A stretch of 64,000 nt of DNA, from positions 21,983-85,982 of the forward strand of contig JBBTTB010000005.1 of the NCBI GenBank assembly GCA_038064455.1, given 5' to 3'. Under the pieces are notes generated by a model that had not been told where the DNA came from, searched no databases, and saw nothing but the letters and a program-made list of their open reading frames with translations. Origin of the DNA: Patescibacteria group bacterium (GTDB lineage: Bacteria; Patescibacteriota; Minisyncoccia; 2-02-FULL-40-12; GWA2-44-9). Position numbers and translations under genes: made by a program. Of this stretch, positions 1 through 64,000 are shown one piece after another. Each line of letters starts with the position of its first letter. The first letter of the stretch is position 1.

Positions 1-736
1 CTCGGTACAGCGTTTATTGGCGCCTTTCGCAAAAGGAATCTTCCTTGGTTTTGCAGAAGCACAGCGTTTTTTTGGGAAAACACCCACCATTGTAACGGGT
101 AATCCCGTGCGTCCCGATATCGCGGCTGGAGATCGCGCTAGGGCGATTACTACATTTCATATACAAGAAGGCATTCCAACACTGTTAGTGCTTGGCGGAA
201 GCCAGGGTGCCCAACAAATCAACGATATTATGTTGAACGGCATTTCCGAAATAACCGAGACAGTGAACGTGATCCATCAATGTGGCGTTATAAAGCATCC
301 TGCAGTGCAAGCGGAGCGAGAACGACTCATTCGCGATGGCGCAGGATCGTACGGTGACCGCATCGCGGCACGCTATGTTGCCGTGCCGTTTCTTGATGGA
401 AAAGATCTTGCTGACGCATATGCGCTTGCTGATGTAGTTGTAGCTCGTGCTGGCGCCGGCACTCTCGCTGAACTTGTGCTTCTTGGAAAGCCTGCGGTGG
501 TTGTACCACTTGCGTGGGCGGCACATGGGCATCAGCTTGCGAATGCTGCTGCGGTTGCATCGTTTGGCGTGCGCATTGTTGAGGGAGAAAATATCACGCC
601 ACATATTCTCATGAATCAAGTACGCGCACTTCTTGAACCAAACGAACGAGAGCGCGTGAGCGCGCTGATGCGCACGGGAGTAAAACCAGATGCCGCAATA
701 CGCATTGCAGATGCCGTGCTCACGAGTATACTCTAA
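1..736 (+). CDS. murG: UDP-GlcNAc:undecaprenyl-PP-MurNAc-pentapeptide GlcNAc transferase (MurG), C-terminal part; 5' end lies upstream of the window
   Basis: The ORF runs open from the window edge. It carries the MurG C-domain motif LVLGGSQGAQ and a glycine-rich GT-B C-terminal fold. The annotated M at 17 is internal. Confidence 0.75.
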   Translation, partial: SVQRLLAPFAKGIFLGFAEAQRFFGKTPTIVTGNPVRPDIAAGDRARAITTFHIQEGIPTLLVLGGSQGAQQINDIMLNGISEITETVNVIHQCGVIKHPAVQAERERLIRDGAGSYGDRIAARYVAVPFLDGKDLADAYALADVVVARAGAGTLAELVLLGKPAVVVPLAWAAHGHQLANAAAVASFGVRIVEGENITPHILMNQVRALLEPNERERVSALMRTGVKPDAAIRIADAVLTSIL

Positions 737-741
737 CCACT

Positions 742-1569
742 ATGCCGTGGCGCACTATTGGTTTTGAAGCTCAAAAAAAGAGGTGGGAGCAGGGACTTCC
801 TGCGGGAGCTCACGCATTTCTGTGGTCTGGTCTTGGTGGTATCGGCAAGCGCACGCTTGCGCTTGAGCTTACTGAACGCATACAGCCAGATCCTGGTGCG
901 CGCATTGTTATCGCTCCGAAAGATGACTCGGGCGACCACACCATCTCTATCGAAGCGGTTCGAGACATTATCCCGCTTACCACACTTGCCTCTGCACACG
1001 GACCTTTGTGCATTATTATTGATGATATCGAATCACTTAGTCGTGAAGCGGCAAATGCATTTCTTAAAACACTAGAAGAGCCGCGAGGTCCCACAGTGTT
1101 CATTGGCATTACCAGTCGACCGGGGTCGGTGCTTCCTACGATCCGTTCGAGATGTGTAGGCGAGTCGTTCTCTGCACACGCGGACGCCGTTATTACTGTC
1201 CTTCCTGAAATACAGTCATTAGCACAAGAGGATCGTGCGAATGCCGTCGCAATTGCCTGCGGGCGTATTGGGTGGGTAAAGCGCGCTCATGCAGACGGCG
1301 CGCTTGTGACGTTGTGCGCACACGCATCTGCATTTGAGCGGCTACAAACACAAGGCGTTGCAGAACGAATGCTCTATGCGCAGAAGCTTATTGCTGATGA
1401 AGCGCTCTCGGAAGCGCTCGATGTGTGGGTTGCTGCTGCGCAAAGAAACGCATCCGCTTTCGCGTCGCGGCCTCATATACTTCGTGGTTTACTAGACCTT
1501 GCAGAAAGTGCTCGGTTTTCCAATGCGAACCAACGCATTGCGCTCGAGAGTTTTCTACTTAGCTTCTGA
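742..1569 (+). CDS. holB: DNA polymerase III delta-prime subunit
   Basis: P-loop-like GLGGIGKRT and a TIRSRC sensor motif, at about 275 aa, typical of clamp-loader delta-prime. It starts 6 bp after the murG stop. Confidence 0.75.
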   Translation: MPWRTIGFEAQKKRWEQGLPAGAHAFLWSGLGGIGKRTLALELTERIQPDPGARIVIAPKDDSGDHTISIEAVRDIIPLTTLASAHGPLCIIIDDIESLSREAANAFLKTLEEPRGPTVFIGITSRPGSVLPTIRSRCVGESFSAHADAVITVLPEIQSLAQEDRANAVAIACGRIGWVKRAHADGALVTLCAHASAFERLQTQGVAERMLYAQKLIADEALSEALDVWVAAAQRNASAFASRPHILRGLLDLAESARFSNANQRIALESFLLSF

Positions 1570-1607
1570 CTTTTGTTTCTGGCGCGCCTCTGATACACTA
1601 GGCGGGT

Positions 1608-2165
1608 ATGTATCAAGCACTCATTCAGTCAAAAAAGAAGGATTTTGATAGTATTTTTACCTTTGTACAGCAGGAAGCTGCTTCGTTGCGCACTGGCCGT
1701 GCACACGGCAGTATTGTGTCTGATATTCCAGTTGAATACCTTGGGTCACGCCTCACGGTAAAAGAGCTCGCGAGTATTACCGTTCCTGAAGCACGCACTA
1801 TTTTTATTCAGCCATGGGATAAGGGCGCATTGTCCGCAATTGAAGCAGGCATTCGGGCAAGCACACTGGGGCTCAACCCGGTTGTCGACGGAACGACTGT
1901 TCGACTCAACATTCCACCCCTTACCGAAGAGCGACGCAAAGAACTCGTCCGCACGCTACATGCAAAAATGGAGGAAGCCCGCATTCGCATTCGTCAGGTA
2001 CGAGAAGATATCCTCAAAAAGGTGCAGGTCGCAGTGCGTGAAAAAGAAGCTCGCGAAGACGATCTTCATCACGCAAAGAATGCAGTACAAAAGGTAGTCG
2101 ATGAGCTTCATAAGAAGATTGATGCACTTGCGCACGCGAAAGAGCAGGAGCTCATGCAATCATAA
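1608..2165 (+). CDS. frr: ribosome recycling factor
   Basis: 185 aa with an RRF-like sequence throughout (VRLNIPPLTEERRKELVR...). Confidence 0.9.
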   Translation: MYQALIQSKKKDFDSIFTFVQQEAASLRTGRAHGSIVSDIPVEYLGSRLTVKELASITVPEARTIFIQPWDKGALSAIEAGIRASTLGLNPVVDGTTVRLNIPPLTEERRKELVRTLHAKMEEARIRIRQVREDILKKVQVAVREKEAREDDLHHAKNAVQKVVDELHKKIDALAHAKEQELMQS

Positions 2166-3250
2166 TGACCGCGATCCTCTTCATCCTCGTTATCAGTTTG
2201 CTAATCTTTGTTCATGAATTTGGTCATTTTATTATGGCCAAACGTGCGGGTATGCGCGTTGAAGAGTTTGGATTTGGTTTTCCGCCGCGCTTGTGGGGCA
2301 TCACTCGCGGCGAGACCGTGTACTCTATTAACTGGATACCATTCGGAGGGTTTGTAAAAGTATTCGGTGAAGATGGAGAGCACGCCGCTGCTCCTCGAAG
2401 TTTCTCCTCTGGAACTGCGTGGCAGCGTTTCGCGGTTCTTGTTGCAGGCATTGCTATGAACTTTGCGCTCGCAATCGTGTTCCTCACTGTAAATAATGCG
2501 GTGGGTGTACGCACGGCGCTTGATGAGGCAGACCAAAGTGCTCTCGCGAACGCAACGCAGAAGGCGGTGTACGTTGCTCGTGTGGCCCCCGAGAGCCCCG
2601 CAGAGGCCGCAGGAATGCGCACCCTGGATGTATTAGTCTCTGCGCAATATGGAAGTGCCGTACAACCGATTATGACTGCGGCTGACGTGCAAATGTTCAC
2701 CAATGTGTATAAAGGAAAGACGGTACAATTTACATTTAAGCGTGGTGATGAAGTGCTCGTAAAAGATGTCATGCTCCGCGCTGATCCACCAGAAGGCCAA
2801 GGCCCGCTTGGCATCTCCCCATTACTCATTGGGAAAGTGTCACACCCATGGTATGAGGCGCCAGTGCGCGGCTTTCTTGATGCGGTGCGCCTCACGGGGG
2901 TTACAATACAAGGGTATGTCGGCGTCCTTGTACAGCTGGTGACGACGGGAAAGGTAGGAGCGGATCTTTCGGGCCCTATCGGCATCGCGTCACTTACTGG
3001 TCAGGCTGCCCGCGTGGGATGGGATTACCTCATCCAATTTGTGGCGATGATCTCTATTAACCTTGCCGTGCTCAATGCATTTCCATTTCCTGCACTTGAT
3101 GGTGGCCGTATTTTATTTCTTGCGATTGAAAAAATTCGTGGTGCGCCTCTCGCGCACACGACCGAAGGTCTCGTGAATGGCATAGGATTTCTTGTCCTTC
3201 TCCTGGCGATGATTCTTATCACTGCCCGTGACGTTATGCAATTACTCTAA
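2165..3250 (+). CDS. rseP: RIP site-2 zinc metalloprotease (RseP family)
   Basis: HEFGHF zinc motif in an N-terminal TM, a PDZ-like middle region and a C-terminal LDGGRILF motif. The start overlaps the frr stop (ATAATG). Confidence 0.85.
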   Translation: MTAILFILVISLLIFVHEFGHFIMAKRAGMRVEEFGFGFPPRLWGITRGETVYSINWIPFGGFVKVFGEDGEHAAAPRSFSSGTAWQRFAVLVAGIAMNFALAIVFLTVNNAVGVRTALDEADQSALANATQKAVYVARVAPESPAEAAGMRTLDVLVSAQYGSAVQPIMTAADVQMFTNVYKGKTVQFTFKRGDEVLVKDVMLRADPPEGQGPLGISPLLIGKVSHPWYEAPVRGFLDAVRLTGVTIQGYVGVLVQLVTTGKVGADLSGPIGIASLTGQAARVGWDYLIQFVAMISINLAVLNAFPFPALDGGRILFLAIEKIRGAPLAHTTEGLVNGIGFLVLLLAMILITARDVMQLL

Positions 3251-3254
3251 CGAT

Positions 3255-4502
3255 ATGCGATTTTCAAAATTACTTACCAAAACACTGCGGCATGCTCCAT
3301 CTGATGAAGCGGCCGTGAATGCACAACTTCTTGTCCGTGGCGGTTTTGTGCATAAAGAGGTGGCTGGCGTGTACAGCATCTTGCCATTAGGTCTTCGTGT
3401 TATAGAGAAGATTGTGCGCATTATCGCAGAAGAGATGGATGCTATCGGTGGCGTGCAAATGAGAACATCTGTCCTCCAAAATAAAGAAGTATGGGAGAAG
3501 ACGGGGCGCTGGAGCGATGAAGTCGTAGATAACTGGTTTAAGACGACACTGAAGAGTGGTGGAGAGCTTGGACTGTCATTCACAAACGAAGAAGCCTACT
3601 CGGCAATCGTCAAAAACTTCGTGAGCTCTTATAAAGATTTGCCGGTGTATCCGTACGATTTTAAAACAATCTTCCGCAATGAAGCGCGAGCAAAAAGCGG
3701 CATTCTTCGTGGGAGGGAGTTCTACTGGAAGGCGCTCTACTCGTTCTCGAAAAACAAAGAAGAGCACGATGCGTTTTATGAGCAAGCAAAAGAAGCATAC
3801 CGTCGCGTCTTTGAGCGTGTAGGCATCGGCGCACAGACATATATAACATTTGCGTCTGGAGGCACATTCTCAAAATATTCTCACGAATTTCAAGCACTTT
3901 CAGACGCGGGCGAAGACACTATCTATATTGATGCCGAAAAAGGTATCGCGGTAAACCGTGAGGTGCTTACCGATGACGTGCTTGCTGATCTCGGATTGGA
4001 GCGTGCAAAACTGACCGAAGAAAAGGCGATTGAAGTTGGAAATATATTCTCTCTTGGATTTAAGTTTTCCGAACCTTTCAACCTGACATATAAAGATGCA
4101 GAGGGTAACGATGTTCCTGTATACATGGGCTCATACGGTATCGGGATTACGCGACTCATGGGGGCAATTGTAGAAATTGCGCACGATGACCGCGGTATTA
4201 TATGGCCAGAAAGCGTAGCACCCTATCGAGTGCACCTCGTGTCACTGGGGGATGTCGCAGGACGCGCAGATGTGCTCTACAACGCACTTATAAAAGAAGG
4301 GATTGAAGTTCTCTATGATGATCGAGTCGATGCAACGGCGGGTGAGAAATTTGCTGACGCCGATCTTATCGGATGCCCTGTACGCTGTGTTATGAGCGAG
4401 AAAACAATCGCCCAAGATGCTATTGAGATGAAGCGTCGCACCTCGTCAGAGCCAGAACTAGTAACCTACGAAGAGCTTATCAATATCTGCCGTTCCTTGT
4501 AG
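3255..4502 (+). CDS. proS: proline--tRNA ligase, short form without editing domain
   Basis: N-terminus MRFSKLLTKTLR...VRGGFV plus class-II aaRS motifs. The start was moved to the ATG at 3255, just after the rseP stop; the ORF-track start at 3228 overlaps rseP. Confidence 0.8.
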   Translation: MRFSKLLTKTLRHAPSDEAAVNAQLLVRGGFVHKEVAGVYSILPLGLRVIEKIVRIIAEEMDAIGGVQMRTSVLQNKEVWEKTGRWSDEVVDNWFKTTLKSGGELGLSFTNEEAYSAIVKNFVSSYKDLPVYPYDFKTIFRNEARAKSGILRGREFYWKALYSFSKNKEEHDAFYEQAKEAYRRVFERVGIGAQTYITFASGGTFSKYSHEFQALSDAGEDTIYIDAEKGIAVNREVLTDDVLADLGLERAKLTEEKAIEVGNIFSLGFKFSEPFNLTYKDAEGNDVPVYMGSYGIGITRLMGAIVEIAHDDRGIIWPESVAPYRVHLVSLGDVAGRADVLYNALIKEGIEVLYDDRVDATAGEKFADADLIGCPVRCVMSEKTIAQDAIEMKRRTSSEPELVTYEELINICRSL

Positions 4503-4546
4503 TCTTTGCGTCTCCTAGGGCTTTCTGCTAGGGTTGGTGTGCTCTC

Positions 4547-5608
4547 ATGCTCAGTAAATTTTTTGGATTTTGGTCAAAGGATATTGGCATCGATTTAGGT
4601 ACGGCAAATACCCTCGTATATGTGCGTGGCAAAGGTATTGTGATCAACGAGCCTTCGATCGTCGCCCTCAATCAAAAGACGGGCAAGATCCTCGCCATTG
4701 GCGAAGGCGCACGCCGTATGGTTGGCCGTACGCCGGGGCACATTGTGGTAACGCGCCCCATGGTGAACGGCGTGGTGTCTGATTTTGATGTGACCGAGCA
4801 GATGCTCAAGTATTTTATCGATCGTGTGCATCGCGAAGGTTTTACCTTACTTCCTCGCCCACGCGTTGTGGTCGGTATCCCATCGGGTGTTACTGAAGTA
4901 GAAAAGCGTGCCGTTGAAGACGCGACCTATAATGCCGGCGCACGCGAGGTTTTTCTTATTGAAGAACCTATGGCAGCGGCAATTGGTGCGCGACTTCCCG
5001 TTCAGGAAGCTGTCGCAAACGTTATTGTTGATATGGGCGGAGGCACCACTGAAGTAGCGGTGATCTCAATGGGTGGACTCATTGCATCTCGCTCGCTCCG
5101 CATCGCAGGAGATAAACTTATTGATGACATTATCCGCTACATGCGCGATGAACGTAACATTCTCATTGGCGAGGCAACAGCAGAGAATCTTAAACTTACT
5201 CTTGGTTCCGCACACCCACTTCAAGAAGAATTAAAAGGTACTGTTCGAGGCCGTGATCTCGTATCTGGTTTGCCACGCGAAATCGCAGTTACGTCACATG
5301 ATATCCGTGAAGCGATGCAGCGTTCTATCCGCAGTATTGTGACGGCGATTAAAGATACTATTGAACAAACACCTCCAGAGCTCACCGCCGATCTTATTAA
5401 CCGACAAATATATCTTGCTGGTGGCGGAGCGCTTTTGCGTGGGCTAGATACTATGATTGCAGCAGAGACGCAGTTGAATGTAACTATTGTCGACGATCCG
5501 TTGACCGCAGTAGCTCGGGGATGTGGTATGGTACTAGAGAATATTGATGAGCTTCGTTCGATGCTCGTGGCGATTGATCGCCAAGCATACACATCGCTCT
5601 CATCGTAG
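4547..5608 (+). CDS. mreB: rod shape-determining protein MreB
   Basis: Actin-like ATPase motifs IGIDLGTANTLVYV and LAGGGALLRGLD, 353 aa. Confidence 0.9.
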   Translation: MLSKFFGFWSKDIGIDLGTANTLVYVRGKGIVINEPSIVALNQKTGKILAIGEGARRMVGRTPGHIVVTRPMVNGVVSDFDVTEQMLKYFIDRVHREGFTLLPRPRVVVGIPSGVTEVEKRAVEDATYNAGAREVFLIEEPMAAAIGARLPVQEAVANVIVDMGGGTTEVAVISMGGLIASRSLRIAGDKLIDDIIRYMRDERNILIGEATAENLKLTLGSAHPLQEELKGTVRGRDLVSGLPREIAVTSHDIREAMQRSIRSIVTAIKDTIEQTPPELTADLINRQIYLAGGGALLRGLDTMIAAETQLNVTIVDDPLTAVARGCGMVLENIDELRSMLVAIDRQAYTSLSS

Positions 5609-5611
5609 CGA

Positions 5612-6400
5612 ATGACACGATCTTCGGGAATACGAACGCTAAGTATCGCTGTTGTGTGTGTCGTTGTGCTTGGAGGCGTGAATGCTGCCATGGGCGGAGC
5701 GGCGCAACGCTTTACACAGCGTATCGTTGAGCCCGCAATCGCTCGCATGCCAGGCCTTACCCGTGCCGTTCACTGGGTGGGCCAGTGGCAAATCTCACAC
5801 GAAACTCAAGATGATCTCCAAGCGCACATTATATCTCTTTCAGGGCGTCTTGCGGGTGCCCAAGATCTTGCAGATGAAAATGTTTTTCTGCGCTCGTTGC
5901 TTCGGCTTTCGTTGCCAGAAACATATGAGCGTATCGAGGCGCGCTTGTGGAGTATCCGCATGGACGGAGACGGTATGAGTGCACGTATCCAGCGCGGCTC
6001 TCGTGACGGAATTCGTGAAGGCGGCATTGTGATCTCGCAGGCCGGAGCACTCGTGGGAACCGTCCGTTCGGTTGCAGAAACAAGTGCACACATACGGCTG
6101 ATTATGGACCCAACATTTTCTGTAGCGGCGCGTACGCTTGAGGGAGGCATTGATCTTCTGGTGCGAGGTGACGCGGATCGCGGATTGCGTCTCGAACTCG
6201 TTTCTATAGATGATGCTATCCAAACAGGAGAGACGCTTGTAACAACCGGAGCTGATGCAATTCCTGGCGGTCTCGTCATCGGAACGATTGAGAGCGTCGT
6301 GCGCGATGCAGCTGCTGTGTTCCAATCAGTGCGCGCTTCGCCGCTCTTTGAGCGTGATTTTGATGGACGCGTGCTTATCCTCGTTCCTCCTTCGATATAA
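5612..6400 (+). CDS. mreC: rod shape-determining protein MreC
   Basis: Lies directly downstream of mreB. N-terminal TM, a coiled region and a C-terminal LVTTGADAIPGGLVIGTIESV motif typical of MreC. Confidence 0.8.
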   Translation: MTRSSGIRTLSIAVVCVVVLGGVNAAMGGAAQRFTQRIVEPAIARMPGLTRAVHWVGQWQISHETQDDLQAHIISLSGRLAGAQDLADENVFLRSLLRLSLPETYERIEARLWSIRMDGDGMSARIQRGSRDGIREGGIVISQAGALVGTVRSVAETSAHIRLIMDPTFSVAARTLEGGIDLLVRGDADRGLRLELVSIDDAIQTGETLVTTGADAIPGGLVIGTIESVVRDAAAVFQSVRASPLFERDFDGRVLILVPPSI

Positions 6401-6401
6401 T

Positions 6402-6926
6402 ATGTATTCTTCCGCGCCCTCACTTCGTAGCTCGTGGCTACTGCTCGCCATCCTTTGTGCGCTTCTCTGGGGGATCTCGTTTTTAATCCCGCTTACCTAT
6501 CCCATTATATATAGCTCCCTCGCGAGTGTCATTTTGTTTGGAGGTGTAGGGTGGACGGGACGCGTGCTCGTTACTGCATGGGTATGCGAAGTGTTGTTCG
6601 GTACTCTGTTTGGAACATACATACTGCCAACACTGTGTATGGTTGCCCTGTACGCGGTGTTTAGATCAATCGTTGTCATACATCCTATTGAAGACGTGCG
6701 CGCTCCATCGTTTTCTCAAATTGGCATTGCTCTTATCGGCGCCTACGTTCTCGCACTGGCTGGTTGGAGCATTGATGCAGTTGTCGTCCACTCCCTTTCT
6801 GGAGAGGCACTTCGTGCGTGGATGCCTCTCTGGGCGCGTTGGTCATGGATGCTCGCGAGCGCGTTTATTAGCGTTTCTCTATGGTTACTCGGGGTAGCGC
6901 TGGCGCGTGCTCGTCGCTTGGGGTAG
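6402..6926 (+). CDS. mreD: rod shape-determining protein MreD (polytopic membrane protein)
   Basis: The position mreB-mreC-X-PBP2 and about 174 aa of strongly hydrophobic sequence support MreD. The start is trimmed to the ATG at 6402, immediately after the mreC stop; the listed ORF start at 6255 overlaps mreC. Confidence 0.55.
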   Translation: MYSSAPSLRSSWLLLAILCALLWGISFLIPLTYPIIYSSLASVILFGGVGWTGRVLVTAWVCEVLFGTLFGTYILPTLCMVALYAVFRSIVVIHPIEDVRAPSFSQIGIALIGAYVLALAGWSIDAVVVHSLSGEALRAWMPLWARWSWMLASAFISVSLWLLGVALARARRLG

Positions 6927-6936
6927 AGTTGCAGAT

Positions 6937-8874
6937 ATGGCTCGATGGTCGTTTTTTAAGCGTCGCAACAATGCATACGCCGTCTCTCTTGATGGCGATG
7001 ATTGGGTTGCTCCAGAAGAAACGCTTGTTGACGTGGGGAGTAGCCACGTTGATCTGGAGCGCCCAGTGGATACTCGTATTTTCGCTCTCGCACGAGGTGC
7101 GGTGTGGCTTGTCGCTCTCGCACTGGTACTTGCTTCCGGGGCTCTTGCGATACAACAACATGAAACGCTCTCTGCCGCTGCTGAGTCGAATCGCACAGTA
7201 CAGATCTCCGTGAGTCCTCCTCGCGGCGCCATTGTAGATCGCACAGGAGTTCCGCTTGTGAAAAATACCCCAAGTTTTCAAATTGCTATCGTCTCTCGCG
7301 AGCTTCCAGCGACCCCTGAAGAACGTGAGGCGCTCTTCACAACAGTCGCTTCTATTCTCAAAGAAGACCCTGCGGTGCTCGTGCCGCAACTTCTTGAACG
7401 CGCACATGCGCAGAGCGTCTTTTTTGCTGCGACGGGCGTGCCAAAAGAAGCAACGGTGCAATTCTCCCAACTTTTGGGAAATGGCGTACACGTGGTAACT
7501 ACAACGGATCGCGCATATCTCAATGGCGAGCAATTTTCAACAGTGCTGGGATATACGGGACGGGTATCGGTTACCGATCGAGAGCGCGACACATCCTATG
7601 CGTCGTCTGATCGTGTTGGTCGCGCGGGGATAGAGGCCCAATATGAGCAAGAGCTCCGTGGTTCGCACGGGAGTATCACATTTTCGCGAGGAGAAGAAAG
7701 TGTCCAAAAAGATCCCATTCCGGGACACACGGTGGTGCTTGAAATAGATGCAGATGCGCAGAAGGCACTCTATAATAGTTTATTTTCAGTCTTACGGGGC
7801 GCAGCCGTTTCTGGGGCTGCTGCAATTGTGCAAGATCCACAAACGGGCGCCGTGCTAGGCATGGTGAGCTTCCCATCATATGATAACAACATATTCGCGG
7901 ATGGTATTTCACAAGGAGAATACCAGCGCTTGTTCACGTCATCGCGCAAGCCACTCTTTAATCGCGTCATCGGCGGCACCTATAACCCTGGCTCAACCAT
8001 TAAGCCATTTATTGGCATGGCAGCAGTAGAAGAGAATATTATCCGCCCATCCGACAATATTTGGGAGTGTGTAAACATCACCATTCCTAACCCGAGCAAT
8101 CCATCACGCCCGTATGTCTTTGAAAACTGGAGACCAGAGCATGGGCCGTTTAATCTTGCGCGAGCGATCGCAACGTCGTGCAATATTTACTTCTTTACTG
8201 TTGGCGGTGGACGCGATGCATTTCAAGGGCTAGGCATTGAGCGCATAGCTTCGTATCTGCAGAGGGCATTTGCTGATAAGGTGCTGGGCATTGATCTTCC
8301 GGGTGAGGTCGCTGGCTTTGTACCAACGTCGGCGTGGAAACAAGAAAAGCGTGGTGAGCCATGGTACCAAGGTGATACGTATAACGTTTCCATCGGCCAA
8401 GGAGATCTTTCCGTCTCTCCACTATGGATTAATGCGTATGTGAGCGCCATTGCAAACGGAGGGACACTCTACCAGCCACGCGTTGCACAGCGTATCCAGT
8501 ATGGCGCCGGCACTCCAGATACCGTGTTCGCACCAACCGAGCTTGCGAAGATGCCATTCAGTAGCACAACGATCGCGGCCATGCAAAAAGCAATGCGTGA
8601 GACGGTCCTCACGGGTACGGCAAAAATACTCCAAAATCTTCCCGTCTCATCTGCCGCAAAAACAGGTACGGCGGAAGTGACGAAGCATGGAAAGATCAAC
8701 TCACTCTTCACGGCGTTCGCGCCAGCAGAAAATCCAAAGGTTGCTATTACGGTGTTGGTGGAAAGCTCAATCTACAGCGAAGGATATGCAAGCCGCACGG
8801 CCCACGCATTCTTGAAATGGTTCTTTACGCGCCCATCCCCGTCATCCCCAGCGGAACCCTTGCCATCTTTGTAA
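6937..8874 (+). CDS. mrdA: penicillin-binding protein 2 (peptidoglycan D,D-transpeptidase, elongasome)
   Basis: Transpeptidase motifs STIKPF (SxxK) and KTGTAE, an N-terminal TM anchor, and a position after mreD. The start is trimmed to the ATG at 6937. Confidence 0.8.
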   Translation: MARWSFFKRRNNAYAVSLDGDDWVAPEETLVDVGSSHVDLERPVDTRIFALARGAVWLVALALVLASGALAIQQHETLSAAAESNRTVQISVSPPRGAIVDRTGVPLVKNTPSFQIAIVSRELPATPEEREALFTTVASILKEDPAVLVPQLLERAHAQSVFFAATGVPKEATVQFSQLLGNGVHVVTTTDRAYLNGEQFSTVLGYTGRVSVTDRERDTSYASSDRVGRAGIEAQYEQELRGSHGSITFSRGEESVQKDPIPGHTVVLEIDADAQKALYNSLFSVLRGAAVSGAAAIVQDPQTGAVLGMVSFPSYDNNIFADGISQGEYQRLFTSSRKPLFNRVIGGTYNPGSTIKPFIGMAAVEENIIRPSDNIWECVNITIPNPSNPSRPYVFENWRPEHGPFNLARAIATSCNIYFFTVGGGRDAFQGLGIERIASYLQRAFADKVLGIDLPGEVAGFVPTSAWKQEKRGEPWYQGDTYNVSIGQGDLSVSPLWINAYVSAIANGGTLYQPRVAQRIQYGAGTPDTVFAPTELAKMPFSSTTIAAMQKAMRETVLTGTAKILQNLPVSSAAKTGTAEVTKHGKINSLFTAFAPAENPKVAITVLVESSIYSEGYASRTAHAFLKWFFTRPSPSSPAEPLPSL

Positions 8875-8927
8875 AAGGGGAGTAGTATAGACCAACAGAA
8901 AAGCACCGCCGAGAGGCGGTTTAGTCT

Positions 8928-9389
8928 ATGGATACACAATATTTCAGCAAAGAAGGATTGGAAAAACTCAAGCAAGAGCTTACCGAACGCACCGAAACAG
9001 TGCGATCTGAAATCGCGCACCGTATTCGCGAGGCAAAAGAGCAAGGTGACTTGAGCGAGAACGCAGAATACGCAGAAGCAAAAGAAGCTCAAGCAATCAA
9101 CGAAGGTCGCATTGAAGAGCTCAAAGCAATCCTCGAGAATGCTGTCATTATTGATGATGAGCGTAAAAAGGGCGGTATCGTCGCTGTCGGTGCTTCCGTA
9201 AAGGTGGAATCAAAGAGCGGCTCAAGTACTTATACTATCGTTGGCCCCGCGGAATCAGACCCCGCACAAGGCTTCATCTCAAATGAATCTCCTCTCGGTT
9301 CTGCATTCCTTGGCCGCAAAAAAGGAGACTCTATCGATATCAAAACGCCTCGCGGCCTTATCACCTACAAGATCGTAGACGTGAAGTAG
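8928..9389 (+). CDS. greA: transcription elongation factor GreA
   Basis: 153 aa with an N-terminal coiled-coil containing acidic DLSENAEY and a C-terminal FKBP-like domain. Confidence 0.85.
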   Translation: MDTQYFSKEGLEKLKQELTERTETVRSEIAHRIREAKEQGDLSENAEYAEAKEAQAINEGRIEELKAILENAVIIDDERKKGGIVAVGASVKVESKSGSSTYTIVGPAESDPAQGFISNESPLGSAFLGRKKGDSIDIKTPRGLITYKIVDVK

Positions 9390-9404
9390 GCCAGAGACGC
9401 AGAA

Positions 9405-9430
9405 GCCGCCCATCCGGGCGGTTTTTCGTT
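9405..9430 (+). terminator. rho-independent terminator after greA
   Basis: GCCGCCC-atcc-GGGCGG hairpin followed by TTTTTCGTT. Confidence 0.6.
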
Positions 9431-9463
9431 GCAATTCGGAAGTGAAATGATACTATATTCGAT

Positions 9464-10933
9464 ATGCCTTTGGACGATATTCGTGATGGTCGCGTAGCAA
9501 AGCGCGCGCATCTTCTCGCATCACAGCAAGACCCATATCCCGCACACACCTCCCGCACGCACACTATTCGTGCGGTGCTTGATTCTTTCGATTCTTTGAA
9601 TGCAGAAGCAGCACCGCTCGTACTTGCGGGGCGCGTGATGGCTCGTCGTGAACATGGCGGCGCAATGTTCCTTGATCTCATGGATGCAAGCGGCACGTTA
9701 CAGCTTCACGCAACGCGTGATGCGCTGGGTGACGCTGTCTATGCGCTCCTTACCGAGACACTCGATATCGGAGATATCATCGAAGCGTCGGGCACTGTGT
9801 TTGTTACCAAGCGTGGCGAGCGAACGCTCGAAGTGCGCGGTGCGCGCATGCTTACCAAAACACTCTTGCCGTTGCCAGAAAAGTGGCATGGCCTGCAAGA
9901 CGTCGAAGAGCGCTACCGCAAGCGCTACCTCGATATTTTATTAAACACCTCCGTGCGTGAAAAGATGATCACACGCTCGCGTATCGTACAAGCAATGCGG
10001 AGCTTCATGCAGACGCACGGGTTCCTTGAAGTGCAGACGCCAACGCTCCAGCCGCTCTATGGCGGTGCATCCGCGCGCCCGTTCAAGACGCACATGCACG
10101 CGTTAGATATAGACCTCTACTTGCGCATCGCTCCAGAGCTGTACTTAAAGCGCTTGCTGGTTGCGGGCTTTGAGCGCGTGTGTGAATTCACCACGAACTT
10201 CCGCAATGAGGGCATCGATCGAGACCACAACCCAGAATTTTCTGGCATGGAGTTTTATGCCGCGTTCCAAGATCTTGATTGGGCGATGACCTTTACCGAA
10301 GAGCTTATGGCGCACGTGTTGGAATCATTGCAATTAGGCACCGCCACAACTTACCAAGGCACAGAAGTGCACTGGATGCGTCCGTTCGTCCGCGCTACAT
10401 TCTTCGAGCTCCTCAAAGAGCACGCCGGCGTTTCATATCTTGAAGCTTCAGAAGACGATATGCGAGCCGCGGCGCAGAAACTTGGTGTCACCATAGAAAA
10501 GCACGTGACGAAGCCGGGCATTGCCGATGAGCTTTTCAAAAAAGTAGTACGTCCTAACCTCGTTGAACCCACGTTTGTTATCGAGTATCCGGTAGAGCTT
10601 CTCCCGCTCGCGAAGCGCATCCCAGAGCGCCCTGAAGTGGTTAGCGCTTTCCAATTCTATGCAGGCGGCCTCGAGCTTATTAAAGCATTCACCGAACTCA
10701 ATGACCCCATAGATCAACGTGAGCGCTTCGCAGGACAAGAAAATCAGCGCGCAAAGGGCGACGAAGAAGCACAGCGCATGGACGAAGATTTCATTCAGGC
10801 ATTAGAATATGGCATGCCACCAGCCGCCGGGTGGGGCATTGGCCTTGATCGTTTTGTCGCACTCCTTACCGACTCTCATTCACTGCGAGAAGTAATCCTT
10901 TTCCCGCTCATGAAGCCGCAAGAGAACGAATAA
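9464..10933 (+). CDS. lysS: lysine--tRNA ligase (class II)
   Basis: OB-fold N-terminal domain, FRNEGIDRDHNPEFSGMEFY (motif 2 region) and a C-terminal GWGIGLDR. Confidence 0.9.
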   Translation: MPLDDIRDGRVAKRAHLLASQQDPYPAHTSRTHTIRAVLDSFDSLNAEAAPLVLAGRVMARREHGGAMFLDLMDASGTLQLHATRDALGDAVYALLTETLDIGDIIEASGTVFVTKRGERTLEVRGARMLTKTLLPLPEKWHGLQDVEERYRKRYLDILLNTSVREKMITRSRIVQAMRSFMQTHGFLEVQTPTLQPLYGGASARPFKTHMHALDIDLYLRIAPELYLKRLLVAGFERVCEFTTNFRNEGIDRDHNPEFSGMEFYAAFQDLDWAMTFTEELMAHVLESLQLGTATTYQGTEVHWMRPFVRATFFELLKEHAGVSYLEASEDDMRAAAQKLGVTIEKHVTKPGIADELFKKVVRPNLVEPTFVIEYPVELLPLAKRIPERPEVVSAFQFYAGGLELIKAFTELNDPIDQRERFAGQENQRAKGDEEAQRMDEDFIQALEYGMPPAAGWGIGLDRFVALLTDSHSLREVILFPLMKPQENE

Positions 10934-10938
10934 CGTAT

Positions 10939-12213
10939 ATGCTCGACATTAAATTTATTAGAGAGAACGTAGACGCAGTAAAGAAAGCCATTGTACAAAA
11001 GGGCCTCACCCTTGATATCGCGGAACTTATTGCCGTTGACGAAAAACGCCGCACTGTAATGCAAAAGAGCGAATCTCTCCGCTCCGAGCAGAAAAAGACC
11101 GAGGACCGTGAAAAGGCGACTGCTTTAAAAGCTGAATTTAAAGAACTTGAGGCCGAGCTTGAGCTTATTGAAAAAGAGTACATGAGGTTGATGGCTCAAG
11201 TTCCGAATATCCCGTCAGAAGATACGCCAGTAGGGAAAGATGGGCATGATAATGTTGAAGTATTCAGCTCGGGCGACCTTCCGAAATTTGATTTTGAGCC
11301 AAAGGATCACATTGCATTAGCTAAGCGTTTGAATGTGATTGATTTTGAACGAGGGGCAAAGGTTGCTGGCTACCGTGGATACTATCTGAAAAATGAGGGC
11401 GCACAGTTAGCGCTGGCTTTAATGATGTTCGCGCTCAACAAAATGATTGCCAAAGGCTATCAGCCCATGATTCCGCCAACCCTCGTTAAGGGAGCGGCAT
11501 TATTTGGAAGCGGGTATTTTAAGGGGTTGGAATACGATCCCGCAGTAGATGAGATTTACGAAATTGCGTCTCAAGATCGTAATATGAGCGGGGAGCAAAG
11601 TAAAGAAAAGAAGTTTCTTGTGGGCACAGCCGAGCCCTCTCTTCTTGCGTACTATGGAAACGAGATAGTAAAGGAAGACGACTTACCCATTCGTATAGCT
11701 GGCTTTAGTCAGTGTTATCGGAGCGAGATTGGTAGTTACGGAAAAGACACCAAGGGCTTATATCGCGTCCATGAATTCATGAAGGTGGAGCAGGTGGTGA
11801 TAACAACCGCCGATGTTGCAGATAGCGACAAGCTTCAGCAAGAGATGACTCAGATCACCCGTGAGATTCATGCCGACCTTGGTTTGCCGTTCCGACAAAT
11901 TCAAATCTGTACTGGTGACATGGGGTTAGGCAAATACAAAATGTTTGATACTGAAGTCTGGCTTCCTGGCTCAAGGCGTTGGGCTGAAACAGGTTCGGCG
12001 AGCAACTTTTTAGATTGGCAGGCGCGTAGATTAAACATTCGATATACAACAAAGTCTGGCGAAAAGAAATTCGCGTATCTTTTGAATAACACCGCACTTC
12101 CAACCCCTCGTCCATTGATAGCAATTCTGGAGAATTACCAAACGAAGGACGGCACAATAAAAATTCCAGAAGTTCTTATCCCGTACATGGGGGGTAAGAA
12201 AGAAATCGTTTAA
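10939..12213 (+). CDS. serS: serine--tRNA ligase
   Basis: N-terminal coiled-coil (MLDIKFIREN...) and a class-II core (FSQCYRSE, GSASNF). Confidence 0.9.
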   Translation: MLDIKFIRENVDAVKKAIVQKGLTLDIAELIAVDEKRRTVMQKSESLRSEQKKTEDREKATALKAEFKELEAELELIEKEYMRLMAQVPNIPSEDTPVGKDGHDNVEVFSSGDLPKFDFEPKDHIALAKRLNVIDFERGAKVAGYRGYYLKNEGAQLALALMMFALNKMIAKGYQPMIPPTLVKGAALFGSGYFKGLEYDPAVDEIYEIASQDRNMSGEQSKEKKFLVGTAEPSLLAYYGNEIVKEDDLPIRIAGFSQCYRSEIGSYGKDTKGLYRVHEFMKVEQVVITTADVADSDKLQQEMTQITREIHADLGLPFRQIQICTGDMGLGKYKMFDTEVWLPGSRRWAETGSASNFLDWQARRLNIRYTTKSGEKKFAYLLNNTALPTPRPLIAILENYQTKDGTIKIPEVLIPYMGGKKEIV

Positions 12214-12214
12214 T

Positions 12215-13039
12215 ATGCCTGTACGTCCTCTCGCATCAACGTCCGTGCGCACGTCGGACCGATTTGCACGTCGGAGGGAGCGTCGCGAACGCATCATGCG
12301 CTGGAGCTTTGGTTCCGCTGCCACTGTGGCTATTGTGGGAAGCGTGTACACACTCTTTTTCTCACCGTGGCTTTCCGTGCGCTCGATAGGTGTGGAGGGC
12401 ATGCAGTCACTGGACCAAGAAACGCTCCTCGCCCACATTCATACAGAACGTGAGCGCCGCACATGGGGATACGCGCGTGAGCACTATATGATCCTTGCGC
12501 GTCCCGATCACATCGCGGCATCATTGATTGCCGCATTTCCTATACTTGAGACTGTCACTACAGATAAACAGTTTCCCCATTCCATCACATTCACGGTGCG
12601 TGAGCGTACTCCCGTTGCGCGCTGGTGCGTTGGTGAAGAGTGCGCGCTCATCGATGCTTCTGCGGTACGCTGGGACCCAATAGGCAACACCGCGCCCGAT
12701 AGTCTTCCTATGGTTCGCGATATGCGAAATGGTATGCGCTGGCCCCAGAGCGATACTGCCATTCTCAATATCATCGACACGCTTCTCCCACAGTTTCGTG
12801 CGATGCAGATCGAACCACTCTCATGGGATCTTCCAGAAACAGCAGTTCCAGAGCTCCGCATTCTTGTTGCCGGAGGAAGTGAGCTACGCTTCAGCTTAGA
12901 AGACGACATACAAAAACAAATTACCGTGCTTGCGGTGTTTTTGCGCGATACACCCGGCACTATCGGAGCGTATCAGTATCTCGACATGCGCATTCCGGGG
13001 CGCGTCTACGTAAAGAAAAGGGGAGAAAATACGCCGTAA
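12215..13039 (+). CDS. ftsQ: cell division protein FtsQ/DivIB-like (TM + POTRA domain)
   Basis: Basic N-terminus, a single TM, and a POTRA-like region SIGVEGMQSLDQETLL...ITFTVRERTPVARW. Confidence 0.6.
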   Translation: MPVRPLASTSVRTSDRFARRRERRERIMRWSFGSAATVAIVGSVYTLFFSPWLSVRSIGVEGMQSLDQETLLAHIHTERERRTWGYAREHYMILARPDHIAASLIAAFPILETVTTDKQFPHSITFTVRERTPVARWCVGEECALIDASAVRWDPIGNTAPDSLPMVRDMRNGMRWPQSDTAILNIIDTLLPQFRAMQIEPLSWDLPETAVPELRILVAGGSELRFSLEDDIQKQITVLAVFLRDTPGTIGAYQYLDMRIPGRVYVKKRGENTP

Positions 13040-13040
13040 T

Positions 13041-13575
13041 GGGGGCTATTGACTCGCTCGCTGGGTATGCTATAATAGATACAGCCTCCTAGTTCTTTAA
13101 ACAACCGGGCCGCAAGGCTCGGAAAAAGCAAAGAAGCAGTATTCCTTGTTTTTTCCGGGTCTTGATCTGCAGGTCTCGCCTGGGCACTGAAGCTTATGGA
13201 TGGTCAACGCGACCATGGAAGCGGTTTGCCGACCTCTACCGTATCCTGAAGGCCTGTCAAGCAGGTCGATACGCCAAAAAGCTTATGAGGCTGGTGTAAG
13301 TGTTTCGTAGTCGTCGGTGCGCATGGAGACGGCCAAGCCGCAACAGTGCTCAAGCGTTCGATTCTCGACGACGGTCTGGCGGAGCGGCGCGCCTCTATAC
13401 TCCCCAGATTTCCTAATCCAGGCCAATCGGCCTTCAGCTCCTTTCTTCTCCGCCACCGGGCTATTAAGCCCTCCGACGTTCCCGTTTTCCGCAAGTCAGG
13501 GCCATCGAGCCCTTCCGTTGCGGGCCAGTAGGCCCGCCTGCCCCCCAAAGCTTTTTGCTGCGGGGGGTACTTTTT
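13041..13575 (+). ncRNA. candidate ~0.5-kb structured non-coding RNA, class unresolved
   Basis: A 545-bp gap holding only short, low-complexity ORFs. The 5' GGGGGC (13041) is complementary to GCCCCC near the 3' end. There are several GC-rich hairpins, including a GCAA tetraloop, and the gap ends in a strong intrinsic terminator (CCCCCCAAAGC-TTTTT-GCTGCGGGGGG + T6) at about 13537..13575. Confidence 0.3.
13049..13076 (+). promoter_or_regulatory. sigma70-like promoter (TTGACT-16-TATAAT)
   Basis: TTGACT at 13049..13054 and TATAAT at 13071..13076 with a 16-nt spacer, sitting in a 545-bp gene-free gap. Confidence 0.45.
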
Positions 13576-13584
13576 TATACAAAC

Positions 13585-15015
13585 CTACGGAAGTACGAGC
13601 ACGAGCGTGCCGTCAGAGATGCGCACCCTACTGTATTGCTCTGGAGAGAGATACAGAATGTTTTTGATCTGTTGCTGTTCTTCGGTGAACGTTTGCGTGA
13701 GGAAGCGGATCGGTGCGCTCTGGGCAGTAGTACGTGCAATAATGATCACCGGCCCGCCGTGTTCGCGGATGCGCTTGAGCATAGAGACATCATCAGCGCG
13801 ATAAAGCTCGCGGACATCAGGGTTTGTGCCCCAAATGACGTGCGCACGCACTGTTTCTGCAACGCCCATAGCGAGCACAAACGTGAGTGCAACCATAACC
13901 GCGGTCAAAGCTCCTTCCTGCACGTGCATGCTTCCGTGTGGCAAACGCACACTCAAATCATGAGGGTGCTTGGCGTGATACCAGTCAGCGAGGCGATCCA
14001 TGAACCACCACAGAGCTTGTCCTGCAAAGAGGAATACCACCGGCGCAATGCTCGCAAGGCGTATGGTTACGCGCAGATCATCGATGAGGGCTCCTCCCAC
14101 AAGGCCACAGAAGAACCATGCAACAAGAAGCGTGTGGGTCGGCGATACGTGGCTGCTTCCGTTGAGCTCCTTAAGGATCTTAATGATATTGCGCAAGAGC
14201 CCAGTGAGCGCGAGCGCAGCTACGGGCCAGAACACGAGCGAGCTTCCTACGATGCCATTCTGCCATTGCGTAATGCTAGGCATAAAAAGCCGCGCGAGCG
14301 CCGTGCGAACGCCGGCGCTCCAATCTGCAACAAGCGCGGTGCCTGCAGATGCGGGCAAAATGTTTTGTGCGCCAAAATATGAAACGAGCAAGAGCGCAAC
14401 AATACCAAAGAGAATAAATCCATTCCGCAGTGAATCATGCGCGCGTTGTGCACGAGCATCCTGCGTGTGTACACGCGTCATGTGGAAATACACCGCCGCG
14501 GCGATCGCGCCAGCAAGGAGCATGGGGCGTGCAAGGGTGTGTGTAGAGAGCGCCGCCGCCCAGATAATAGCCGCCGCCGCAAAGGTACCATGCGTGTGAG
14601 TAGCGAGGGCCATCCACAGCGCATAGAATCCCCACGTCGCAAAGAAGGCGAGGCTTGCTTCAGGGAGTGCGGTGCGTGAAATGAGGAAATACCAGAACGA
14701 ACCCGCGTAGAGAATGCTGGAAAGCGAAGCGATCTCCCACGAAAACAGTCTGCGTGCGAGGAAATAGAGGCCGGCAACCGACCCAATGCCAAAGAGAAGT
14801 GATGGAATGCGCGCTGCCCATGGGGTTGGGCCAAAAATGTGGATAGATACGTTTTGGAGTACGCCGTACACGCCGCTTTCTGGTTCTGCGAGAACGCGAA
14901 TAGCGTGTTGTGCTTCGCTACCAGAGATGCCAGCAGGAATACCACCGATATTAAACAACGAAACAACGAGCGTACCGAGGATAAGTGCGCCAAGCGCGAT
15001 TCGATGTAGATGCAT
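13585..15015 (-). CDS. GT-C fold membrane glycosyltransferase (ArnT/PMT, GT39/GT83-like)
   Basis: About 476 aa with roughly 11-13 TM helices and an N-terminal MHLHRIALGALILG...GIPAGISGSE loop typical of ArnT/PMT-like enzymes. Start chosen at the ATG at 15015; the listed 606-aa ORF carries a 130-aa low-complexity extension that overlaps the divergent gene. Confidence 0.6.
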   Translation of the reverse strand: MHLHRIALGALILGTLVVSLFNIGGIPAGISGSEAQHAIRVLAEPESGVYGVLQNVSIHIFGPTPWAARIPSLLFGIGSVAGLYFLARRLFSWEIASLSSILYAGSFWYFLISRTALPEASLAFFATWGFYALWMALATHTHGTFAAAAIIWAAALSTHTLARPMLLAGAIAAAVYFHMTRVHTQDARAQRAHDSLRNGFILFGIVALLLVSYFGAQNILPASAGTALVADWSAGVRTALARLFMPSITQWQNGIVGSSLVFWPVAALALTGLLRNIIKILKELNGSSHVSPTHTLLVAWFFCGLVGGALIDDLRVTIRLASIAPVVFLFAGQALWWFMDRLADWYHAKHPHDLSVRLPHGSMHVQEGALTAVMVALTFVLAMGVAETVRAHVIWGTNPDVRELYRADDVSMLKRIREHGGPVIIIARTTAQSAPIRFLTQTFTEEQQQIKNILYLSPEQYSRVRISDGTLVLVLP

Positions 15016-15089
15016 AATGGTAAAATATAGCACATTATGCGCAGGAGATGGGCTTGGACAAGTGGAAAGTGTGATATACTTTCCACTGT

Positions 15090-15485
15090 ATGAGTGAAGA
15101 AACACACGTCCAAATTGAGCAAGACATTCGTCGCCTTGAAAGTGAGCTCGCAAAGAAGCGTGCCACGCGCGATAGCGCCGTAGAGCAGAATGCAGGGGAG
15201 CAACATGATGACCAAGCGGCACTTCGTGAGGTAGTGCGTGAACACATTGTAGGTGCTCCAGCGCCAGCACCCGTTGAAGGGCACGGGCCCGCGGTTCCAT
15301 TAAACGATGATCAGGTTTCGCAGGTGCAAGCATTGGTACAAACAGCTCTTTCCGACGGTCTTGATGCCGCAGTGGTAGCCGCGCGCGCGACAAACAACCC
15401 TGCACTCATCGATGCTCTGCATGACGCGCTCGCGGACGTGTACTGGAAAGAAATGCTCCAGCGCGGTTTTGTAAAAGCACTCTAA
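15090..15485 (+). CDS. hypothetical protein (coiled-coil N-terminus, Ala/Pro-rich)
   Basis: 131 aa, divergent from the glycosyltransferase and directly upstream of the VirD4-like gene. Confidence 0.4.
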   Translation: MSEETHVQIEQDIRRLESELAKKRATRDSAVEQNAGEQHDDQAALREVVREHIVGAPAPAPVEGHGPAVPLNDDQVSQVQALVQTALSDGLDAAVVAARATNNPALIDALHDALADVYWKEMLQRGFVKAL

Positions 15486-15491
15486 TTCTTC

Positions 15492-17921
15492 GTGTCAGGT
15501 ATTTTTCTTATTGCTTACGGTGCGGTGTTTATACTCACGGCGGCTGCCGCGCTCGTATTTTTTGGCTCCCTCCGTGCGCGAGGACGTATTATGCGCGGCA
15601 TGGATATGTCGCTCTATCGCATCACGTTGCCACGTGAGGTCCAGCCAGCGCAAAAACAAGATCGCGAGCTGATCGCAGTGATGGAGCAACTCTTTGCTTC
15701 TATCACGAGTATCCACGCGCGCGGATGGAATAAGTTTATATACGGCGAGCCATACCTCGCGCTCGAGATGGCAGTGCACCACATGGGTGAAGACATTTTC
15801 TTTTATTGTGCCGTTCCTAAAAACTACGAAGCGGTATTCGTGAAGCAGGTACACGGCCTGTATCCAACTGCAGAAGTAGTGCAGTCTCCCGAATACACTA
15901 TTTTTCATCCGACGGGCGCATTTGCCGGATCATATCTCTCGCAAAAGAAAGAGGCCATTCTCCCATTCCGTACCTATGCGCGCCTTGAAAGCGATCCCCT
16001 TGGTGGCATTATTTCTGCGCTCTCAAAACTAGAAAAAGAAGGTGAGGGCGCGGCAATCCAGGTACTCATTCGTCCATCGCATCAAGAGAGCGTTCGTTCT
16101 CTCGCACAACGCGTCGCGCAGGAGATGCAGAAAGGCAATCCATTCAAAGAAGCTTTTTCACGCGCAACATCCAGCAAGAAAAAAGAACCAGAAGAATCGG
16201 CAAAACCAGCTACTGCATTTGAAGACGACGTCATTAAAGCGCTCCAGAGCAAAGCATCACGACCACTCTTTGATACCAACGTGCGCATTCTCGTGTCTGC
16301 CGAGACTCAAGATCGCGCCGACGCCATGCTGAACGACATTCAGTCGTCGTTTGTGCAGTTGGGGAGCCCAGATTTAAATGAACTGACGCCCGTTGGTTTG
16401 CGCGCTAAAGGGAAAGACAAACTTGCCTACGAATATGCATTCCGCATGTTCAACGATTCGTACACGATGCAGCTTTCCAGCGAAGAGCTTGCAAGCATCT
16501 ACCATTTTCCACTCCAACATAGTCAATCACCTCGCGTTGCGTTCTCGCATGTAAAAGCGGCAGAGCCACCCACAAATCTTCCAGAGCAAGGCATTATTCT
16601 GGGCGCGAATGTGTTCCGGGGTCAAGAACGCCCCGTGCGTATGACAGATTCAGATCGTCGTCGCCACCTCTACGTGGTAGGACAGACGGGCACTGGCAAA
16701 ACAACGCTCATGAAGCACATGATCGCGCAAGATATTCGTGCCGGGAAAGGCGTATGCATTATTGATCCCCACGGTGATTTTGCCGAATATGCGCTTTCAG
16801 TGATTCCGAAAGAACGCGTCGATGACGTTGTCTATTTCAATCCGGGAGACATTGATCGTCCGTTGGGCTTAAACATTCTTGAATTCGATCCCGCAAAGCC
16901 AGAACAAAAAACATTCCTTGCAAACGAGCTGTTGGCGATTATTAAATCGCTGTATAAATCACTTCCTGAAGCGTTCGGGCCGATGTTTGAGCAATACTTT
17001 AAGAACGCCATTTTACTCGTGATGGATGTCTACGAGCGCGCAGTGCGCGAGAAGGGTTCCAAAGAAGGATTAGAGCACCTCATTCCTACGATGGCGGACA
17101 TTCCGCGCATTCTCGTTGATGAAGACTATCGCCGCGAAAAGCTTGCGCTCGAAGATAACCCGCTCGTGAAATCATTCTGGGAACTGGAGGCAGAAAAAGC
17201 AGGTGGCGATGCGGCATTGGCCAACATGGCGCCCTACATCAACTCAAAGCTCAATCCATTTTTAGCGAATGACTATTTACGTCCCATTGTGGGGCAGAAG
17301 GTGAGCGCGTTTGATTTTCGTGCCATCATGGATGGAAAGAAGATTCTTATTGTAAATCTTTCCAAAGGCCGCATTGGCGAAATGAACGCGAACTTGTTGG
17401 GCATGATGATTGTCTCGCGCCTGCTTATGGCCGCACTTGGTCGCGTTGACCTGCCCGAAGAACAGCGAAACGATTTTTACCTCTACGTTGATGAGTTCCA
17501 AAACGTTACCACAGACAGTATTGCTACGATTCTTTCAGAAGCACGAAAATATCGCCTTGATCTCATCATCGCGCACCAGTACATCAAACAGATCCCCGAA
17601 GCAATCCGCGATGCCGTGTTTGGTAACGTCGGTTCGCAGATTGCGTTTCGCATTGGCTCCGATGACGCCGAAGCGTTGAAGAATAAATTTGAACCCGTGT
17701 TCACGCCTGCGGATCTTTCCAGCATCGACAACTTCAACGCGCATGTGCGTATGCTCATCGATGGGCAAAATGCGCGCCCTTTTTCCATTCAAACGATTCG
17801 TGAACCTGCGGGGGATCCTCGCTTAGTGAGCGCACTTGCAGAACTCTCTCGGTTGACGCATGGCCGTCCGCGTGCATTGATAGAGGAAGAATTGAAGAGC
17901 GGTTATCGAACCAATGCCTAG
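15492..17921 (+). CDS. VirD4/TraG/TrwB-like type IV coupling-protein ATPase with 2 N-terminal TM helices
   Basis: N-terminal TM pair, Walker A GQTGTGKT, Walker B LYVDEFQNV and IIAHQYIKQ, 809 aa. This architecture is that of T4SS coupling proteins. Confidence 0.55.
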   Translation: MSGIFLIAYGAVFILTAAAALVFFGSLRARGRIMRGMDMSLYRITLPREVQPAQKQDRELIAVMEQLFASITSIHARGWNKFIYGEPYLALEMAVHHMGEDIFFYCAVPKNYEAVFVKQVHGLYPTAEVVQSPEYTIFHPTGAFAGSYLSQKKEAILPFRTYARLESDPLGGIISALSKLEKEGEGAAIQVLIRPSHQESVRSLAQRVAQEMQKGNPFKEAFSRATSSKKKEPEESAKPATAFEDDVIKALQSKASRPLFDTNVRILVSAETQDRADAMLNDIQSSFVQLGSPDLNELTPVGLRAKGKDKLAYEYAFRMFNDSYTMQLSSEELASIYHFPLQHSQSPRVAFSHVKAAEPPTNLPEQGIILGANVFRGQERPVRMTDSDRRRHLYVVGQTGTGKTTLMKHMIAQDIRAGKGVCIIDPHGDFAEYALSVIPKERVDDVVYFNPGDIDRPLGLNILEFDPAKPEQKTFLANELLAIIKSLYKSLPEAFGPMFEQYFKNAILLVMDVYERAVREKGSKEGLEHLIPTMADIPRILVDEDYRREKLALEDNPLVKSFWELEAEKAGGDAALANMAPYINSKLNPFLANDYLRPIVGQKVSAFDFRAIMDGKKILIVNLSKGRIGEMNANLLGMMIVSRLLMAALGRVDLPEEQRNDFYLYVDEFQNVTTDSIATILSEARKYRLDLIIAHQYIKQIPEAIRDAVFGNVGSQIAFRIGSDDAEALKNKFEPVFTPADLSSIDNFNAHVRMLIDGQNARPFSIQTIREPAGDPRLVSALAELSRLTHGRPRALIEEELKSGYRTNA

Positions 17922-18525
17922 CTTATCTCGCCTCGACTATCTCGGCGCACTTATAACGGGTGCTACGACCGGCTGTATCGCATGGCAGATTTTTTCGTGG
18001 TTTGATATACCGCTTTATCTTGGGTTTTCATGGGCGTGGCTGGTTGTGCTCGTCCCCGTGCTTTGGCTACTCGGTGTGATCAAAGGCTACCTTTTAGGGA
18101 AATATGTTGCCCCCGTCTTCGCTGATTTTGGAAAATTTGTTGCCGTAGGTTCTACGAACGCCGCAGTCGATTTCGGCATTATGTATTTTCTCATTGCGCA
18201 GACTGGCATTGCCTCTGGCGGCTGGTTCTCTCTGTTTAAAACAGCTTCATTTATAGTTGCATTAGGCCACAGTTACACCTGGAACGCACTGTGGGTGTTT
18301 TCTAACCACGGCCGTGGTTTAAACCGCCGTGACTTTATTCGCTTTACTACCGTGGCGCTGGTTGCCCTCGCGGTGAACGTCGGCATAGCTTCATTCGTGG
18401 TGAATGGCATAGGACCTATGTTTGACCTCTCTCTGCGCGCCTGGGCCGGCGTAGGAGCTGTGGCGGGCTCTCTCCTCGCGCTCTTAGTGAGCTTCACCGG
18501 TTTTCGAAAGGTAGTCTTTGCGTGA
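17914..18525 (+). CDS. GtrA-family membrane protein (polysaccharide-synthesis associated) with extra N-terminal TM pair
   Basis: GtrA-like motifs FGKFVAVGSTNAAVDFGIMYFL and SYTWNALWVF. Its start overlaps the VirD4-like stop (ATGCCTAG). Confidence 0.5.
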   Translation: MPSLSRLDYLGALITGATTGCIAWQIFSWFDIPLYLGFSWAWLVVLVPVLWLLGVIKGYLLGKYVAPVFADFGKFVAVGSTNAAVDFGIMYFLIAQTGIASGGWFSLFKTASFIVALGHSYTWNALWVFSNHGRGLNRRDFIRFTTVALVALAVNVGIASFVVNGIGPMFDLSLRAWAGVGAVAGSLLALLVSFTGFRKVVFA

Positions 18526-18551
18526 CGCCCTCTTTCTGGTAAGGTGCCTCT

Positions 18552-19634
18552 ATGTTGTATCGCACGCATCGTCCGCATACATTCGCTGATGTCGTAGGGC
18601 AAGAGCACGTTATTCGCACCCTCAAGGGCGCGTTAACGAGCGGGCGCATTGCGCATGCCTATCTTTTTACGGGCCCTCGTGGCACGGGAAAAACAACCCT
18701 TGCTCGCATTTTTGCAAAAGCGGTGATGTGTCAGAACCGTGGCGCAAGTGGTGAGCCTGATAATGCCTGTCCGCACTGTATCGCGGTAGATAACGGATCT
18801 TCCCTTGATCTTATCGAAATCGACGGCGCCTCCCATGGGCGCGTTGATGAAATCCGTGCGCTGAAAGAATCGGCATCGGTTGCCGCTTCAAGCGCGAATA
18901 AGAAGATCTTTCTCATTGACGAAGTGCACATGGTCACGACGGGCGCGTTTAACGCTCTTTTAAAAGTGCTTGAAGAACCGCCTTCGCACGTCATGTTTCT
19001 TTTCGCGACAACGGATCCACAGAAGATCCCCGCAACGGTGCTTTCGCGTGTCCAACGCTATGATTTGCGCCGTCTCACGATTACCGAGATTTCTGACAAA
19101 CTATTGCGCATCGCGAAAGAGGAGAAAATGCCCCTCAAGCCTGATGCCGCTCACGTGATCGCCGCCGCCGCTGATGGCGCGCTTCGCGATGCAGAAGTAC
19201 TTCTCTCGAAAATGCACGGCATGAACGTTCCGGCACTCGATGTTGCCACGGTCACCGACGTGCTCGGGCTCGTACCCCATGCATTGCATCCAGAGTTTTT
19301 TGGATACCTCGTGGCGAATGATCGTGCCAACGCACTCGCATTTTTAGCACGTATCACCGAAGCGGGGATTAATCTCGATATTTTTGCTCGCGATTTTCTT
19401 GAATACGCACGCGCCGCTATGATCGCTCACGCAAACCCAGCGCTCCTTGCGGGGGTGAGTGGCGTGCATGATCACGCAACGCTTACTGCGCATGGGCAGG
19501 CCTGCACACCAGAGCATCACATTCGCATCATCATGGCATTTACCGATGCCCGCGCGCGCATGCGCACCGCATCTCTTCCACAACTTCCCCTTGAGCTCGC
19601 AGTGCTAGAGCTTATGCTCCCAGTGCAAGGGTAA
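18552..19634 (+). CDS. dnaX: DNA polymerase III subunit gamma/tau (short form)
   Basis: N-terminus MLYRTHRPHTFADVVGQEHV, Walker A GPRGTGKTT, a Zn module CxxC...C and an SRVQRYDLRRL sensor. Confidence 0.85.
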   Translation: MLYRTHRPHTFADVVGQEHVIRTLKGALTSGRIAHAYLFTGPRGTGKTTLARIFAKAVMCQNRGASGEPDNACPHCIAVDNGSSLDLIEIDGASHGRVDEIRALKESASVAASSANKKIFLIDEVHMVTTGAFNALLKVLEEPPSHVMFLFATTDPQKIPATVLSRVQRYDLRRLTITEISDKLLRIAKEEKMPLKPDAAHVIAAAADGALRDAEVLLSKMHGMNVPALDVATVTDVLGLVPHALHPEFFGYLVANDRANALAFLARITEAGINLDIFARDFLEYARAAMIAHANPALLAGVSGVHDHATLTAHGQACTPEHHIRIIMAFTDARARMRTASLPQLPLELAVLELMLPVQG

Positions 19635-19696
19635 ATAGCATCTGGTTTTTTATAAAATATGTGGTAAAGTATGCAAGCTCTTGAATAGGAGGAGTC

Positions 19697-19933
19697 ATGG
19701 AGCTTGTCGCGACGTTCCTAGGTGTAGCGCTGGCATACACCCTGATGCTCGTCTTCTCGGTTGCCGTGTTGGTGTACGGCCTCTTCTTGTGTGTCTCGGT
19801 GCTAGTATGGGATCGTGATTCACTTGGAGACATCGGCACCTCGGGGGTCATCGTTGTCGTGGGCCTGCGCCTCGCGTGGCTGATGTGGGACATCGGAGCG
19901 ATGCTCGGATCCCGTCTCCCTCCCATCTTCTAG
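19697..19933 (+). CDS. small membrane protein (2 TM), hypothetical
   Basis: AGGAGG SD 6 nt upstream, 78 aa, two hydrophobic helices, followed by a terminator. Confidence 0.4.
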   Translation: MELVATFLGVALAYTLMLVFSVAVLVYGLFLCVSVLVWDRDSLGDIGTSGVIVVVGLRLAWLMWDIGAMLGSRLPPIF

Positions 19934-19940
19934 CCACTCT

Positions 19941-19982
19941 GGCCGGACACGTATTCACTACGTGCCCGGCCTGGTTTTTTAT
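19941..19982 (+). terminator. rho-independent terminator
   Basis: GGCCGGACACG-(9 nt loop)-CGTGCCCGGCC followed by TGGTTTTTT. Confidence 0.65.
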
Positions 19983-20016
19983 TGCGAGAAGTTCTGTGGG
20001 TGCGTATACTGGAGAT

Positions 20017-21189
20017 ATGATCAATGTCATCTTGCTGGGGATCACATCACTCCTTACGGATCTTTCCAGTGAAATGATCGTCCCGATTCTCCCGTTCCTT
20101 ATTCAATCGCTTGGTGGCGGTGGATTGGCGATCGGACTCGCGTTTGGTGTAGGCGATGCCGTTGCGGCACTCATGAAGGTGTTTTCTGGATACTGGGCAG
20201 ACCGCACAAAGCGTTTTAAAACGTTTGTATTCGTCGGCTATTTCTTTTCTGCGTTTGCAAAGTTTTTCTACCCCTTCATTTCGAGCTGGCAAAGCATCGC
20301 CATTCTCCGTCCCATTGAACGCCTTGGCAAAGGGTTTCGTGACGCACCACGCGACGCCATCGTTTCAGAGTCGGTTCCTCCAAACATGCGTGGCAAAGCA
20401 TTCGGCGTCCAGCGTGCGATGGATAGCGTCGGCGCGCTCATTGGTTCCGTGGCGGTGCTGGTGCTATTTCTCATCTTTGGACTTTCTCTCCAAACGCTCT
20501 TTTTCTTTGCCGCACTGATTGGCATTGTCGCGGTGATTCCTATTTTCTTTGTGCGCGTGCCAAGCAACCTCACGCTCTCGCGCAAGCGCATTGGATTTCG
20601 CGAACTTCCTATAAAGGCGCGTTACTTCATCGCCATCGCAACCGTATTTGCCATTGCGAACTTTAGCAACGCGTTTTTCATTCTGCGTGCGCAGGGTTTA
20701 TTTACTGACCTTTCATTCCAAGATTCGCTTTCGTTGGCGTTGGTGCTCTACATCTTCTTTGGTATTTTTGACGCCGTATTTTCCGAACCTGCAGGCGCTC
20801 TCTCTGACCAGCTTGGCCGCCGCCGCATTATTCTCACGGGCTATTTGTTGTTTAGCGTCGTGTCGCTTGGGTTTATGGCCGTGCCGTATATTGCACACAC
20901 AACCGTTTCGCAATTTTTAGTGATGCTTGTGTTCTTTGCGCTCTATGGTGTCTTCCGTGCATTCATTGATGCATCACAGCGTGCTATGGTCGCTGATCTT
21001 TCGGATCCAGGGCAACGCGCAACAGCACTAGGAACCTTTGAAGCCGCAACGGGACTTGCTGCTATTCCTGCTGGTCTCATCGCTGGATTCCTGTGGGATT
21101 TCTCTCCTGCGCTCACCTTCGCACATGGGTTTGGCTTTAGTCTTCTCGCCAGCGCGCTCTTACTCGTGTTTATCCGCGACCAGAAATAG
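20017..21189 (+). CDS. MFS transporter
   Basis: 12 predicted TM helices with an MFS loop 2-3 motif GYWADRTKRFK. Start trimmed to the ATG at 20017, which has a GGAG SD. Confidence 0.7.
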   Translation: MINVILLGITSLLTDLSSEMIVPILPFLIQSLGGGGLAIGLAFGVGDAVAALMKVFSGYWADRTKRFKTFVFVGYFFSAFAKFFYPFISSWQSIAILRPIERLGKGFRDAPRDAIVSESVPPNMRGKAFGVQRAMDSVGALIGSVAVLVLFLIFGLSLQTLFFFAALIGIVAVIPIFFVRVPSNLTLSRKRIGFRELPIKARYFIAIATVFAIANFSNAFFILRAQGLFTDLSFQDSLSLALVLYIFFGIFDAVFSEPAGALSDQLGRRRIILTGYLLFSVVSLGFMAVPYIAHTTVSQFLVMLVFFALYGVFRAFIDASQRAMVADLSDPGQRATALGTFEAATGLAAIPAGLIAGFLWDFSPALTFAHGFGFSLLASALLLVFIRDQK

Positions 21190-21405
21190 AAAAAGGGGAC
21201 GGCGCTTAACGTTGCGCCGCCCCCTCCTGTTTCCGCAGTACCTCGGTTGGAGCTTTTCCCTGGAGCCTCCTCATGTGTGCGGTTATCATTTCGCGACTCG
21301 CGCCTTTGGCGCGCTCGCAGTGCTACGAAGTCACTATCATACCATAAAAATAGAAAAAAGCAAAATGACTTTTTGTATCACTGCGCTACTATATAAAAAT
21401 CACTC

Positions 21406-21762
21406 ATGGGCACATTCCGTCTTCCTGAATCAGAAAAGGCATATCGCAACGCTATAGCACAAGGTGCGCTCGCAGGTGCGTGCCCGTTGTGCGCGAAAGA
21501 AGCTATAAAAACGTTTACGCACTGGCGCCTTATCGTAAACGATTTCCCCTACGACAAAATCGCACGCGTACACCACATGCTCATTCCGAAGCGATGCGTT
21601 CCAGAAGGCAGCCTCACATCAGAAGAGCGCGAAGAACTACTCACGCTTAAGAGCGGCGAGATCAACGAAGGCTACGAATATATTATTGAGGCATTACACA
21701 ACAAAAAATCCATCCCCGGACACTTCCATCTACACTGCGTCATTGTGCGACACGAGGAATAG
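21406..21762 (+). CDS. HIT-family (histidine triad) protein
   Basis: C-terminal GHFHLHCV matches the HxHxHxx triad, and there is an N-terminal CxxC. Confidence 0.55.
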   Translation: MGTFRLPESEKAYRNAIAQGALAGACPLCAKEAIKTFTHWRLIVNDFPYDKIARVHHMLIPKRCVPEGSLTSEEREELLTLKSGEINEGYEYIIEALHNKKSIPGHFHLHCVIVRHEE

Positions 21763-21805
21763 TCTTGTTTGAAAAACACTCATCTTTCCTGTACTATGGC
21801 CCTAT

Positions 21806-21879
21806 TGCGGGGTCGTCTAATGGTAGGACAGCGGCCTTTGAAGCCGTGAATCTTGGTTCGAGTCCAGGCCCCGCAGCCA
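21806..21879 (+). tRNA. tRNA-Gln (anticodon UUG)
   Basis: Manually folded cloverleaf. Acceptor TGCGGGG/CCCCGCA with U1:A72 and G73 as in bacterial tRNA-Gln, D-arm GTCT/GGAC, anticodon stem GCGGC/GCCGT with loop CTTTGAA, T-arm CTTGG-TTCGAGT-CCAGG and an encoded CCA. Confidence 0.8.
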
Positions 21880-22037
21880 AGTCGAGATAGGCTTTCGTGC
21901 CAGAAGGGCGGATATCCTCTCGCGCACCCCACGCCTATGTCTAAGTTTGAAAATACATAAATGTCGGAGTATAGTTGACGAGTAGTAATCACTGTCGAGA
22001 CTTCTAAATTTATAATAGCTGCAATTAAAACAGACAT

Positions 22038-22436
22038 ATGTCAAAAGAAGGACTTCCCACAGGGGTAGATACGAGTGTAGAGAAGGGGCCTGATTCTATA
22101 GTAGAAAATGACAACCAAGAACGGTTCGCTTCCTTGGTAGCGAACCCAGTTTTTGCTAAGTTAGAAATAGCAGCCGCTGAATCTAACCCAGTGGTCTTAG
22201 GTGCAGCAGTGCGACAACTGTTTAAAGATATGAGTCTCGATGATCTGCGGCAGGCGATCGAGTTTTCAAAATCGGTAGTTTTGACTTTACGAGATTTAGC
22301 TAATACACCGGAGCAAATTAAGAGAAACAGGAGTGCTCCAGTCACTCGCCTCGATCATGCCATTCATAAGCTTGATAACTACGAAAGAGTAAGACGAAGT
22401 CTTAGTGGCATGATTGAACCCCCAAAGAATCCTTAA
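22038..22436 (+). CDS. hypothetical protein
   Basis: 132 aa, first gene after the tRNA, with an AT-rich upstream region. Confidence 0.4.
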   Translation: MSKEGLPTGVDTSVEKGPDSIVENDNQERFASLVANPVFAKLEIAAAESNPVVLGAAVRQLFKDMSLDDLRQAIEFSKSVVLTLRDLANTPEQIKRNRSAPVTRLDHAIHKLDNYERVRRSLSGMIEPPKNP

Positions 22437-22458
22437 GTCGTGATGATACAAAATACAC

Positions 22459-22677
22459 ATGATTAAAACTTTACCCGTGTGGGCAAAAATAGCTTGGTGG
22501 GCGAGTGTAGTTGTTATACTTGGCCTCGCGATCATAACAGTGGATACGTTAGCGGGGATTAACTCCGGAAGGTACGACTCAATGGCCTTTCTGGTTTTCA
22601 ACTATTTAGTTATCCCAGTTGGAGGACTTTTAGTGTTGGTTTGGGCCATTGTTTTCGTTGTCCGACGAAAGAAATAA
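22459..22677 (+). CDS. small membrane protein (2 TM)
   Basis: 72 aa with two hydrophobic helices and a basic C-terminus. Confidence 0.35.
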   Translation: MIKTLPVWAKIAWWASVVVILGLAIITVDTLAGINSGRYDSMAFLVFNYLVIPVGGLLVLVWAIVFVVRRKK

Positions 22678-22710
22678 AATGAGAAATAAGGCGTATACTA
22701 CAGCCACTCA

Positions 22711-23337
22711 ATGGCTAATCAAATCACCCATGTTGCTTTAGCAGAAAAGAAGTATGACTCACTTTTCTCAAAATTTGGGAAAGAAGATTTTTTTATTGGC
22801 ACAGTATTCCCCGATATTAGATACCTGGGCGTCATAGACCGAGAAAGAACCCATAATACAAACTTTTTACTACCAGCTATACTCGATGGTGAAAACACTG
22901 CATTTCAAGCAGGAGTAAAGTATCACTGCCTCGTTGATGCAGTTCGGGAAAAGTTTATTATCGAACAGGGCCTCTACGCTTTAGTGCCACAATCAAAGTA
23001 TATTACTCAAGCGATAAAGTGCCTGGAAGATGAAATCTACTATCCCAAAGTGTCGGACTGGGCAGTATATGTTGCGATGCTCCACAAGACATTGCCGGAA
23101 GAAACTGCCTACGGGGTAGCATCCGATGATATTGCGCGTTGGCATAATCTTTTAGCGGACTATTTTCGTAAAACTCCAGACGATATAAGTCGCGAGGGCT
23201 TGATGATGAGTATTGGATTTCCAAAAACTGTAGCAGATGAGATCAATACCTTGGTTCGCCAGATGCGGGAGAGTGGGCCAGTTGTGGGTATCATCGCGCA
23301 GTTTTGGAACAACTTTGATGCGCTTCTCAATGAATAA
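22711..23337 (+). CDS. hypothetical protein (His/aromatic-rich N-terminal motifs)
   Basis: 208 aa with THVALAE...GTVFPDIRY...H motifs. Its stop overlaps the next start (ATGAATAA). Confidence 0.45.
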   Translation: MANQITHVALAEKKYDSLFSKFGKEDFFIGTVFPDIRYLGVIDRERTHNTNFLLPAILDGENTAFQAGVKYHCLVDAVREKFIIEQGLYALVPQSKYITQAIKCLEDEIYYPKVSDWAVYVAMLHKTLPEETAYGVASDDIARWHNLLADYFRKTPDDISREGLMMSIGFPKTVADEINTLVRQMRESGPVVGIIAQFWNNFDALLNE

Positions 23338-23881
23338 TCTTGAAAAAATACGCGGCCTCTCTTGGCCAGATGTTGTAGACACTTGGCGTTCAACTGAAGA
23401 AAACCTAGAGCACTGGCAGAAGTTTTGGTCGGCGAAGGGCTTTTCATCGTGGCAGGCGTGGCGAGAGAAAACCCACGCCAACCTGCGAGGTCCCGAACTC
23501 TCCTGGGCGCTATACAAAGTATCAGACTCGCTCAATCAGGTGCCACAATGGCGAGGCGGAATGTTTCACTCGTGGGCTAAGTGGTTCTATCCGATGCTTG
23601 CCGAACAGCCGCCACGATTGAGAGATTTACTTGAACATCCAGGAGTGCATAATCACTGGTTCATCCGAGACATTGCCAAAACATTCCCTGCGGCCACGAC
23701 GATTATGGCGATACGAACCTCAAATGGAGATATTGTAATTGTTGAGGGGATGCACCGCTGTTGCGCATTAGCACTTCTTGCGCGCGATAAGAAATCTGTG
23801 GCTACCGAGCTGAATATTGTCCTTGCCGACTGGCCGTTTGGTGATATGCCGCGCCTAGGGAGCGGCTGGGAGAAACCATGA
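23330..23881 (+). CDS. ParB/Srx-fold (ParB-like nuclease domain) protein, Trp-rich N-terminus
   Basis: C-terminal IVIVEGMHRCCALALLA resembles the (D/E)GxHR core of ParB N-domain/sulfiredoxin nucleases. It is translationally coupled on both sides. Confidence 0.4.
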   Translation: MNNLEKIRGLSWPDVVDTWRSTEENLEHWQKFWSAKGFSSWQAWREKTHANLRGPELSWALYKVSDSLNQVPQWRGGMFHSWAKWFYPMLAEQPPRLRDLLEHPGVHNHWFIRDIAKTFPAATTIMAIRTSNGDIVIVEGMHRCCALALLARDKKSVATELNIVLADWPFGDMPRLGSGWEKP

Positions 23882-24333
23882 AAAACCTCCCAATACTCTT
23901 TCTGAAAGCAGTCATCGTGCTCATCGGCATCGGTGCGCTGGCTTTTCTCCTTATAGAACCCCACTTTGAAGGCAGGAATGTAAATGCCACGCTCTTTCAG
24001 ATTTACTTTAACGATCCATTCTTAGTATATGCATACATTGCATCTATTCCATTCTTTGTGGCGCTTCATCGGGCATTCAAGGTGCTGGGGCACGTAAGGC
24101 GTGGCAACACATTCTCTCAAGCGACTCTGCGTGCGATGCGAACGATCAAACACTGTGCAGTAGCCATCATAGCTTTTGTTATTCCCGGGATCATCTTTAT
24201 TCGGTTTTTTAGTGGCAGTGATGACTCCGCCGGCGGAGTTGCCATGGGTGCCTTCGTTATCTTAGGCTCGCTTATCGCCGTAGCCACCACAACAACGATT
24301 GAGCATATTCTGCAGGATGCCGGTGGGCGCTAG
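23878..24333 (+). CDS. DUF2975-like 4-TM membrane protein
   Basis: 151 aa with a four-helix topology and conserved-looking loop motifs. The start overlaps the previous stop (ATGA). Confidence 0.35.
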   Translation: MKNLPILFLKAVIVLIGIGALAFLLIEPHFEGRNVNATLFQIYFNDPFLVYAYIASIPFFVALHRAFKVLGHVRRGNTFSQATLRAMRTIKHCAVAIIAFVIPGIIFIRFFSGSDDSAGGVAMGAFVILGSLIAVATTTTIEHILQDAGGR

Positions 24334-24371
24334 TCGTTTGTGTTTCAGAGAGCTGGGCGTATACTGATGAC

Positions 24372-25031
24372 ATGATAGATACAGTTCCGCCGATTCCACC
24401 GCTGATACCGTCTCAAGCACCGTCCGACTCGGGTGGATCCAAGTACAAGCCCGTGTGGTCGTGGTTGGTTGGCATTTTGATCCCGATAGTCTTTTTTGCT
24501 TCGTGGATTGGCTTTTCTCGTCCCGGCTCACCCTTCGGAAATGGACTTACGGCGGCATACCTAGGGGCACTCACTGATATATTATTAGTATCGGCGCTAT
24601 GGCCGATGCTTATTGCGGTAAAAGTCGGTATTCCCTACATGGTTGTTGAGGCCGCCGGCTTCGGTTTGCCGTCACCGCTTGGGTTGCTCTTGAGCGGATT
24701 TGTCTGGATGCTTATCGGGAGGGGGTTATATGTGCTCTACCATTCGCGTCTTAAGATTATTTTTTGGCCCCTTATTCTTGCCGCAATTGGTGCGCTAGGA
24801 ATTGGCGCATATATCGGAACTGGAGATTTTCGTACGATAGAAAAGGCGAAAGAAACGAAAAATGTTTCATACTGCAATAGGTTTGAAGGCGAAGCGAAGG
24901 GGTATTGTCTGATTGATGTTGCGGTTGCCGCCAATGACCCGAGCATATGTGAAAACATACCCGGGTTTCAGCGTACCGCATGTTTTCGTAGTTTAGATGC
25001 GCCATACACACCCTTGCCGGGCATGAAGTAA
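24372..25031 (+). CDS. polytopic membrane protein with Cys-containing C-terminal tail, hypothetical
   Basis: 219 aa with about 5 TM helices and a C-terminus carrying C..C...C..C. Confidence 0.4.
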   Translation: MIDTVPPIPPLIPSQAPSDSGGSKYKPVWSWLVGILIPIVFFASWIGFSRPGSPFGNGLTAAYLGALTDILLVSALWPMLIAVKVGIPYMVVEAAGFGLPSPLGLLLSGFVWMLIGRGLYVLYHSRLKIIFWPLILAAIGALGIGAYIGTGDFRTIEKAKETKNVSYCNRFEGEAKGYCLIDVAVAANDPSICENIPGFQRTACFRSLDAPYTPLPGMK

Positions 25032-25134
25032 GACAATGTGAGTAACGCGATATTTTTACTAGAGCTAAAAATTCAACTTACCTCTCGGTCACTATGCACT
25101 CTTTGGTAGCTCTCTTTTAGATGGAGAGGATCAG

Positions 25135-26715
25135 TTAATTCAGTTCGGCTGAACGGCGATCCTCATATCGCGTAATGCGACGACCTAAGAGAGCGGTTGT
25201 GCGACGTTCAAGTGCATTGGTAATAGCATCGTATCGCTCGTCATCCTTTTTTCCTTGAGCGGCCTGCGCGAGCTCAAGAAGCGCTTTTGCGTGCATGCGA
25301 GCCCAGCGGGCCTGCTGCTCCTGGTTCTCGTAATCAAGGCCTTTGTCGAGTTCCGCTTCCGACACTCCGGCTTCTTCTCGAGCCTTTCGGTCATGGTGCT
25401 TCCACGCTTCCAGAATTTCAGTTGTCCAGTACAGTTCTCGAGATTCGTTATCGGCATAACTATCGTATGCGTTGGCGGCACGACTGATCATGCCTCGATA
25501 GCTTAACCCTCGGCGAAGCGCGTCGCGGTGATCGGTAAATACATAGAGGTCGTCGATCCACGTTTTTTCCTCCATGTCTTCGTACTCAGGAGTACCCGAT
25601 GGTGGCAATTTCGTTTCCCGCACCTTGTCTGGAATAGGACGATCGGGGCGTTCTGGTTGGGCTGGTTTTTGGTCTTCTCCTTTTCTCCGACGTGGCAACA
25701 ACAAAGGAATGAAAAGAAGGAGAGGTACTGGTATGATCAGCGTTTCGCTCTTATCTCCTTCATAGCTTACGGTGATTTTTACCCCTCGTTTTGAGCTCAG
25801 AATTTCATCAAGGCGCCCTTTGTGTTCCAGTGGTTCATTGTTGTTATATTTACGAATGAGGTTAAATATCTTCTCAAGAGAATCAACGCCATTCTCATCC
25901 TTTGCAAGTTCTGCAAGCTCTGCCTGTTCGGATTCACTAAACTGAAGCTCTTCACCTTGCACCTGCATGGCGGCCGCTTCGAGTTGATCGGCGCTGATTC
26001 CTTTGCGGGCGAACCCTTCTCTCATCGCCTCAAGCGCATGAGAAGCGCGAAGCTCTCCGAGCGCGATATTTTCCTGATCAATGGCCTCTTGCTCTAACGT
26101 ATTCGCGCCTTTGTGTTCCGGACCCTCCGGTGAAGCCAGACCGGTTACGGCGATGCGGGTAATGCGTACATCCTGCAGTCCAGGTTGCTCGTGATGGAGC
26201 CCGTAGACTTCTTTACTCCGTGCGAATCCATAAAGCACGTCCGCGAGCTGTTTCTCCACCTCTTGATCCACGTATTGTACAAGACGTTCTTGCCCTTCAG
26301 GATCAACCGATGTTGCCGTGTCAAAGCCGCGACTGTATTCATAAGGCAAGTGAGCTGTGCGCTCCATTTCCTCTTTTATGTCTCGAGAGACTTCAATTTG
26401 GAAGGGGGCGATGAGTGACCATGGATTAAATCGAGTTTCACCCTTGTCGTCTTTGTAAAAAAATGCCAAATGACCGTCCGGCCACTTTGCTTCCCACCCT
26501 TGTTCCGCTACTGTTGTTTCGAGTTCTGCCTTATGAGTCTTTGCTTCGACGCTTCCAGCACCGCCAAGACCGGCAAACAGAGCGAGATAGGTGATTCCAG
26601 CCTGTTCGCGCATGCGTTGCGACCATAGCTTTAATCGCCTCGATTCTTGAGGCTCTTGTGTCTCAGCGGCCTCAACGTGACTAACCGGTTCATGTGAGAG
26701 AGGTGTTTTTTCCAT
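25135..26715 (-). CDS. hypothetical protein (526 aa, acidic, central TM segment)
   Basis: Long clean ORF on the minus strand with a central LIIPVPLLLFIPLLLPRRRK hydrophobic segment. No recognisable catalytic motif. Confidence 0.5.
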   Translation of the reverse strand: MEKTPLSHEPVSHVEAAETQEPQESRRLKLWSQRMREQAGITYLALFAGLGGAGSVEAKTHKAELETTVAEQGWEAKWPDGHLAFFYKDDKGETRFNPWSLIAPFQIEVSRDIKEEMERTAHLPYEYSRGFDTATSVDPEGQERLVQYVDQEVEKQLADVLYGFARSKEVYGLHHEQPGLQDVRITRIAVTGLASPEGPEHKGANTLEQEAIDQENIALGELRASHALEAMREGFARKGISADQLEAAAMQVQGEELQFSESEQAELAELAKDENGVDSLEKIFNLIRKYNNNEPLEHKGRLDEILSSKRGVKITVSYEGDKSETLIIPVPLLLFIPLLLPRRRKGEDQKPAQPERPDRPIPDKVRETKLPPSGTPEYEDMEEKTWIDDLYVFTDHRDALRRGLSYRGMISRAANAYDSYADNESRELYWTTEILEAWKHHDRKAREEAGVSEAELDKGLDYENQEQQARWARMHAKALLELAQAAQGKKDDERYDAITNALERRTTALLGRRITRYEDRRSAELN

Positions 26716-26803
26716 AACGAAAAGTATACACCTTTTTCCATGATAAAAGGAGTATTCTGTACTTAATAGTGCGGCCTACATCAAGACGCTCCCGTAGGGG
26801 ATA

Positions 26804-26832
26804 TTGACCCTTCCGATTTATTATTGTATCCT
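26804..26832 (+). promoter_or_regulatory. sigma70-like promoter upstream of the Cys-rich micro-ORF
   Basis: TTGACC at 26804..26809, a 17-nt spacer and TATCCT/TATATA. Confidence 0.35.
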
Positions 26833-26882
26833 ATATATCGATCTTTCCCCCGTACCTTTCTGGGGAGGAGGTGAGGAAGAAA

Positions 26883-26984
26883 ATGGCGCGCGACTGTTCG
26901 CACAGTGGCAAGTGCGGTACCAAGAACCACACCGGCAACAGCAGCCACGGCTGGTGCAAGTACTGCAAGAAGTGCAACAGCTGA
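26883..26984 (+). CDS. 33-aa cysteine/histidine-rich peptide MARDCSHSGKCGTKNHTGNSSHGWCKYCKKCNS
   Basis: ATG at 26883 with a GGAGGAGGTGAGG SD 5-12 nt upstream and a TGA stop at 26982. A perfect terminator follows 15 nt later. The ORF is absent from the supplied ORF track, which lists only ORFs of 60 aa or longer. Confidence 0.45.
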   Translation: MARDCSHSGKCGTKNHTGNSSHGWCKYCKKCNS

Positions 26985-26998
26985 CGGCAAGGTCGTGA

Positions 26999-27034
26999 CA
27001 TGGGGGAGGCTCGCATAGCTCCCCCATGTTTTTT
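26999..27034 (+). terminator. rho-independent terminator
   Basis: CATGGGGGAG-gctcgcata-GCTCCCCCATG followed by TTTTTT. Confidence 0.7.
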
Positions 27035-27047
27035 ACAAGGAGGCACA

Positions 27048-27277
27048 AAGTGGCTCAAGTGGGCAAGCCGTTTCACGAGCTGACGGAAAGCGAGGCGAAG
27101 AAGATCGTCAAAGCGATCGTGAGATCGTCGCACTCGGAGGAGGAAATCCGCCGGCGCCTGACGGAGGCGGGCTTCAGCGGAGCGAGTGCGCTCATCGCTG
27201 CAGACAGCTGCTGCAATGGGTTCCAGGTGATGGTTCGCTCCCCACGTGGGAAGACCATCAGCATCTCGGCTCACTAA
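27048..27277 (+). CDS. small hypothetical protein (GTG start)
   Basis: AAGGAGG SD 7 nt upstream of the GTG. About 76 aa (VAQVGKPFHELTESEAKKIVKAIV...). Confidence 0.4.
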
Positions 27278-27287
27278 GGAGGACGTC

Positions 27288-27437
27288 ATGAGCGTTCGAG
27301 AACAAGCAGAAGAAGTCGTCGAGACGCTCGACGACGCGACGTTCTTCACCGCGCTTCAGGCGGAGTGCGAAGAAACGCTCTTCCTCCTGAGGACCCGAGG
27401 ACCGAGGGGTGGAACACGCTCATGCGTGCACGCATGA
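27288..27437 (+). CDS. small acidic hypothetical protein
   Basis: TAAGGAGG SD upstream of the ATG. 49 aa (MSVREQAEEVVETLDDATFF...). Confidence 0.3.
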   Translation: MSVREQAEEVVETLDDATFFTALQAECEETLFLLRTRGPRGGTRSCVHA

Positions 27438-27547
27438 GCACTCTGCATCAGCTCACTGGAGCAGCCCTCGGCAAGAACAAGAAGTAGCACAACCTCGGTC
27501 TCAACGACGCACGGCGGCTAGCGATAGCCGCCTTTCTCTTTGCAAAA

Positions 27548-27578
27548 GCCTAGCATTCCCATGTGTGAGCGCGTAGAA
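27548..27578 (+). repeat. 31-bp promoter-like box, copy A (GCCTAGCATTCCCATGTGTGAGCGCGTAGAA)
   Basis: Near-identical to copy B at 28384..28414, 29 of 31 matching. It sits just after a terminator-like hairpin. Confidence 0.6.
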
Positions 27579-27598
27579 CGAGAGTACGCATCCGATAC

Positions 27599-27628
27599 TT
27601 GACACTGCTACTATCTTCTCTGTATAAT
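27599..27628 (+). promoter_or_regulatory. consensus sigma70 promoter (TTGACA-18-TATAAT)
   Basis: TTGACA at 27599..27604 and TATAAT at 27623..27628, about 115 bp upstream of the ATG at 27743. Confidence 0.5.
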
Positions 27629-27742
27629 ATTGTTGTTAGTGCGCACCTTACAATAAACCGAAACCGATATACCGCCGCACACTGCGGCCCCGGCCTTTCA
27701 GGCGCGGGAAGAATACCGACTTTCAGCCGGAAGGAGAACGTC

Positions 27743-28312
27743 ATGTCCAAATACGGACACCTGCCCCACAACTACTTCGAATACATCATGAATCGTCTCG
27801 GTGGCGAAGAGGGAGCCGAAGCGTTCAAGCGCGGGGATGTGATCCTGGCCCCGAACTCCCAGAAGCTTCTGCGATTGGTGGTGAGGGCGACCCCGCTCCC
27901 CGTCATCAAGGAACTCGTGGTCAAGGACATGTTCACCAGCAAGAACTCCTCGCGCGAATTCCGGAACGCGTTTTTCAACGTTGTGGAGCGAAACATCCCA
28001 GCGTCGCAGGTTCACATCATGACGCTGTTGGAGGAGGCGGATGGCCTGTCCATCGCAACCATGCTGGGAGTTCGGAGATCTGTGGTGTGGCTGTCCCACT
28101 TCGTCGACATTCTCCAGAACGACCTTCTCTTCTTCCTCACCAAGCGCGTCATGGCGTTCATCATGGACGCGAGCGGCGTGGACGTGCAGATCGTGGAGGC
28201 TTGCCGGCTGCACGGTGAGTGGTACTACGACGTCGTCTCGCTGGGCAACATGAACGTGCGGCAGAAAGGCTCCTATTTCGTGGTTTCGTCACCCGAGAGC
28301 CCGAGCGCCTAG
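27743..28312 (+). CDS. hypothetical protein (189 aa, GC-rich)
   Basis: GGAAGGAGA SD upstream of the ATG at 27743. The listed ORF start at 27599 lies inside the promoter. Confidence 0.5.
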   Translation: MSKYGHLPHNYFEYIMNRLGGEEGAEAFKRGDVILAPNSQKLLRLVVRATPLPVIKELVVKDMFTSKNSSREFRNAFFNVVERNIPASQVHIMTLLEEADGLSIATMLGVRRSVVWLSHFVDILQNDLLFFLTKRVMAFIMDASGVDVQIVEACRLHGEWYYDVVSLGNMNVRQKGSYFVVSSPESPSA

Positions 28313-28383
28313 CCGCACCGAGCTCGTCAGCCCCCAGTCCCGCTGTGGTTTCCTTCACGGACCATGGCGGGGCTTTTTGTTTT

Positions 28384-28414
28384 GCCTAGCATTCTCATGT
28401 GCGAGCGCGTAGAA
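28384..28414 (+). repeat. 31-bp promoter-like box, copy B (GCCTAGCATTCTCATGTGCGAGCGCGTAGAA)
   Basis: Second copy. It ends 12 nt before the ATG at 28427, which would give a near-leaderless mRNA if the TAGAAT acts as a -10. Confidence 0.6.
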
Positions 28415-28426
28415 TAGAGCCTATCT

Positions 28427-28774
28427 ATGTCACACGAAAAACCAATAATACCACAGCCGCCGGAGCGCGTAGAGCAAGAACCAACGCTCGCAGAGTGTCT
28501 ACTCAATGCCTTGCGCACCGAAGGACTTGTCGGAGAGCATACCCAGCAGTACATTCAAGAGTGGTGGACTGCGCGTGAAGCCCTTTCTGATGAGGGTCGT
28601 TGGGAGGCAGATCTGATTCGTGCGGGGATATTTCTTACCGCTGGGTTCATTTCTGAAGCACTTGAGGAATTTGAATCTATAGCACAGCAAGCCTACGAAG
28701 CACAGAAAGACGACATCGTTGACCGTTGCGATCAATGCATCGAGGCGATCCGCAAAGCTATCCCGAACGAATAG
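28427..28774 (+). CDS. hypothetical acidic protein (115 aa)
   Basis: Clean ORF directly after box B. A terminator follows at 28783..28810 (AGCCCCTCACGGGGCTTTTTGTT). Confidence 0.5.
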   Translation: MSHEKPIIPQPPERVEQEPTLAECLLNALRTEGLVGEHTQQYIQEWWTAREALSDEGRWEADLIRAGIFLTAGFISEALEEFESIAQQAYEAQKDDIVDRCDQCIEAIRKAIPNE

Positions 28775-28865
28775 CTACAGCCCTAAGCCCCTCACGGGGC
28801 TTTTTGTTGCTTTTCTCTAGTGCTTTTGAGAATATGAGGAATGAACAAGCCTCTTTGCTATTAGT

Positions 28866-29069
28866 ATGAGGCGAATCGTTTATATTTTAAAAATGAGTAA
28901 AACAGAGTTAAAACAACACGCCGAACAGATCGAAGTAAACCTAAAAGCATACCTGGAATTACTTGCAGAGTTAGAACATGAGAGAAAAAAGATTATTGAC
29001 GAATTCTCAGAAACTCTAAGATTGAGAAAAATCAAAGAGTTAAAAAGATCTTTATCTACTAATGGATAA
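28866..29069 (+). CDS. small hypothetical coiled-coil protein (alt start 28893)
   Basis: AT-rich ORF of 67 aa, Lys/Glu-rich. Confidence 0.3.
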   Translation: MRRIVYILKMSKTELKQHAEQIEVNLKAYLELLAELEHERKKIIDEFSETLRLRKIKELKRSLSTNG

Positions 29070-30009
29070 TCAAGAAGTAGTTCCCGCAATAAAGCCCCTG
29101 GAAGTTTCGGAACAACAATCCTTAAAAACTAAGGAAGAACTTGAGGTTTCTGATGAAAAACAGCTAGAGTTGCTTAAAGACCGAGTTCTTGGGGTTATCA
29201 GAAGCAAGGCGCAGGGAGTAAAAAAGACCATCACTGGTTCACTTGATCGTGTATTCAAGTCCTTTAATTTGTTCCGTGGGTCTATCGGGGATCGAGAAGA
29301 AAATGATTTTGATGCCGAATTCTCCTTGAATTCTGAAGAAATTGACCAATTGGCGGGGTATTTTGAAGAACAAGTCAAGGATATCACCCCGGGCTTGATT
29401 GGCTTAGGGGCTGAGAAAAAAATCTACCAACATCCCTTGCACCCAGATAGAGTAATCGGTGAGTATAACGAGGATCATCCTGATTCAGTTCGTAAAGCTA
29501 AGGCCCGTTTTTATTTTTATAAAATATTAAACACTCTTCTCCTCGATTATTTTCCAAGAATGATACTGGCGGCAGAGAAAAGGTTTGAAGCATCACGATT
29601 GGATGGGGACCCTTATAAAAAACTTCGCGACCGTCTTAGGCAAAATAGGGGTCATCTCAACCCCACCCAAATAGATCGGGTATTAGAAAAACTACATGTA
29701 ATGGAGGAGGGTTTTCGCAGAACTAGCCGGTTTAAGAAATTTCAGAATGATCTATGGTCTCTCGGTATAGCGGCGGATGCAAATAGGGTAAACTTTTTTG
29801 ATGCCACTGATGGGTTAAAATATGTGGATACTATCGATCCGTGGTTGAATAGATATAGTGACGGTGCTCTTGTACCTAATTTTAACCCAGAGCAACTCTT
29901 GCAGATAATTGAGAGCCTCCCTGATGAGCAAAGAGCGAGAACCAGAGTCTACTATGAGAGACTGGTCGGTTTGTTGACGGAAGAGAGAGAGATTACTATG
30001 CCGGCATAG
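29062..30009 (+). CDS. hypothetical protein (315 aa, low GC)
   Basis: Long ORF with no recognisable motif. It overlaps the preceding ORF by 8 nt. Confidence 0.5.
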   Translation: MDNQEVVPAIKPLEVSEQQSLKTKEELEVSDEKQLELLKDRVLGVIRSKAQGVKKTITGSLDRVFKSFNLFRGSIGDREENDFDAEFSLNSEEIDQLAGYFEEQVKDITPGLIGLGAEKKIYQHPLHPDRVIGEYNEDHPDSVRKAKARFYFYKILNTLLLDYFPRMILAAEKRFEASRLDGDPYKKLRDRLRQNRGHLNPTQIDRVLEKLHVMEEGFRRTSRFKKFQNDLWSLGIAADANRVNFFDATDGLKYVDTIDPWLNRYSDGALVPNFNPEQLLQIIESLPDEQRARTRVYYERLVGLLTEEREITMPA

Positions 30010-30282
30010 ATGCTTATAGCCCCCTAAGTGTTTATTTAGGGTCTCAATTTATCTCATTTTCCCAGATCAATGAGCCTCATTCTGCCTCTGGCTAAAGACT
30101 TAACCCTCTAGTATGCATTCTATAAATGCGATCACTAGAGTGGGTACCGCAACTGCCGCGCTCGAATCCCGAGAGGGAAACTAACCCTATCCTACGCGCC
30201 CTATGTACCCGTTGCACGGGGCGTCTGTTTTTTAGTGGTATATAATGAATGTAACGTTTCATGATAGGCACTATTGATGTAT

Positions 30283-30323
30283 GGGTTAACTTGTGTTAAC
30301 CTTATAGGAGCGATAGGGTTAAC
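30283..30323 (+). promoter_or_regulatory. three GGTTAAC-containing repeats (two as inverted pair) upstream of HTH gene
   Basis: GGGTTAAC-ttgt-GTTAACC followed by GGGTTAAC, a likely operator for the adjacent HTH protein. Confidence 0.4.
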
Positions 30324-30330
30324 GAAACAT

Positions 30331-30612
30331 ATGGAGCAAAACACTACAAAAAAGACATTCCTCTCTGTCCCAGAATTGGCCAAAATGCTTGGCATTAGCC
30401 GTATTGCGGCTTTTCGTAAGGTTAAAAAGGGACACATTCCAGCCCACAAAATTGGGCGTATGTACGTTATTTCCATGGAAGATGCGCTCGCGTTTGTGAA
30501 CGAGGGGCAGTCTGACGTGCTCACGGAACCTAAAAAAGACGAAATTAAAAAGGCAGTTGCTCGAGTTGTCCAAGAATACGGCGAAACACTCAAGCTTTTA
30601 GGGAAAGAATAA
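30331..30612 (+). CDS. helix-turn-helix (excisionase/MerR-type HTH_17) DNA-binding protein, putative antitoxin/regulator
   Basis: VPELAKMLGISRIAAFRKVKKGHIPAHKIGRMYVI matches excisionase-family HTH. The start is uncertain, between 30274 and 30331. The stop lies 1 nt before the Doc gene. Confidence 0.5.
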   Translation: MEQNTTKKTFLSVPELAKMLGISRIAAFRKVKKGHIPAHKIGRMYVISMEDALAFVNEGQSDVLTEPKKDEIKKAVARVVQEYGETLKLLGKE

Positions 30613-30613
30613 T

Positions 30614-31039
30614 ATGAAGCTGAAACGGCTCACCCTCACTGATATAGAGTACGTCGCACATAGACTTGCACAAGAAACGATGTCGTGGCGTGAACCTATC
30701 CCTGACTTCGGCACACGATACTCAAACGCGCTTGAGCGGTGCATTGATGCGCCGTTCCAATCCTTTGGTGGTAAGCAGTTATATCCCGGCCTTGTGAGGA
30801 AGGCTTCGATACTATTTTATTTGATGATCAAAAATCATCCGTTTCAGAACGGAAATAAAAGATTAGCGATGACGACGCTCTTCTTTTTTCTCTTTCGGAA
30901 TAAGAAGTGGATGAAAGTTGATACACAAGAACTGTATAATTTTGCAGTCTGGGTTGCGAAAAGCAATGCGAAGGTGAGGGCCGACACCATACGAGCGGTA
31001 GAAACATTTCTCGGTAGCTATATAGTTGATATAGAATAA
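30614..31039 (+). CDS. Doc (death-on-curing)/Fic-fold toxin family protein
   Basis: HPFQNGNKRLAMT matches the Doc variant of the Fic motif (HxFx[DN]GNKR). 141 aa. Confidence 0.6.
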   Translation: MKLKRLTLTDIEYVAHRLAQETMSWREPIPDFGTRYSNALERCIDAPFQSFGGKQLYPGLVRKASILFYLMIKNHPFQNGNKRLAMTTLFFFLFRNKKWMKVDTQELYNFAVWVAKSNAKVRADTIRAVETFLGSYIVDIE

Positions 31040-31044
31040 ACGCG

Positions 31045-32058
31045 ATGAAACGCCTTTCTTATGGTGTTATAGCGTTGGTGCTCGCTATGCTCGTGGTGGG
31101 CGGCGTTTCGCTTTTGAGTGACAGGAGCCAGACCATCACCAACGGAACTGAAACGAGATCACCATTTTCGTTCCCCGATATTCCTTCTTTCTTTTCCAGC
31201 AAAGAGGGAAGCATGATCTTTGTGGGAGATATCATGCTCTCGCGTTCCGTGGGCATTCGCATGGCGAAAGAAAATGATTACACCTTTCCATTCCTGCACG
31301 CCGCCGCGTTTCTCCAAGATGCGGATATCACCTTCGCGAATCTTGAGAACCCAGTCTCTGCTCGGGGAAAGAACGTGGGGAGCATCTACTCGTTCCGCGC
31401 TGATCCAAAAACAATCGAAGGGCTTGTGCTCGCGGGCTTTGATGTAGTCTCTATCGCGAATAACCATATGTGGGACTACGGGCGCGAAGCGTTCCTTGAT
31501 ACGCTCTCGCATCTCACACAGGCCGGCATTGATTTCGTGGGCGGCGGGAACAACGCCGCAGAGGCAGAGCGGCCCGTGGTGCGAGACGTGCAGGGCACGC
31601 GCGTGGCGTTTTTGGCCTATACCGAATTTCTGCAGAGTGCGGTGGCGGGGGAGGCATCGGCGGGCATCAGCCGGTGGGATCCCGAGCGCATGGCCGCCGC
31701 TATTGCCAGCGCAAAGCAGGAGAATAATATCGTGGTGGTTTCATTGCACTGGGGCGAGGAATACAAAACACAGCACAACCAACAGCAGGAGACCATTGCG
31801 AAGGCGGCGATTGATGCGGGGGCGGATCTGGTCATCGGGCACCATCCGCACGTGGTGCAAGAGGTGGAACGCTACAAAGATGGCTGGATAGCCTACAGCC
31901 TTGGTAATTTTATATTTGATCAGTATTTTTCAGAAGCAACGATGCGGGGCCTTGTGCTGAAGGTGCGCATCAAAGATGGGAAAGTGCAGAGCGTAGAGGA
32001 ATATGATAGCGCGCTCTCAAAAGAGTTTCAGGTGCGCATCACCGCACGTAAGGAATAG
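31045..32058 (+). CDS. CapA/PgsA-family metallophosphoesterase-like protein (poly-gamma-glutamate/capsule-type), membrane anchored
   Basis: N-terminal TM, then IFVGDIML...NLENP, GFDVVSIANNH and GHHPH motifs typical of the CapA family. Confidence 0.65.
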   Translation: MKRLSYGVIALVLAMLVVGGVSLLSDRSQTITNGTETRSPFSFPDIPSFFSSKEGSMIFVGDIMLSRSVGIRMAKENDYTFPFLHAAAFLQDADITFANLENPVSARGKNVGSIYSFRADPKTIEGLVLAGFDVVSIANNHMWDYGREAFLDTLSHLTQAGIDFVGGGNNAAEAERPVVRDVQGTRVAFLAYTEFLQSAVAGEASAGISRWDPERMAAAIASAKQENNIVVVSLHWGEEYKTQHNQQQETIAKAAIDAGADLVIGHHPHVVQEVERYKDGWIAYSLGNFIFDQYFSEATMRGLVLKVRIKDGKVQSVEEYDSALSKEFQVRITARKE

Positions 32059-32073
32059 GGCACGGCATAACCG

Positions 32074-32091
32074 GTCAATATAATAATTGAC
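32074..32091 (+). promoter_or_regulatory. perfect palindrome GTCAATATAATAATTGAC (operator/promoter-like)
   Basis: A 6-bp inverted repeat flanking an ATAATA core, 110 bp upstream of the GTG start at 32204. Confidence 0.35.
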
Positions 32092-32203
32092 ACGTAACTC
32101 TTAGCTATGCATAATATGTGCACTGGGGTGCTAAGGCACTACCAGAGGCTGTGGTGACCGGAAGCTTAAGGGCTGAAGGCGCTACGTTAACAAGGAGTTT
32201 CAC

Positions 32204-33187
32204 GTGGATCACATGACGTTGGCGGGTGCCTGCATCAGTATCGCGGGCATCCTGTTTCTGCTGTTCCTGGCCGTGAGCGCGCTGGCCAAGAAGTGGGGTG
32301 AGATGCCCTACTTTCTCTACAACACGGTAGGCGGTATCACCGCCATCTGCGGCGTTGATGAGTACCGTGAGGCGAAGAGGCGCGGAAGGCGTTGGACGAT
32401 TGACGGGAAGTTTCTGGTAGTGCCGAGTGTCGTCGTCTTCGGCAACGCATCCGAGAAGTTCCGACACCTGGTTGCCACTGTCTTCGTGTATCACGAGAGG
32501 GAGAAGCTGGAGAAAACTCTCTTCGTGCCGTTTGCTTCGGAGAGGTACTTCGCGGCGAATGAGCAAGAAGCACTGTTCTTCGGTGGCAATTTCGCGGCTC
32601 GTCTTTCGGGTGTTCCACCATCGCTTGCCTACAGCAGAGCCCAGCAGTGGGTTGCTAACAAGATCGCCGGCATCGATGCCAACGACTGGCGTCGGCGTTT
32701 CGCCCAGAAGTGGCTCGCGGGTTCGACTCTGCGTCTGCTGATCTGTGTCGCTATGGCGGGCTTCCTCGCGCTCGGCGTCGCATACTACGAGTCAGCGCGT
32801 TCTGCGCGTGAACGTACGAACACCACCTACTACTTCACAGAGATGGAGCGGGGTAAGTTAGCCCCTGTGATGGGAGTGCCGGAAGAGCTGGAGAAGCTCC
32901 CTATGCGCGAGACTGACGTGACAGATCGAAGTCTGCGCGCTGGGCGCGCAAAGCGCGTCATGAGCGTCGGCGGGGGTCTGGACTTCGTTTGCATCTCCGT
33001 AGAGGGGAGAGAGCTCTGCGGCTTCTCTGCGCGGGTGCTCAACGTGCAACAGGGCGACGACGTGGTATTTCGAGGCGGGAGACCGATCGTCACTCCGGCT
33101 TTTAACTATGCCCAGTGGCTCTGGTGGGTGATCAGCAAGGAAGAGGCCGAAGCGCTCAAGCGCGTCGGTTTCGAGGTCGTCAGGTAG
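32204..33187 (+). CDS. membrane protein, hypothetical (GTG start, GC-rich)
   Basis: AAGGAG SD 8 nt upstream of the GTG. 327 aa with N-terminal and central TM helices. Confidence 0.45.
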   Translation: MDHMTLAGACISIAGILFLLFLAVSALAKKWGEMPYFLYNTVGGITAICGVDEYREAKRRGRRWTIDGKFLVVPSVVVFGNASEKFRHLVATVFVYHEREKLEKTLFVPFASERYFAANEQEALFFGGNFAARLSGVPPSLAYSRAQQWVANKIAGIDANDWRRRFAQKWLAGSTLRLLICVAMAGFLALGVAYYESARSARERTNTTYYFTEMERGKLAPVMGVPEELEKLPMRETDVTDRSLRAGRAKRVMSVGGGLDFVCISVEGRELCGFSARVLNVQQGDDVVFRGGRPIVTPAFNYAQWLWWVISKEEAEALKRVGFEVVR

Positions 33188-33294
33188 TTCTTCTTCCCGG
33201 AGTGGGGCCTTGCCTTCACTCCGGGATTTTCTTTTTGCCTATTTCGCGCTGTACCAGCTTGTGACAGTGTGCAGTGTAGCGTATGGTAAGAGCT

Positions 33295-33459
33295 ATGGAT
33301 TCATTGTTATACATGCTCGCGGGGTTTGCGGGGTTTACGCTGGGGTTTGAGGTGCATCGTCAGATGGTGGCGGAGGGATTTTTTTCATGGAATCGTGCGT
33401 TGAGGGCTATGGGCATTGCGCTGGTGATCGCGTTTGTGTTAGCGCTTCTTCTCAATTAG
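33295..33459 (+). CDS. 54-aa small membrane protein (not in ORF track)
   Basis: ATG at 33295 to TAG at 33457. Two hydrophobic segments MDSLLYMLAGFAGFTLGF...IALVIAFVLALLLN. Confidence 0.25.
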   Translation: MDSLLYMLAGFAGFTLGFEVHRQMVAEGFFSWNRALRAMGIALVIAFVLALLLN

Positions 33460-33469
33460 TATACGGTAC

Positions 33470-34555
33470 GTGAATCTTTCCGATATCGCACAACTTCGGT
33501 TGCAGAGCCAACGCATTGGGCGCACGCCGTTTGCAACGGTTGCAGCAGTCGTGCGCCACTTAGGCGCAGTACAAGCACAAGATATCCCGAGTGCGCTCTG
33601 GGCTGTTGGTCTGCGCATGAAGCGTGCGAATGAACAGACTATTCTTGATGCGCTTGCGGAACAGCGCATTGTGCGCACGTGGCCCATGCGTTCCACGCTT
33701 CACTTTGTTGCGCGAGAAGATGTGCGCTGGATGCTTGATCTTATGACACCACGCGTCCTTTCCGCCTATGCGCATCGCATGCGCATGCATGGCATCACCA
33801 CGGCAACCTATGACAAAAGTAGGGTGCTTTTTGAAAAAGCGCTGAAGGGTGGCAAGGCGCTGACGCGCGAAGAACTCTATGCGGTTCTTGAATCTGCGGG
33901 CATTCCTGCAAAGCGAGCAAGTTTGGGATTGCACATCATCGGGCGCTTAGCGCACGAACAGTTGCTCTGTTTTGGCCCACGGCGAGGCAAACAACAAACG
34001 CTGGTGCTTCTTGACGAATGGGTGCCGCGCGTTGGAAAGCCGCGAGATCGAGATGATGCACTGCGTGAATTGGCGATTCGGTATTTCACCAGTCACGGTC
34101 CTGCGCAGGAAAAAGATCTCGCATGGTGGTCCGGTCTTGCTCTCAAAGATATCCGCGCGGGCATCGCGCACGCAGTCAAGGCGCTCACGAGCGTTGCTGT
34201 AGAGGGTACAACGTATTGGATGGCGCCGCGTCGAGTAGTGCCGCAGAAAACAGGAGAGGCCTTTCTCCTTCCTTCGTTTGATGAATTCTTTGTTGCGTAC
34301 CGTGATCGGAGCGCCTCGTTGGAGGCAATGCACACGCATCACATAAACCCGGGCGCAAATGGCATGCTCCAACCTATTATTGTGGTTGATGGGCAGGTGC
34401 TTGGCACATGGAAGCGGGTGATCACAAAAGACACCGTGCAGATTTCACTTCACTTTTTCAATAAACCTTCTCCAGAGGTGAAAACCGCAGTGCACGAAGC
34501 AGGCGAGCGCTATGCCCATTTTCTTAGGCTCTCTTTGGAATTAAAAAAGGGGTAG
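33470..34555 (+). CDS. winged-helix DNA-binding protein, YcaQ/DUF1006-like (putative DNA glycosylase family)
   Basis: 361 aa with a non-ATG start. An overall YcaQ-like length and pattern (TWPMRSTLHFV, LLPSFDEF). Confidence 0.5.
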   Translation: MNLSDIAQLRLQSQRIGRTPFATVAAVVRHLGAVQAQDIPSALWAVGLRMKRANEQTILDALAEQRIVRTWPMRSTLHFVAREDVRWMLDLMTPRVLSAYAHRMRMHGITTATYDKSRVLFEKALKGGKALTREELYAVLESAGIPAKRASLGLHIIGRLAHEQLLCFGPRRGKQQTLVLLDEWVPRVGKPRDRDDALRELAIRYFTSHGPAQEKDLAWWSGLALKDIRAGIAHAVKALTSVAVEGTTYWMAPRRVVPQKTGEAFLLPSFDEFFVAYRDRSASLEAMHTHHINPGANGMLQPIIVVDGQVLGTWKRVITKDTVQISLHFFNKPSPEVKTAVHEAGERYAHFLRLSLELKKG

Positions 34556-34581
34556 TGAAGCCACGAAGACTTCACTACCCC
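34549..34581 (-). terminator. rho-independent terminator for the minus-strand SPFH operon (overlaps YcaQ-like stop)
   Basis: GGGGTAGTGAAG-ccacgaaga-CTTCACTACCCC hairpin with an A-run on the + side, which reads as a U-tract on the minus strand. Confidence 0.55.
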
Positions 34582-34587
34582 CGCCTG

Positions 34588-35793
34588 TTACTTGCCCCCT
34601 GGCGTCGCCTGGATGCCGATCTCTCTCGCGGTCTTGACCGTGAAGAGGTCGATGAGCGTCTGGACACTCGTGGCGTTCCCGTTGCCGCCACCTCCAGAGA
34701 CGACCGTCGGAACCAGAGGCATCTTCATCTCTTTGAGCGCCTGCGCGTAGAGCTCGTTCACCCTCACGTACGCGGCCAGACGCGCGTCGAGCGCATTGTC
34801 GGCGGCCATCACCAACTTTCGCCGCTCGGCCTCACCTTCGCCCAACAGAATCTGCTTGCGCTTCTCCTGGGCAGCTGCTTCGGCGTCGAGCCTGGCAACC
34901 TCGAGCTTTTGCTGCGCCTCGGTCACCATGGTCGCTTTGATCACCTCCTGCTTCCACTTGGCTTCCGCCGCTTGCGCTTGCCCGTTCTTTTCCGCGGTGA
35001 TGGCGTCCTGTTCCGCCTTCTTGGCGTTTGCCATGGCGGTCTGCACGTCCATCATGGCCTTTTGTTGTGCGGCGATCTGCTTGTCGACCGTGTCGTCATA
35101 GGTGACGGAGTTGATCGAAAGGTTGAATGTCCGAACGCCGAACACCTTGAGAGGGCTCTCTTCTTGGCGCTGGATCACGCCCTCCGCTTCGACGAGGCGG
35201 ACGTAGTTGACCGTTCGATCCGAGCCAGATAGCGGATCCTTTTCTTTCACGGTCTCGGTCCGCGTCTGGTAGATTCCGTTGTTGATCTGGTCTTCGATGA
35301 ATCGGATGAGGTCGTTACGCCGCTCGGCGTACGACTCCTTTGAGCTCATCAGGGGCCCGGTCATGTAGACCGCCTTCTCGACGATGGTGCGTACGAGCTG
35401 TTGCTCGAGCGCGTGGTGCGTACCGTACTTCGTGTGGAGCAGGGTGAGCGCCTTCTCGTCGAGTGGGATCTCCCAGGCGATCGAGCCAGATACCTGCGCG
35501 TGACCGCCGTCGTTGAACCGTACCTTGATGGACTGGTCGGAAGTGTTCTGCTCACTCTTCGCAGAGAACCAGTACTGGCTCCGCTTGGGATACTTCGTGA
35601 CAGACCCGAACCACTGCATCTTGAAGCCTGGTGTGGTGTGCCAGACCAGGGTTCCGGTCGGGTACTGAACGACCATGACCTGCGTGGCGTCCAAGTGCTC
35701 CACGGTGCGTGGCGTGAGGTAGATCCCCACGGCGCAGAGGATGCCGATCAAGATCGGCTTGATCGTGTTCGGCGCGCGACTGGATTCGTACAT
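34588..35793 (-). CDS. SPFH/band-7 (flotillin/HflK-like) domain protein
   Basis: N-terminal TM, an SPFH core, and a long Ala/Glu/Lys/Gln coiled-coil. Confidence 0.7.
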   Translation of the reverse strand: MYESSRAPNTIKPILIGILCAVGIYLTPRTVEHLDATQVMVVQYPTGTLVWHTTPGFKMQWFGSVTKYPKRSQYWFSAKSEQNTSDQSIKVRFNDGGHAQVSGSIAWEIPLDEKALTLLHTKYGTHHALEQQLVRTIVEKAVYMTGPLMSSKESYAERRNDLIRFIEDQINNGIYQTRTETVKEKDPLSGSDRTVNYVRLVEAEGVIQRQEESPLKVFGVRTFNLSINSVTYDDTVDKQIAAQQKAMMDVQTAMANAKKAEQDAITAEKNGQAQAAEAKWKQEVIKATMVTEAQQKLEVARLDAEAAAQEKRKQILLGEGEAERRKLVMAADNALDARLAAYVRVNELYAQALKEMKMPLVPTVVSGGGGNGNATSVQTLIDLFTVKTAREIGIQATPGGK

Positions 35794-35824
35794 GCTTCAC
35801 CTCTTCGTTTGTTGCGGCACTGGT

Positions 35825-36148
35825 TTAGTGGATAAGCCCGTCTTTTTTCGCTGGTTTTTCAACCGTCTCCGTTGTGGACTCCTCGGGATCGAAGATCCCA
35901 TGGAGTTTTTGATCCAAGATCGCCGCACGCTCGAAGCGGCGTCGATCGAGTTCTTGCTGAATGCGAAACGCCTCCTCCCGTTCCGCATCTCTTCGGAGTT
36001 CTTCTCGGAGCTCATCGAGCGTCTTCCCTCGGCGTCGCATGGTGGTGTCGATGATTCCAATGGCAGTGCGAGCCAATGGGATCATGACTTTGAACACCAG
36101 GACGCCTCCGAAGAAGACAAAGAGCAACGCTTCGAGTAATAGCTGCAT
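35825..36148 (-). CDS. small membrane protein co-transcribed upstream of SPFH gene (NfeD-like partner?)
   Basis: 107 aa with an N-terminal TM and a charged helical tail, 31 bp upstream of the SPFH gene. Confidence 0.4.
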   Translation of the reverse strand: MQLLLEALLFVFFGGVLVFKVMIPLARTAIGIIDTTMRRRGKTLDELREELRRDAEREEAFRIQQELDRRRFERAAILDQKLHGIFDPEESTTETVEKPAKKDGLIH

Positions 36149-36292
36149 TTCTTCTCCTCGCCCTCCCGTTATTGTTATTGTAAAAGAATGGGAAGACTAT
36201 AGTATCTATATTGTGTTATGTCAATAGGCTCCTGATGGATGGCATATTCGTGGTCTTCTTAGTATGATAGTGCGAGATGCGGGTATAAAGAC

Positions 36293-37327
36293 ATGGGAGA
36301 AAAAACTCATTTTGAACACGTCGTCGGTGGAAGTGAGAAAGACAAAGGAGAGGCTATGGAATTTCTCCAAAGGCTTTTTTCAAAGCCACCTGAAATCTTG
36401 GCAGAATTTGAGCTTGAAAAGACTCCAGAAGATATTGCCGTTATTCATGAGGTCCAAGAGCTTGTTGATGAAATGGCTGCAAAGTACGGAGGTGCGCCGA
36501 AGCAACTACCGCTTGAGAACATACACCTTCTCAAGCCGGGTGCTGTATTTGAGCTTACACAGGGAAAGCTTCGCGTTGGCATTCATAGGTCCCTTTCTCT
36601 CCGCATCGGCGTAGAGAAGCGTCCATCAAGGATCCCTTTCTGTGGCACTCTTGCACACGAGCTGTTCCACGCACAGGGTTTTAAATCGTTCTATATCCGA
36701 CCAGATGGCAAGGGGACTCTCTATCGTAGTGGCATTCAGACGGTTGATCAAAAAGATCCTTCTGCGGAGCTCGGTGACGAGAAGATGTACTTTAGCCAGC
36801 TTGAGGAGGCAATTGTCACAGAGTGCGCACGGCAACTCGTAGAAACACTTGGGCAACAGGGCTTTTTTGGTGAAGAAGAGGAGGCTATGAGAACATTGCG
36901 TAATTTGGCGAATGCGCACCAGCGTCGTTTAGGCTGGACACAACAGCAGATGCAAGAGTTTGCGGAGGAAGTAAAATATGTAGAAGATCCAATACGCGCT
37001 CTGGAAACAATAAAAGTCGCGTATCCGTCTGAAGAGAAGCGATCGGCATATGCAGCCGGCCTTATAGAGGGTATGAAAAATCGCGGAGCTGTTGAGATGA
37101 AGGAAAGGTATTTTGAGCGTAAAAAGTTTTATAGACTTCTTGATGAGCTTATTGAGAAGTCACAGGGTGCATATACGCAACGATCAGAGATCTTCGCAGA
37201 GTTTGCCAAGGCACATTTCTCTGGACGCTATCTTCCGTTAGCGCGCATAGTAGAAGGTATTCTTGGCGAGGGGGCATTTCGGAGAATAGCGAATGATTTC
37301 AGCGAGACGCCAGGCAAGAAGAAATAA
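36293..37327 (+). CDS. hypothetical HExxH-motif protein (putative zinc metallopeptidase)
   Basis: 344 aa with LAHELFHAQGF, an HExxH motif. Confidence 0.4.
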   Translation: MGEKTHFEHVVGGSEKDKGEAMEFLQRLFSKPPEILAEFELEKTPEDIAVIHEVQELVDEMAAKYGGAPKQLPLENIHLLKPGAVFELTQGKLRVGIHRSLSLRIGVEKRPSRIPFCGTLAHELFHAQGFKSFYIRPDGKGTLYRSGIQTVDQKDPSAELGDEKMYFSQLEEAIVTECARQLVETLGQQGFFGEEEEAMRTLRNLANAHQRRLGWTQQQMQEFAEEVKYVEDPIRALETIKVAYPSEEKRSAYAAGLIEGMKNRGAVEMKERYFERKKFYRLLDELIEKSQGAYTQRSEIFAEFAKAHFSGRYLPLARIVEGILGEGAFRRIANDFSETPGKKK

Positions 37328-37337
37328 TTTCAACACC

Positions 37338-37760
37338 ATGAAACTCAACATCCAACTCTTACATTCAGATGCAGTCATGCCCAGCTACGCCAACGCTGGT
37401 GATGCGGGCATGGATCTCTACACCGTTTCGCGTGTGGTGATAAAACCAAAACAGCTTGTGGTGGTGCCTACAGGCATTGCGATGGCGCTCCCGCGTGGCA
37501 CGGTGGGGCTCATTTGGGATAAAAGTGGATTAGCGATAAAGCATGGCCTCAAGGTGATGGGCGGTGTGATCGATTCTAGCTACCGTGGTGAAGTGCAGGT
37601 GGGGATCATAAATCTTGGTACGAAAGCCGTAATACTTGAAGCAGGGCACAAAGTAGCGCAGATGCTTATACAGAAAGTGGAGCACGTCTCTTTTAAACAA
37701 GTCGCCTCTCTTTCCACCACGAAGCGTGGCGCCAAAGGCTTCGGTTCTAGTGGGAAGTGA
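37338..37760 (+). CDS. dut: dUTP diphosphatase
   Basis: Five dUTPase motifs (AGDAGMDL, GLIWDKSG, VIDSSYRGEV, ...). Start trimmed to the ATG at 37338. Confidence 0.85.
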   Translation: MKLNIQLLHSDAVMPSYANAGDAGMDLYTVSRVVIKPKQLVVVPTGIAMALPRGTVGLIWDKSGLAIKHGLKVMGGVIDSSYRGEVQVGIINLGTKAVILEAGHKVAQMLIQKVEHVSFKQVASLSTTKRGAKGFGSSGK

Positions 37761-37840
37761 TTGACATATACCAATATATACTGTATATTTACACATGCAT
37801 ATGAACAATAGAAATCGCCACATCTATATCGCACTTACGT

Positions 37841-37866
37841 CCCAGAAAACGGTCTGGGGTTTTTGC
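37841..37866 (+). terminator. rho-independent terminator after dut
   Basis: CCCAGA-aaacggt-TCTGGG followed by TTTTTG. Confidence 0.6.
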
Positions 37867-37933
37867 CGTTATTCTGTTTATTTGACCAAGGCGATGTTGT
37901 TCTAATTTCTTTTTTATCAGTTAGTTCCCAAGA

Positions 37934-37966
37934 GCGCCTCGGTTAGATAGACCGAGGCGTTTTTGT
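37934..37966 (+). terminator. second intrinsic terminator/attenuator-like hairpin upstream of MFS gene
   Basis: GCGCCTCGGT-tagatag-ACCGAGGCG followed by TTTTTG. Confidence 0.5.
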
Positions 37967-38003
37967 TCTATCTAAAGAGTTCTTTTACAAAAATGGAGGC
38001 GCT

Positions 38004-39104
38004 ATGACGCGAGAAATGCGTGAGACGGTGCGGTGTTACTTTGTGCTCCAGGCGACGACTGGGTTCGGGATGGCGTTTGTTGTTGCGTTTTATGCGATGT
38101 TTGATGTGTTTGGGAGAAAGTTCTCCTATGTTACCGCCTGTACGTTGCTTGGTGCGGGGATGTTCATCTATGGATCCGCCGACTCATTTTGGGGATTCAT
38201 TGCTGCGGAGATGGTGTGTGCTGTTGGTAGTACGTTTGCAAGTGGCGCATTCACCGCATGGCTTGTTGATCGTTTGCGCGGCCAAGGATTTACCGGGTCG
38301 TTAAGTCATATCTTCGCTCGAGAGCAGCAAGTGAACGGCGTTACTCGCATTCTCGCGGCGATTCTTGGTGCCGCCACGTCGAACCGAGACATGGCATTGC
38401 CTTGGTTTGTCGGTGGTGCATGCATGATCCTTGCGGCTCTTATCGCCACAGCGTACATGAGAGAAACAGATGCTCCAACTTTAAGGAGGTCATTGTCTGG
38501 TGGCGGGCTGTATGCAATGCGGCAAACGATAGTTTCTAGCGCATTACACATACGCACAAGCGGCGCTATGCGCTTTGTTCTCATCGCGAGTGCGGCGCAA
38601 CAGTTTGCCATGCAGGCTCCAAACATGCAGTGGCAACCACTCTTTGGAGAATTCCTTCACGATAGGATGTTTTTTGGCATCTTGTTTGGAGGAATTGTTC
38701 TTGCCACGATGGCTGGTGCAACGCTTGCGCCGGCATTTCTTCGCAACGTGAGAGACGAGAGAAGGGCAATCTTATATGCCCAAGTGGCTACCGGACTCTG
38801 TATCTGTGCCACAGTCGTTGCGTCGAGCTTTGGGTTTGCGCTCGGTGCTTTTCTCGCACACGAAGTTGCGCGAGGGCTCTTTGTGCCACTCAAGGATGTG
38901 TATCTGAACGACAACATCCCATCCAAAGAACGTGCGACGCTCATGTCGTTTGACCAGATTGCCCGACATATAGGAGGCATGATCGGGTTGTTGGTGAGTG
39001 GGGCGCTTGCACACTACGTGGCGCTCTCTACGGCATGGATAGTTTCCGGCGCGGCGCTTGTAGCTGTGGCGCTCGCACTATTGAGGAGAAGACAAAGAGT
39101 GTGA
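38004..39104 (+). CDS. MFS-type transporter (10-12 TM)
   Basis: Polytopic with an MFS-like hydrophobic pattern and a WLVDRLRGQGF loop. Confidence 0.6.
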   Translation: MTREMRETVRCYFVLQATTGFGMAFVVAFYAMFDVFGRKFSYVTACTLLGAGMFIYGSADSFWGFIAAEMVCAVGSTFASGAFTAWLVDRLRGQGFTGSLSHIFAREQQVNGVTRILAAILGAATSNRDMALPWFVGGACMILAALIATAYMRETDAPTLRRSLSGGGLYAMRQTIVSSALHIRTSGAMRFVLIASAAQQFAMQAPNMQWQPLFGEFLHDRMFFGILFGGIVLATMAGATLAPAFLRNVRDERRAILYAQVATGLCICATVVASSFGFALGAFLAHEVARGLFVPLKDVYLNDNIPSKERATLMSFDQIARHIGGMIGLLVSGALAHYVALSTAWIVSGAALVAVALALLRRRQRV

Positions 39105-39109
39105 CGTAC

Positions 39110-39152
39110 AAAGCGGTGCGATAACATCAAGCCGCTTTTTCTTTGGTACAAA
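39110..39152 (+). terminator. rho-independent terminator
   Basis: AAAGCGGtgcgataacatcaaGCCGCTTTTTCTTT. Confidence 0.6.
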
Positions 39153-39227
39153 AGGCTTCGGCTCAAGCGGGAGGTAATTGACAGTATCTCTCTTTTAGTG
39201 TAAAAACTTACCCCAAGGAGGTGGAGC

Positions 39228-39497
39228 TTGAGTGAATACGTGCTACTTCGTTTGATGCGAGCCTCGGTCTTTCTGGCGACTGTCGTACTGCTTGGAGGGA
39301 GCGTCACCTCTGCTCTGCAAGCGGTCTACTGGGGCCTAGTGACCATCGAGAGGCGGTTCATCGGCGGGACCCAAGAGATGCACAGGGAGCTTACGTATCG
39401 GGAGGTGCGCGACAAGGCGCTCCTTGAGTCTCTGGTGATGAGTGCGTGTCTTCTCTCGCTCGAGGTGATGCGCCTGTTCCTCGGCGAGTACGCGTGA
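39228..39497 (+). CDS. small hypothetical protein (TTG start)
   Basis: AAGGAGG SD 8 nt upstream of the TTG, a hydrophobic N-terminus, and its own terminator at 39501..39541. Confidence 0.3.
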   Translation: MSEYVLLRLMRASVFLATVVLLGGSVTSALQAVYWGLVTIERRFIGGTQEMHRELTYREVRDKALLESLVMSACLLSLEVMRLFLGEYA

Positions 39498-39568
39498 GGA
39501 GGCCCCGGTGTGCTGCATGCATATCGGGGCTTGTCTTTTTACTTCCAGGGGGCGTAGAGTGAGAAGGT

Positions 39569-40687
39569 ATGGCATTCCTTATAGGCACTTTCTATCGCCA
39601 TATTGTAAAACCCATTCTTTTTCTCTTTCCCGCGGATCGCGTGCATGAGTGGGCGCTTACCCTTGGCGCGTGGAGCGGCACTGTGGCGCCTCTGCGATGG
39701 CTCGTGCGTGTGTGTTGTGCGGTTACTGATCCACGACTGGAAACTACAGTCGCGGGCATCACATTTTCGAATCCCGTTGGTCTTGCCGCCGGCTTTGATT
39801 ACGATGGCCGGCTTATAGATATCATCCCGAGTGTGGGGTTTGGATTTCATACCGTTGGCACGATAACTAACCAGCCCTACGCCGGAAACCCACGCCCTAT
39901 GTTGGGCCGCTTGCCTCGCTCGCAGGCGCTTTTGGTGAATAAGGGGTTTAAGAACGCGGGCATGGAACACGTGCTCCAGCGCGTGCCACAGTGTGCCCAT
40001 GGACCTGTAGGGATAAGCATCGGTTCCACGAACCGCTCCTACCCTTCGTTTGATGCGGTGGTGGCGGATATTACGGGTGGTTTTCAGAAGGCGATTGCGC
40101 ACCCGCTCTTTTCTTATTTTGAATTAAACATCAGCTGTCCGAACCTTATTCATGTGACATCGTTTGCAGAGCGTCCGGATACGCCAGAAGGACTCTCGCG
40201 CATTCTCACCGCCCTTGCGGCGCTTCCCATCGTTTGTCCCGTGTTTATTAAAATGCCGCTGGAGCGTTCCTTTGAAGAAATAGACGCGCTTATTGCAATT
40301 GCAGAACCATTCGCATTCATTCGCGGGTTTGTATTTTCGAATCTTGTGAAAGATCGCAGTAACCCGCATCTTGACCATGAAGAAGTGGCACGTGCAGGGA
40401 AGGGCAACTTCAGCGGTGCGCCAACGCGTGATGGGGCGAATGCACTCATTGGCCACGTGGCACGGCACTACAGCAAGCGTTTTATAATTATTGGATGTGG
40501 CGGTATTTTTACCGCAGAGGATGCCTACGAAAAGATTCGTCTTGGCGCTTCACTCGTGCAGCTCATCACCGGCATGATTTATTTCGGCCCGCAACGCGTT
40601 GGGGAGATTAACCAGGGGCTTGCGCGCCTGCTTGCGCGAGATAGTTATTCTCATATCAGCGAAGCGGTTGGTGCGGCGCATCGCTAG
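39569..40687 (+). CDS. pyrD: dihydroorotate dehydrogenase (quinone-type, class 2)
   Basis: N-terminal membrane-association helix plus GLAAGFDYDG, NKGFKNAG and GCGGIFTAEDAYEKIRLGASLVQ motifs. Confidence 0.85.
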   Translation: MAFLIGTFYRHIVKPILFLFPADRVHEWALTLGAWSGTVAPLRWLVRVCCAVTDPRLETTVAGITFSNPVGLAAGFDYDGRLIDIIPSVGFGFHTVGTITNQPYAGNPRPMLGRLPRSQALLVNKGFKNAGMEHVLQRVPQCAHGPVGISIGSTNRSYPSFDAVVADITGGFQKAIAHPLFSYFELNISCPNLIHVTSFAERPDTPEGLSRILTALAALPIVCPVFIKMPLERSFEEIDALIAIAEPFAFIRGFVFSNLVKDRSNPHLDHEEVARAGKGNFSGAPTRDGANALIGHVARHYSKRFIIIGCGGIFTAEDAYEKIRLGASLVQLITGMIYFGPQRVGEINQGLARLLARDSYSHISEAVGAAHR

Positions 40688-40707
40688 AGGTGTGCTACTA
40701 TACTGGT

Positions 40708-41208
40708 ATGCGTACTATTCTTGCTCTTATTGTCGTTCTTGTGGGTGGTGGGTTTCTGCTTTGGAAAGGCCTTGCGACTGCTCCAGAAAACGTTGGAGAT
40801 TATCGCAATGCAACATATATCATTGAAGGCGAGCGCGTGCAGTTGGTAGATGGCGAAGCGGAAGTAGGCTCGGTGATTACGCAAGCGTTTGGGAATGAAG
40901 CATCTGCGGATCTCACGGGGGATAGTATCCCTGATGTTGCCTTTATTCTCGCACAGCAACCCGGGGGCACGGGGACATTTTATTATATTGCCGTAGCGCG
41001 AGGAGTGGCCGGTGGTGGCTATGAGGGCACGAATGCTCTTTTGCTTGGTGATCGCATTGCGCCTCAAACAACAGAGATCCGTAACGGAACTATCATTGTA
41101 AACTACGCTGACCGTAGGCCCGATGAGCCCATGACTGCCGATCCAACGGTTGGGGTCTCTCGTACGTTTCGCATGGAAAGCGGTACTTTGAAAGAAGTCA
41201 CCCAGTAA
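40708..41208 (+). CDS. secreted/anchored hypothetical protein
   Basis: Signal/TM MRTILALIVVLVGGGFLLW followed by a Gly-rich beta-type domain. Confidence 0.45.
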   Translation: MRTILALIVVLVGGGFLLWKGLATAPENVGDYRNATYIIEGERVQLVDGEAEVGSVITQAFGNEASADLTGDSIPDVAFILAQQPGGTGTFYYIAVARGVAGGGYEGTNALLLGDRIAPQTTEIRNGTIIVNYADRRPDEPMTADPTVGVSRTFRMESGTLKEVTQ

Positions 41209-41475
41209 GTAGATTGTTATGAAATATCTTTTCTCTGAAATGGGAATAGGAAATAGTAGCCTCTTTTCTACGGAGATAGAAGAGGGAGCGAACGAGTGGC
41301 GCGTTTCAAAGTTTCTTCTGCCTAAAAAAATTACTGATTATTACATTCGCATCTGGATTTGGAGAAAGGTGCTTATCCTTTCGACAAAAGATGGCATGAA
41401 ATTTAAAACAAAGGATACAAAGAGGTTCAAGTTCCTACTTGGTATCGGCGGAGAGAGCGAGTAGGATATGAGTAT

Positions 41476-41682
41476 ATGAAGAACTACTTAAACATTCTGC
41501 TTGCAGTGTTGGTAGTTATCGTGCTGGGTGTGGTGTTCGCGTCTTTTGATAACGCGCCTACCCAGCCTCCTCGGTACGACTATCCTTGCACCATGGAAGC
41601 TAAATTGTGCCCAGACGGCTCCGCAGTAGGGCGCGTTGGGCCACATTGTGAGTTCGCGCTATGCCCAGGTGAACAGAGGTGA
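41476..41682 (+). CDS. small secreted 4-Cys protein
   Basis: 68 aa with a signal/TM and CTMEAKLC...CEFALC (two Cys pairs). Confidence 0.4.
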   Translation: MKNYLNILLAVLVVIVLGVVFASFDNAPTQPPRYDYPCTMEAKLCPDGSAVGRVGPHCEFALCPGEQR

Positions 41683-41706
41683 TTTTGCGGGTGGGGATAG
41701 CGCCTA

Positions 41707-41978
41707 TTGACTTTTTTAGCGAAATATGATAGTATGACAACACTGAGCAGTAGGGCTCACCACCTCTCACTTTCAGGGCTTCAGAAAGCCAGTAACTCGT
41801 ATCTATTTCGTTAGATTCTAGCTATCTTTCAGGCAAACAGACTCGTAAGCTTTTCGCTTTATTTTGTCACTCGGCCTTTAGCAAACATAGTTAGGTATTG
41901 GTTTTCTTAAACACTGAATAGCTCGGTCATCTTCAGTTTGGAGAAACAAAAAGCACCACAATACGTGGTGTTTTTTGT
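41707..41978 (+). ncRNA. candidate small RNA / structured leader (promoter TTGACT-17-TAGTAT to terminator)
   Basis: Promoter at 41707..41735. The roughly 235-nt transcript has no ORF, and a terminator AGCACCAC-aatac-GTGGTGCTTTTTGT lies at 41950..41978. Confidence 0.3.
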
Positions 41979-42022
41979 AGGGCCTAAGAGCACACGAGTA
42001 ATCTTACTTACCCAGCGACTTT

Positions 42023-42060
42023 CCCTTGCAGTACGGCCGCCCAGCTATCCCTTGCGGTAC
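42023..42060 (+). repeat. direct repeat CCCTTGCAGTAC / CCCTTGCGGTAC in ABC-F upstream region
   Basis: Two 12-bp copies, 11 of 12 matching, spaced 26 bp start-to-start and about 130 bp upstream of the ABC-F ATG. Confidence 0.4.
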
Positions 42061-42193
42061 AACTTCCGTACTCTCAAACCCTGTATATAGGGTGCGCCTC
42101 TGGGAGAGGGCGTCAAGAATGTCCTTGTGGATAACGGGAGGATGCTTTACCACGCAGAGAAAATGTGGCATACTCGTATCTCCTTTTTTAGTT

Positions 42194-43660
42194 ATGGCAC
42201 ACGGAGAGTCTATTATCCGCTTTGAGAAGGTGTCCTTCGAATATGGGCACAAGAAACCCATCCTCACCGAGGTAGATTTTTCTATTCGTCGTGGTGCGAA
42301 AATTACGATTATGGGGCAGAACGGTGCCGGCAAGAGCACGCTGTTCCACCTGATTACTCCAACAGGACACGCAGGAGCTCTCGCTCCAGAATCTGGTTCA
42401 GTGCACCGTGCGCCCGGACTCACGATTGCGATGGCGCGTCAGGTGGTAGCGCGCAATCAGCTCGACATGACCGTGCGCGAATTCTTCCAGCAATGCTTTG
42501 CGCATAAAGTACACGATATCGATCCGAAAATTGACGCCGTGCTTGAGGTGGTAAATCTGAACGCGCCTCATGATCGCGTGGTGCGTTCATTCTCTGGCGG
42601 CCAGCAGGCGCGCCTGCTCTTAGCCTCTGCGCTCATTCAAGATGCGGATGTGTTGCTACTCGATGAACCAACGAATAATCTTGATAAAGAAGGCATCGCA
42701 CATTTGCGACAGTTTTTAGTGCAGTATAAGAAGACGTGTGTGGTTATCTCACATGATGCTGACTTCTTGAATGCTTTCACAGATGGCGTGCTCTATTTAG
42801 ATATCTACACGCGCAAGATCGAACAATACCAAGGCAACTATTTTAATGTAGTAGAGCAAATTGCCGCTCGTATCGAAAAGGAAAACAGTAAAAATGCGCG
42901 ACTTGCGAAAGAGGCAATAGAGAAGAAAGAGAAGGCAAACTATTTTGCCATGAAAGGTGGTCGTTTGCGCTTACTCGCGAAACGCATGCGTGAAGATGCT
43001 GCAGAAATGGAAGACGAGCAGGTGGATGTACGCAAAGAAGACAAAACAATTCGTCCTTTTACGATTCCGGCACAGCAGGGGCTCATCGGACCCGTGGTGA
43101 GCATCTCTGCGGTTTCTGTGATCAAGAACCACAAAGCCACACAAAAGAAGGTGAATGTGATTTTGCATAAAAATCGGCACCTGCTTCTCTCGGGTCCGAA
43201 TGGCATCGGCAAGAGCACACTCCTTGAGGCGCTTGCATCGGGTCACACAAAGGGCGCAGTAATCTCGCCGGGCGTGAAGATTGGGTATTACCGGCAGGAT
43301 TTTTCAACCCTACCGTTCGACCATACGGTGTTGGAATCATTAAAAGAGCTTAATACAGGAATGAGTGATGAAGAACTTCGTGGTGTCGCGGCGAGCTTCC
43401 TTATCACGGGGGATGCTATTTTTACAAAAATCGGCAGCTTATCTGAAGGTCAAAAGGGCTTAGTGGCGTTTATTCACCTCGTGCTCCAAAAGCCGGGGCT
43501 CCTTATTTTAGACGAGCCAACGAACCATATTAACTTTCGGCACATTCCGGTCATCGCAAAGGCGCTTGATGCATATCAGGGGGCGATGATACTCGTGAGC
43601 CACGTGCCAGAGTTTGTGCACCAGATTCGCATTGATGAAATACTCGAATTAGGGGAATAG
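42194..43660 (+). CDS. ABC-F family ATPase (two fused ABC domains, EttA/Uup-like translation factor)
   Basis: Two Walker A motifs (GQNGAGKST, GPNGIGKST), two signatures (SGGQQARLLLA, LSEGQKGLVAF), an inter-domain linker and no TM domain. Start chosen at the ATG at 42194 (MAHGESIIRFEKVSFEY). Confidence 0.8.
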   Translation: MAHGESIIRFEKVSFEYGHKKPILTEVDFSIRRGAKITIMGQNGAGKSTLFHLITPTGHAGALAPESGSVHRAPGLTIAMARQVVARNQLDMTVREFFQQCFAHKVHDIDPKIDAVLEVVNLNAPHDRVVRSFSGGQQARLLLASALIQDADVLLLDEPTNNLDKEGIAHLRQFLVQYKKTCVVISHDADFLNAFTDGVLYLDIYTRKIEQYQGNYFNVVEQIAARIEKENSKNARLAKEAIEKKEKANYFAMKGGRLRLLAKRMREDAAEMEDEQVDVRKEDKTIRPFTIPAQQGLIGPVVSISAVSVIKNHKATQKKVNVILHKNRHLLLSGPNGIGKSTLLEALASGHTKGAVISPGVKIGYYRQDFSTLPFDHTVLESLKELNTGMSDEELRGVAASFLITGDAIFTKIGSLSEGQKGLVAFIHLVLQKPGLLILDEPTNHINFRHIPVIAKALDAYQGAMILVSHVPEFVHQIRIDEILELGE

Positions 43661-43679
43661 TTGACGAAGTGGTGCATAT

Positions 43680-44213
43680 GTGACAAAGCCCCTTGCGTTC
43701 TTCAGAAAGTGGTATACTAAGGGGATGAAAAACGCTATAATTTTTGTTCTCGTAGTACTTGTTTTGGGCGGTGCGGGGTATCTTCTCAAGGGAGAATATG
43801 TGGATACACCAGAGGAAGCGCAGCAAACACCAGTGGGTGGCACGCTGAACATGAGCGGCAAGGGGCTTACAAAGGTGCCATCGTATGTGTTTGACGCTCG
43901 TGAAGTCGCAGTATTAGACCTTTCGAACAACGAACTTTCAGGCTCGTTGCCCGCTGAAGTTCGTCAACTCCAGAACTTGAAGGTGTTAAATTTGAGCAAC
44001 AACACGTTCAGTGGAGTGCCTGCAGAGATCGGCCAGCTTACGAATTTAGAGGTGCTTGATCTTTCCAACAACAAGATCACAGGGCTTCCAAATGAACTCG
44101 GAAACCTTTCAAAGCTCATAACACTCAATATCTCCGGTAATCTGTATTCGGAAACGGATCTCGCAGGTATCCGTGCGCGCTTGCCAGCGTCAGTAGTCAT
44201 TAAGACTCAATAG
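43680..44213 (+). CDS. leucine-rich repeat (LRR) protein, membrane anchored
   Basis: N-terminal TM followed by at least 5 tandem 24-aa LxxLxLSNNxxSGxLPxExGxLxN repeats. Confidence 0.6.
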   Translation: MTKPLAFFRKWYTKGMKNAIIFVLVVLVLGGAGYLLKGEYVDTPEEAQQTPVGGTLNMSGKGLTKVPSYVFDAREVAVLDLSNNELSGSLPAEVRQLQNLKVLNLSNNTFSGVPAEIGQLTNLEVLDLSNNKITGLPNELGNLSKLITLNISGNLYSETDLAGIRARLPASVVIKTQ

Positions 44214-44245
44214 ACAGTCTACGCGTCTGCGCCTAGCCCCACTCT

Positions 44246-44536
44246 ATGTTTAAAACTTACCTTACATACATACGAGACAACCCACAGCACCTATGGTTTA
44301 AGCGAAAGTGGTTTGGATGGGGCTGGACGCCGGCAACGTGGCAGGGGTGGTTGGTTACGGTTGTCTATATAGGGTTGCTCGTACTGTTCGGTCTTACTAT
44401 CGATGATGATTCGCCGCGTCGTGAAGTTATGTTTTTATTTATATTGCCTGCTCTTTTTCTTACGATAACTTTTTTGCGCATTGCATATAAAACAGGGGAA
44501 AAGCCACGATGGCAGTGGGGCATGCCTAAAGAGTAG
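44246..44536 (+). CDS. small Trp-rich membrane protein, hypothetical
   Basis: 96 aa with 2 TM helices. Confidence 0.35.
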   Translation: MFKTYLTYIRDNPQHLWFKRKWFGWGWTPATWQGWLVTVVYIGLLVLFGLTIDDDSPRREVMFLFILPALFLTITFLRIAYKTGEKPRWQWGMPKE

Positions 44537-44539
44537 CGG

Positions 44540-44800
44540 ATGTACATTGTCTATATTCTGAAGTGTCGCGATGGCAGTTTGTATACGGGTATCACCACTG
44601 ATGTAGCGCGTCGTTTGCGCGAGCATAAGGCGGGGAAGGGCGGCAACTATACGCGCGCTCACGGCGCGATGCGCATGGTGTATACAGAGAAGTGCGGCTC
44701 ACGGAGTGCCGCGCTGAAACGCGAAGCGGCGATAAAACGCCTTCCCAGAGCCCAGAAGCTCTTTTTAATTCAGAGGAGAAAGCGTACAGTTATTATATGA
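44540..44800 (+). CDS. GIY-YIG nuclease-superfamily protein (UPF0213/YhbQ-like)
   Basis: MYIVYILKCRDGSLYTGITTDVARRLREH matches the YhbQ family GIY-YIG motif. Confidence 0.7.
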   Translation: MYIVYILKCRDGSLYTGITTDVARRLREHKAGKGGNYTRAHGAMRMVYTEKCGSRSAALKREAAIKRLPRAQKLFLIQRRKRTVII

Positions 44801-44996
44801 ATCACAATACTTCTTCGGATGCGGTGTATGGGATGGGGCTTATTGGTGCGGCAGTATATTTCATTCAGCAAGCAGATTCGTTTGGAACGGGAATTGTAGG
44901 GCTCCTCAAAGCATTCATCTGGCCCGCGCTGTTGGTATATCGTTTCCTTGCGCTCTAGCGGGTAGTAGTGTATACCTTCTCTGTAAGGAGGCTCGC

Positions 44997-45275
44997 ATGG
45001 CAACAGAAGAAGTTGAAAAGAGATCCGTATCCTTTTTCATCTGCACAGGTGGCAGGTGTAGCACCAGCTGGGCACATGGACATTACGCCATCCCCCTGGG
45101 CCTGAAGGAGCGCCCGATCTGGTCGTCTCCGCTCTTCTCGAGAGTGAGTGCAAACGAATATTGTCGGGAGCACTTCCCGAAGGAAGATTGGGAGCGCCTC
45201 ATGGCGGAGGTGAGAAGTACCGAACTGCCGCTCATACTCGAAGAGGACATCGGTGATCCCGACGAGGACGAATAG
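44997..45275 (+). CDS. hypothetical protein (92 aa, acidic C-terminus)
   Basis: GTAAGGAGG SD 6 nt upstream of the ATG. Confidence 0.45.
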   Translation: MATEEVEKRSVSFFICTGGRCSTSWAHGHYAIPLGLKERPIWSSPLFSRVSANEYCREHFPKEDWERLMAEVRSTELPLILEEDIGDPDEDE

Positions 45276-45382
45276 CTATCAACCAACACCCCGTGCGAAT
45301 GTATCGTGCGGGGTTCGTTCTTTTATTTGATATTTTTTGAGTTTTATGGTATGATTACTACACGTAGCTTTGATCTCTCGCG

Positions 45383-46663
45383 GTGAGGTTCTATGAAACG
45401 CGCGGCGGGTTCTCTAGTTCGTATTTTATCTTGGAACAAAACACATCACTTCCGGTAGCTGGATTTTCTGGATTAAGCATTGCCCCTCTGTTTTTAGAGG
45501 CGCTTACACGTATCAATTACAGCGTGCCGACGCCCATTCAGCAGCAGGTTATTCCTATTGCTGTTGAAGGCAAGGATATCGTCGGTATCGCACAAACGGG
45601 AACAGGAAAAACGCTCGCTTTCTGTTTGCCAATGCTTCAGCGTCTTTCAAACATGGATGCGCAGGGGTTGGTGCTCGTGCCAACGCGCGAGCTCGCCTCA
45701 CAGGTTGAAGAATCTATCCAGCAATTAAGCGCTGGTATGGGCGTACGCACTGCGGTGCTCATTGGTGGCGCGCCTATGTATCCGCAGGTACGCGCATTGC
45801 GTAATCACCCACACGTCATTGTGGCGACTCCCGGACGTTTTATGGATCACCTCAAGCAGAAGAATTTTAATCTCACGCGCGTACGCGTTGTGGTGCTCGA
45901 TGAGGCTGATCGCATGCTTGATATGGGGTTTGCACATCAGATCACGACCATTTTGAAAATGATCTCGACAGAGCGACAAACTATGTTGTTTTCAGCAACG
46001 ATGCCAGCAGAGATCATGAAACTCGCCACGGGACACATGCAGCTCCCTATTCGTATTGAAATTGCACCAGCGGGTACGACGGCTTCTCGCGTGACGCAAG
46101 AAATCTTTATCGTTCAGCGTGACGCAAAGATCCCTATGGTGGAAAAGCTTCTTGCGAAATATTCAGGAACGACGCTTATTTTCTCAAAGACAAAGCACGG
46201 CGCACGCAAGCTGACCGACATGATCCGTGGCATGGGGCACACCGTTGCAGAGCTCCACGCAAATCGCTCGTTAGTGCAACGCCGTGAAGCGTTGGCTGGG
46301 TTTAAATCTGGAGCATATCGTGTGCTCGTTGCTACTGACATTGCGTCTCGTGGTATTGATGTGACGGGGATCGAGCTGGTCATCAACTTTGATTTGCCTA
46401 TGAATCCTGAAGATTATGTACATCGCATTGGCCGCACTGCTCGCGCAGGTGCCGGCGGACATGCTATTTCTCTTGCGACGCCCGACCAACGCATCACATT
46501 GCGCAATATTGAGCGTATTATTCGCATGGAAATTCCTACATCGGAAGGTCCTGGAATGCCCCAAATGGATCGCCAAAGTAGCCAGGGTTCGCGTCCATTC
46601 GCAGGCCGTCGTCGCACGTTTGGCGCACGCCGCGGATTCCGCCCTCGTCGTCGTTCCTTCTAG
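45383..46663 (+). CDS. DEAD-box ATP-dependent RNA helicase
   Basis: Q motif, AQTGTGKT, DEAD, SAT, HRIGRTARAG and a basic RG-rich C-terminus. The exact start is uncertain; the listed start is a GTG. Confidence 0.8.
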   Translation: MRFYETRGGFSSSYFILEQNTSLPVAGFSGLSIAPLFLEALTRINYSVPTPIQQQVIPIAVEGKDIVGIAQTGTGKTLAFCLPMLQRLSNMDAQGLVLVPTRELASQVEESIQQLSAGMGVRTAVLIGGAPMYPQVRALRNHPHVIVATPGRFMDHLKQKNFNLTRVRVVVLDEADRMLDMGFAHQITTILKMISTERQTMLFSATMPAEIMKLATGHMQLPIRIEIAPAGTTASRVTQEIFIVQRDAKIPMVEKLLAKYSGTTLIFSKTKHGARKLTDMIRGMGHTVAELHANRSLVQRREALAGFKSGAYRVLVATDIASRGIDVTGIELVINFDLPMNPEDYVHRIGRTARAGAGGHAISLATPDQRITLRNIERIIRMEIPTSEGPGMPQMDRQSSQGSRPFAGRRRTFGARRGFRPRRRSF

Positions 46664-46684
46664 TTCGTAGCATATACTACCTGT

Positions 46685-47665
46685 TTGTGGCATACTCTTT
46701 GTATGTTAGTTGATGATGTTACTATTTCAGTAAAAGCAGGAGATGGCGGCACAGGAGCCGTCGCTTTTGATAAGAATAAAATGAGCCTTGGTCCTTCGGG
46801 AGCCAGCGGCGGCAATGGCGCAGATGTGTATATGGAAGGCGTAGCTGACATTGGCGCGCTCACCCAATTTCGCAATGTAAAAGAGATTAAGGCGACAGAC
46901 GGAGAGGGCGGCAACCCTCAATTTCGTGATGGGCGTGATGGCGAGCCGGTAGTACTCAAAATTCCTGTTGGGACCGTTATCCATAATCTTGATACGGGAG
47001 AGGATCAGGAAATTATTAGCACGAGTGATCGCGTACTTGTGGCGCGTGGCGGAAAGGGTGGAAAGGGCAACTTCCATTTTCGATCTTCAATCAATACGAG
47101 CCCGAAAGAATTCCAAGAAGGTACGCCTGGTGAATTTTTTCATATTCGACTCGAGTTGAAGCTCATTGCTGATGTTGGTTTTGTCGGGCTTCCGAATGCT
47201 GGAAAATCGAGTCTTCTAAACGAACTTACCAATGCAAAGAGTCGTGTCGCGAACTACCCTTTTACGACACTAGAACCAAACCTTGGCTCGTATTACGGAC
47301 TTATCCTCGCCGACATTCCGGGGCTCATTGAAGGCGCCTCGCATGGGAAGGGCCTCGGTATTCGCTTCCTGCAGCACGTGGAACGCACGAAAACACTTTT
47401 TCATTTAATTTCGGCAGAATCATCCGACCCCGTTGCTGATTATAAAACAGTGCGTGGTGAGCTTTCAGCATATCGTGAGACGCTTGGCGCAAAACCAGAA
47501 CGCGTATTTTTGAGTAAGAGTGATATGGTGACGGCAGAAGTGTTTGCAGAGCATGTTGCCGCTCTTAAGAATATAGGCGTTGAGGCAACGCCGCTTTCTA
47601 TCCACGATTCCGAAAGCCTTGCCCGCGTTGAGGTCATCTTGCGTGAAATTCAAAAAACGAAGTAG
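46685..47665 (+). CDS. obg: GTPase Obg
   Basis: Glycine-rich Obg fold (GGDGGTG, GGKGGKGN) and G-domain GLPNAGKSSLL. Confidence 0.85.
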   Translation: MWHTLCMLVDDVTISVKAGDGGTGAVAFDKNKMSLGPSGASGGNGADVYMEGVADIGALTQFRNVKEIKATDGEGGNPQFRDGRDGEPVVLKIPVGTVIHNLDTGEDQEIISTSDRVLVARGGKGGKGNFHFRSSINTSPKEFQEGTPGEFFHIRLELKLIADVGFVGLPNAGKSSLLNELTNAKSRVANYPFTTLEPNLGSYYGLILADIPGLIEGASHGKGLGIRFLQHVERTKTLFHLISAESSDPVADYKTVRGELSAYRETLGAKPERVFLSKSDMVTAEVFAEHVAALKNIGVEATPLSIHDSESLARVEVILREIQKTK

Positions 47666-47678
47666 TGGCTTGTATGCT

Positions 47679-48953
47679 ATGGAGTCATTCACATTATCAA
47701 ATGGCCTGCGTGTAGTATATGTACCAATGGACCGTCGTTCAGTGCTTGTGACGCTCAAGGGTAATGTAGGGCGTCGTGCGGAACATGAAACAGAGGTAGG
47801 GGCTGCACATTTTTTAGAGCATCTGTTATTCGATGGCACCGAGCGTATGTCGACATCACAAGAGCTTGCACGATTTACGCAGGCGCACGGCATTCGTCGT
47901 AATGGAGTCACGAGCGCCGAGCATGTAGAATATTGGGCCAGTGGTGCGCGAAGTCAGGTTGAATATATTTTTAGCTATCTAGGAGATATTACGCAACATT
48001 CTCTATTGCGTCAGGAAGATATTGTTAAGGAGCGAAAGGTGATTGCTCAAGAAGCCGCCTTACGGAAGACCGATCCGGCGAGTGCGCTCTCGCGCATGGT
48101 GTTGAGGGATGTAATCGCAAATAATCATCCGCTGGGCAGAACTATTTTTCAAGACGAAGAGTTCCTTGCATCCATGACGAGTGATGTTCTACGTGGATAT
48201 ATGCAACGCGTATACGGTGCAGAAAACTTTGTACTCGGCATCGGTGGTGGCATCAGCGAATCGGATGCGCGGCGTTTTGCTGAACAATCCTTTAACTCCT
48301 TCCCCACGCTTGGTGCGGCGACACCTCCTAGTCCCGCCCGTTTACGAGAAGGCTCGTATACTCGGTGGTATGAACGTGATATAGAACAGGCACAAGTAGA
48401 AATGGTGCTCCCAGGCATTGGCAGGGTGCATCCGGATGCGCTTACCTATGTTACGCGCGCAATGGTTTTCGGGAGGATTTTTGCTCAAGGGAGCGCCTCA
48501 CATCTATACCAGCGTGTCCGCGAGCAGGAACACTTGGTGTACCATATTGGCGGAGACTCTGATATGTTCAGCGATATCGGATTATGGTCGATCTCCTTTG
48601 CGGCAACCTCTGAAAACATACCAAAAGTCTTTTCCGCCATATGTGATGAGGCGACTCATTTTTTACAGAGAGGAGTTTCGCGTGAGGAGCTAGAGAGTGC
48701 AAAAGTGCCACTGTTAACAGGATTAGAAATGAGCCTAGACTCTTATGATTCTATCCTCGATGCGCACATGAACGCTCTGCTTACGAACGTTGAGTTTTGG
48801 TCTGTAGATATGTTGATGGAACACATTCGCAATGTAACCCCTGAAGACATCATGTTCTTTGCGCGCGAGTTATTTGCTATGCCATGTAAGACGTATATTC
48901 TTGGTCGCAAGGAAGCGCACGTGCCAGGTCCAGACAGATTGGTTAATGCGTAG
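47679..48953 (+). CDS. M16-family zinc peptidase (insulinase-like)
   Basis: Inverted zinc motif HFLEH...E. About 425 aa. Start trimmed to the ATG at 47679, after the obg stop. Confidence 0.7.
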   Translation: MESFTLSNGLRVVYVPMDRRSVLVTLKGNVGRRAEHETEVGAAHFLEHLLFDGTERMSTSQELARFTQAHGIRRNGVTSAEHVEYWASGARSQVEYIFSYLGDITQHSLLRQEDIVKERKVIAQEAALRKTDPASALSRMVLRDVIANNHPLGRTIFQDEEFLASMTSDVLRGYMQRVYGAENFVLGIGGGISESDARRFAEQSFNSFPTLGAATPPSPARLREGSYTRWYERDIEQAQVEMVLPGIGRVHPDALTYVTRAMVFGRIFAQGSASHLYQRVREQEHLVYHIGGDSDMFSDIGLWSISFAATSENIPKVFSAICDEATHFLQRGVSREELESAKVPLLTGLEMSLDSYDSILDAHMNALLTNVEFWSVDMLMEHIRNVTPEDIMFFARELFAMPCKTYILGRKEAHVPGPDRLVNA

Positions 48954-49092
48954 CTCTTCCGATCCGCGTCATAATGCGATAGAATATACTTATCTATGTC
49001 TGCACGTGGTTCTCTGATTGGGGCAACGCCCCTTATAAGCGCCGGATCTCTTGTTGGTGTCGCGATGATGTTTTTCATGAGCGTCTCATAGT

Positions 49093-49581
49093 ATGACCGC
49101 ACACACACTAAAGGGATTCGTGCGCGCACACGGATATCCTCTGCTTTTTGCAGTGGCGCTATTTACCGTGGGCTGGCTCATCCTCAAGGGTCAAACCATC
49201 ACCTTTCCTGGAGTGCAGGTGGGGAAGAATGCACTTCTTGTTGTCGATCAGCGCCCGGGGCTTGCGGTTCGTGTTGAGCTTGCGGCGTTTGATCGTCCAG
49301 GGTTCGTGGTTATTCAATATGCAATTGTTCGTCCAGGCGCGCGCTCTTATGCGGGAGCTACGGCGCTCCTTGCAGTTGGAGAGCATCAGGGCTTAGAGAT
49401 CGTGCTTTCTGGGCCAAGTAAAAACGGAGAAGGGTATGTCGCGGTACTCTATGCCGATGATGGGGATGGTCGCTTTGACCCACTCCTTGATAAGCCGATT
49501 GCTGACGTCTGGAAAAATCCTATTGCAGCACTCTTTCACACGCTCGATTCCGCAAAGGATTCTTGGGATATACGATTTTAA
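49093..49581 (+). CDS. membrane-anchored hypothetical protein
   Basis: 162 aa with an N-terminal TM. Confidence 0.4.
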   Translation: MTAHTLKGFVRAHGYPLLFAVALFTVGWLILKGQTITFPGVQVGKNALLVVDQRPGLAVRVELAAFDRPGFVVIQYAIVRPGARSYAGATALLAVGEHQGLEIVLSGPSKNGEGYVAVLYADDGDGRFDPLLDKPIADVWKNPIAALFHTLDSAKDSWDIRF

Positions 49582-49652
49582 CGAGCGGACTTCTCGAATG
49601 CCGTGTGCATAAGCGTTCTTGCGCTCGAGAAGTGACGTTATATACTAGGTGT

Positions 49653-50411
49653 ATGAAACGACATTCAATCGTGTTTGTTGCAGTTACGCTTGCTTTGGGC
49701 CTCATGGGTGCGCCTATTGCATATGCAGAAAGCGAAGATAATTCCGTGTCTCCTTCTCCAAAGAGTGAGATTCGAGAGAAAGAGCGCGAAGCACTAAAAA
49801 AGAAGCAGGAGGTTGAAAAAACAAAGCGCGCAGAAGAGCGCGAAGCGTTGAAGCAGAAGGAAGAGAAGGCGCGCGAGGCAATGAAAGATAAGCGAGAGCA
49901 AGAGCGCGAAGCGTTCAAGAAAAAGCTTGCGGGGCTGAAAGATGAAAAGAAGAAGCAGATCGTAGAGCGCATTGATGGTCAAATTGACGCGCTCAATGCT
50001 CGTATCACAAAAAACTTTGTGAGCGTTCTTGAAAAAATAGAAGTCTCCCTTTCCCGCATTGAGGCTCGCGTTGCCGACCTCAAGAGTGCGGGTAAAGATG
50101 TCACGAAGGCAGAGGTCGCTATTGTTACTGCGAAGGAAGCGATAGCCACAGCTCGCGCACGCGTTGAGGTTCAAGCTGGCGAAGCGTATGTGATCACTAT
50201 TACCACGGAAGATAAACTTGGCTCTGCAGTAAGTACAGTCCGTAAGTCGCTCTATGAAGATCTCAAGGAGGCACAGGAGTCTGTGCGTGAAGCGCACAGT
50301 GCTGTTAAAGAGCTCTCCGAAGTGGTAAAAGAGGTTATCCGTGGGCGTGAAGATGATGACGAAGTTTCCCCGTCTCCACTCCCAAGCACATCTCCTGCGG
50401 TAACCCAATAA
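49653..50411 (+). CDS. secreted coiled-coil protein (KEKE-repeat), hypothetical
   Basis: Signal peptide, then REALKKK/REAFKKK-type repeats and a Pro/Ser tail. Confidence 0.45.
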   Translation: MKRHSIVFVAVTLALGLMGAPIAYAESEDNSVSPSPKSEIREKEREALKKKQEVEKTKRAEEREALKQKEEKAREAMKDKREQEREAFKKKLAGLKDEKKKQIVERIDGQIDALNARITKNFVSVLEKIEVSLSRIEARVADLKSAGKDVTKAEVAIVTAKEAIATARARVEVQAGEAYVITITTEDKLGSAVSTVRKSLYEDLKEAQESVREAHSAVKELSEVVKEVIRGREDDDEVSPSPLPSTSPAVTQ

Positions 50412-50417
50412 AAACTG

Positions 50418-50657
50418 ATGAATGATTCTCATGGTTCATTCAGTTGGCTGTGGGCGATTGTGCTTATTGCGCTTGCGAGTGTTATAGGATGGGTGCTCAT
50501 GCAACAGGGCACTCCAGAAGACGTTGATTATAAAAAGATGCCAGCGCCCTCGGCTAAAGTATCCGCATCACCCGATGCGCTCGAGATAAATGAGATTGAA
50601 GACGTAGACCTTGATAAGGAGCTACAAGAAATCGATAACGCGGCTCAAGGGCTCTAA
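50418..50657 (+). CDS. small membrane protein, acidic tail
   Basis: 79 aa with one TM. Confidence 0.35.
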   Translation: MNDSHGSFSWLWAIVLIALASVIGWVLMQQGTPEDVDYKKMPAPSAKVSASPDALEINEIEDVDLDKELQEIDNAAQGL

Positions 50658-50737
50658 GAGAGTAACACTATCAAAAGACCGACATATGTCGGTTTTTTGA
50701 TACTTTCACAGGGATGTAAAGTGTGAGAATATGTGGC

Positions 50738-51124
50738 ATGACCTCACGTGATCCATATAAAGAGAAGCTTTCGCAAGATCAATATCGCATACTGCGCGAA
50801 GGAGCTACGGAAGCGCCATTTTCAGGAGCATATGTTGCTACGAAAGAGGCAGGTATGTATATGTGTGCGGCATGTGGCCAAGAGCTCTTCTCCTCCGATA
50901 CAAAATTCGATTCAGGCACTGGATGGCCTAGTTTTACCGATCCCGTGAATCGCGAGCATGTTATTCTCCAATCTGATATGTCGCACGGCATGGTGCGCGT
51001 TGAGGTGCGATGTAAGAAATGCGACTCTCATTTAGGGCACGTATTTGACGATGGTCCACAGGAAGCTGGAGGAAAGCGTTTTTGTATTAATTCAGCGTGT
51101 CTTCAATTCAAGCCAAAAAACTAA
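50738..51124 (+). CDS. msrB: peptide-methionine (R)-S-oxide reductase
   Basis: SelR motifs CAACGQELF...GWPSF...RCKKCDSHLGHVFDDGP. Confidence 0.85.
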   Translation: MTSRDPYKEKLSQDQYRILREGATEAPFSGAYVATKEAGMYMCAACGQELFSSDTKFDSGTGWPSFTDPVNREHVILQSDMSHGMVRVEVRCKKCDSHLGHVFDDGPQEAGGKRFCINSACLQFKPKN

Positions 51125-51759
51125 CACGGGCACTTCGAGCATTGCTCACATCCGAGGAGCGTGCACTCATGGGCTCTTTGCGTACGCCAGAGCGCGTACA
51201 GGATTTTCTTTCTGCGTTACCTGCAAATCATGAGCCTGAAGGGGATTCATGCCTTTCGCCGCATCTCGTTATGCAGAATCGCACAGCTCATTGTTTTGAA
51301 GGAGCTCTTTTTGCCGCAGCAACGCTCTGGTATCATGGACAACGGCCACTGCTCTTAGATCTACAAACAGCGCCTCATGATTTCGATCACGTGGTGGCGT
51401 TATTCCGGCGCGATGGTTTATGGGGCGCAATAAGTAAAACAAACCATGCGGTTTTGAGATGGCGAGACCCGATTTATCGAACAGTTCGCGAGCTCGCGCT
51501 TTCCTATTTCCACGAATATTTCCTTGATTCGGGAGAGAAGACGCTCCGCGCTTATTCACGGCCATTTTCGTTAGAGCGGTTCGGCGCGGAGTGGGTGGTT
51601 TCGGATGAGCCACTTTGGTATATTGGAGATGCCCTAGATGCCTCGCCACATAGTTCTATAGCACCGCTGCGCATTTTACGACGAGCGCGCCCCGCTGAAG
51701 CATTTGAGCGATTAGTAACCGCACACGAAGAACACACACGAATACGTACGGAAAAATAA
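51097..51759 (+). CDS. hypothetical protein, possible transglutaminase/papain-like fold (Cys...His...Asp)
   Basis: TAHCFEGALFAAATLW...HDFDHVVALF...GLWG spacing is reminiscent of a transglutaminase-like core. The alternative start at 51169 avoids overlap with msrB. Confidence 0.35.
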   Translation: MSSIQAKKLTRALRALLTSEERALMGSLRTPERVQDFLSALPANHEPEGDSCLSPHLVMQNRTAHCFEGALFAAATLWYHGQRPLLLDLQTAPHDFDHVVALFRRDGLWGAISKTNHAVLRWRDPIYRTVRELALSYFHEYFLDSGEKTLRAYSRPFSLERFGAEWVVSDEPLWYIGDALDASPHSSIAPLRILRRARPAEAFERLVTAHEEHTRIRTEK

Positions 51760-51760
51760 C

Positions 51761-52885
51761 ATGACCGAACATCATCACGATGCACACGACCACAAACCAC
51801 ATGGCCTCCTCGCAGTGGGTGTTTTTTGCCTTTCCATCGGCATGCTCTGGTATGCTGGGTTTTTCTCTTCTGATCGGACAATTGATTTAAAAGACGAGAG
51901 TATTTTCTCTGGTGTGGTGACCGAGGTACTCGAAGAGCGCACGGTCCCAAGCATTGTACCTGGTCGAACGATTCGTGAGCAGAAACTTTCAGTGGATACG
52001 ACGCTTCCTGATGGTGTGCGTGTTGTCGTGGTGATAAATGATTTTGTGCCTCTTGCCGCCGGTGATCGCGTGTATGTACAGCAAACGGGAGGAAGTGAGA
52101 GTGAGCAGTTTTTTATTGTTGATGTGCAGCGTGGCCGTGGTCTCCTCGCGCTTGTAGCGCTCTTTGTGGGCACTGTGATTACTATGGCAGGGAAGAAGGG
52201 GCTTTATGCGCTTTCTGGTCTTATCTTCAGTTTTGCGCTTATTGTCACATGGATTGTGCCGCGCATTCTCGCAGGTAATGATCCGGTGCTCATCGGCCTT
52301 ATTGGGTCTATGCTTATTCTGACCGTCACGCTTGCGGTTTCATATGGAGTAAACCGAAAATCTATCTCGGCACTTTTAGGAATTTTGATCGCTCTCTTAG
52401 TTGTTGGTGCCTTATCAAGCGTTACCGTGAGCGCTCTCCACTTCCCCGGGTTTTCAGCTGAAGAGGCTATTTACCTTAATATGGAATCAGAGCACGCCGT
52501 GAACCTTGTGGCGCTGGTAGTGGCGGGTATTATTATTGCTGCAATCGGGGTCCTTGATGATATCGCAATCACACAAGCGGCTACTGTATTTAGTCTCGCA
52601 CACACAGATCCACGCTTGACGCGCATGCAACTTTTTTCACGGGCTATGGATGTTGGGCGCGATCACATTTCTGCAGTGATAAATACACTCATGCTTGCAT
52701 ACGCTGGCGCGTCTCTCCCCTTAGTGTTGTTAGTGAGCGTTCGTAAGTTCCCACTCTTTTTTGTGATAAATGGAGAAATCGTCGCCGAAGAAATTGTGCG
52801 CACTCTGATTTCCTCTACGGGATTAGTATTAGCCGTTCCTGCAACGACACTTATCGCAGCATATATGGCAAAACGAGATGCGTAA
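51761..52885 (+). CDS. polytopic membrane protein, YibE/F-like
   Basis: His-rich N-terminus, one TM, an extracytoplasmic segment, then 6-7 TM helices. Confidence 0.4.
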   Translation: MTEHHHDAHDHKPHGLLAVGVFCLSIGMLWYAGFFSSDRTIDLKDESIFSGVVTEVLEERTVPSIVPGRTIREQKLSVDTTLPDGVRVVVVINDFVPLAAGDRVYVQQTGGSESEQFFIVDVQRGRGLLALVALFVGTVITMAGKKGLYALSGLIFSFALIVTWIVPRILAGNDPVLIGLIGSMLILTVTLAVSYGVNRKSISALLGILIALLVVGALSSVTVSALHFPGFSAEEAIYLNMESEHAVNLVALVVAGIIIAAIGVLDDIAITQAATVFSLAHTDPRLTRMQLFSRAMDVGRDHISAVINTLMLAYAGASLPLVLLVSVRKFPLFFVINGEIVAEEIVRTLISSTGLVLAVPATTLIAAYMAKRDA

Positions 52886-53648
52886 TATTATTATCTCACT
52901 TTTCTTTGGGATAGGAGCCCTCATCGTTGTAGGAGCATACATGGTGGGCGCTTTTCCAGATGCGAAGGAGGGTATGCCAACTACTTCTCCGCTACTCATG
53001 CCGCTTACATCCAAGGTAGTACCGACGCCAACTCCACTGCCATCCCCATCTATTCTTCCAGAACGCGTCGTGCACAGCGTTTCTTTCGTCGCCCAAGCAC
53101 CGTTTGGTGATTGGGCAGATCCGCGCCAACAAGGGGCGTGTGAGGAATCTACGATGCTCATGGCGGTGCGATGGGCTCGGGGCGAGACTATCAATCCGGC
53201 CACGGTTTTAGAAGATATTTTCGCGCTTTCTGATTTTGGTAAGAATCGCTTTGGCACAATCCGTGATACGTCGGCTCAAGATACTGCCTTGTTCGCGACA
53301 GAATTTTTAAATCACCCAAATGTATCCGTGGAAAACGACCCCACAATAGATGATATTCGCAGAGCGCTTGCGAGTGGAGCCGTCGTTGCAGTACCTACGA
53401 ATGGGCAGGTTATCGGGAACCCATACTACACGCCGCCTGGCTCCGCGTATCACATGGTGCTTATCATTGGGTATGATAATGCGCACGGCGTTTTTATTAC
53501 GAATGACCCCGGGACGCGCCACGGCGCTTCTTTCGAGTATCCTTACGCTACGTTGTATAATGGCATTCGTGATTATCCAACGGGTGACCATGAGCCGGTG
53601 CCGCGTATCATAAAAACAATGATTGTCGTGCGCCAAGCTATGCGTTGA
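52878..53648 (+). CDS. peptidase C39-like (papain-fold) domain protein, membrane anchored
   Basis: QAPFGDWADPRQQGACEESTMLMAV (Cys motif), a later YHMVLIIGYD (His) and an N-terminal TM. Confidence 0.45.
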   Translation: MRNIIISLFFGIGALIVVGAYMVGAFPDAKEGMPTTSPLLMPLTSKVVPTPTPLPSPSILPERVVHSVSFVAQAPFGDWADPRQQGACEESTMLMAVRWARGETINPATVLEDIFALSDFGKNRFGTIRDTSAQDTALFATEFLNHPNVSVENDPTIDDIRRALASGAVVAVPTNGQVIGNPYYTPPGSAYHMVLIIGYDNAHGVFITNDPGTRHGASFEYPYATLYNGIRDYPTGDHEPVPRIIKTMIVVRQAMR

Positions 53649-53679
53649 TTTCACGGAAGGACAGGGTATACTCACTGAT

Positions 53680-54336
53680 ATGCAATTTCCTTTTACACAA
53701 CGGGGGAGCGGCGCCCTTTGGATTATATTGATTATGGTGGCGAGCATAGCCGCGCTCGTCCTTCTTACGTACCGGCCTTCTCAAAATGGCTCTGGTACGC
53801 TCTCAAGTGCCCCAGTAGAAGGGGAGGATCGTATTCAGGGGTCTCTGGCCGCTTCCGCGGTACTTGTTGAGTATAGCGATTTCCAGTGCCCTGCATGTGC
53901 GCAATTTGAACCACTTTTGCAGGAAGCGAAGGATGCATTTGGTGATAAGCTGACGCTCGTATATCGTCATTTCCCGCTACGCACGATCCACGCAAATGCA
54001 AATCTAGCAGCACAAGCGGCGGAAGCCGCTGGCGCGCAGGGTAAGTTTTGGGAGATGCACGGAATTTTATTTACGCAACAACAGACGTGGTCTACTGCTT
54101 CAAATGCGCGCGATCTCATGATTGGGTATGCGCGTCAGTTTGGTCTCAATGCGGAACAATTCGTTCGCGATATGGACGCGAACGCTACCCAGGCGCGCAT
54201 TGATCGCGATCTTGCGTCGGGCGCTGCATCAGGAGTAACAGGCACTCCCTCCTTCTTCTTAAACGGCGCGAAACTCACTCCATCTTCGAGCGAAGGATTT
54301 CTCAACAGCATCCGTGCAGTTATTGAACAGCAATAA
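53680..54336 (+). CDS. DsbA-like thiol:disulfide oxidoreductase (thioredoxin fold), membrane anchored
   Basis: TM followed by YSDFQCPACAQF (CPAC active site) and a KFWEMHGILF helical insert. Confidence 0.7.
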   Translation: MQFPFTQRGSGALWIILIMVASIAALVLLTYRPSQNGSGTLSSAPVEGEDRIQGSLAASAVLVEYSDFQCPACAQFEPLLQEAKDAFGDKLTLVYRHFPLRTIHANANLAAQAAEAAGAQGKFWEMHGILFTQQQTWSTASNARDLMIGYARQFGLNAEQFVRDMDANATQARIDRDLASGAASGVTGTPSFFLNGAKLTPSSSEGFLNSIRAVIEQQ

Positions 54337-54341
54337 CCTCT

Positions 54342-55193
54342 ATGGAAAAGCTCACGAGCATTCCGAATATTGCAAAGCCGATTCAAGAATTTTCGGATTT
54401 CTCTTTTGTGAGTTGGGAGCGTGATATGCACCCACAGTTTAAGGCTGGGGTGAGCGACGCAGAAACATCATTTTTTGCGACATTTATTCGGGACCACAAG
54501 GTGCAATCGTTGATCGACTTTGGCGTAGGGAGCGGCGCGACACTCTCGGCACTTATCACAAGGCTTGCCGAAAGTGGTTATTCATTAGAACGAGTTGCTG
54601 GAAATGATGTGCAAGATTCTTTCTTGAGTCGTGCGCGTGAGCTTTTCGAAGAGCGAGGGCAAAAGGTTGAACTTCATCAGGCAAATTGGCTTGATTTTCC
54701 AGAGGGCATCCCACCTTATGCGCCAGAGTCTTTCGAGTTTGGCATCCTTACAGGCACATCGCTTTCTTATGTAGGCGGAGGGACGCTCTCGCATACACGT
54801 GCGCTTCAGAAGAGTGTTGTCCGTCGGCTCGCATCGCTGATTAAGCCCGGAGGACATATCTTTATCGATTTGCGGAACTACAGCCACCTCGCATTACTCA
54901 TGCACGAGCCGCAACGCGCAGGCGAGGTCACGTTAGATCCATCAACGTACTACCACGGGTTCCAGAGTCACGTGGTGACCTTTCCCGCCTATGTAAGCGA
55001 TAGCCTTGTAGTGATGCACTTTTACGATACAGAGAAAAAGATTTGGAGTAAGCTCGACATCTTCCCGCTGTTTCCAGAAGAAATGGCATCATTATTGAGT
55101 GAATATTTCACCATTGAACATACCTTCTACGATTTCGAGCCAGAGCATAAAACGAAAAGCCTCTTTACGCAGTACGTCGCAAAAAAGAAATAA
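54342..55193 (+). CDS. class I SAM-dependent methyltransferase
   Basis: Motif I LIDFGVGSGATLSAL and motif post-I. Confidence 0.65.
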   Translation: MEKLTSIPNIAKPIQEFSDFSFVSWERDMHPQFKAGVSDAETSFFATFIRDHKVQSLIDFGVGSGATLSALITRLAESGYSLERVAGNDVQDSFLSRARELFEERGQKVELHQANWLDFPEGIPPYAPESFEFGILTGTSLSYVGGGTLSHTRALQKSVVRRLASLIKPGGHIFIDLRNYSHLALLMHEPQRAGEVTLDPSTYYHGFQSHVVTFPAYVSDSLVVMHFYDTEKKIWSKLDIFPLFPEEMASLLSEYFTIEHTFYDFEPEHKTKSLFTQYVAKKK

Positions 55194-55204
55194 CCATATT
55201 TATC

Positions 55205-55960
55205 ATGAACCATACTGACCCACAATCGCACGAAGTACATTCTGATAGCGCGCCACATGCTCCAGCTCCATTTTTCCATGACGCTGTTGAAAAGCGCCCA
55301 CCACTTGATATAAATAAGCTGATTCTTGCGGGGGCAATCGTGTTTGCTGGTGTGCTGGTGGCTGGCGCGGTAGTGTGGACAGATATGCGAAAAGCTTCTG
55401 ATGGCGCTCAACCCGTTGTGAAAGTATCTGCCGACGACGATGCGGTATTGGGTGACAAAAAAGCGCCAGTCACCATTATTGAATTTAGCGACTACCAATG
55501 TCCATACTGTCGCGCATTCTGGCGCGAAACCTACCCTCGTCTTAAGAAGGATTTTATCGAAACAGGTAAGGTGCGCTTAGTGTTCCGCGATTTCCCACTT
55601 TCAAACCATCCCGGGGCGATTCCCGCAGCTCATGCCACTGAATGTGCCGAGGAGCAGGGTAAGTTTTGGGAGATGCACGACATGATTTTTGCCGAGCAGG
55701 ATACAAAGGGAGTAAATACGATCTCATTCTCTGTAGATGATCTTAAGCGTTGGGCAGGCAAGGTGGGCCTTAACCAAACCGCGTTTAATACGTGTTTAGA
55801 CAGCGGAAAGTATAATGAAGAGATCGCAAAAGACCTCAAAGATGGAGCGGCCTCCGGTGCTTCAGGAACCCCAAGCTTCTTCATCAATGGCAATCTCATT
55901 GTGGGCGCACAGCCTTACGAAACATTTAAGGCAGCGATTGAACAAATACTCGCGAAATAA
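55205..55960 (+). CDS. DsbA-like thiol:disulfide oxidoreductase, second copy
   Basis: TM followed by FSDYQCPYCRAF (CPYC) and KFWEMHDMIF, a paralog of the 53680 gene. Confidence 0.7.
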   Translation: MNHTDPQSHEVHSDSAPHAPAPFFHDAVEKRPPLDINKLILAGAIVFAGVLVAGAVVWTDMRKASDGAQPVVKVSADDDAVLGDKKAPVTIIEFSDYQCPYCRAFWRETYPRLKKDFIETGKVRLVFRDFPLSNHPGAIPAAHATECAEEQGKFWEMHDMIFAEQDTKGVNTISFSVDDLKRWAGKVGLNQTAFNTCLDSGKYNEEIAKDLKDGAASGASGTPSFFINGNLIVGAQPYETFKAAIEQILAK

Positions 55961-55982
55961 TAATCACCATCCCCGTCGGTTG

Positions 55983-56444
55983 TTACTTACAGATCACTTC
56001 ACAGTTTGGAGAGGTGCTCGCTTGAGGTAGCGCGGTGGCACTGGGTGAAGCGCTTGTGGTGGGTGAAGGTTGCTCTGGCGAAGACGAGCTAAAGCGATCT
56101 AGTAATATCTGCGTTGGAGATCGTTCGGATATGGACTCGCTTAGCGATTGTATAACGGTGTCTGAATTGTTGAATTGTTCCACCGCTTGCTGAAGCGTTG
56201 TGCGTTCTGCGGCGCTTATGTTTTTTGAGTTGAGAAGAAGCGGAGCTTGTTCGGTAAAAAAAGTGCGGAGAGCTTCTTGGTGTGGCGTAAGGTTCTCTAT
56301 GAGTATCTCGTTCTGTGTTTTTGGGATAATGGCTTCTATAAGCTGGCTTCGCAGTGAAGAGATCTGATCAGGAAAAGGAAGCTGTCCTAATGAAAGCGAG
56401 AAGATCCCCACAAGGGCTCCTACGAGGAGGATGAGATATATCAT
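55983..56444 (-). CDS. membrane-anchored Ser/Pro-rich hypothetical protein
   Basis: 153 aa with an N-terminal TM. It overlaps the upstream gene by 4 nt (operon). Confidence 0.4.
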   Translation of the reverse strand: MIYLILLVGALVGIFSLSLGQLPFPDQISSLRSQLIEAIIPKTQNEILIENLTPHQEALRTFFTEQAPLLLNSKNISAAERTTLQQAVEQFNNSDTVIQSLSESISERSPTQILLDRFSSSSPEQPSPTTSASPSATALPQASTSPNCEVICK

Positions 56445-57211
56445 GATCTTGGTGCCGGCGTGGGAAGTGGTGGAAGATTCTGCTGGAAATTTACGAGATC
56501 AGGATTGATTGTGTTTAAGATAGCGTATGCAGCGAGAAGAAAGAGGGCTCCCACAAAGACGTCTTGGATATCACTACGCGCCTTGGTGACTGCGTTCGGA
56601 TTATCCGCGTTCATGAGAATAGTAAATCCACTCTTAACGATTATAAAGAACATAATTGCGCCGAGTAACAATATTGCCCACTCATATACTTGAGCGATCA
56701 TGCCACCAAGCGTTTTGTCCGTGGTGACCGGAGGGGGAGGTGAACCGCTTGGTGACGGTGTCTCGGCTAGCGCGGGCATACTGAAAAGGAGCAGCACAGA
56801 CTCAGAGATTCTTTCGCTTATATTAATTCGTGCCACTGCTTGCAGTGCCATGCTCCCCGTACTTTCATTGTATGCATCTGGCGCAAGAGCTTCCCACATA
56901 TCGCGGGTAAAAGTAAGGTGCGCCGTGGCGCTTTGACCAGTTGCATCAAATGTTGCTTGAAGGGTTGTGGCTTTACGTATACGATCAGCGCCCTTATAGA
57001 TATCCACATACACAATTATATTTGGACACTCACTTGCGGAAATGTTTATGGGCACAGATTGCCCTACTGGTACTGTGCCTGTAACACCCCAACGTATGCC
57101 GGGACTACTGGTGAGGGTACATACGGCGTAAGCTTGCTGGGGCGTGAAAAGAAAAGCGATAGAACTTGCAAAAACTACCAAAAAGACGTGCAGTGTGCGC
57201 ATATACTTCAT
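56441..57211 (-). CDS. secreted protein with C-terminal double-helix hydrophobic hairpin (VirB2/TrbC pilin-like?)
   Basis: Signal peptide, a beta-rich domain, a Pro-rich linker, then two about 20-aa hydrophobic helices separated by NADNPNAVTKARSD. Confidence 0.35.
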   Translation of the reverse strand: MKYMRTLHVFLVVFASSIAFLFTPQQAYAVCTLTSSPGIRWGVTGTVPVGQSVPINISASECPNIIVYVDIYKGADRIRKATTLQATFDATGQSATAHLTFTRDMWEALAPDAYNESTGSMALQAVARINISERISESVLLLFSMPALAETPSPSGSPPPPVTTDKTLGGMIAQVYEWAILLLGAIMFFIIVKSGFTILMNADNPNAVTKARSDIQDVFVGALFLLAAYAILNTINPDLVNFQQNLPPLPTPAPRS

Positions 57212-57293
57212 TATATCCCTTTTTTTGCTTTGTTTTTATTGAAGTGTCTATAAGCTCCGTTGCGATTCTAAGGTCATTCTGTATCATGGGATT

Positions 57294-57776
57294 ATGAAAT
57301 CGCTCGGCATTCTCTTTGTGGTGCTTCTTGGCGTAATGGCTGGTATTTGGTTATGGCCGCAAGATCAGCAATCTGACCCGACGGTTTCATTGAGCGCCTC
57401 TCCTTCAAGTGCGGCATCTCCAAGCGAAGCCCCCTCGACAAGCGCGCTTCCTTTGGCATCAGCGACACCTATACCGAGTATAACGCCAGTAGTAAGTAAA
57501 AATTACACCATTGCCATTCGCGCGTCCGGCGTTGTGCCAAAAGAGCTCGCTATTCGTCCTGGGGATTCTGTAACGTTCGTAAACGAAGAAGTAGAAGGTG
57601 CGTGGCCTGCCTCTGACCCACATCCATCACATACGCTCTGTCCATTTTTTGATGTTAAAAAGCGCATGGCAATCGGGGAATCGTATACAGTTACTTTTCC
57701 CGAAGTAAAAACGTGTTCGTTCCATAGTCACACAAACCCCAGTACTATATTTAAAGGGGTTATTCGTGTGCAATAG
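57294..57776 (+). CDS. cupredoxin-like domain protein, membrane anchored
   Basis: TM, an Ala/Ser/Pro linker, and a beta domain with H...C...H...(M/F) spacing (DPHPSHTLCPFFD, CSFHSH). Confidence 0.35.
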   Translation: MKSLGILFVVLLGVMAGIWLWPQDQQSDPTVSLSASPSSAASPSEAPSTSALPLASATPIPSITPVVSKNYTIAIRASGVVPKELAIRPGDSVTFVNEEVEGAWPASDPHPSHTLCPFFDVKKRMAIGESYTVTFPEVKTCSFHSHTNPSTIFKGVIRVQ

Positions 57777-57782
57777 CATATC

Positions 57783-59102
57783 GTGAAACCATTTTCTTTT
57801 TTCTCTGTTGGCGTGCTCATTATATCCGCGTATGTAGGAGGATTTTTTGTCGAACTAGCACATGCGGCGGTTACTGATGAGATCGCAGAGCGGACCCGTC
57901 AAATCGAGGAGATCCAACGCCAAATTAATGAGCTTCAGGCGCAAGTCGATGCGAATAAAGGTAAGTCGGCGACATTGCAAGGAGAAATTAGTCGTCTCAA
58001 CGGTCAGATTAACCAACTAAACCTTGAGATTCGCAGTCTGAATCTCTCTATTGAGCGCACCACTATTGATATCCGTGGTACTGCGGACAATATCTCCGAA
58101 GCAGAAACAGAGCTTCAGAAACATAAAGGCGCTTTAAGTAAATATGTGCAATACGCATATGAGCTTGACCGTTTTTCACTCACTGAAGTGCTTTTGAATA
58201 ATGATACACTCTCTGATTTCTTTAACGACCTTAATAATGTACAAACAACGCAAGATAGTCTAAAGTCAGCCATCGTAAGTATTCGCGAGTTAAAAATTGG
58301 TCTTGAAGAAAAGAAGATGTCGCTTGAAGAAAAGAAAGAAGAGCTTGAGCGTCTCAAGAGTATCCAAGAAATAGAAAAGCGGATGATTGATACGACGAAG
58401 GCTCAAAAAGATCGTGTGCTACGTGAAACCAAGGGGCAAGAATCAAAATATCAAGAGCTGGTAAAGCAGAAAAAACTTGATCTTGAACGGATCCGTGATC
58501 AGATCACGTACCTGCAGCAAAACGGTGTAAGCGCAGAAGATGCAGTGAAGTTTGGACAATTGGCGGCGCGTCGGGCTGGTGTTCGTCCCGCATATCTTAT
58601 TGCAGTGCTAGAGGTAGAATCAGGTCTTGGGCGCAATGTGGGGCGCTGTAATCGCGCCGATGATCCTCCATCGAAGAAGTGGGATGTCATTATGCATACG
58701 CGAGACCATAAGCCATTCATTGTAGTTACAGAACAGCTGGGACTTGACCGTAATAGTACTCCTGTCTCTTGCCCCCAAATCGTGAACGGTAGACAACTCG
58801 GATGGGGCGGCGCAATGGGCCCCGCGCAGTTCATTCCCTCTACATGGGTTTCATATGCGGAGGAAGTTGCTCGTCTTGTAGGTCGATCTCCGGCGAACCC
58901 GTGGAATATTGAAGATGCATTTATGGCGGCAGCAATTAAGCTGGCTCGCGGCGGAGCATCCGCGCAAACAAGAGCGAGTGAAATCGCGGCATCGAAGGCA
59001 TACTATAGCGGCAACTCAAAATGTTCCTCGAGCTCATGTAACTCATACGCAAACGCTATCCAAAAGAAAGCTGCTACCATCGAAGAGAACTTGGGGGAAT
59101 AA
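57783..59102 (+). CDS. coiled-coil + lytic transglycosylase (GH23/SLT-like) domain protein
   Basis: Long N-terminal coiled-coil, then LIAVLEVESGLG (catalytic ES) and GGAMGPAQFIPSTW (GLMQ-type motif). Confidence 0.5.
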   Translation: MKPFSFFSVGVLIISAYVGGFFVELAHAAVTDEIAERTRQIEEIQRQINELQAQVDANKGKSATLQGEISRLNGQINQLNLEIRSLNLSIERTTIDIRGTADNISEAETELQKHKGALSKYVQYAYELDRFSLTEVLLNNDTLSDFFNDLNNVQTTQDSLKSAIVSIRELKIGLEEKKMSLEEKKEELERLKSIQEIEKRMIDTTKAQKDRVLRETKGQESKYQELVKQKKLDLERIRDQITYLQQNGVSAEDAVKFGQLAARRAGVRPAYLIAVLEVESGLGRNVGRCNRADDPPSKKWDVIMHTRDHKPFIVVTEQLGLDRNSTPVSCPQIVNGRQLGWGGAMGPAQFIPSTWVSYAEEVARLVGRSPANPWNIEDAFMAAAIKLARGGASAQTRASEIAASKAYYSGNSKCSSSSCNSYANAIQKKAATIEENLGE

Positions 59103-59105
59103 TCT

Positions 59106-60380
59106 ATGCGACGATTTTTTACTATTGCCGCCGCGAGCACGGTGCTTGGCCTCTGTGCGATTATCTGGTTCTTACAGAAGCCAGATGCACTTGGCGTCCG
59201 TTCATTTGATATTCAAAGCGCCCTTGCGTTTGATCGTGTTTTCTCTCCAACATATCCAATTGATGAGGCCAATATGCGAGCACTTCTCGCTCTGGCGGAG
59301 GAGCTTCTCAACGACGCACCTATTTCAGTTGGAGAGCTACCGCTTACGTATGCGGAGCAACGCATTGTTAATAATGGGGGCGGACCGGCTGTAGTGAATA
59401 AAGAATTTACAGACGTAGAACGCCAACTCGCGCTGGCGGTGCTTGATATAAAAAGCGGCGAGGTATCAATTGTTCCAGTCATAAAGCGCGGCGCCGATAT
59501 AGTTGTTCCCGACGGGTATCGCATCAGTATTGCGCCACGTGTAAATGGTATCGCATGGAATTATTGGGCAACACAATTTGTCATTGAAGAACCAAAGCAT
59601 CGCGTGGTCATTATGACAAAATTTCCGCTCTCCGAGACGGTGCGCGTTGGGCGCGCCACAGAAACACGAATTGAACCAATTCTGTATACCGCATACACAG
59701 AAGAATTAAATGATCGCCCGTTTATTGAAACAGGCGCTCGTTACGTTGCTGATATTGTTGCAAAGGCGCGTGAGGATCTGCGCGCGCAAGGAGTGCAATC
59801 ACGTGCCATTCCTGGAAAGCTTATTGTTGATGTACTGCCCGCAGATATATTTCAACGCATCCCATTTTTAGAGCAGGGCGACTTACTTGAAGTCCTTGTT
59901 GATGCGGAATATGTTGCGCGGCGCGTGCTTGGAACACTTGGTTATAATGGTGCGCGTGCATTTGCGAATACAGAAAGTTCTGTTGGTGCGCGTGGGTGGC
60001 TACAGTTTACTGACAACGCAATCCGCACACAACCTGGAACATACTCACAATTGCGCCGACTATACCCGAAAGCGTTATTAGAATCCGACTTTAAAAAAGG
60101 AGCGTCGGATCATCTTAATAGCATGAAGGCTGCGATACTTCTCCACGATGAGAATCTTGCCTACTTTATGCGAAATCTTGGAGAGCAGATCGCGTCCGAC
60201 GCTCGGCTTGAAGAGTATCTTGCCGCCGCATATAATGGTCCTCCTGCGCGTGCGTTAAATGCTCTACGTGAGGTTGGGGCGGGACAGGATTGGATTGCTG
60301 AACTAGCCCCAGAAACACAAGGATTCATTACTAAATTACGCATTTGGAAGCAGTACGGAGTGCCTGAAAAATATCTCTAA
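59106..60380 (+). CDS. secreted hypothetical protein with possible SLT-like motif
   Basis: N-terminal TM/signal. NTESSVGARGWLQFTDNA resembles the ES...GxxGLMQ motif. Confidence 0.35.
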   Translation: MRRFFTIAAASTVLGLCAIIWFLQKPDALGVRSFDIQSALAFDRVFSPTYPIDEANMRALLALAEELLNDAPISVGELPLTYAEQRIVNNGGGPAVVNKEFTDVERQLALAVLDIKSGEVSIVPVIKRGADIVVPDGYRISIAPRVNGIAWNYWATQFVIEEPKHRVVIMTKFPLSETVRVGRATETRIEPILYTAYTEELNDRPFIETGARYVADIVAKAREDLRAQGVQSRAIPGKLIVDVLPADIFQRIPFLEQGDLLEVLVDAEYVARRVLGTLGYNGARAFANTESSVGARGWLQFTDNAIRTQPGTYSQLRRLYPKALLESDFKKGASDHLNSMKAAILLHDENLAYFMRNLGEQIASDARLEEYLAAAYNGPPARALNALREVGAGQDWIAELAPETQGFITKLRIWKQYGVPEKYL

Positions 60381-60390
60381 CGATATAACG

Positions 60391-60417
60391 AAAAATCCCC
60401 CGAAGTGGGGGATTTTT
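60391..60417. terminator. bidirectional intrinsic terminator
   Basis: AAAAATCCCCC-gaagt-GGGGGATTTTT. Confidence 0.65.
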
Positions 60418-60427
60418 CGCAAGGCCA

Positions 60428-60490
60428 TTAGAGGCGCTTCTTCTTGGCGCCGCCCTTTTTCTTTGCTGCTTTTTTCTTTTTTGCTGCCAT
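60428..60490 (-). CDS. 20-aa lysine-rich micro-ORF MAAKKKKAAKKKGGAKKKRL (speculative)
   Basis: ATG to TAA on the minus strand, ending at the bidirectional terminator. There is no obvious SD. Confidence 0.15.
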   Translation of the reverse strand: MAAKKKKAAKKKGGAKKKRL

Positions 60491-60743
60491 ATGAATCGTT
60501 TAGTAGTCAGAGATCAAATGTGTGGATGTAAGATTCACAACACTTCATCTCATCCCTCCTTCTAGAGTACTAATGTGCGACACCGACCGTACAATTTCTG
60601 CACCGTACATGCCACACGTTCTACGTTGCAACGTACTCTTACATATAATTATACGCGTCGTGCGCATTCATGATAAAAAAATAGTGGATAACTTCACAGA
60701 AAAAACATTCGACAAAAAATATTTTGTTTTGTACGATGCGCGC

Positions 60744-61037
60744 ATGCCGGAACCAGAAAAAAGTTTTGAAACAAAGCAAGAAACATGGCACGCAAGTCGT
60801 GTGCAGCGAATCGAATTCGAGGGCGGCTCGTATAAGCTCATCGTGGGCGTGCGAAGTTCGGTAGGGGATCTGCGTGTTGTCCAAGTGTTTTATGATGCAA
60901 CCGGTAAAAAAGAAGAAAGAACGGTCATATCACATGAGAAAGACAAGCGCGATCTTTCATTACAAGAGCAACACGAGATCATCCGCGTTGCGATGGGCTT
61001 TCTCAACGCACATCCCGAAGCTGGCCACGCCGCCTAA
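60744..61037 (+). CDS. hypothetical protein (start uncertain; ORF open from 60522)
   Basis: AT-rich upstream region. The ATG at 60744 begins MPEPEKSFETKQETWHASRVQRIEFEGG. Confidence 0.35.
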   Translation: MPEPEKSFETKQETWHASRVQRIEFEGGSYKLIVGVRSSVGDLRVVQVFYDATGKKEERTVISHEKDKRDLSLQEQHEIIRVAMGFLNAHPEAGHAA

Positions 61038-61086
61038 CAGCTCTTCCTGAAGCGCTCGCACCACGGTGTGCGGGCGCTTTTCTTTA

Positions 61087-61305
61087 TTATGTGATGTCTA
61101 TAATTTTTGTACGAGCAGCATGTCCCGCGATAATAGAAATCCGAGAGGGCGCTGTGTGGAAATGGTTCGCAAGAGCTTTGCGAACCGCCTCGTTTGCATT
61201 TCCTTTTTCAGGATGCTCATGTACCGCGACGCGGTAGGTGCCATCTTCAAGAGTGGTGATACTCGCACGCGACGCTCCTGTTTGTACGCGAACGGTGATG
61301 CGCAT
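61087..61305 (-). CDS. DUF167/YggU-family protein
   Basis: 72 aa; ITVRVQTGASRASI...EHPEKGNANEAVRKALANHF...ISIIAGHAARTKII matches UPF0235. Confidence 0.65.
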   Translation of the reverse strand: MRITVRVQTGASRASITTLEDGTYRVAVHEHPEKGNANEAVRKALANHFHTAPSRISIIAGHAARTKIIDIT

Positions 61306-61306
61306 A

Positions 61307-63202
61307 TTATTTATGCTTCATTTCGTATACGCCATTCCATGTTTCAGGTGGATGCTCTTTAAAATAAGCGATCCGTTCTGCAAGAAGCTGTGTGGGGCCA
61401 TCGTGTGGCGCGCGCGAGAGAGCGCGTTGTGCGTATAGAGAGGCACGATCCCATGCGCCTTGTGCGTATGCATTACGTAGCTCAATAAAGTCTGCCGCAA
61501 TAGACTCCCACAAGCTCACGCGTCCAGAAGGGATTACTTCATAAATAGTAACACCCTCCGTTTTTCCTTTCACTTGCACGCAATCAATGTTGCGCATGGG
61601 TATGTGTGTAGCTTCGTTTCCGAGGGCGAGTTTAGTTTTTTCAGTAATGAGTATGCGTACCCCATACATCTTTGTAAGGCTTTCAAGTCGTGAGGCGAGA
61701 TTCACCGCATCTCCCATGACCGTGTAGTCGAAGCGCTGCTCCGAACCCATATTTCCGACGGTAACATCTCCTGTGTTAATACCAATGCCAATATCAATAT
61801 GTGGATCGCCACGCGTCTCACTTTCTGTGTTGAATACGTCGAGCGCTGTCGTCATCTCGAGCGCAGATATCACAGCGTCATGTGCGTGTGTTTGTGAAGG
61901 AAGGGGAGCGCCCCAGAATGCCATAATTGCGTCGCCAATATATTTATCAATCACTCCGCGACGCCCTAAAATGATAGTGGTCATACGCGTGAGGTAGCGG
62001 TTCAGAAATGCGGTCAACTGTTCTGGAGTGAGTGTTTCTGAAAGAGTAGTAAATCCACGTACGTCAGAAAAAAGAATAGAAAGCGTTGCGCGAGATCCGC
62101 CTAAGCGTAGCATGCTCGGGTTTTGTACAATTTGTTGGATGACGGCAGGTGCAAGATATCGCGAAAAGCTTTCTTGAATGAATTTCTTTTCCTGGTGTGT
62201 CGCGCGATAACGCATAATAACTCCATAACTTGCGCCTCCAATAAGCGCGACGACCGGATAGAGTATGGGAAGCGTTATTGCACGGGACATGAGGAACGAT
62301 GCTACGCCCACATATGCAAATGTGGTGCCGGCAATGCTTGGGATGCTGATGTGCATGGGCGAATAGCGCATGACAAGAGATCCTATGCAGTACCCTACGA
62401 TGATAAAGATGGGAACCCAATCACCAACGCTTCGCTCATGAGTATTATTGAGGAATTGTTCAATGGCATGCGCCTGTATGGTGACGCCACTCATCACCCC
62501 AAATGGTGTTGAGTGAGTGTCTTGAAGATCTGCGGCAGTGGCGCCGATGAGTACAATATTATTCGTGAATAGCGACGTATCCACAACGCCCTCAAGCACA
62601 TCAATAGCGCGCACATGGGGGAACGATTGCTCGCCACCAGCAAAGAAAATGCGGCGCAAGTCTTGCGTGTGGCGTGGGAGTGGTGCACCAGCAAGTCGCG
62701 CAACGAGTGCGCTAAAACTTTCTGTCTCGCCTCGATACATGCGCACGCGTCGTGCGACGCCGTCTGCATCAACCGCAATGTTTGCAAACCCTTTCTCTGC
62801 GCGAGCTACTGCTGAAATGAGCGGTGCAAGAGCCCCTTCTCGTGTTACATCACTTGTCACTACAATAGAAGCAGATGTGCGAGCTATCGCTTGTGCCAGC
62901 ATCGCATCATCGTGCGCGCCAAGGCGCGACGGTTCTTTAAAATTTACATCTATACCAATAATATCCGCGGCACCAATGCGCTGAATGAGCTGTGCAAATG
63001 AGGCTCGTGGCCATGGCCACTGTCCGTGAGCGCGAAGACTTGCGTCATCAATGTCAACAATAACAATACGATCGCGCACGAGACGTGTTTGAAGGAGTGC
63101 GTCTTGGAGGCGCGCATCCCAGAGGGTGCCAAGATCAATAAACCATGCGCCGAGCGTGATGGCGATAAGAGCAATAAGGCCAAGGATAAAACGCGCGATC
63201 AT
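61307..63202 (-). CDS. CHASE2 sensor domain-containing class III adenylate/guanylate cyclase
   Basis: N-terminal TM plus a CHASE2-like periplasmic region and 3 TM helices. The cyclase core has ILFSDVRGFTTLSE and KYIGDAIMAFWGAP. Confidence 0.75.
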   Translation of the reverse strand: MIARFILGLIALIAITLGAWFIDLGTLWDARLQDALLQTRLVRDRIVIVDIDDASLRAHGQWPWPRASFAQLIQRIGAADIIGIDVNFKEPSRLGAHDDAMLAQAIARTSASIVVTSDVTREGALAPLISAVARAEKGFANIAVDADGVARRVRMYRGETESFSALVARLAGAPLPRHTQDLRRIFFAGGEQSFPHVRAIDVLEGVVDTSLFTNNIVLIGATAADLQDTHSTPFGVMSGVTIQAHAIEQFLNNTHERSVGDWVPIFIIVGYCIGSLVMRYSPMHISIPSIAGTTFAYVGVASFLMSRAITLPILYPVVALIGGASYGVIMRYRATHQEKKFIQESFSRYLAPAVIQQIVQNPSMLRLGGSRATLSILFSDVRGFTTLSETLTPEQLTAFLNRYLTRMTTIILGRRGVIDKYIGDAIMAFWGAPLPSQTHAHDAVISALEMTTALDVFNTESETRGDPHIDIGIGINTGDVTVGNMGSEQRFDYTVMGDAVNLASRLESLTKMYGVRILITEKTKLALGNEATHIPMRNIDCVQVKGKTEGVTIYEVIPSGRVSLWESIAADFIELRNAYAQGAWDRASLYAQRALSRAPHDGPTQLLAERIAYFKEHPPETWNGVYEMKHK

Positions 63203-63208
63203 GGAGTG

Positions 63209-64000
63209 TTAGTTGAGTGGTGAGATGGTTAACGCATCGGGGAGCTGGGCTTTCAAGCCGTTTTTTGCCCGTACAAAAACGGTGTATGTTCCTGGGGCAA
63301 GCTCTGGCGTTGTCACAAAGAGCGTGAATGAATCGATGGTGCTAAATGGTACTCCTGCTGACCCAACCATTACTTCAGCGATTGCCGGAAGATTTCTCCC
63401 TTCAACAAACCGTTCACCGTTTAAAGCGAACTGTTCGCCCGGGCGCACTATTTTGGGCAACACCGAGCGAAGTAGTGGAGGAAGGGGCTCTGGCGTATTG
63501 GATACCACAAGAGTTGGTGAGCTTGTTGGCGTACTCGAAGACAATGGCGTTGTAAGGGGCGTTGCAAGCGGACTCGGTTTTATGAGCGGCGATGGTGATA
63601 TAAGCAAGCTTGGGCGCGGAGATGCAGACGGTAATCGTGTCGCAGGAAGACGCGATGGCAACGGGCTTTGAATTCGCTGTATGATGCGTTGCATAATCGG
63701 ACGATCCTGCATTTTTGCTTTGAATACAGGGTCATCGATGCGTTTTTCAATGGCGTCGCGGATAAACGTTCTTAGTTGAGCATTCTCTGGGTTTTTAATG
63801 TCATCTGGCTCAATATCGAGAAGCATGTTCTGCACAAACGGTTTTTTGAAATCATCTGACGCGAGCATGCGCTTTACCAATTTTTGTTTTGGATTTGGTA
63901 GTGATGTGGCATCAACATTAATAGTCTCACCTGGCTCTACATCGGTGTCGGTTCCGTCAATATCTTTTTGTGTTGCAGGGTCGCGTGCTTTTGTTTTTAC
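63209..64000 (-). CDS. hypothetical protein with Pro/Ser/Thr-rich linker and C-terminal Ig-like domain; 5' end beyond window
   Basis: The reading frame stays open upstream of the listed start to the window edge at 64000. Confidence 0.45.
   Translation of the reverse strand, partial: VKTKARDPATQKDIDGTDTDVEPGETINVDATSLPNPKQKLVKRMLASDDFKKPFVQNMLLDIEPDDIKNPENAQLRTFIRDAIEKRIDDPVFKAKMQDRPIMQRIIQRIQSPLPSRLPATRLPSASPRPSLLISPSPLIKPSPLATPLTTPLSSSTPTSSPTLVVSNTPEPLPPLLRSVLPKIVRPGEQFALNGERFVEGRNLPAIAEVMVGSAGVPFSTIDSFTLFVTTPELAPGTYTVFVRAKNGLKAQLPDALTISPLN

Follow-up and report, generated by a model that had tools for sequence, protein, structure and literature searches.

A previously undescribed family of candidate noncoding RNA genes in Patescibacteria, with a boxA-like leader and two alternative hairpins

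What does a bacterium with a highly compact genome keep in a 545-nt gap between two protein-coding genes? Patescibacteria genomes, at ~0.6 Mb, contain little non-coding DNA, and their regulatory RNAs are barely known. The gap in question (13040-13584) lies in the 64-kb stretch analyzed here (the window), part of a metagenome-assembled genome of the Patescibacteria (CPR). On its left is a gene on the + strand specifying an FtsQ-like POTRA protein (12215-13039). On its right, a convergent gene on the - strand encodes a GT39/PMT_2 glycosyltransferase and has its stop codon at 13585. The FtsQ-like protein is identical to NCBI AAB463_00890 from Patescibacteria group bacterium, and its gene is the last of a conserved block that runs mreC, a small unnamed ORF, pbp2, greA, lysS, serS, ftsQ. 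The original prediction, made for this same 545-bp gap, whose extent we confirm, was that it contains a structured RNA, either a divergent housekeeping RNA or a new large noncoding RNA. We find support for the second possibility and none for the first. We place at about 0.85-0.9 the probability that the gap harbors a genuine, independently transcribed noncoding RNA gene belonging to a previously undescribed family.

The gap has the anatomy of a gene. Specifically, a near-consensus sigma-70-type promoter, TTGACT-16-TATAAT, occupies 13049-13076 of the + strand and scores 11/12; its -35 hexamer is at 13049-13054, its -10 hexamer is at 13071-13076, and a TG at 13068-13069 extends the -10. Transcription is predicted to start at ~13083. 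The opposite end carries an intrinsic terminator (13541-13576, + strand), consisting of the hairpin CCCCCCAAAGC/GCUGCGGGGGG (13541-13567) followed by T6 (13571-13576), which a simple terminator scan missed because the hairpin has an internal loop. Both signals had been proposed, and both are borne out by the sequence. The predicted RNA is thus ~494 nt long (about 13083-13576, + strand), and its terminator lies 9 nt from the glycosyltransferase stop codon. In predicted folding, the + strand outperforms its shuffled versions (z = -3.75), and the - strand does not (z = -1.45). One part of the proposed anatomy does not survive: the extreme ends had been suggested to pair as in RNase P RNA. The first of them, GGGGGC (13041-13046), precedes the -35 box, so the predicted transcript does not include it, and relatives do not conserve it. 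The second, GCCCCCC, forms the 5' half of the terminator hairpin. There is no RNase P-like closing helix.

Homologues of the element exist in six further lineages of the Patescibacteria clade, seven with the window. Members of the same genus were recovered through exact-protein look-ups. Loci L001/L003 and L002, the latter from the complete 615-kb genome CP129474.1, represent one lineage, and L004/L005, from the Hainich aquifer, represent another. The serS gene of the window is a xenologous replacement, and because of this, a SerRS-based scan of the genome collection found the wrong relatives; the loci from that scan, L006-L085, are of use as negative controls only. Searches with the FtsQ-like and GT39 proteins yielded just 2-4 clusters. 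A LysRS search, by comparison, identified the next relatives beyond the genus, at about 63-66% LysRS identity. Ten of these distant relatives were selected, and DNA was obtained for all but P0016. Three of them, L152, L156, and L160, show the same ftsQ-gap-PMT arrangement and possess a recognizable 5' module. Seven sequences were used to build a covariance model, R1, which then detected the element at E = 7e-6 in L161/L162, sequences outside the model. There, it occupies not the ftsQ gap but the one that separates greA from lysS, and it lies behind a 12/12 promoter. In L153, L154, L157, and L158, R1 detected no copy in the 10 kb to either side of the syntenic site, and viral contigs and phage genomes yielded no homologue. 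Finally, a metagenome scan for the 18-mer GCAAGGCTCGGAAAAAGC gave 66 loci, only one of which, the Hainich contig L137 (the same as L004), is real. The RNA family was found in one rare Patescibacteria clade, of the Paceibacteria type, and appears to be restricted to it.

Comparisons within the genus reveal which parts of the element are held constant. The three genus lineages are 95% identical in LysRS protein sequence, yet at fourfold-degenerate sites of lysS and of a herA-like gene they are only 39-53% identical to one another, so neutral sites are saturated. Against this background, almost no change is seen in the promoter (both hexamers and the TG), in the initial ~82 nt of the RNA, or in a ~100-nt 3' block that includes the terminator loop. 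The promoter spacer is partly variable, and the middle of the gap varies in both sequence and length, with genus gaps ranging from 322 to 545 nt. Such a pattern is what selection leaves behind when it acts on an RNA or DNA element and not on a protein. It also narrows the prediction that the whole 0.5 kb forms one conserved structured unit: only the 5' portion of ~82 nt, across the family, and the 3' portion of ~100 nt, within the genus, are conserved. The flanking signals extend further. Equivalent promoters scoring 11-12/12, all with TG, are present in L152, L156, L160, and L161, and a GC hairpin with a U-run is the 3' end of all homologues.

Could the gap instead hold one or more small protein-coding genes? 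ORFs of 45-116 aa are present, and internal AGGAGG motifs occur in L001, L002, and L004. Nonetheless, we consider the chance of this next to nil. The ORFs, of low complexity as had been described, have no Pfam match. When translated, relatives resemble one another in all three frames and on either strand, and the frame shifts between lineages through 4-nt and 1-nt indels inside the conserved blocks; conservation therefore operates at the nucleotide level and not on coding. Outside the RNA core, the genus has nothing in common with L152, L156, L160, and L161, and the longest + strand ORF reads through the terminator. A conserved protein-coding frame in relatives, which the original prediction named as a finding that would count against it, does not exist in these sequences.

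A stand-alone promoter and terminator, together with the size of the transcript, are also what one would expect of a highly divergent RNase P, tmRNA, SRP, or 6S RNA, and Patescibacteria do have unusual RNAs. We searched Rfam release 15 (4227 families) at the gathering score on the entire 64 kb, at E<=10 on the gap, and at E<=1 on the homologous loci. The sole gathering-score match in the window is a tRNA-Gln. At E<=10, 12950-13650 gave chance miRNA-type matches on the hairpin only, and at E<=1, the homologous loci of L152, L156, L160, L161, L001, L002, and L004 gave no match. Neither RNaseP_bact_a nor RNaseP_bact_b matched at any of these three levels, and ARAGORN detected no tmRNA, with neither a tRNA-like domain nor a tag ORF, in the window or in six homologous loci. 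The earlier failure to match RNase P, tmRNA, or SRP by eye is therefore upheld, and nothing equivalent to this RNA exists in Rfam. A full-text literature search on Patescibacteria noncoding RNAs likewise produced nothing relevant.

Structure argues in the same direction. For RNase P RNA, the supposed P1 end pairing would need bases that precede the -35 box, and different lineages have unrelated bodies. For tmRNA, the acceptor/T-arm domain and the tag frame are missing from the window and its homologues. For SRP RNA (4.5S or large), the long hairpin of the genus is a near-perfect A/U-rich duplex that has neither symmetric nor asymmetric loops, and for 6S RNA, the genus form has no central bubble. 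By-eye resemblances of the tails to 5S rRNA, RNase P CR-I, and SRP are supported by no model. A divergent housekeeping RNA is thus extremely unlikely: the region in which a catalytic or binding core would be needed is not conserved between lineages, four relatives lack the element around the syntenic site, and one lineage has it in a different gap. What does speak for a new noncoding RNA is the conjunction of a conserved promoter, a terminator, helices with compensatory changes, no conserved ORF, and homologues in seven lineages.

The conserved 5' module begins with a leader (13083-13104, + strand) for which no fold predicts pairing. A single block of it never varies, AGUUCUUU(AA), or AGUUCUUU(A) in shorter form. 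Across seven aligned sequences from four lineages, A10, G11, T12, T13, C14, T16, T17, and A18 are invariant; a fifth lineage, L161, found later with the model, carries AGUUCUUUA. The leader contains the boxA-like core GUUCUUUAA(ACAA) (13092-13104, + strand), which across the family takes the form (A)GUUCUUUAA. The boxA consensus of the NusB/NusE binding site is GYTCTTTAANA (PMC5725501), and the window sequence GUUCUUUAAAC (13092-13102) agrees with it at 9/9 core positions and 10/11 overall, a match recognized after the fact. The boxA core is complete in L160 and L161 (GUUCUUUAU) and reduced in L152 (GUUCUUUUC); L156 has GUUCCUUUU. What the relatives mainly retain is GUUCUUU. In all five lineages, the motif begins 8-12 nt past the predicted start.

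The frequency of such motifs offers a caution. The boxA-like 9-mer occurs five times in the 64 kb versus 1.2 expected, which is not significant alone, and the other four occurrences lie inside coding sequence. The loci compared from this clade contain no rRNA operon, and the sole 16S leader, that of L013, a distant Moraniibacteria MAG, reads AAUCUUUCAAAAC. The window motif also resembles the Gram-positive rrn form, UGUUCUUUGAAAAC. A boxA is the best-supported hypothesis for the leader, put forward as such and not as demonstrated fact.

The same leader could be read differently, as the seed of a trans-acting base-pairing sRNA. In this case, the invariant 5' end (AGCCUCCUAGUUCUUUAAACAA in the genus) would contact targets, for example the Shine-Dalgarno regions of mRNAs via the genus-specific CCUCC at 13085-13089 (+ strand), and the long hairpin would stabilize the molecule. 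An unpaired 5' end that is also the most conserved stretch of the RNA fits this proposal, as do the anti-Shine-Dalgarno character of CCUCC and a strong promoter and terminator typical of an sRNA gene. However, CCUCC is not conserved beyond the genus, and the window contains no perfect complement of the conserved core. One-mismatch complements number 20 versus 12.6 expected, a level that 3 of 100 shuffles also attain, and no obvious target is among them. The RNAs, at 270-740 nt, are long for the seed type, and the conserved pair of alternative hairpins would be left unexplained. We therefore judge a seed-type sRNA unlikely.

Those hairpins are the most distinctive feature of the family. The first, H1 (13105-13122, + strand), is CCGGGCC-GCAA-GGCUCGG, has a predicted energy of -13.8 kcal/mol, and would be the first to form on the nascent RNA. 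GNRA-capped hairpins had been predicted for the gap, and H1 is the one that we found. Relatives keep a hairpin of different sequence at its position: GGGCUUC-CAAA/GCAA-GAGGCCC in L152 and L156, CCGGGUCUUC-UCAC-GAAGCCCGG in L160, and GGGGCCC-N8-GGGACCC in L161. MAFFT places these hairpins out of register, and H1 was compared by direct reading and folding. Aligned on the loop, the genus and L152/L156 differ on both sides of five of the seven pairs, all of which are still paired.

The second hairpin, HL (13113-13164, + strand), is 52 nt long with 23-nt arms, CAAGGCUCGGAAAAAGCAA.GAA and UUC.UUGUUUUUUCCGGGUCUUG, and consists of an outer stem plus an A/U-rich stem, H2, GAAAAAGC(C)...(G)GCUUUUUC. The A/U-rich stem CGGAAAAA...UUUUUUCCG that had been picked out of the sequence is thus real and belongs to this larger structure. 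H2 is tipped by 14 nt in the genus and, in other lineages, by a 95-130-nt structured insert with a conserved CAAGUAAGA motif and a covarying helix (e.g., CUUAUUC/GAAUAAG, GUAUUUC/GGAAUAC, and GUAUUC/GAAUAC). Directly 3' of H2 is a near-copy of the H1 5' arm. By pairing with both the loop and the 3' arm of H1, this copy lengthens H2 into HL, and the two hairpins are therefore mutually exclusive.

Evidence that both helices are under selection comes from the alignments. In HL, 87% of alignment cells are paired, compared to 33-59% in controls whose partners were slid by 1-3 columns, and six of 22 pairs show compensatory changes; these counts beat the controls in a small sample of only five informative independent lineages. 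L161, which is outside the HL pair count, adds a GCC/GGC to GGC/GCC swap. Folding is uniform as well. In all eight sequences, the nascent RNA is predicted to fold into H1 (-6 to -14 kcal/mol), and the complete module favors HL over an H1-enforced conformer by 3-11 kcal/mol. That every sequence shows both a nascent H1 and a more stable HL suggests that the family conserves a programmed refolding step, and not merely a hairpin.

Two mutually exclusive conserved helices are a hallmark of attenuators, which raises the idea that the 5' module is a cis-acting leader governing transcription into the region downstream. In the window, this would mean antisense transcription across the convergent glycosyltransferase gene and on into p131, the herA-like gene, gtrA, and dnaX; in L161, the target would be the lysS-serS-ftsQ operon, upstream of which the element lies in the same orientation. 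Further points in favor are that L152 has an intrinsic terminator directly after the module and that a Nus-modified polymerase could read through. Other features make an attenuator quite improbable. Seven of the eight genomic contexts have no same-strand gene downstream. Between the switch and the strong 3' terminators lie 190-550 unrelated nt, so the two do not overlap, and L161 has a promoter-like site of its own for lysS past the terminator. No riboswitch or T-box model matches, and such leaders are likewise at odds with the gene order, as the window and six other contexts have a convergent gene downstream.

Past the conserved module, the remaining 190-550 nt are unrelated between lineages, with no common motif and no blastn similarity. 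The center of the window body (13165-13369, + strand) is homologous only to that of L001/L003 and is unrelated to the centers of L002, L004, L152, L156, L160, and L161. Specifically, the window and L001 centers are 47% identical per column, compared to a shuffled mean of 30% and a shuffled maximum of 42%. L001 and L002, in turn, have flanking genes that are 98-99% identical, and the RNA center is the sole stretch below 90% in 3.9 kb. Their centers are 26% identical versus 27% for shuffled sequence; the segment has thus been replaced rather than mutated. A body type common to L002 and L004 was considered and rejected, as their centers are at random identity and the 3' block alone is common to both. 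The window and L001, which are different species, have a common predicted fold for the center (59 pairs, 12 compensatory changes), which is suggestive only, given that the structure was derived from the same two sequences and is to that extent circular.

Downstream of the center lies the 3' block conserved in the genus (13370-13432, + strand), GACGGUCUGGCGGAG...GCCUC.AUAC.CCCCAGAUUUCCU.AUCC plus the hairpin GGCC-AAUC-GGCC. Its helix 10 has 13 pairs, two of them compensatory. No counterpart of the block is recognizable in L152, L156, L160, and L161. The terminator sequence, loop included, is also conserved within the genus. For a long-range helix between leader and tail, duplex energies are not consistently better than those of shuffled tails, and folding z-scores of the tails are uneven (-0.3 to -4.9). 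In L152, the terminator directly after the 5' module is followed by a second promoter-like site; the body may therefore lie outside the RNA there.

A body this variable invites the suspicion that the element is a relic with no function. One such origin would be the duplication of an rRNA-operon promoter and leader that lost its gene and is followed by decaying intergenic DNA. The leader-like anatomy (strong promoter, boxA-like motif, hairpins), the unconserved body, and the lack of the element in several related lineages all agree with such an origin. In contrast, a relic would not be expected to keep ~110 nt near-invariant while synonymous sites are saturated, to preserve helices through compensatory changes, or to retain a consensus promoter in five lineages. 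A relic is therefore very unlikely. An RNA gene of 0.3-0.7 kb under strong purifying selection in so compact a genome likely has an important role.

A bolder reading is a new kind of hypervariable RNA gene. Here, a conserved nut-like launch pad (promoter, boxA, and bistable hairpin) would drive a body lacking repeats, which recombination among strains and species living together exchanges as a cassette and which provides strain-specific recognition; the party recognized would be, e.g., the host, a phage, or the kin of episymbiotic bacteria. Cassette exchange is suggested because the L001 and L002 bodies are unrelated in genomes that share 98-99% identity and because the window/L001 body type crosses species. 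We regard this possibility as doubtful, quite low in probability. Whatever its cause, body replacement between near-identical strains supplies a handle for population-genomic and functional work.

Returning to the RNA as a whole, the explanation that we prefer for its 5' module, to which we assign a little less than an even chance, is a nut- or rrn-leader-like device in which NusB-S10 occupies boxA, H1 is displaced by HL, and the resulting duplex can be cut by RNase III. The sequence comparisons show a gene-like layout with conserved parts, no coding, two alternative helices, and a hypervariable body; from these we infer Nus binding, the folding order in the cell, processing, and any task of the mature RNA. 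The strong sigma-70 promoter would drive a stand-alone, untranslated RNA that the intrinsic terminator ends. Across the family, selection keeps the 5' module: the single-stranded boxA-like sequence, H1, and HL, in which the 3' arm of H1 is used a second time. On the nascent RNA, H1 would fold, the NusB-S10(NusE) dimer would bind boxA, and a Nus-factor complex would assemble on RNA polymerase, as at rRNA and CRISPR leaders. This complex could protect the long untranslated transcript from Rho and aid its folding. Transcription of the near-copy of the H1 5' arm further downstream would then allow HL to displace H1, leaving boxA and the released arm single-stranded and creating a 20-22 bp duplex that is a plausible RNase III site, while transcription of the variable body would continue to the terminator. 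A need for antitermination sits uneasily with an unconserved body, and we count this tension against the boxA explanation.

Several known systems resemble parts of this arrangement. At rRNA leaders and lambda nut sites, a hairpin follows or precedes boxA, and the antitermination complex comprises NusB-NusE/S10, NusA, NusG, and SuhB. Like those sites, the window RNA combines a strong promoter with a boxA-like GYUCUUUAA near the 5' end of an untranslated transcript, and it follows the lambda boxA-boxB order of boxA, short spacer, and hairpin with a GNRA-type cap. It also has a long duplex nearby that may be an RNase III site. Unlike either, it has no rRNA or phage genes downstream. In further contrast, H1 is built for displacement by a second helix, and its loop varies among lineages (GCAA, CAAA, UCAC, or 8 nt), which makes an N-protein-like reader of the loop unlikely.

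A second parallel is provided by boxA-bearing CRISPR leaders (Stringer et al. 2020, PMC7665894), which likewise have a conserved boxA-like leader, a long strain-variable noncoding body, and a terminator, and in which boxA elements shield long untranslated CRISPR transcripts from Rho. Here, however, the body is repeat-less, and the differences between bodies resemble whole-segment replacement, not the gain or loss of units. A CRISPR array has repeats of 25-36 nt separated by spacers and an adjacent cas gene; a TIGR array has dual repeats of 8-12 nt with box C/D and an adjacent tas gene (PMC12045711). We rejected both CRISPR and TIGR arrays for the gap: it contains no tandem or interspaced repeats, only scattered two-copy repeats of 9-16 nt, and its neighbors encode FtsQ-like, GT39, and HerA-like proteins, with no cas or tas genes nearby.

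Third, the large RNAs OLE, ROOL, GOLLD, raiA, and HEARO are, like this one, stand-alone, several hundred nt long, and partly structured. Those RNAs are in Rfam and are conserved and ornate nearly throughout, whereas the present family is conserved only over its 5' ~80-200 nt and has no Rfam match. The element combines two known kinds, a stand-alone bacterial noncoding RNA and a boxA-type leader, in an unusual arrangement. If the boxA site is true, the RNA would be a Nus-factor-loaded transcript that is neither an rRNA nor a CRISPR array, and the mechanism would extend to a candidate phylum in which it is unstudied. The predicted H1-to-HL rearrangement, for its part, would be a compact natural case of programmed co-transcriptional refolding.

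Finally, the window RNA has an addition of its own, a ~105-nt insertion (13433-13540, + strand) absent from L001, L002, and L004. With its strong promoter, its terminator, and four H1-like units, the window RNA recalls 6S RNA and CsrB/RsmZ, and, as in protein-titrating RNAs, the number of repeated modules differs among relatives. It departs from them in lacking a 6S-like central bubble, in the near-perfect HL duplex of the genus, and in that the repeated hairpins conserve stems and not loops and occur in the window lineage only. In a further low-probability reading, an abundant boxA-bearing 5' module would titrate NusB-S10 and thereby feed back on ribosome synthesis. The insertion contributes three of the H1-like GC hairpins (13458-13471, 13499-13512, and 13519-13536), separated by C/U-rich linkers. 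Such hairpins cluster here, with almost none elsewhere in the 64 kb, and the direct repeats D1 and D2 tie those of the insertion to H1.

Comparison of gene order among relatives argues that the noncoding RNA gene predicted between the ftsQ-like gene and the convergent glycosyltransferase gene is an insertion or deletion polymorphism of that junction. Specifically, in the more distant relatives L161 and L154, ftsQ and the glycosyltransferase gene nearly abut, lying 4-31 nt apart (L161 5531-5536; L154 14932-14964). The RNA gene of L161 resides in the greA/lysS gap rather than at the ftsQ/glycosyltransferase junction.

The interior of the RNA gene also varies between L001 and L002, two near-identical strains of the same genus as the window. 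Their flanking genes share 98-99% identity, and the sole stretch in 3.9 kb that drops below 90% is the center of the RNA gene (L001 6951-7190 versus L002 6951-7135), where identity is at the random level. A random-level center embedded in such similar flanks points to segment replacement, with breakpoints immediately after HL, the longer alternative hairpin of the conserved 5' module, and immediately before UUUCCUCAU.

L152, another distant relative, carries a 16-bp A-tract/U-tract terminator immediately 3' of the 5' module. This terminator overlaps a second promoter-like site (TTGAGG-18-TAAAAT, with TG), and beyond them lies a separate unit of ~120 nt with a strong terminator of its own at the end (L152 13764-13937 overall). 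Given this promoter-like site and terminator, the unit may be a second small RNA. A reverse-transcriptase-like gene with a weak RVT_1 match (L152 446-1408) is located upstream of the RNA, at a distance of ~12 kb; as the two are not adjacent, they are probably unrelated.

Rfam and ARAGORN reveal one tRNA in the 64-kb window, tRNA-Gln (21806-21879), and no other known RNAs. Regarding the neighboring genes, the mechanical glycosyltransferase ORF (13585-15405, minus strand) specifies 606 aa, versus 476-483 aa in homologs, and its 5' part overlaps a conserved 131-aa gene on the plus strand (15090-15485). The true start is probably near 15030. The window serS gene (10939-12213, plus strand), encoding seryl-tRNA synthetase, looks like a xenologous replacement in place: its product shares only ~36% identity with the SerRS that the closest relatives encode at the corresponding syntenic position, whereas the LysRS, GT39, and HerA-like neighbors share 89-96%, and its top matches, at ~60%, are Wolfebacteria-type MAGs.

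Finally, in L013, a distant Moraniibacteria MAG, the distance between the 27F site and the anti-SD end of the 16S rRNA gene is ~2.3 kb (L013 6724-9068), which implies an insertion of ~0.8 kb. Insertions of this kind are known in CPR rRNA genes. The inserted part has an ORF-like reading.

What the first reader, a model, noticed from the sequence alone, without database searches (positions are those of the whole stretch)
15090..18525. Stand-alone VirD4/TraG-like coupling ATPase fused in an operon with a GtrA-like protein, next to a GT-C glycosyltransferase
An 809-aa protein has two N-terminal TM helices, GQTGTGKT, VDEFQN and AHQYIKQ motifs. This is the T4SS coupling-protein (TrwB/VirD4) architecture. 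It sits in the chromosome core between a divergent ArnT/PMT-like glycosyltransferase and dnaX, with no other T4SS genes adjacent. Its stop overlaps the start of a GtrA-family membrane protein (ATGCCTAG). GtrA proteins normally accompany lipid-linked sugar transferases. Taken together this looks like a glycan or DNA/protein translocation module. Orphan T4SS-like components have been reported in episymbiotic CPR bacteria.
Basis: partly seen in the sequence, partly recalled or inferred. Interest (0 to 1): 0.55.

Follow-up and report, generated by a model that had tools for sequence, protein, structure and literature searches.

The report
Chromosomal coupling-ATPase with VirB4-like N-domain
The 809-residue gene is a conjugation-type "coupling" ATPase that has become a highly conserved core chromosomal gene of Paceibacteria (CPR bacteria). 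It carries a VirB4-like N-terminal domain and has a small dedicated partner protein. Its link to the neighbouring GtrA and glycosyltransferase genes looks like lineage-specific gene order, not a shared machine.

Summary
The ORFs, motifs and the 8-nt stop/start overlap with a GtrA gene are real. The protein has one N-terminal TM helix, not two.

The C-terminal half is a type IV coupling protein (T4CP) ATPase. hhalign to TrwB gives 96% probability over 258 columns. VirB4 and FtsK match only at the P-loop.

Full-length homologues sit beside relaxase-like and VirB4/VirB3 or Tcp-type genes on Embleya and Bacillus plasmids. This is therefore a monoderm T4CP subtype.

In Paceibacteria it is vertically inherited, syntenic, and better conserved than SerRS or DnaX. 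It is never next to T4SS or relaxase genes. One family member is already listed as an orphan "T4CP" in a 2025 survey, in a genome that has its own VirB4 cluster.

The small upstream protein is the only constant partner: 52/56 loci, and fused in 18 others that lack the TM helix. GtrA (14/51 adjacent) and the GT-C gene (17/45) are neighbours in only some lineages. A glycan-translocation module is not supported.

Role: probably the substrate-recruiting motor of the dispersed patescibacterial T4SS. A T4SS-independent role is possible.

The parts
15090..15485 (+). 131-aa soluble helical protein, the dedicated partner of the ATPase. It has an N-terminal helix, a variable Pro-rich linker and a conserved C-terminal motif NPxLxDAFHDxLvDxLY.
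   Evidence: It lies directly upstream on the same strand in 52/56 non-fused loci. A profile built only from free-standing copies matches residues ~1-130 of 18 long (908-959 aa) ATPases at E 1e-9 to 1e-15, which shows gene fusion. It has no Pfam or PDB relative and is not TrwA-like. Its stop is 6 nt before the ATPase start.
15492..17921 (+). 809-aa T4CP-type ATPase with a VirB4-like N-domain (whole gene).
   Evidence: ORF and public gene calls agree. There are >5800 homologues, and the top 120 are 55-94% identical at ~800 aa. The AF2 model has mean pLDDT 83.
15492..15581 (+). Single N-terminal transmembrane helix (res ~1-30), followed by an Arg-rich stretch on the cytoplasmic side.
   Evidence: A Kyte-Doolittle scan finds one segment, 1-30. 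The AF2 model shows a helix at 3-37. 60/62 non-fused homologues have one such helix and 17/18 fused ones have none.
15597..16589 (+). DUF8128 (PF26449) domain, res ~36-366, with the fold of the VirB4 N-terminal domain.
16590..17921 (+). T4CP-type nucleotide-binding domain, res ~367-809. Walker A is at 16680-16703, Walker B (VDEFQN) at 17487-17504, AHQYIKQ at 17571-17591, and an all-helical insertion at res ~471-600 (16902-17291).
   Evidence: hhalign against TrwB gives prob 96.2%, E 2.7e-9, 258 columns, and spans the TrwB all-alpha-domain region. A PDB profile search ranks TrwB, then DotL, then HerA. Foldseek gives TrwB TM 0.65 and Cag-beta. Pfam hits are DUF87, TrwB_AAD_bind and TraG-D_C at 22.4 bits. 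TrwK and the FtsK motor align only at the P-loop.
17914..18525 (+). GtrA-family membrane protein, 203 aa. It is translationally overlapped with the ATPase here, but it is a lineage-specific neighbour and not part of the conserved module.
   Evidence: Pfam GtrA_DPMS_TM scores 56 bits. The overlap was verified. It is adjacent in 14/51 non-fused loci, within 2.5 kb in 20/51, and in 0/17 fused loci. In 13/21 loci it is followed by dnaX.
13585..15015 (-). Divergent GT-C (PMT_2) glycosyltransferase, 476 aa as called publicly. It is a recurrent neighbour but not universal.
   Evidence: Pfam PMT_2 scores 43 bits and PMT 27 bits. The public gene call is 476 aa. It is present upstream on the opposite strand in 17/45 non-fused and 0/16 fused loci.

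Best explanation
Genes 15090-15485 and 15492-17921 form a two-gene module.

Components:
- A small cytoplasmic helical protein.
- A membrane-tethered ATPase, presumably hexameric, of the type IV coupling protein (T4CP, VirD4/TrwB) lineage.

Domain order of the ATPase:
- one TM helix;
- a VirB4-N-terminal-domain-like domain (DUF8128);
- a T4CP nucleotide-binding domain with a helical insertion at the position of the TrwB all-alpha domain.

The same full-length architecture serves as the coupling protein in monoderm conjugation clusters, where it sits next to relaxase-like and VirB4/VirB3 or Tcp-type genes. In Paceibacteria the gene has been domesticated. It is single-copy in each locus, vertically inherited, embedded among housekeeping genes, unlinked from T4SS and relaxase genes, and under very strong purifying selection. 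It has also acquired the small partner, which in some orders is fused to it in place of the TM helix.

Inferred mechanism (not shown):
- The ATPase docks at the membrane through its TM helix, or through the partner domain in the fused forms.
- It uses ATP hydrolysis to recruit a macromolecular substrate (DNA or protein) and feed it to the chromosomally dispersed patescibacterial T4SS (VirB4/TrsD/VirB3/VirB6/VirB2-like genes elsewhere in the genome).
- The small protein acts as adaptor or regulator, as CagZ or TrwA do for other T4CPs.

GtrA and the GT-C enzyme are most likely a separate polyprenyl-phosphate-sugar glycosylation pair. They share the operon or promoter region in this lineage only.
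For: Identity of the ATPase domain:
- hhalign to TrwB: 96%, 258 columns.
- PDB profile hits: TrwB, then DotL.
- TrwB phmmer hits 77 family members, whereas TrwK and FtsK hit none.
- Family member KKU80937.1 is scored as T4CP (t4cp1 profile, 89% coverage) in Table S3 of PMC12102498.

N-domain:

Conjugative relatives with the same full-length architecture:
- Embleya plasmid protein: 721 columns, E 1.7e-47. Its N-domain alone gives E 4.8e-9. It lies between a VirB4-like ATPase and a Replic_Relax gene, with PrgI/VirB3 and an NlpC/P60+SLT hydrolase nearby.
- B. subtilis plasmid protein: 660 columns, E 6e-35. It is followed by Replic_Relax and TcpD/TcpE/ATPase genes.

Core-gene status:
- 518+ GTDB species hits, 41-61% identity across many Paceibacteria orders.
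- Conserved synteny.
- Identity 41-62% versus 35-55% for DnaX and 37-43% for SerRS in the same genome pairs.
- Base composition is like that of the rest of the window.

Partner:
- Upstream in 52/56 loci and fused in 18.
- TM helix and fusion are mutually exclusive.

A T4SS is available in the same genomes:
- GCA_000996605.1 has VirB4+TrsD+VirB3 elsewhere.
- The window has a T4SS_pilin-like gene and an SLT gene at 56.4-59.1 kb.
Against: - No T4SS, relaxase or VirB4-like gene lies within 8 kb in any of 85 loci, so coupling to the T4SS is inferred from homology only.
- The 2025 survey reports T4CP homologues in more genomes (2,918) than VirB4 (2,417). It also reports that the t4cp homologue of Ca. 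S. epibionticum is not essential while other T4SS genes are. Both points favour an independent role. It is not known whether that Saccharibacteria gene belongs to the DUF8128 subfamily.
- Fused forms lack any TM helix, so membrane anchoring is not universal.
- The same genome can hold a second T4CP homologue that could be the real T4SS partner.
- No structure of the small protein or of the complex was obtained.
Confidence: 0.6

Rival explanations
1. Exapted, T4SS-independent core machine. The T4CP-derived ATPase and its partner now do an essential housekeeping job. Candidates are moving DNA or another polymer during division or segregation, or during uptake. They would work without the VirB4-type T4SS.
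For: - The gene is better conserved than SerRS or DnaX in the same genomes.
- It always lies among division, envelope, replication or translation genes: ftsQ-like/dnaX, or secY-adk-map/ndk.
- It is never near T4SS genes.
- The literature reports T4CP homologues in more genomes than VirB4, a non-essential t4cp in S. epibionticum, and raises exaptation itself.
- Fused forms have no TM helix.
Against: - There is no positive evidence for any specific alternative substrate.
- The closest full-length relatives are coupling proteins in conjugation clusters.
- Gene order in these tiny genomes is conserved for many unrelated genes, so a housekeeping neighbourhood says little.
- Genomes with the gene do have a T4SS.
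Confidence: 0.3
2. A canonical stand-alone VirD4/TraG coupling protein works with GtrA and the GT-C glycosyltransferase as one glycan (or DNA/protein) translocation module.
For: - There is an 8-nt stop/start overlap with GtrA in this genome.
- The GT-C - small ORF - ATPase - GtrA arrangement recurs in relatives down to ~44% identity.
- GT-C remains adjacent in some loci whose wider context differs: L041, L043, L047, L049, L060, L070.
Against: - GtrA is adjacent in only 14/51 and GT-C in 17/45 non-fused loci. Both are absent from all 16-17 fused-type loci, where the neighbours are secY-adk-map and ndk.
- GtrA is followed by dnaX within 1.5 kb in 13/21 loci, including loci where other genes separate it from the ATPase: L013, L017, L033, L037.
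- GtrA and GT-C diverge far faster than the ATPase: 24-51% and 20-29% identity versus 41-62%.
- The plasmid homologues have relaxase and T4SS neighbours, not glycosylation genes.
- To my knowledge there is no precedent for a T4CP moving glycans.
Confidence: 0.06
3. It is an FtsK/SpoIIIE- or HerA-type DNA translocase, or a HerA/mad8-like defence ATPase, mislabelled as T4SS-related.
For: - Pfam DUF87 (HerA central domain) is the top Pfam hit at 48 bits.
- PADLOC mad8 scores 62 bits, with several weaker HerA models.
- Foldseek lists HerA at E 1e-8.
Against: - The DUF87 hit covers only the P-loop region, res 390-483.
- NCBIfam HerA scores 14.9 bits against a cut-off of 970.
- hhalign to the E. coli FtsK motor aligns 42 columns around the P-loop only, prob 32%.
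- FtsK phmmer finds no family member.
- TrwB aligns across the whole domain.
- There are no NurA, SIR2 or MADS partners nearby, and the gene is a universal, syntenic core gene rather than a variable island gene.
Confidence: 0.03

Closest known systems
DUF8128-type coupling proteins of monoderm conjugative plasmids. Examples: Embleya sp. NBC_00896 plasmid WP_331738717.1 (812 aa) and B. subtilis NRS6116_2 WP_144625398.1 (913 aa). As far as I found, neither has been characterised experimentally.
   Same: They are full-length homologues. Embleya has one TM helix, a DUF8128/VirB4-NTD-like domain and the T4CP ATPase (721 columns, E 1.7e-47). Bacillus aligns over 660 columns (E 6e-35).
   Different: They are plasmid-borne. 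They sit beside Replic_Relax relaxase-like genes and VirB4/VirB3(PrgI)/hydrolase or TcpD/TcpE genes. No small upstream partner is present. Identity to the window protein is only 25-27%.
TrwB (R388), VirD4, Cag-beta and DotL: canonical type IV coupling proteins.
   Same: The nucleotide-binding domain, with a helical insertion at the all-alpha-domain position, is homologous at sequence level and at fold level (TM 0.65 to TrwB). Some T4CPs also have small regulatory partners, such as CagZ (PDB 8dol, listed) and TrwA (established knowledge).
   Different: TrwB has two N-terminal TM helices and no VirB4-like N-domain. Canonical T4CPs are encoded with a relaxase and T4SS genes. The window protein falls below all NCBIfam T4CP cut-offs.
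VirB4 (TrwK of R388; TIGR00929).
   Different: The C-terminal ATPase matches VirB4 only at the P-loop by sequence. The N-domains show no sequence similarity. A genome carrying a family member has its own canonical VirB4 with TrsD and VirB3 elsewhere.
Orphan T4CP homologues of Patescibacteria (Quinonero-Coronel et al. 2025, PMC12102498).
   Same: It is the same set of genes. Family member KKU80937.1 is listed there as T4CP, not near virB4. The authors note 5,713 such homologues, only 148 of them near virB4, and raise possible exaptation.
   Different: The terms GtrA and DUF87 do not occur in that paper's main text. The passages I read do not describe the VirB4-like N-domain, the small partner or its fusion, the housekeeping synteny, or the plasmid-borne full-length relatives. 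I did not read the paper in full.

Membership tests
Type IV coupling protein (VirD4/TrwB/TraG/TraD) | Nucleotide-binding domain homologous to TrwB across Walker A to Walker B and beyond. | tested here: met
   hhalign prob 96.2%, E 2.7e-9, 258 columns. TrwB is the best PDB sequence hit. TrwB phmmer hits 77 family members. A family member matches the CONJScan t4cp1 profile at 89% coverage in PMC12102498 Table S3.
Type IV coupling protein (VirD4/TrwB/TraG/TraD) | All-alpha domain inserted in the nucleotide-binding domain. | tested here: inconclusive
   The AF2 model has a helical insertion at res ~471-600. It aligns, weakly, with TrwB 187-297. Pfam TrwB_AAD_bind matches only res 386-432.
Type IV coupling protein (VirD4/TrwB/TraG/TraD) | N-terminal membrane domain with two TM helices. 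| tested here: not met
   There is one hydrophobic helix, 1-30. TrwB shows two by the same scan. Fused homologues have none.
Type IV coupling protein (VirD4/TrwB/TraG/TraD) | Curated model thresholds (Pfam T4SS-DNA_transf / TraG-D_C; NCBIfam VirD4/TraD models). | tested here: inconclusive
   TraG-D_C scores 22.4 bits against a cut-off of 22. T4SS-DNA_transf is not hit by the window protein but is on record for many homologues. All NCBIfam T4CP models are far below cut-off; the best full-domain match is conju_CD1115 at 33.7 against 250.
Type IV coupling protein (VirD4/TrwB/TraG/TraD) | Encoded with a relaxase and/or T4SS mating-pair-formation genes. | tested here: not met
   None is found in the window near the gene or within 8 kb in 85 loci. 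This feature is met for the plasmid homologues.
VirB4 (TIGR00929 / CagE_TrbE_VirB) | VirB4-type N-terminal domain fold. | tested here: met
   [not shown]
VirB4 (TIGR00929 / CagE_TrbE_VirB) | VirB4-type C-terminal ATPase sequence signature. | tested here: not met
   TIGR00929 scores 28.7 bits against a cut-off of 643. hhalign to TrwK aligns 33 P-loop columns, prob 11%. TrwK phmmer finds no family member.
FtsK/SpoIIIE | Motor domain homology beyond the P-loop. | tested here: not met
   hhalign to the E. coli FtsK motor aligns 42 columns, prob 32%. There is no phmmer hit and no FtsK chain among the 50 best rows listed by Foldseek.
HerA | HerA equivalog model, with a NurA or other partner. | tested here: not met
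   NF040819 scores 14.9 bits against a cut-off of 970. The DUF87 hit is limited to res 390-483. No nuclease partner is present in the neighbourhoods.
GtrA family (downstream gene 17914-18525) | GtrA_DPMS_TM domain above the gathering score. | tested here: met
   56 bits against a cut-off of 26.1, res 74-202.
GT-C / PMT_2 glycosyltransferase (13585-15015, minus strand) | PMT_2 domain above the gathering score. | tested here: met
   43.3 bits against a cut-off of 26.1.
MADS defence system (mad8) | mad8-like ATPase together with the other MADS genes in a variable island. | tested here: not met
   The mad8 model scores 62 bits on the ATPase domain. The gene is a syntenic core gene with housekeeping neighbours and no other defence genes.

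The most novel reading that the evidence does not exclude
The DUF8128 ATPase and its partner may be a T4SS-independent core machine of Paceibacteria, possibly essential. It would be a domesticated coupling protein that now moves DNA or another macromolecule for division, segregation or host-derived uptake. Its architecture (VirB4-like N-domain joined to a T4CP motor) may be a surviving intermediate between VirB4 and the canonical coupling proteins.
Probability: 0.3. Interest if true: 0.75.

Novelty: new variant of a known kind. Interest (0 to 1): 0.45.

Why it matters
- CPR/Patescibacteria depend on other cells, and in the one species tested so far their T4SS is essential. What the many orphan T4CP homologues do is an open question raised in 2025.
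- This work shows that the Paceibacteria orphan is a defined subfamily. It has a VirB4-like N-domain and a conserved partner that is sometimes fused to it. Its full-length relatives are coupling proteins in Gram-positive conjugation clusters.
- That provides a concrete two-protein target for structure prediction, interaction tests and depletion experiments.
- The VirB4-NTD plus T4CP-motor layout also bears on how the two T4SS ATPase families diverged.
- The proposed glycan-translocation link is removed.

Tried and rejected
- Fold search against afdb50 was not available.
- A literature search for 'DUF8128' found nothing.
- A search for FtsK absence in Patescibacteria was uninformative.
- The small protein has no Pfam family and no PDB sequence relative. 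It shows no similarity to TrwA, the small protein encoded upstream of trwB in R388.
- Sequence-level comparison of DUF8128 with the TrwK N-domain found nothing. Homology there rests on fold only.
- Promoter and terminator scans were at background level.
- The first neighbourhood profile for the small protein drifted onto the ATPase because of the fused forms. I rebuilt it from free-standing copies only.
- A regex-based TM census failed and was replaced by a simple hydropathy window.
- I considered and rejected a defence-system reading (mad8, HerA) and an FtsK-like identity; see rival explanations.
- I did not build a formal phylogeny because no curated reference set was at hand.


Full report
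**1. Observation**

The region holds three tightly packed genes on the + strand:
- a 131-aa ORF (15090-15485);
- an 809-aa ORF (15492-17921, GTG start, 6 nt after the first);
- a 203-aa ORF (17914-18525) whose ATG overlaps the ATPase stop by 8 nt, ATGCCTAG.

dnaX follows 26 nt later. A PMT_2/GT-C glycosyltransferase is transcribed divergently upstream; it is 476 aa as called in public assemblies. Public gene calls on the same contig give identical proteins. That contig is a 91.6-kb Hainich groundwater metagenome contig.

Two points of the observation fail:
- There is one N-terminal hydrophobic helix, not two.

The surrounding ~40 kb is housekeeping: RNase J, Lon, murG, holB, frr, proS, mreBCD, pbp2, greA, an aaRS gene, serS, ftsQ-like, then the locus, then dnaX. 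Base composition is unremarkable.

**2. What the ATPase is**

*Profile hits.*
- Pfam gives DUF87, TrwB_AAD_bind and TraG-D_C. The first two cover little more than the P-loop region. TraG-D_C is just at threshold.
- NCBIfam gives only sub-threshold hits. The one that spans the whole domain is the VirD4-like CD1115 family.

*Profile comparisons.*
- A profile of 30 homologues finds TrwB and then DotL as the best solved relatives.
- hhalign aligns 258 columns with TrwB (prob 96%, E 2.7e-9). This includes the segment that is TrwB's all-alpha domain.
- VirB4/TrwK and the E. coli FtsK motor align only around the P-loop.
- Reciprocally, TrwB alone detects 77 family members. TrwK and FtsK detect none.

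The C-terminal half (res ~367-809) is therefore a T4CP-type motor, not FtsK or HerA.

**3. The N-terminal domain**

Residues ~36-366 are Pfam DUF8128 (PF26449; precomputed annotation). The literature library holds no paper that mentions it.
- The full-length AF2 model is good (pLDDT 83). Its best Foldseek matches are full-length TrwK/VirB4 chains.
- All 14 Foldseek hits with E<=1e-3 are TrwK chains.
- No other P-loop ATPase appears among the listed matches, so the match is to the VirB4 N-terminal domain and not to its ATPase domain.
- No sequence similarity to the TrwK N-domain is detectable.

The protein therefore combines a VirB4-like N-domain with a T4CP-like motor behind a single TM helix.

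**4. Relatives outside CPR**

tblastn of the motor domain against plasmids finds 313 records. Two were examined in full.
- An 812-aa Embleya (Streptomycetaceae) plasmid protein aligns with the family profile over 721 columns, E 1.7e-47. Its N-terminal region alone aligns at prob 96%, E 4.8e-9, and it has one TM helix. It lies between a VirB4-like ATPase (P-loop_TraG, AAA_10, TraC_F_IV) and a Replic_Relax gene. A PrgI/VirB3 gene lies upstream and an NlpC/P60+SLT hydrolase downstream.
- A 913-aa B. subtilis plasmid protein aligns over 660 columns, E 6e-35. It is followed by Replic_Relax and then TcpD, TcpE and a large ATPase.

The N-domain also hits haloarchaeal and Streptomyces plasmids by tblastn.

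The architecture is thus that of a coupling-protein subtype used by monoderm conjugation systems. This fits the published finding that patescibacterial VirB4 nests within the monoderm MPF-FATA class.

**5. Status in Paceibacteria**

- More than 5,800 homologues were found; the best 120 are 55-94% identical and ~800 aa.
- The N-domain alone finds 1,424 representative clusters. Full-length members are 790-930 aa.
- In GTDB species genomes at least 518 loci encode it. The 80 fetched span Yanofsky-, Moran-, Sung-, Lipton-, Giovannoni-, Wolfe-, Nomura-, Zambryski-, Taylor- and Komeili-bacteria at 41-61% identity.
- In the same genome pairs it is better conserved (41-62%) than DnaX (35-55%) or SerRS (37-43%).
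- No relaxase-like, PrgI-like or VirB4-like gene lies in the window or within 8 kb in any of the 85 loci.

It is a vertically inherited core gene, not a mobile remnant.

**6. Link to the literature**

Quinonero-Coronel et al. 2025 report 5,713 VirD4-type T4CP homologues in 2,918 Patescibacteria genomes, only 148 of them near virB4. They note that the t4cp homologue of Ca. S. epibionticum is dispensable while other T4SS genes are essential, and that exaptation cannot be excluded.

Their Table S3 lists KKU80937.1 as 'T4CP, t4cp1, 89% coverage, not near VirB4'. That protein is the family member in locus L076. The same genome has a canonical VirB4-TrsD-VirB3 cluster elsewhere and a second T4CP homologue.

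The existence of the orphan is therefore already on record. The terms GtrA and DUF87 are absent from the paper's main text. The passages I read do not mention the architecture or the partner.

**7. The partner protein**

- The 131-aa ORF has homologues directly upstream in 52 of 56 non-fused loci with enough flank.
- A profile built only from 57 free-standing copies matches the first ~130 residues of 18 longer ATPases (908-959 aa) at E 1e-9 to 1e-15. It does not hit the window ATPase, which served as a control.
- These fused forms lack the TM helix (17/18), whereas 60/62 non-fused forms have it.
- The conserved part is a C-terminal helical segment, NPxLxDAFHDxLvDxLY.
- It has no Pfam or PDB relative and is not TrwA-like.

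Gene fusion is strong evidence that the two proteins act together. The mutually exclusive TM helix suggests that the partner domain sits on the cytoplasmic side at the N-terminus of the VirB4-like domain.

**8. GtrA and GT-C**

Counts below exclude the window's own contigs.
- GtrA is adjacent (<=100 nt) in 14/51 non-fused loci and within 2.5 kb in 20/51.
- GT-C lies divergently upstream in 17/45 non-fused loci.
- Neither is present in the 16-17 fused-type loci. There the gene lies in a secY-adk-map / ndk / RNase J context.
- GtrA is followed by dnaX in 13/21 cases, including loci where other genes separate it from the ATPase.
- These 80 loci are the closest relatives, so the fractions are upper bounds for the family.
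- GT-C does persist next to the module in several loci whose wider context differs, so some regulatory coupling through the shared divergent promoter region cannot be excluded.

The data do not support one machine. The conjugative homologues have no glycosylation neighbours.

**9. Mechanism**

Shown:
- identity of the domains;
- conservation of catalytic motifs;
- the partner fusion;
- core-gene status;
- conjugative context of the full-length relatives.

Inferred:
- a membrane-docked hexameric motor recruits and pushes a macromolecular substrate into the dispersed chromosomal T4SS;
- the small protein acts as adaptor or regulator.

The main rival is a T4SS-independent, exapted role. It is favoured by the extreme conservation, the housekeeping context and the published essentiality data. 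I put the T4SS-coupled role only slightly ahead.

**10. Verdict**

The gene is a domesticated monoderm-type coupling ATPase with a VirB4-like N-domain and a new partner, which makes it a new variant of a known kind. Interest is moderate.

Noticed in passing
window 56441-57211 (-) and 57783-59102 (+): A 256-aa protein matches Pfam T4SS_pilin over the full profile at 24 bits, below the 26.6-bit cut-off. Next to it is a coiled-coil protein with an SLT_2 lytic transglycosylase domain at 33.9 bits. Together they look like a VirB2/VirB1-like pair, 39 kb from the ATPase, with no VirB4 or VirB6 in the window.
   Followed up: partly
L046, L053, L062, L075 (upstream of the small ORF + ATPase): Two or three tandem type IV pilin-like genes (N_methyl motif plus Laminin_G_3/ConA-like lectin domain) lie directly upstream of the module in several more distant Paceibacteria.
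   Followed up: no
window 13585-15405 (-): The GT-C ORF can be read as 606 aa, but public gene calls start at 15015 (476 aa). The extra ~130 codons overlap the small partner ORF on the opposite strand and are probably not translated.
   Followed up: partly
[not shown]
   Followed up: no
window ~30277-31039 (+): An HTH_17 gene is followed immediately by a small Fic-domain gene. The pair resembles a toxin-antitoxin or regulatory pair.
   Followed up: no
window 61307-63202 (-) and the gene starting at 63209 (-): A CHASE2-guanylate/adenylate cyclase gene lies next to a FecR-domain gene and a VTT-domain gene.
   Followed up: no
L037 (Giovannonibacteria) 8001-10406: The homologue is annotated in NCBI as two proteins (480 and 425 aa) but is called as one 802-aa protein by JGI/ENA. 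L077 is likewise split. These are likely frameshifts or annotation differences.
   Followed up: no
L088 (Sulfitobacter plasmid) and L094 (Bradyrhizobium plasmid): The closest non-CPR relatives of the motor domain (32-35% identity) are not in T4SS clusters. One is a 395-aa motor-only protein beside transposases. The other is a 708-aa protein with a different N-terminal region, flanked by CHAT/TPR genes.
   Followed up: partly

Follow-up and report, generated by a model that had tools for sequence, protein, structure and literature searches.

What is the compositionally uneven stretch that begins at the 3′ end of a tRNA-Gln gene in this groundwater patescibacterium, and did it arrive as a single integrated element? 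The stretch lies in the window, a 64,000-nucleotide segment of a metagenome-derived contig (about 10x coverage) from a streamlined, ultra-small, Paceibacteria-type genome. A previous reading made without database searches (the sequence-only reading) had delimited positions 21880 to 37330, which to it looked like a tRNA-anchored integration hotspot or a defence or accessory island from which any integrase had been lost. The window was compared with two congeneric genomes, H51-bin004_1 (H51) and the closed genome CP129474.1, both of approximately 82% nucleotide identity, and with one outgroup (L085); the three congeneric genomes are about equally distant from one another at the nucleotide level (81 to 83%).

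The mosaic composition downstream of tRNA-Gln was borne out by sliding-window analysis, in which the standard deviation of GC content in 500-bp segments was 0.061 within 21880 to 37330 versus 0.030 outside (Levene P = 3e-15), the highest variability among 195 segments of equal length, while all six outlying 2-kb tetranucleotide segments fell within the region (21 to 24, 28 to 31, and 34 to 37 kb). The AT-rich turn noted directly 3′ of the tRNA was recovered (GC of 0.418 at 21880 to 22037), as was the low-GC patch read as roughly 42% (0.410 at 28866 to 30300); the value of about 60% assigned to the high-GC patches proved slightly overstated (0.561 at 26780 to 28780 and 0.587 at both 32100 to 33200 and 34588 to 36150), and the core, given as 55% GC, was measured at 0.49 to 0.52 (about 50%). 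The GC3 of genes within the region ranges from 0.29 to 0.88, compared with 0.472 ± 0.045 in 38 flanking genes.

Homology to both relatives ends at the 3′ end of tRNA-Gln, and only 32% of the nucleotides of 21880 to 37330 are alignable to either relative, as opposed to 86% upstream and 100% downstream. Nine genes are nevertheless common to all three genomes, in conserved order, eight are common to two, and 16 are confined to the window, all of the latter within 21.9 to 39.5 kb. The order tRNA-Gln, DUF2975, 33-aa peptide, 115-aa gene, AlkZ, dut, and pyrD is fixed in all three genomes, and the CapA and 344-aa genes are each present in just one of the two relatives (H51 and CP129474.1, respectively). 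These conserved features, hereafter the skeleton, and other features shared with a relative are as follows.

21806 to 21879, forward strand: tRNA-Gln(UUG) (ARAGORN, Rfam), the sole tRNA of the window and its left anchor
23878 to 24333, forward strand: DUF2975 membrane protein (Pfam E = 1.9e-19), in all three genomes
26821 to 27547, forward strand: small-gene block of high GC3 (0.88 and 0.78), aligning with synonymous changes
26883 to 26984, forward strand: 33-aa Cys5/His4 peptide, its sequence found in all three genomes
27050 to 27277, forward strand: 75-aa ORF, common to the window and H51 only
27289 to 27488, forward strand: small ORF whose window copy bears a 13-nt deletion, common to the window and H51 only
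about 26999 to 27035 (read by eye) and 27513 to 27532: terminators of the small-gene block
28427 to 28774, forward strand: 115-aa gene, in all three genomes (77% and 71% amino acid identity to the two relatives)
31045 to 32058, forward strand: CapA/PGA_cap metallophosphatase-like protein (Pfam E = 1.2e-80)
32204 to 33187, forward strand: 327-aa membrane orphan (GC3 of 0.73), conserved in position
33470 to 34555, forward strand: AlkZ-like DNA glycosylase (Pfam E = 1.6e-64), in all three genomes (82 to 87% amino acid identity)
36293 to 37327, forward strand: 344-aa orphan with a HELFH motif, 79% identical at the amino acid level to its positional match in CP129474.1 and missing in H51
37338 to 37760, forward strand: dUTPase (dut; Pfam), a skeleton gene
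41219 to 41464: 81-aa DUF3977 gene, common to the window and CP129474.1 and missing in H51

The AlkZ-like gene had been missing from the content first listed for the region. The true start of dut is the ATG at 37338, yielding a product of 140 aa, as in the relatives. The 327-aa orphan is only 30% identical to a 320-aa gene of H51, and a single-sequence AF2 model of the 344-aa orphan was unusable (pLDDT of 38). CapA, which is 93% identical at the amino acid level in H51 and absent at the matching site of CP129474.1, has thousands of homologues, those with named sources being of Paceibacteria type (Yanofskybacteria, Taylorbacteria, and Pacebacteria); it is a skeleton gene and not an accessory one. 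The peptide block, CapA, and the 327-aa gene are skeleton members of odd composition, so that composition divides cassette from skeleton imperfectly.

Between these genes the window harbors seven blocks, or cassettes, of 0.8 to 2.5 kb each that account for its 16 unique genes; those preceding AlkZ are listed below.

21880 to 23877, forward strand: cassette A, with a promoter-like site at 21947 to 21975
22038 to 22436, forward strand: 132-aa ORF of cassette A
22459 to 22677, forward strand: 72-aa ORF of cassette A
22711 to 23337, forward strand: 208-aa Zn-dependent phospholipase-C-like protein of cassette A
23330 to 23881, forward strand: 183-aa protein of cassette A with fold-level resemblance only to ParB/Srx
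24334 to 26820, mixed strands: cassette B, with no counterpart in the relatives
24372 to 25031, forward strand: 219-aa multi-pass membrane protein of cassette B
25135 to 26715, reverse strand: 526-aa membrane-anchored orphan of cassette B
27548 to 27578, forward strand: left copy of a 31-bp direct repeat
27579 to 28383, forward strand: cassette C, flanked by the 31-bp repeats
27599 to 27628, forward strand: promoter of cassette C (12/12 consensus)
27743 to 28312, forward strand: 189-aa orphan of cassette C
28336 to 28374, forward strand: terminator of cassette C (16-bp stem)
28384 to 28414, forward strand: right copy of the repeat (29/31 identical), directly upstream of the 115-aa gene
28775 to 30190, forward strand: cassette D, of low GC
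28866 to 29069, forward strand: 67-aa orphan of cassette D (GC of 0.31), overlapping the 315-aa orphan
29062 to 30009, forward strand: 315-aa orphan of cassette D (GC of 0.42)
30236 to 31039, forward strand: cassette E, a type II toxin-antitoxin pair
30274 to 30612, forward strand: HTH_17 antitoxin-like gene (Pfam E = 5.6e-9)
30614 to 31039, forward strand: Doc-type Fic toxin with motif HPFQNGNKR (Pfam Fic E = 1.3e-9), named by NCBI a death-on-curing family toxin

The remaining two cassettes lie to the right of AlkZ, the last of them between dut and pyrD and thus beyond the interval originally delimited.

34556 to 36230, reverse strand: cassette F1, a phage-type SPFH module
34588 to 35793, reverse strand: 401-aa SPFH gene (Band_7, Pfam)
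35825 to 36148, reverse strand: 107-aa small membrane protein, upstream of the SPFH gene
36224 to 36196, reverse strand: promoter of cassette F1 (11/12)
34582 to 34548, reverse strand: terminator of cassette F1 (15-bp stem)
37761 to 39542, forward strand: cassette G
37761 to 37789, forward strand: promoter of cassette G (11/12)
37929 to 37965, forward strand: hairpin terminator of cassette G
38004 to 39104, forward strand: 366-aa MFS transporter of cassette G
39228 to 39497, forward strand: 89-aa ORF of cassette G
39500 to 39532, forward strand: 3′ terminator of cassette G

The three genomes thus display a skeleton-and-slot architecture with differing slot occupancy. The slot that separates the 31-bp element from the 115-aa gene has no occupant in H51; the window carries the 189-aa cassette there, and CP129474.1 a Peptidase_S9 gene whose insertion point lies within approximately 3 nt of that of cassette C. 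The repeat itself has just two copies in the window, with none expected by chance, and one in H51, and marks a recurrent insertion point. The slot of cassette D is occupied by a pair of 70 and 101 aa in H51 and by other genes in CP129474.1, cassette E is replaced by 12 nt in H51, AlkZ adjoins the 344-aa gene without the SPFH module in CP129474.1, and dut directly adjoins pyrD in both relatives. Conversely, a 241-aa gene, a 329-aa gene, and a cassette of 66 plus 94 aa are present in both relatives and missing in the window.

Chimeric joining of metagenome reads from different organisms could in principle generate such a pattern, and Logan contigs of three datasets do break in or at tRNA-Gln; such breaks are, however, expected, given that co-occurring species have identical copies of the tRNA. 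An artefact of assembly or binning is exceedingly improbable, because six contigs bearing a CapA identical to that of the window (ENA, Logan, and NCBI records) agree in arrangement across 21 to 42 kb; the skeleton genes flanking every cassette are, moreover, collinear with the closed genome.

A single island that a tyrosine integrase had inserted at the tRNA-Gln 3′ end, and that was subsequently eroded with loss of integrase and attR and patched by secondary insertions, would account for an interval which begins exactly at the tRNA 3′ end and is atypical and mosaic in composition. In CP129474.1, 17 nt of the tRNA-Gln 3′ end are repeated, together with window-type flank, 233 bp downstream of the tRNA, in what looks like an att-type scar; a degenerate version of it is present in H51, where the tRNA sequence is 100% identical to that of the window. 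This tRNA has, therefore, served as a site of integration in the clade. Only about 230 bp are enclosed by the scar, however, and the window lacks it; a search of the window for the tRNA 3′ end (allowing up to three mismatches) gave no further copy, and no attR or other att repeat and no integrase domain or remnant was found there, the largest unscanned gap, of at most approximately 285 bp, being too small to conceal an integrase. Furthermore, the DUF2975, peptide, 115-aa, CapA, 327-aa, AlkZ, and 344-aa genes are syntenic in one or both relatives, with the variable pieces interleaved, and the variable cassettes carry on past dut. In the outgroup, whose CapA is only 68% identical, the order is DnaX, tRNA-Gln, and CapA, with other genes between, so that the tRNA-Gln...CapA linkage predates the genus. 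The single-island model is thus largely refuted for the window and we regard it as very unlikely. Of the sequence-only reading, the accumulation of accessory genes 3′ of tRNA-Gln and the absence of an integrase stand, and the tRNA holds as an integration site for the clade, if not for the window; the anticipated repeat of the tRNA 3′ end was not found, tRNA-Gln followed directly by dut and pyrD was seen in no relative compared, and the right border at 37330 is arbitrary, given the cassette between dut and pyrD (37759 to 39542) and the DUF3977 gene, with which the variable zone extends to about 41.5 kb. We propose instead that the region from 21.2 to 41.5 kb is probably a chromosomal plasticity zone, composed of a skeleton and exchanged cassettes.

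Such a pattern might alternatively reflect differential loss, the window retaining the state of an ancestor which held most of these genes and the relatives having been streamlined. Losses are indeed apparent: H51 alone lacks the 344-aa and DUF3977 genes, its DUF2975 is frameshifted, and the window itself carries the 13-nt deletion. Genome-typical GC3 values are found in cassettes B and G as well as in the 344-aa gene, and units flanked by the 31-bp repeat, or by a 43-bp terminator repeat carried by the relatives, could be excised by recombination. However, the 16 window-only genes are absent from both relatives, whose slots hold other genes, so that loss alone would require the ancestor to have been very large and losses to have recurred in parallel. 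The junctions of the relatives are tight (12 to 64 bp) and functional, with the promoter retained, and cassettes C, D, and F1 are strong GC3 outliers (z = +7.8, −3.9, and +7.7), the module of F1 reaching a GC3 of 0.82. The SPFH protein matches phrog_11908 over its full length (E = 4.9e-42), is 51% identical to a protein of the huge phage LR756500 and 33% to those of crAss-like phages, and has homologues in five IMG/VR contigs (43 to 54% identity); in a phage-like contig (L094), a 61% identical homologue follows a counterpart of the 107-aa protein. The module belongs to a phage-borne family. Differential loss as the sole explanation is accordingly considered unlikely, and both gain and loss are visible in the plasticity zone; as the three genomes are about equidistant and no slot gene is found in the outgroup, some apparent gains of the window (cassettes A, B, D, and E) could be losses in both relatives.

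Whether the cassettes represent antiphage or antiplasmid systems, some undescribed, clustered at a hotspot was assessed from their content. Pfam corroborated the toxin-antitoxin pair, CapA, and the reverse-strand SPFH gene of the earlier reading, and most other ORFs are without a family, where it had named hypothetical proteins; its ParB-like nuclease was reduced to the fold-level resemblance noted above, neither Pfam nor PDB sequence matches lending support. Identifiable cargo comprises the HTH/Doc pair, the SPFH module, the ParB/Srx-fold and phospholipase-C-like proteins, and the MFS transporter, the remainder being orphans. Searches of Pfam, NCBIfam, PADLOC, and PHROGs assigned the proteins of cassette B to no family, and they matched no phage; those of cassette D likewise matched no family, and IMG/VR, JGI, and phage collections yielded no relatives of them. 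The 189-aa orphan had no relatives in JGI metagenomes or IMG/VR, and its codon-position GC (0.57/0.35/0.82) indicates coding on the forward strand. The Doc pair, the phage-type SPFH module, and, in the zone of CP129474.1, a T5orf172/N6_N4 methyltransferase/MutH/AAA_15 cluster plus a Fic gene are compatible with defence. Among the 20 proteins scanned, however, no complete PADLOC system was detected: the Doc toxin, with its partner the only defence-like item, matches candidate families at the domain level (PDC-S23, E = 1e-18), the HTH protein has a match to mad1 (E = 2e-5), and other matches are marginal. In other Patescibacteria, the 208-aa gene has homologues that are linked neither to the ParB/Srx-fold gene nor to any recurring partner, the cassettes of the window yielded no nuclease, helicase, or NTPase effector, and the cargo consists largely of membrane proteins, a transporter, and housekeeping-like enzymes. 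A defence island is consequently judged quite unlikely.

In the proposed plasticity zone, a vertically inherited skeleton (MFS, tRNA-Gln, DUF2975, 33-aa peptide, 115-aa gene, CapA, AlkZ, 344-aa gene, dut, and pyrD) would keep its order across species, and cassettes of one to four genes (0.8 to 2.5 kb) would be gained and lost, independently in each lineage, in the short intergenic gaps that serve as slots. The clearest cassettes are complete transcription units: C, F1, and G each begin at a near-consensus promoter and end with a strong intrinsic terminator, these terminators all being located at cassette borders. The heterogeneous GC3 of the cassettes (0.29 to 0.83) points to several donors, one of them phage related. 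Exchange presumably proceeds without a dedicated integrase, most likely through uptake of foreign or related DNA and recombination for which either the conserved flanking genes or short repeated regulatory sequences (the 31-bp and 43-bp repeats) provide the anchor; at junctions other than those of cassette C, neither repeats nor microhomology were seen beyond promoter-like similarity. Exchange is probably supplemented now and then by integrase-type events at the tRNA 3′ end, since the scar is present in relatives.

Genomic islands and gene transfer between Patescibacteria have already been documented in aquifers (PMC12455944), and the zone is a known, ordinary kind of variable region and not a new defence system. 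Its cargo does not look like one coordinated system; given the Doc toxin-antitoxin pair, the SPFH module, the membrane orphans, and the MFS transporter, it probably serves envelope or membrane functions and conflict with mobile elements.

The sequence around and downstream of tRNA-Gln(UUG) is best read as a plasticity zone of approximately 21.2 to 41.5 kb, in which a conserved skeleton of genes, kept in order across related genomes, is interspersed with many small slots. The sequence-only reading had placed here, at 21880-37330, a mosaic accessory island anchored by this tRNA and bounded on both sides by a housekeeping core. Both the anchor (21806-21879, the sole tRNA in the window) and the core were borne out, with genes for PBP, GreA, two aminoacyl-tRNA synthetases, a DUF8128/HerA-like ATPase, GtrA, DnaX and an MFS transporter located upstream of 21.8 kb, and those for dut, pyrD and an ABC-F protein, likewise of housekeeping nature, located downstream. 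The core had been overestimated at approximately 55% GC, measured values being 0.504 for the window and 0.516 and 0.493 for the flanks; the estimates for individual patches were near the measured values, i.e., 0.418 (21880-22037), 0.410 (28866-30300), 0.561 (26780-28780) and 0.587 (both 32100-33200 and 34588-36150). Sliding-window GC and tetranucleotide analysis established that the mosaic is real: the standard deviation of GC in 500-bp windows is 0.061 inside the interval versus 0.030 outside (Levene p = 3e-15), the interval varies most in GC of 195 segments of equal length, all six tetranucleotide outlier windows fall within it, and the GC3 of its genes ranges from 0.29 to 0.88 versus 0.472 +/- 0.045 for 38 flanking genes.

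The gene content is, as anticipated, composed mostly of hypothetical proteins, since most ORFs lack a family in Pfam, NCBIfam, PADLOC or PHROGs. The predicted toxin-antitoxin-like pair, CapA protein and minus-strand SPFH gene were all recovered by Pfam (the pair as HTH_17 plus Fic/Doc), together with a DUF2975 gene and an AlkZ-like glycosylase. For the ten largest unknown proteins, NCBIfam returned no match and PADLOC a single marginal one (183-aa protein, E = 0.002). Rfam, applied to the whole window at gathering thresholds, returned the tRNA only, an outcome unchanged at E <= 1 across the ORF-poor, high-GC stretch 26600-28900; a structured RNA was rejected for this stretch, which consists of small genes with ribosome-binding sites. 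At 34588-35835 and 27698-28312, the public gene models are incorrect. Based on GC by codon position, the 401-aa minus-strand SPFH ORF is the real gene, and the gene-caller model of a 253-aa SPFH protein plus a 139-aa plus-strand ORF was rejected, also on homologue lengths; similarly, the 189-aa plus-strand gene is real and the called 171-aa minus-strand ORF is not.

Two relatives with approximately 81 to 83% core nucleotide identity were compared with the window, namely, H51-bin004_1 (JBBTYA010000002.1; loci L003 and L084; hereafter H51) and the closed 615-kb genome CP129474.1 (loci L102 and L104, abutting to within 178 bp), in addition to one outgroup locus (L085), whose CapA is 68% identical. 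The window is collinear with the relatives at 8.4-21.2 kb (86% of bases align) and 41.7-45 kb (100%); within 21880-37330, 32% of bases are alignable to either relative. The three-genome gene table assigns 16 genes, in seven blocks, to the window only, these blocks being referred to below as cassettes A to G.

Gene distribution among the window, H51 and CP129474.1 (window coordinates; strand where assigned)
All three genomes, in the same order: MFS, tRNA-Gln, DUF2975, 33-aa peptide gene, 115-aa gene (28427-28774, plus strand), AlkZ, dut, pyrD, 172-aa gene, ABC-F
Window and H51 only: 118-aa gene, two small ORFs, CapA, 327-aa gene (32204-33187, plus strand; 30% identity only), 68-aa gene
Window and CP129474.1 only: 344-aa gene (36293-37327, plus strand; 79%), 81-aa DUF3977 gene
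21880-23877, cassette A, window only: four ORFs
24334-26820, cassette B, window only: two membrane proteins
27579-28383, cassette C, window only, plus strand: 189-aa orphan
28775-30190, cassette D, window only: 67-aa and 315-aa orphans, low GC
30236-31039, cassette E, window only: HTH/Doc pair
34556-36230, cassette F1, window only, minus strand: SPFH gene and 107-aa gene
37761-39542, cassette G, window only: MFS transporter and 89-aa ORF, past the border first proposed

The same slots are occupied by other cargo in the relatives: a 70-aa plus 101-aa pair and a 329-aa gene in H51, and GrpB, Fic plus DUF2177, Peptidase_S9, DUF6998, a trypsin-like protease and a T5orf172/methyltransferase/MutH/AAA_15 cluster in CP129474.1. 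In the outgroup, a UDG and a LigT-like gene lie between the tRNA and CapA; as the order DnaX, tRNA-Gln, CapA is retained there, CapA is ancestral at its position. The 68-aa gene downstream of pyrD (41476-41682) has a 70-aa paralogue in H51 (L084 9348-9560), which possesses a similar promoter region and sits in the slot held by cassette D in the window. Outside the zone, at 15492-19634, three genes (for an 809-aa DUF8128/HerA-TraG-like ATPase, GtrA and DnaX) keep their order as far as the outgroup; this fixed association, in these bacteria, of core genes with an ATPase resembling a coupling protein is unusual.

Acquisition as a single island would entail presence or absence as one block, and homology to the relatives does end at the 3' end of tRNA-Gln (21877-21879). 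What stands of that proposal is a mosaic, variable zone next to a tRNA, but the interior skeleton genes are syntenic in two congeneric genomes, the variable parts are at least six separate pieces rather than one block, and cassette G lies beyond the proposed border. The arrangement expected of an empty site, tRNA-Gln directly followed by dut/pyrD, was seen in no genome compared. The single-island model is thus less well supported than a slotted plasticity zone. The predicted lack of an integrase was upheld, as Pfam detects no integrase or recombinase domain in the best-supported ORF per position across 21.4-39.1 kb, and intergenic gaps do not exceed approximately 285 bp. A direct repeat of the tRNA 3' end, which had also been suggested, is not present in the window, where the 25-nt end matches only itself in 64 kb (<= 3 mismatches).

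Such a repeat is, however, carried by the relatives. In CP129474.1 (L102 13629-13894), tRNA-Gln is followed by a 233-bp insert, which contains an inverted tRNA-like T-arm fragment and whose sole Rfam match (Clostridiales-2) is well below threshold, and then by a 17-nt copy of the tRNA 3' end and window-type flank. H51 shares the start of this approximately 230-bp insert and harbors a degenerate copy of the repeat. The CP129474.1 repeat looks like an att-like scar of an integration event, which lends the idea of integration at this tRNA partial support for the clade; in the window, integration is not detectable. The zone resembles tRNA-integrated genomic islands of the P4-like integrase type in beginning at a tRNA 3' end and in the short repeat of the relatives; it differs in that the window lacks both integrase and attR, and in that the zone is not present or absent as a single block and holds ancestral syntenic genes in its interior.

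The 5' part of the same tRNA gene is also affected in the relatives. In H51 (L084 7100-7478), an 85-aa GIY-YIG gene separates the intact tRNA-Gln from a degenerate fragment of its 5' part. In a Logan contig of another relative (L105 13960-14000), this 5' fragment is likewise duplicated, but with a spacing of only 23 nt, which looks like a footprint of GIY-YIG gene insertion. This pattern suggests that a small homing-endonuclease-like element targets the 5' part of the tRNA-Gln gene. Three Logan contigs from different runs (L002, L105 and L106; 17, 109 and 42 kb) end inside or exactly at tRNA-Gln. These breaks were discounted as evidence of strain heterogeneity, the tRNA being identical among co-occurring species, and probably represent assembly graph branches at a tRNA identical among co-occurring relatives. 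An assembly artefact as the origin of the zone is a less well supported explanation. The window corresponds to part of a 91.6-kb contig of a 0.1-um-filtered Hainich groundwater metagenome (ENA ERZ1292619). At 27289-27488, a small ORF bears a 13-nt deletion relative to a 71-aa gene of H51 and is truncated to approximately 49 aa, which reflects either a pseudogene or an assembly error.

Several cassettes are delimited by their own regulatory signals. Cassette C harbors a perfect TTGACA-18-TATAAT promoter 20 nt after its junction and a terminator with a 16-bp stem 10 nt before the next one; cassette F1, read on the minus strand, has an 11/12 promoter and a terminator with a 15-bp stem; and in cassette G an 11/12 promoter immediately follows the dut stop codon, with a terminator at the end of the cassette. 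Within 37761-37965, the 11/12 consensus promoter after dut is followed approximately 140 nt further on by a 16-bp-stem terminator, before the MFS start at 38004; this unit, which has no Rfam match at gathering thresholds, may represent a leader, an attenuator or a small RNA. A duplicated 43-bp terminator borders a cassette that both relatives have and the window lacks.

The sole meaningful pair in the repeat search of the window is a 31-bp direct repeat around cassette C (27548-27578 and 28384-28414; 29/31 identical), of which H51 has one copy. In CP129474.1 (L102 16722-16760), a Peptidase_S9 gene is inserted no more than approximately 3 nt from the cassette C point, without duplication. Two unrelated cassettes (the 189-aa orphan and Peptidase_S9) have, accordingly, entered the intergenic site immediately before the 115-aa gene in two species, and the 31-bp duplication at that point is seen in the window only. 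Exchange in the zone would involve recombination anchored in conserved neighbors or in short repeated regulatory sequences, to which occasional integrase-type events at tRNA-Gln may be added.

Integron cassette arrays are comparable in that small, mostly single-function cassettes, many of them orphans or toxin-antitoxin genes, are swapped at fixed positions. Unlike integrons, the zone is devoid of an IntI integrase, attI and attC sites (and thus attC-flanked cassettes) and a common promoter, and core genes lie between the window cassettes, which have promoters of their own.

The best-supported recent gain is the SPFH module of cassette F1, based on the GC3 of the SPFH gene (0.82; z = +7.7) and on CP129474.1, in which AlkZ abuts the 344-aa gene with no SPFH module between. 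Pfam Band_7 covers residues 36-259 of the SPFH protein, which has a hydrophobic N-terminal stretch consistent with a membrane anchor (IKPILIGILCAVGIYL), matches phrog_11908 along its full length and has homologues that are all approximately 400 to 420 aa. Identity amounts to 51% to a huge-phage protein, 33% to crAss-like phages and 43 to 54% in five IMG/VR contigs; a 61% homologue resides in the phage-like contig L094, preceded there by a gene whose product is homologous to the 107-aa protein of the window (pairwise E = 1e-8). The huge phage LR756500 was rejected as a direct donor, given its GC content of 27% versus 60% for the gene and the lack of any other common gene. Nor is a prophage remnant with several structural, replication or lysis genes apparent: the SPFH protein is the sole PHROGs match among the ten largest proteins, and the 526-, 344- and 315-aa proteins have no phage match.

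The 107-aa partner, apparently a single-pass helical protein as judged from its sequence, has no NfeD match in Pfam at E <= 1. The module parallels stomatin- or flotillin-like SPFH/NfeD operons (Hinderhofer et al. 2009, PMC2636767) and phage-borne phrog_11908 in that an approximately 400-aa membrane-anchored SPFH protein follows a small membrane protein in one operon, but differs in its partner, which is not NfeD by Pfam, and in being a recent, compositionally foreign insertion. The 344-aa protein, with its HELFH motif, is an unlikely protease partner of SPFH, as its composition differs and it occurs without SPFH in CP129474.1.

Together with the MFS cassette, the SPFH module is counted as a gain; losses comprise the 344-aa and DUF3977 genes in H51, and a 241-aa gene, a 329-aa gene and a 66- plus 94-aa cassette in the window. 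A model in which the differences arose purely by loss is less well supported than turnover in a plasticity zone. As the three genomes are approximately equally distant, cassettes A, B, D and E are described as window-only, and no direction is read from them.

Among the remaining cargo, the 526-, 315-, 344-, 189- and 327-aa proteins are orphans, and PDB sequence searches with the 208-, 183-, 344- and 526-aa proteins yielded nothing significant. The 183-aa protein of cassette A, described earlier as a ParB-like nuclease, is a putative ParB/Srx-fold member with fold-level resemblance only; the fold assignment held, but membership of Pfam ParBc or a sequence profile did not, none of 81 family members having a Pfam match and no PDB profile matching. 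This family (at least 276 representative clusters) displays an EGxHR motif, with G140 invariant and E139, H142 and R143 nearly so. The 208-aa protein belongs to a Patescibacteria family, 23 of whose 42 members match Pfam Zn_dep_PLPC; since its homologues occur in unrelated neighborhoods, cassette A was rejected as a conserved four-gene system. The 315-aa protein was tentatively viewed as a YrbL-like atypical kinase, an assignment without Pfam support at E <= 1, and has no homologues in IMG/VR, JGI or phage collections. The 344-aa HELFH protein has no phage or IMG/VR relatives, and its single-sequence AF2 model is unusable (pLDDT 38).

A skeleton gene of separate interest (26883-26984) specifies a 33-aa Cys5/His4 peptide (MARDCSHSGKCGTKNHTGNSSHGWCKYCKKCNS) and possesses a strong ribosome-binding site and a perfect terminator. 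Present in all three congeneric genomes, it shares 92% nucleotide identity with CP129474.1 versus approximately 82% for the core, with synonymous changes, every Cys and His kept and a GC3 of 0.88. The peptide, which has no Pfam family, may bind metal or serve as the precursor of a peptide.

An HxFx(D/N)GNKR motif characterizes Doc toxins. In cassette E, the toxin (Pfam Fic, E = 1.3e-9; named death-on-curing toxin by NCBI) contains HPFQNGNKR in its translation, and the protein encoded 1 nt upstream matches HTH_17 rather than the Phd/YefM family in Pfam, thus yielding a Doc toxin with a non-Phd partner. Two adjacent small genes, one of them encoding a Fic/Doc-fold toxin with the H-x-F-x-N-G-N-K-R motif, recall Phd/Doc type II modules, from which the HTH_17 (MerR/excisionase-like) domain of the partner sets the pair apart; it is proposed to represent a putative toxin-antitoxin pair.

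A defence island would be expected to harbor dedicated systems, and the same zone in CP129474.1 does carry defence genes (T5orf172, N6_N4 methyltransferase, MutH-like, AAA_15 and a Fic gene). PADLOC detected no complete defence system among the 20 window proteins scanned, returning domain-level matches to candidate families for the Doc toxin (PDC-S23 and others), mad1 for the HTH protein (E = 2e-5) and otherwise marginal matches; this model, too, is less well supported than a plasticity zone. The CP129474.1 genes (L104 37-4018), comprising T5orf172/MUG113, an N6_N4 methyltransferase, a MutH-like endonuclease and an AAA_15/AAA_21 ATPase, all absent from the window, likely constitute a restriction-modification or defence cluster.

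Hypervariable slots for flexible genes between core genes are a feature of genomic islets in streamlined environmental bacteria. The closest counterparts of the zone are genomic plasticity regions, including islands in aquifer Patescibacteria, with which it shares conserved core genes at its flanks and interleaved with the variable pieces, cargo that is specific to the strain or species and sits at fixed positions, an atypical mixed composition, a position beside a tRNA gene and an enrichment in orphans, membrane/surface proteins, toxin-antitoxin and phage-related genes. It departs from these in the very small size of its pieces (0.8 to 2.5 kb, one to four genes; at least eight slots in 20 kb), in the lack of a mobility gene in the window and in that several cassettes run exactly from promoter to terminator. 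Aquifer genomes have already provided examples of genomic islands and of frequent gene transfer among Patescibacteria (PMC12455944); the kind of feature is, therefore, known, and the locus represents a well-resolved new example. The expectation that the region would hold an undescribed system was not substantiated, as the locus reveals no new kind of system.

A bolder proposition, which we regard as improbable, is that of an integrase-free cassette-exchange locus. With no integrase involved, complete cassettes, from promoter to terminator, would replace one another at set intergenic positions flanked by conserved anchor genes, a notion derived from the use of the 31-bp-repeat site, within approximately 3 nt, by two unrelated cassettes in two species. 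If true, the locus would functionally be an integron without integrase. Separately, one of the orphan cassettes may constitute an undescribed conflict system, the candidates being the overlapping 67- plus 315-aa pair and the pair of small membrane protein and phage-type SPFH protein.

The zone provides a clean, base-resolved example of accessory turnover in a streamlined Patescibacteria genome of approximately 0.6 Mb, with gains and losses visible among three congeneric genomes against a fixed skeleton with tiny slots and no mobility gene in the window. It yields the 33-aa Cys/His peptide, the phage-type SPFH pair and the ParB/Srx-fold family as candidates, and studies of gene flux in uncultivated groundwater bacteria can use it as a reference.
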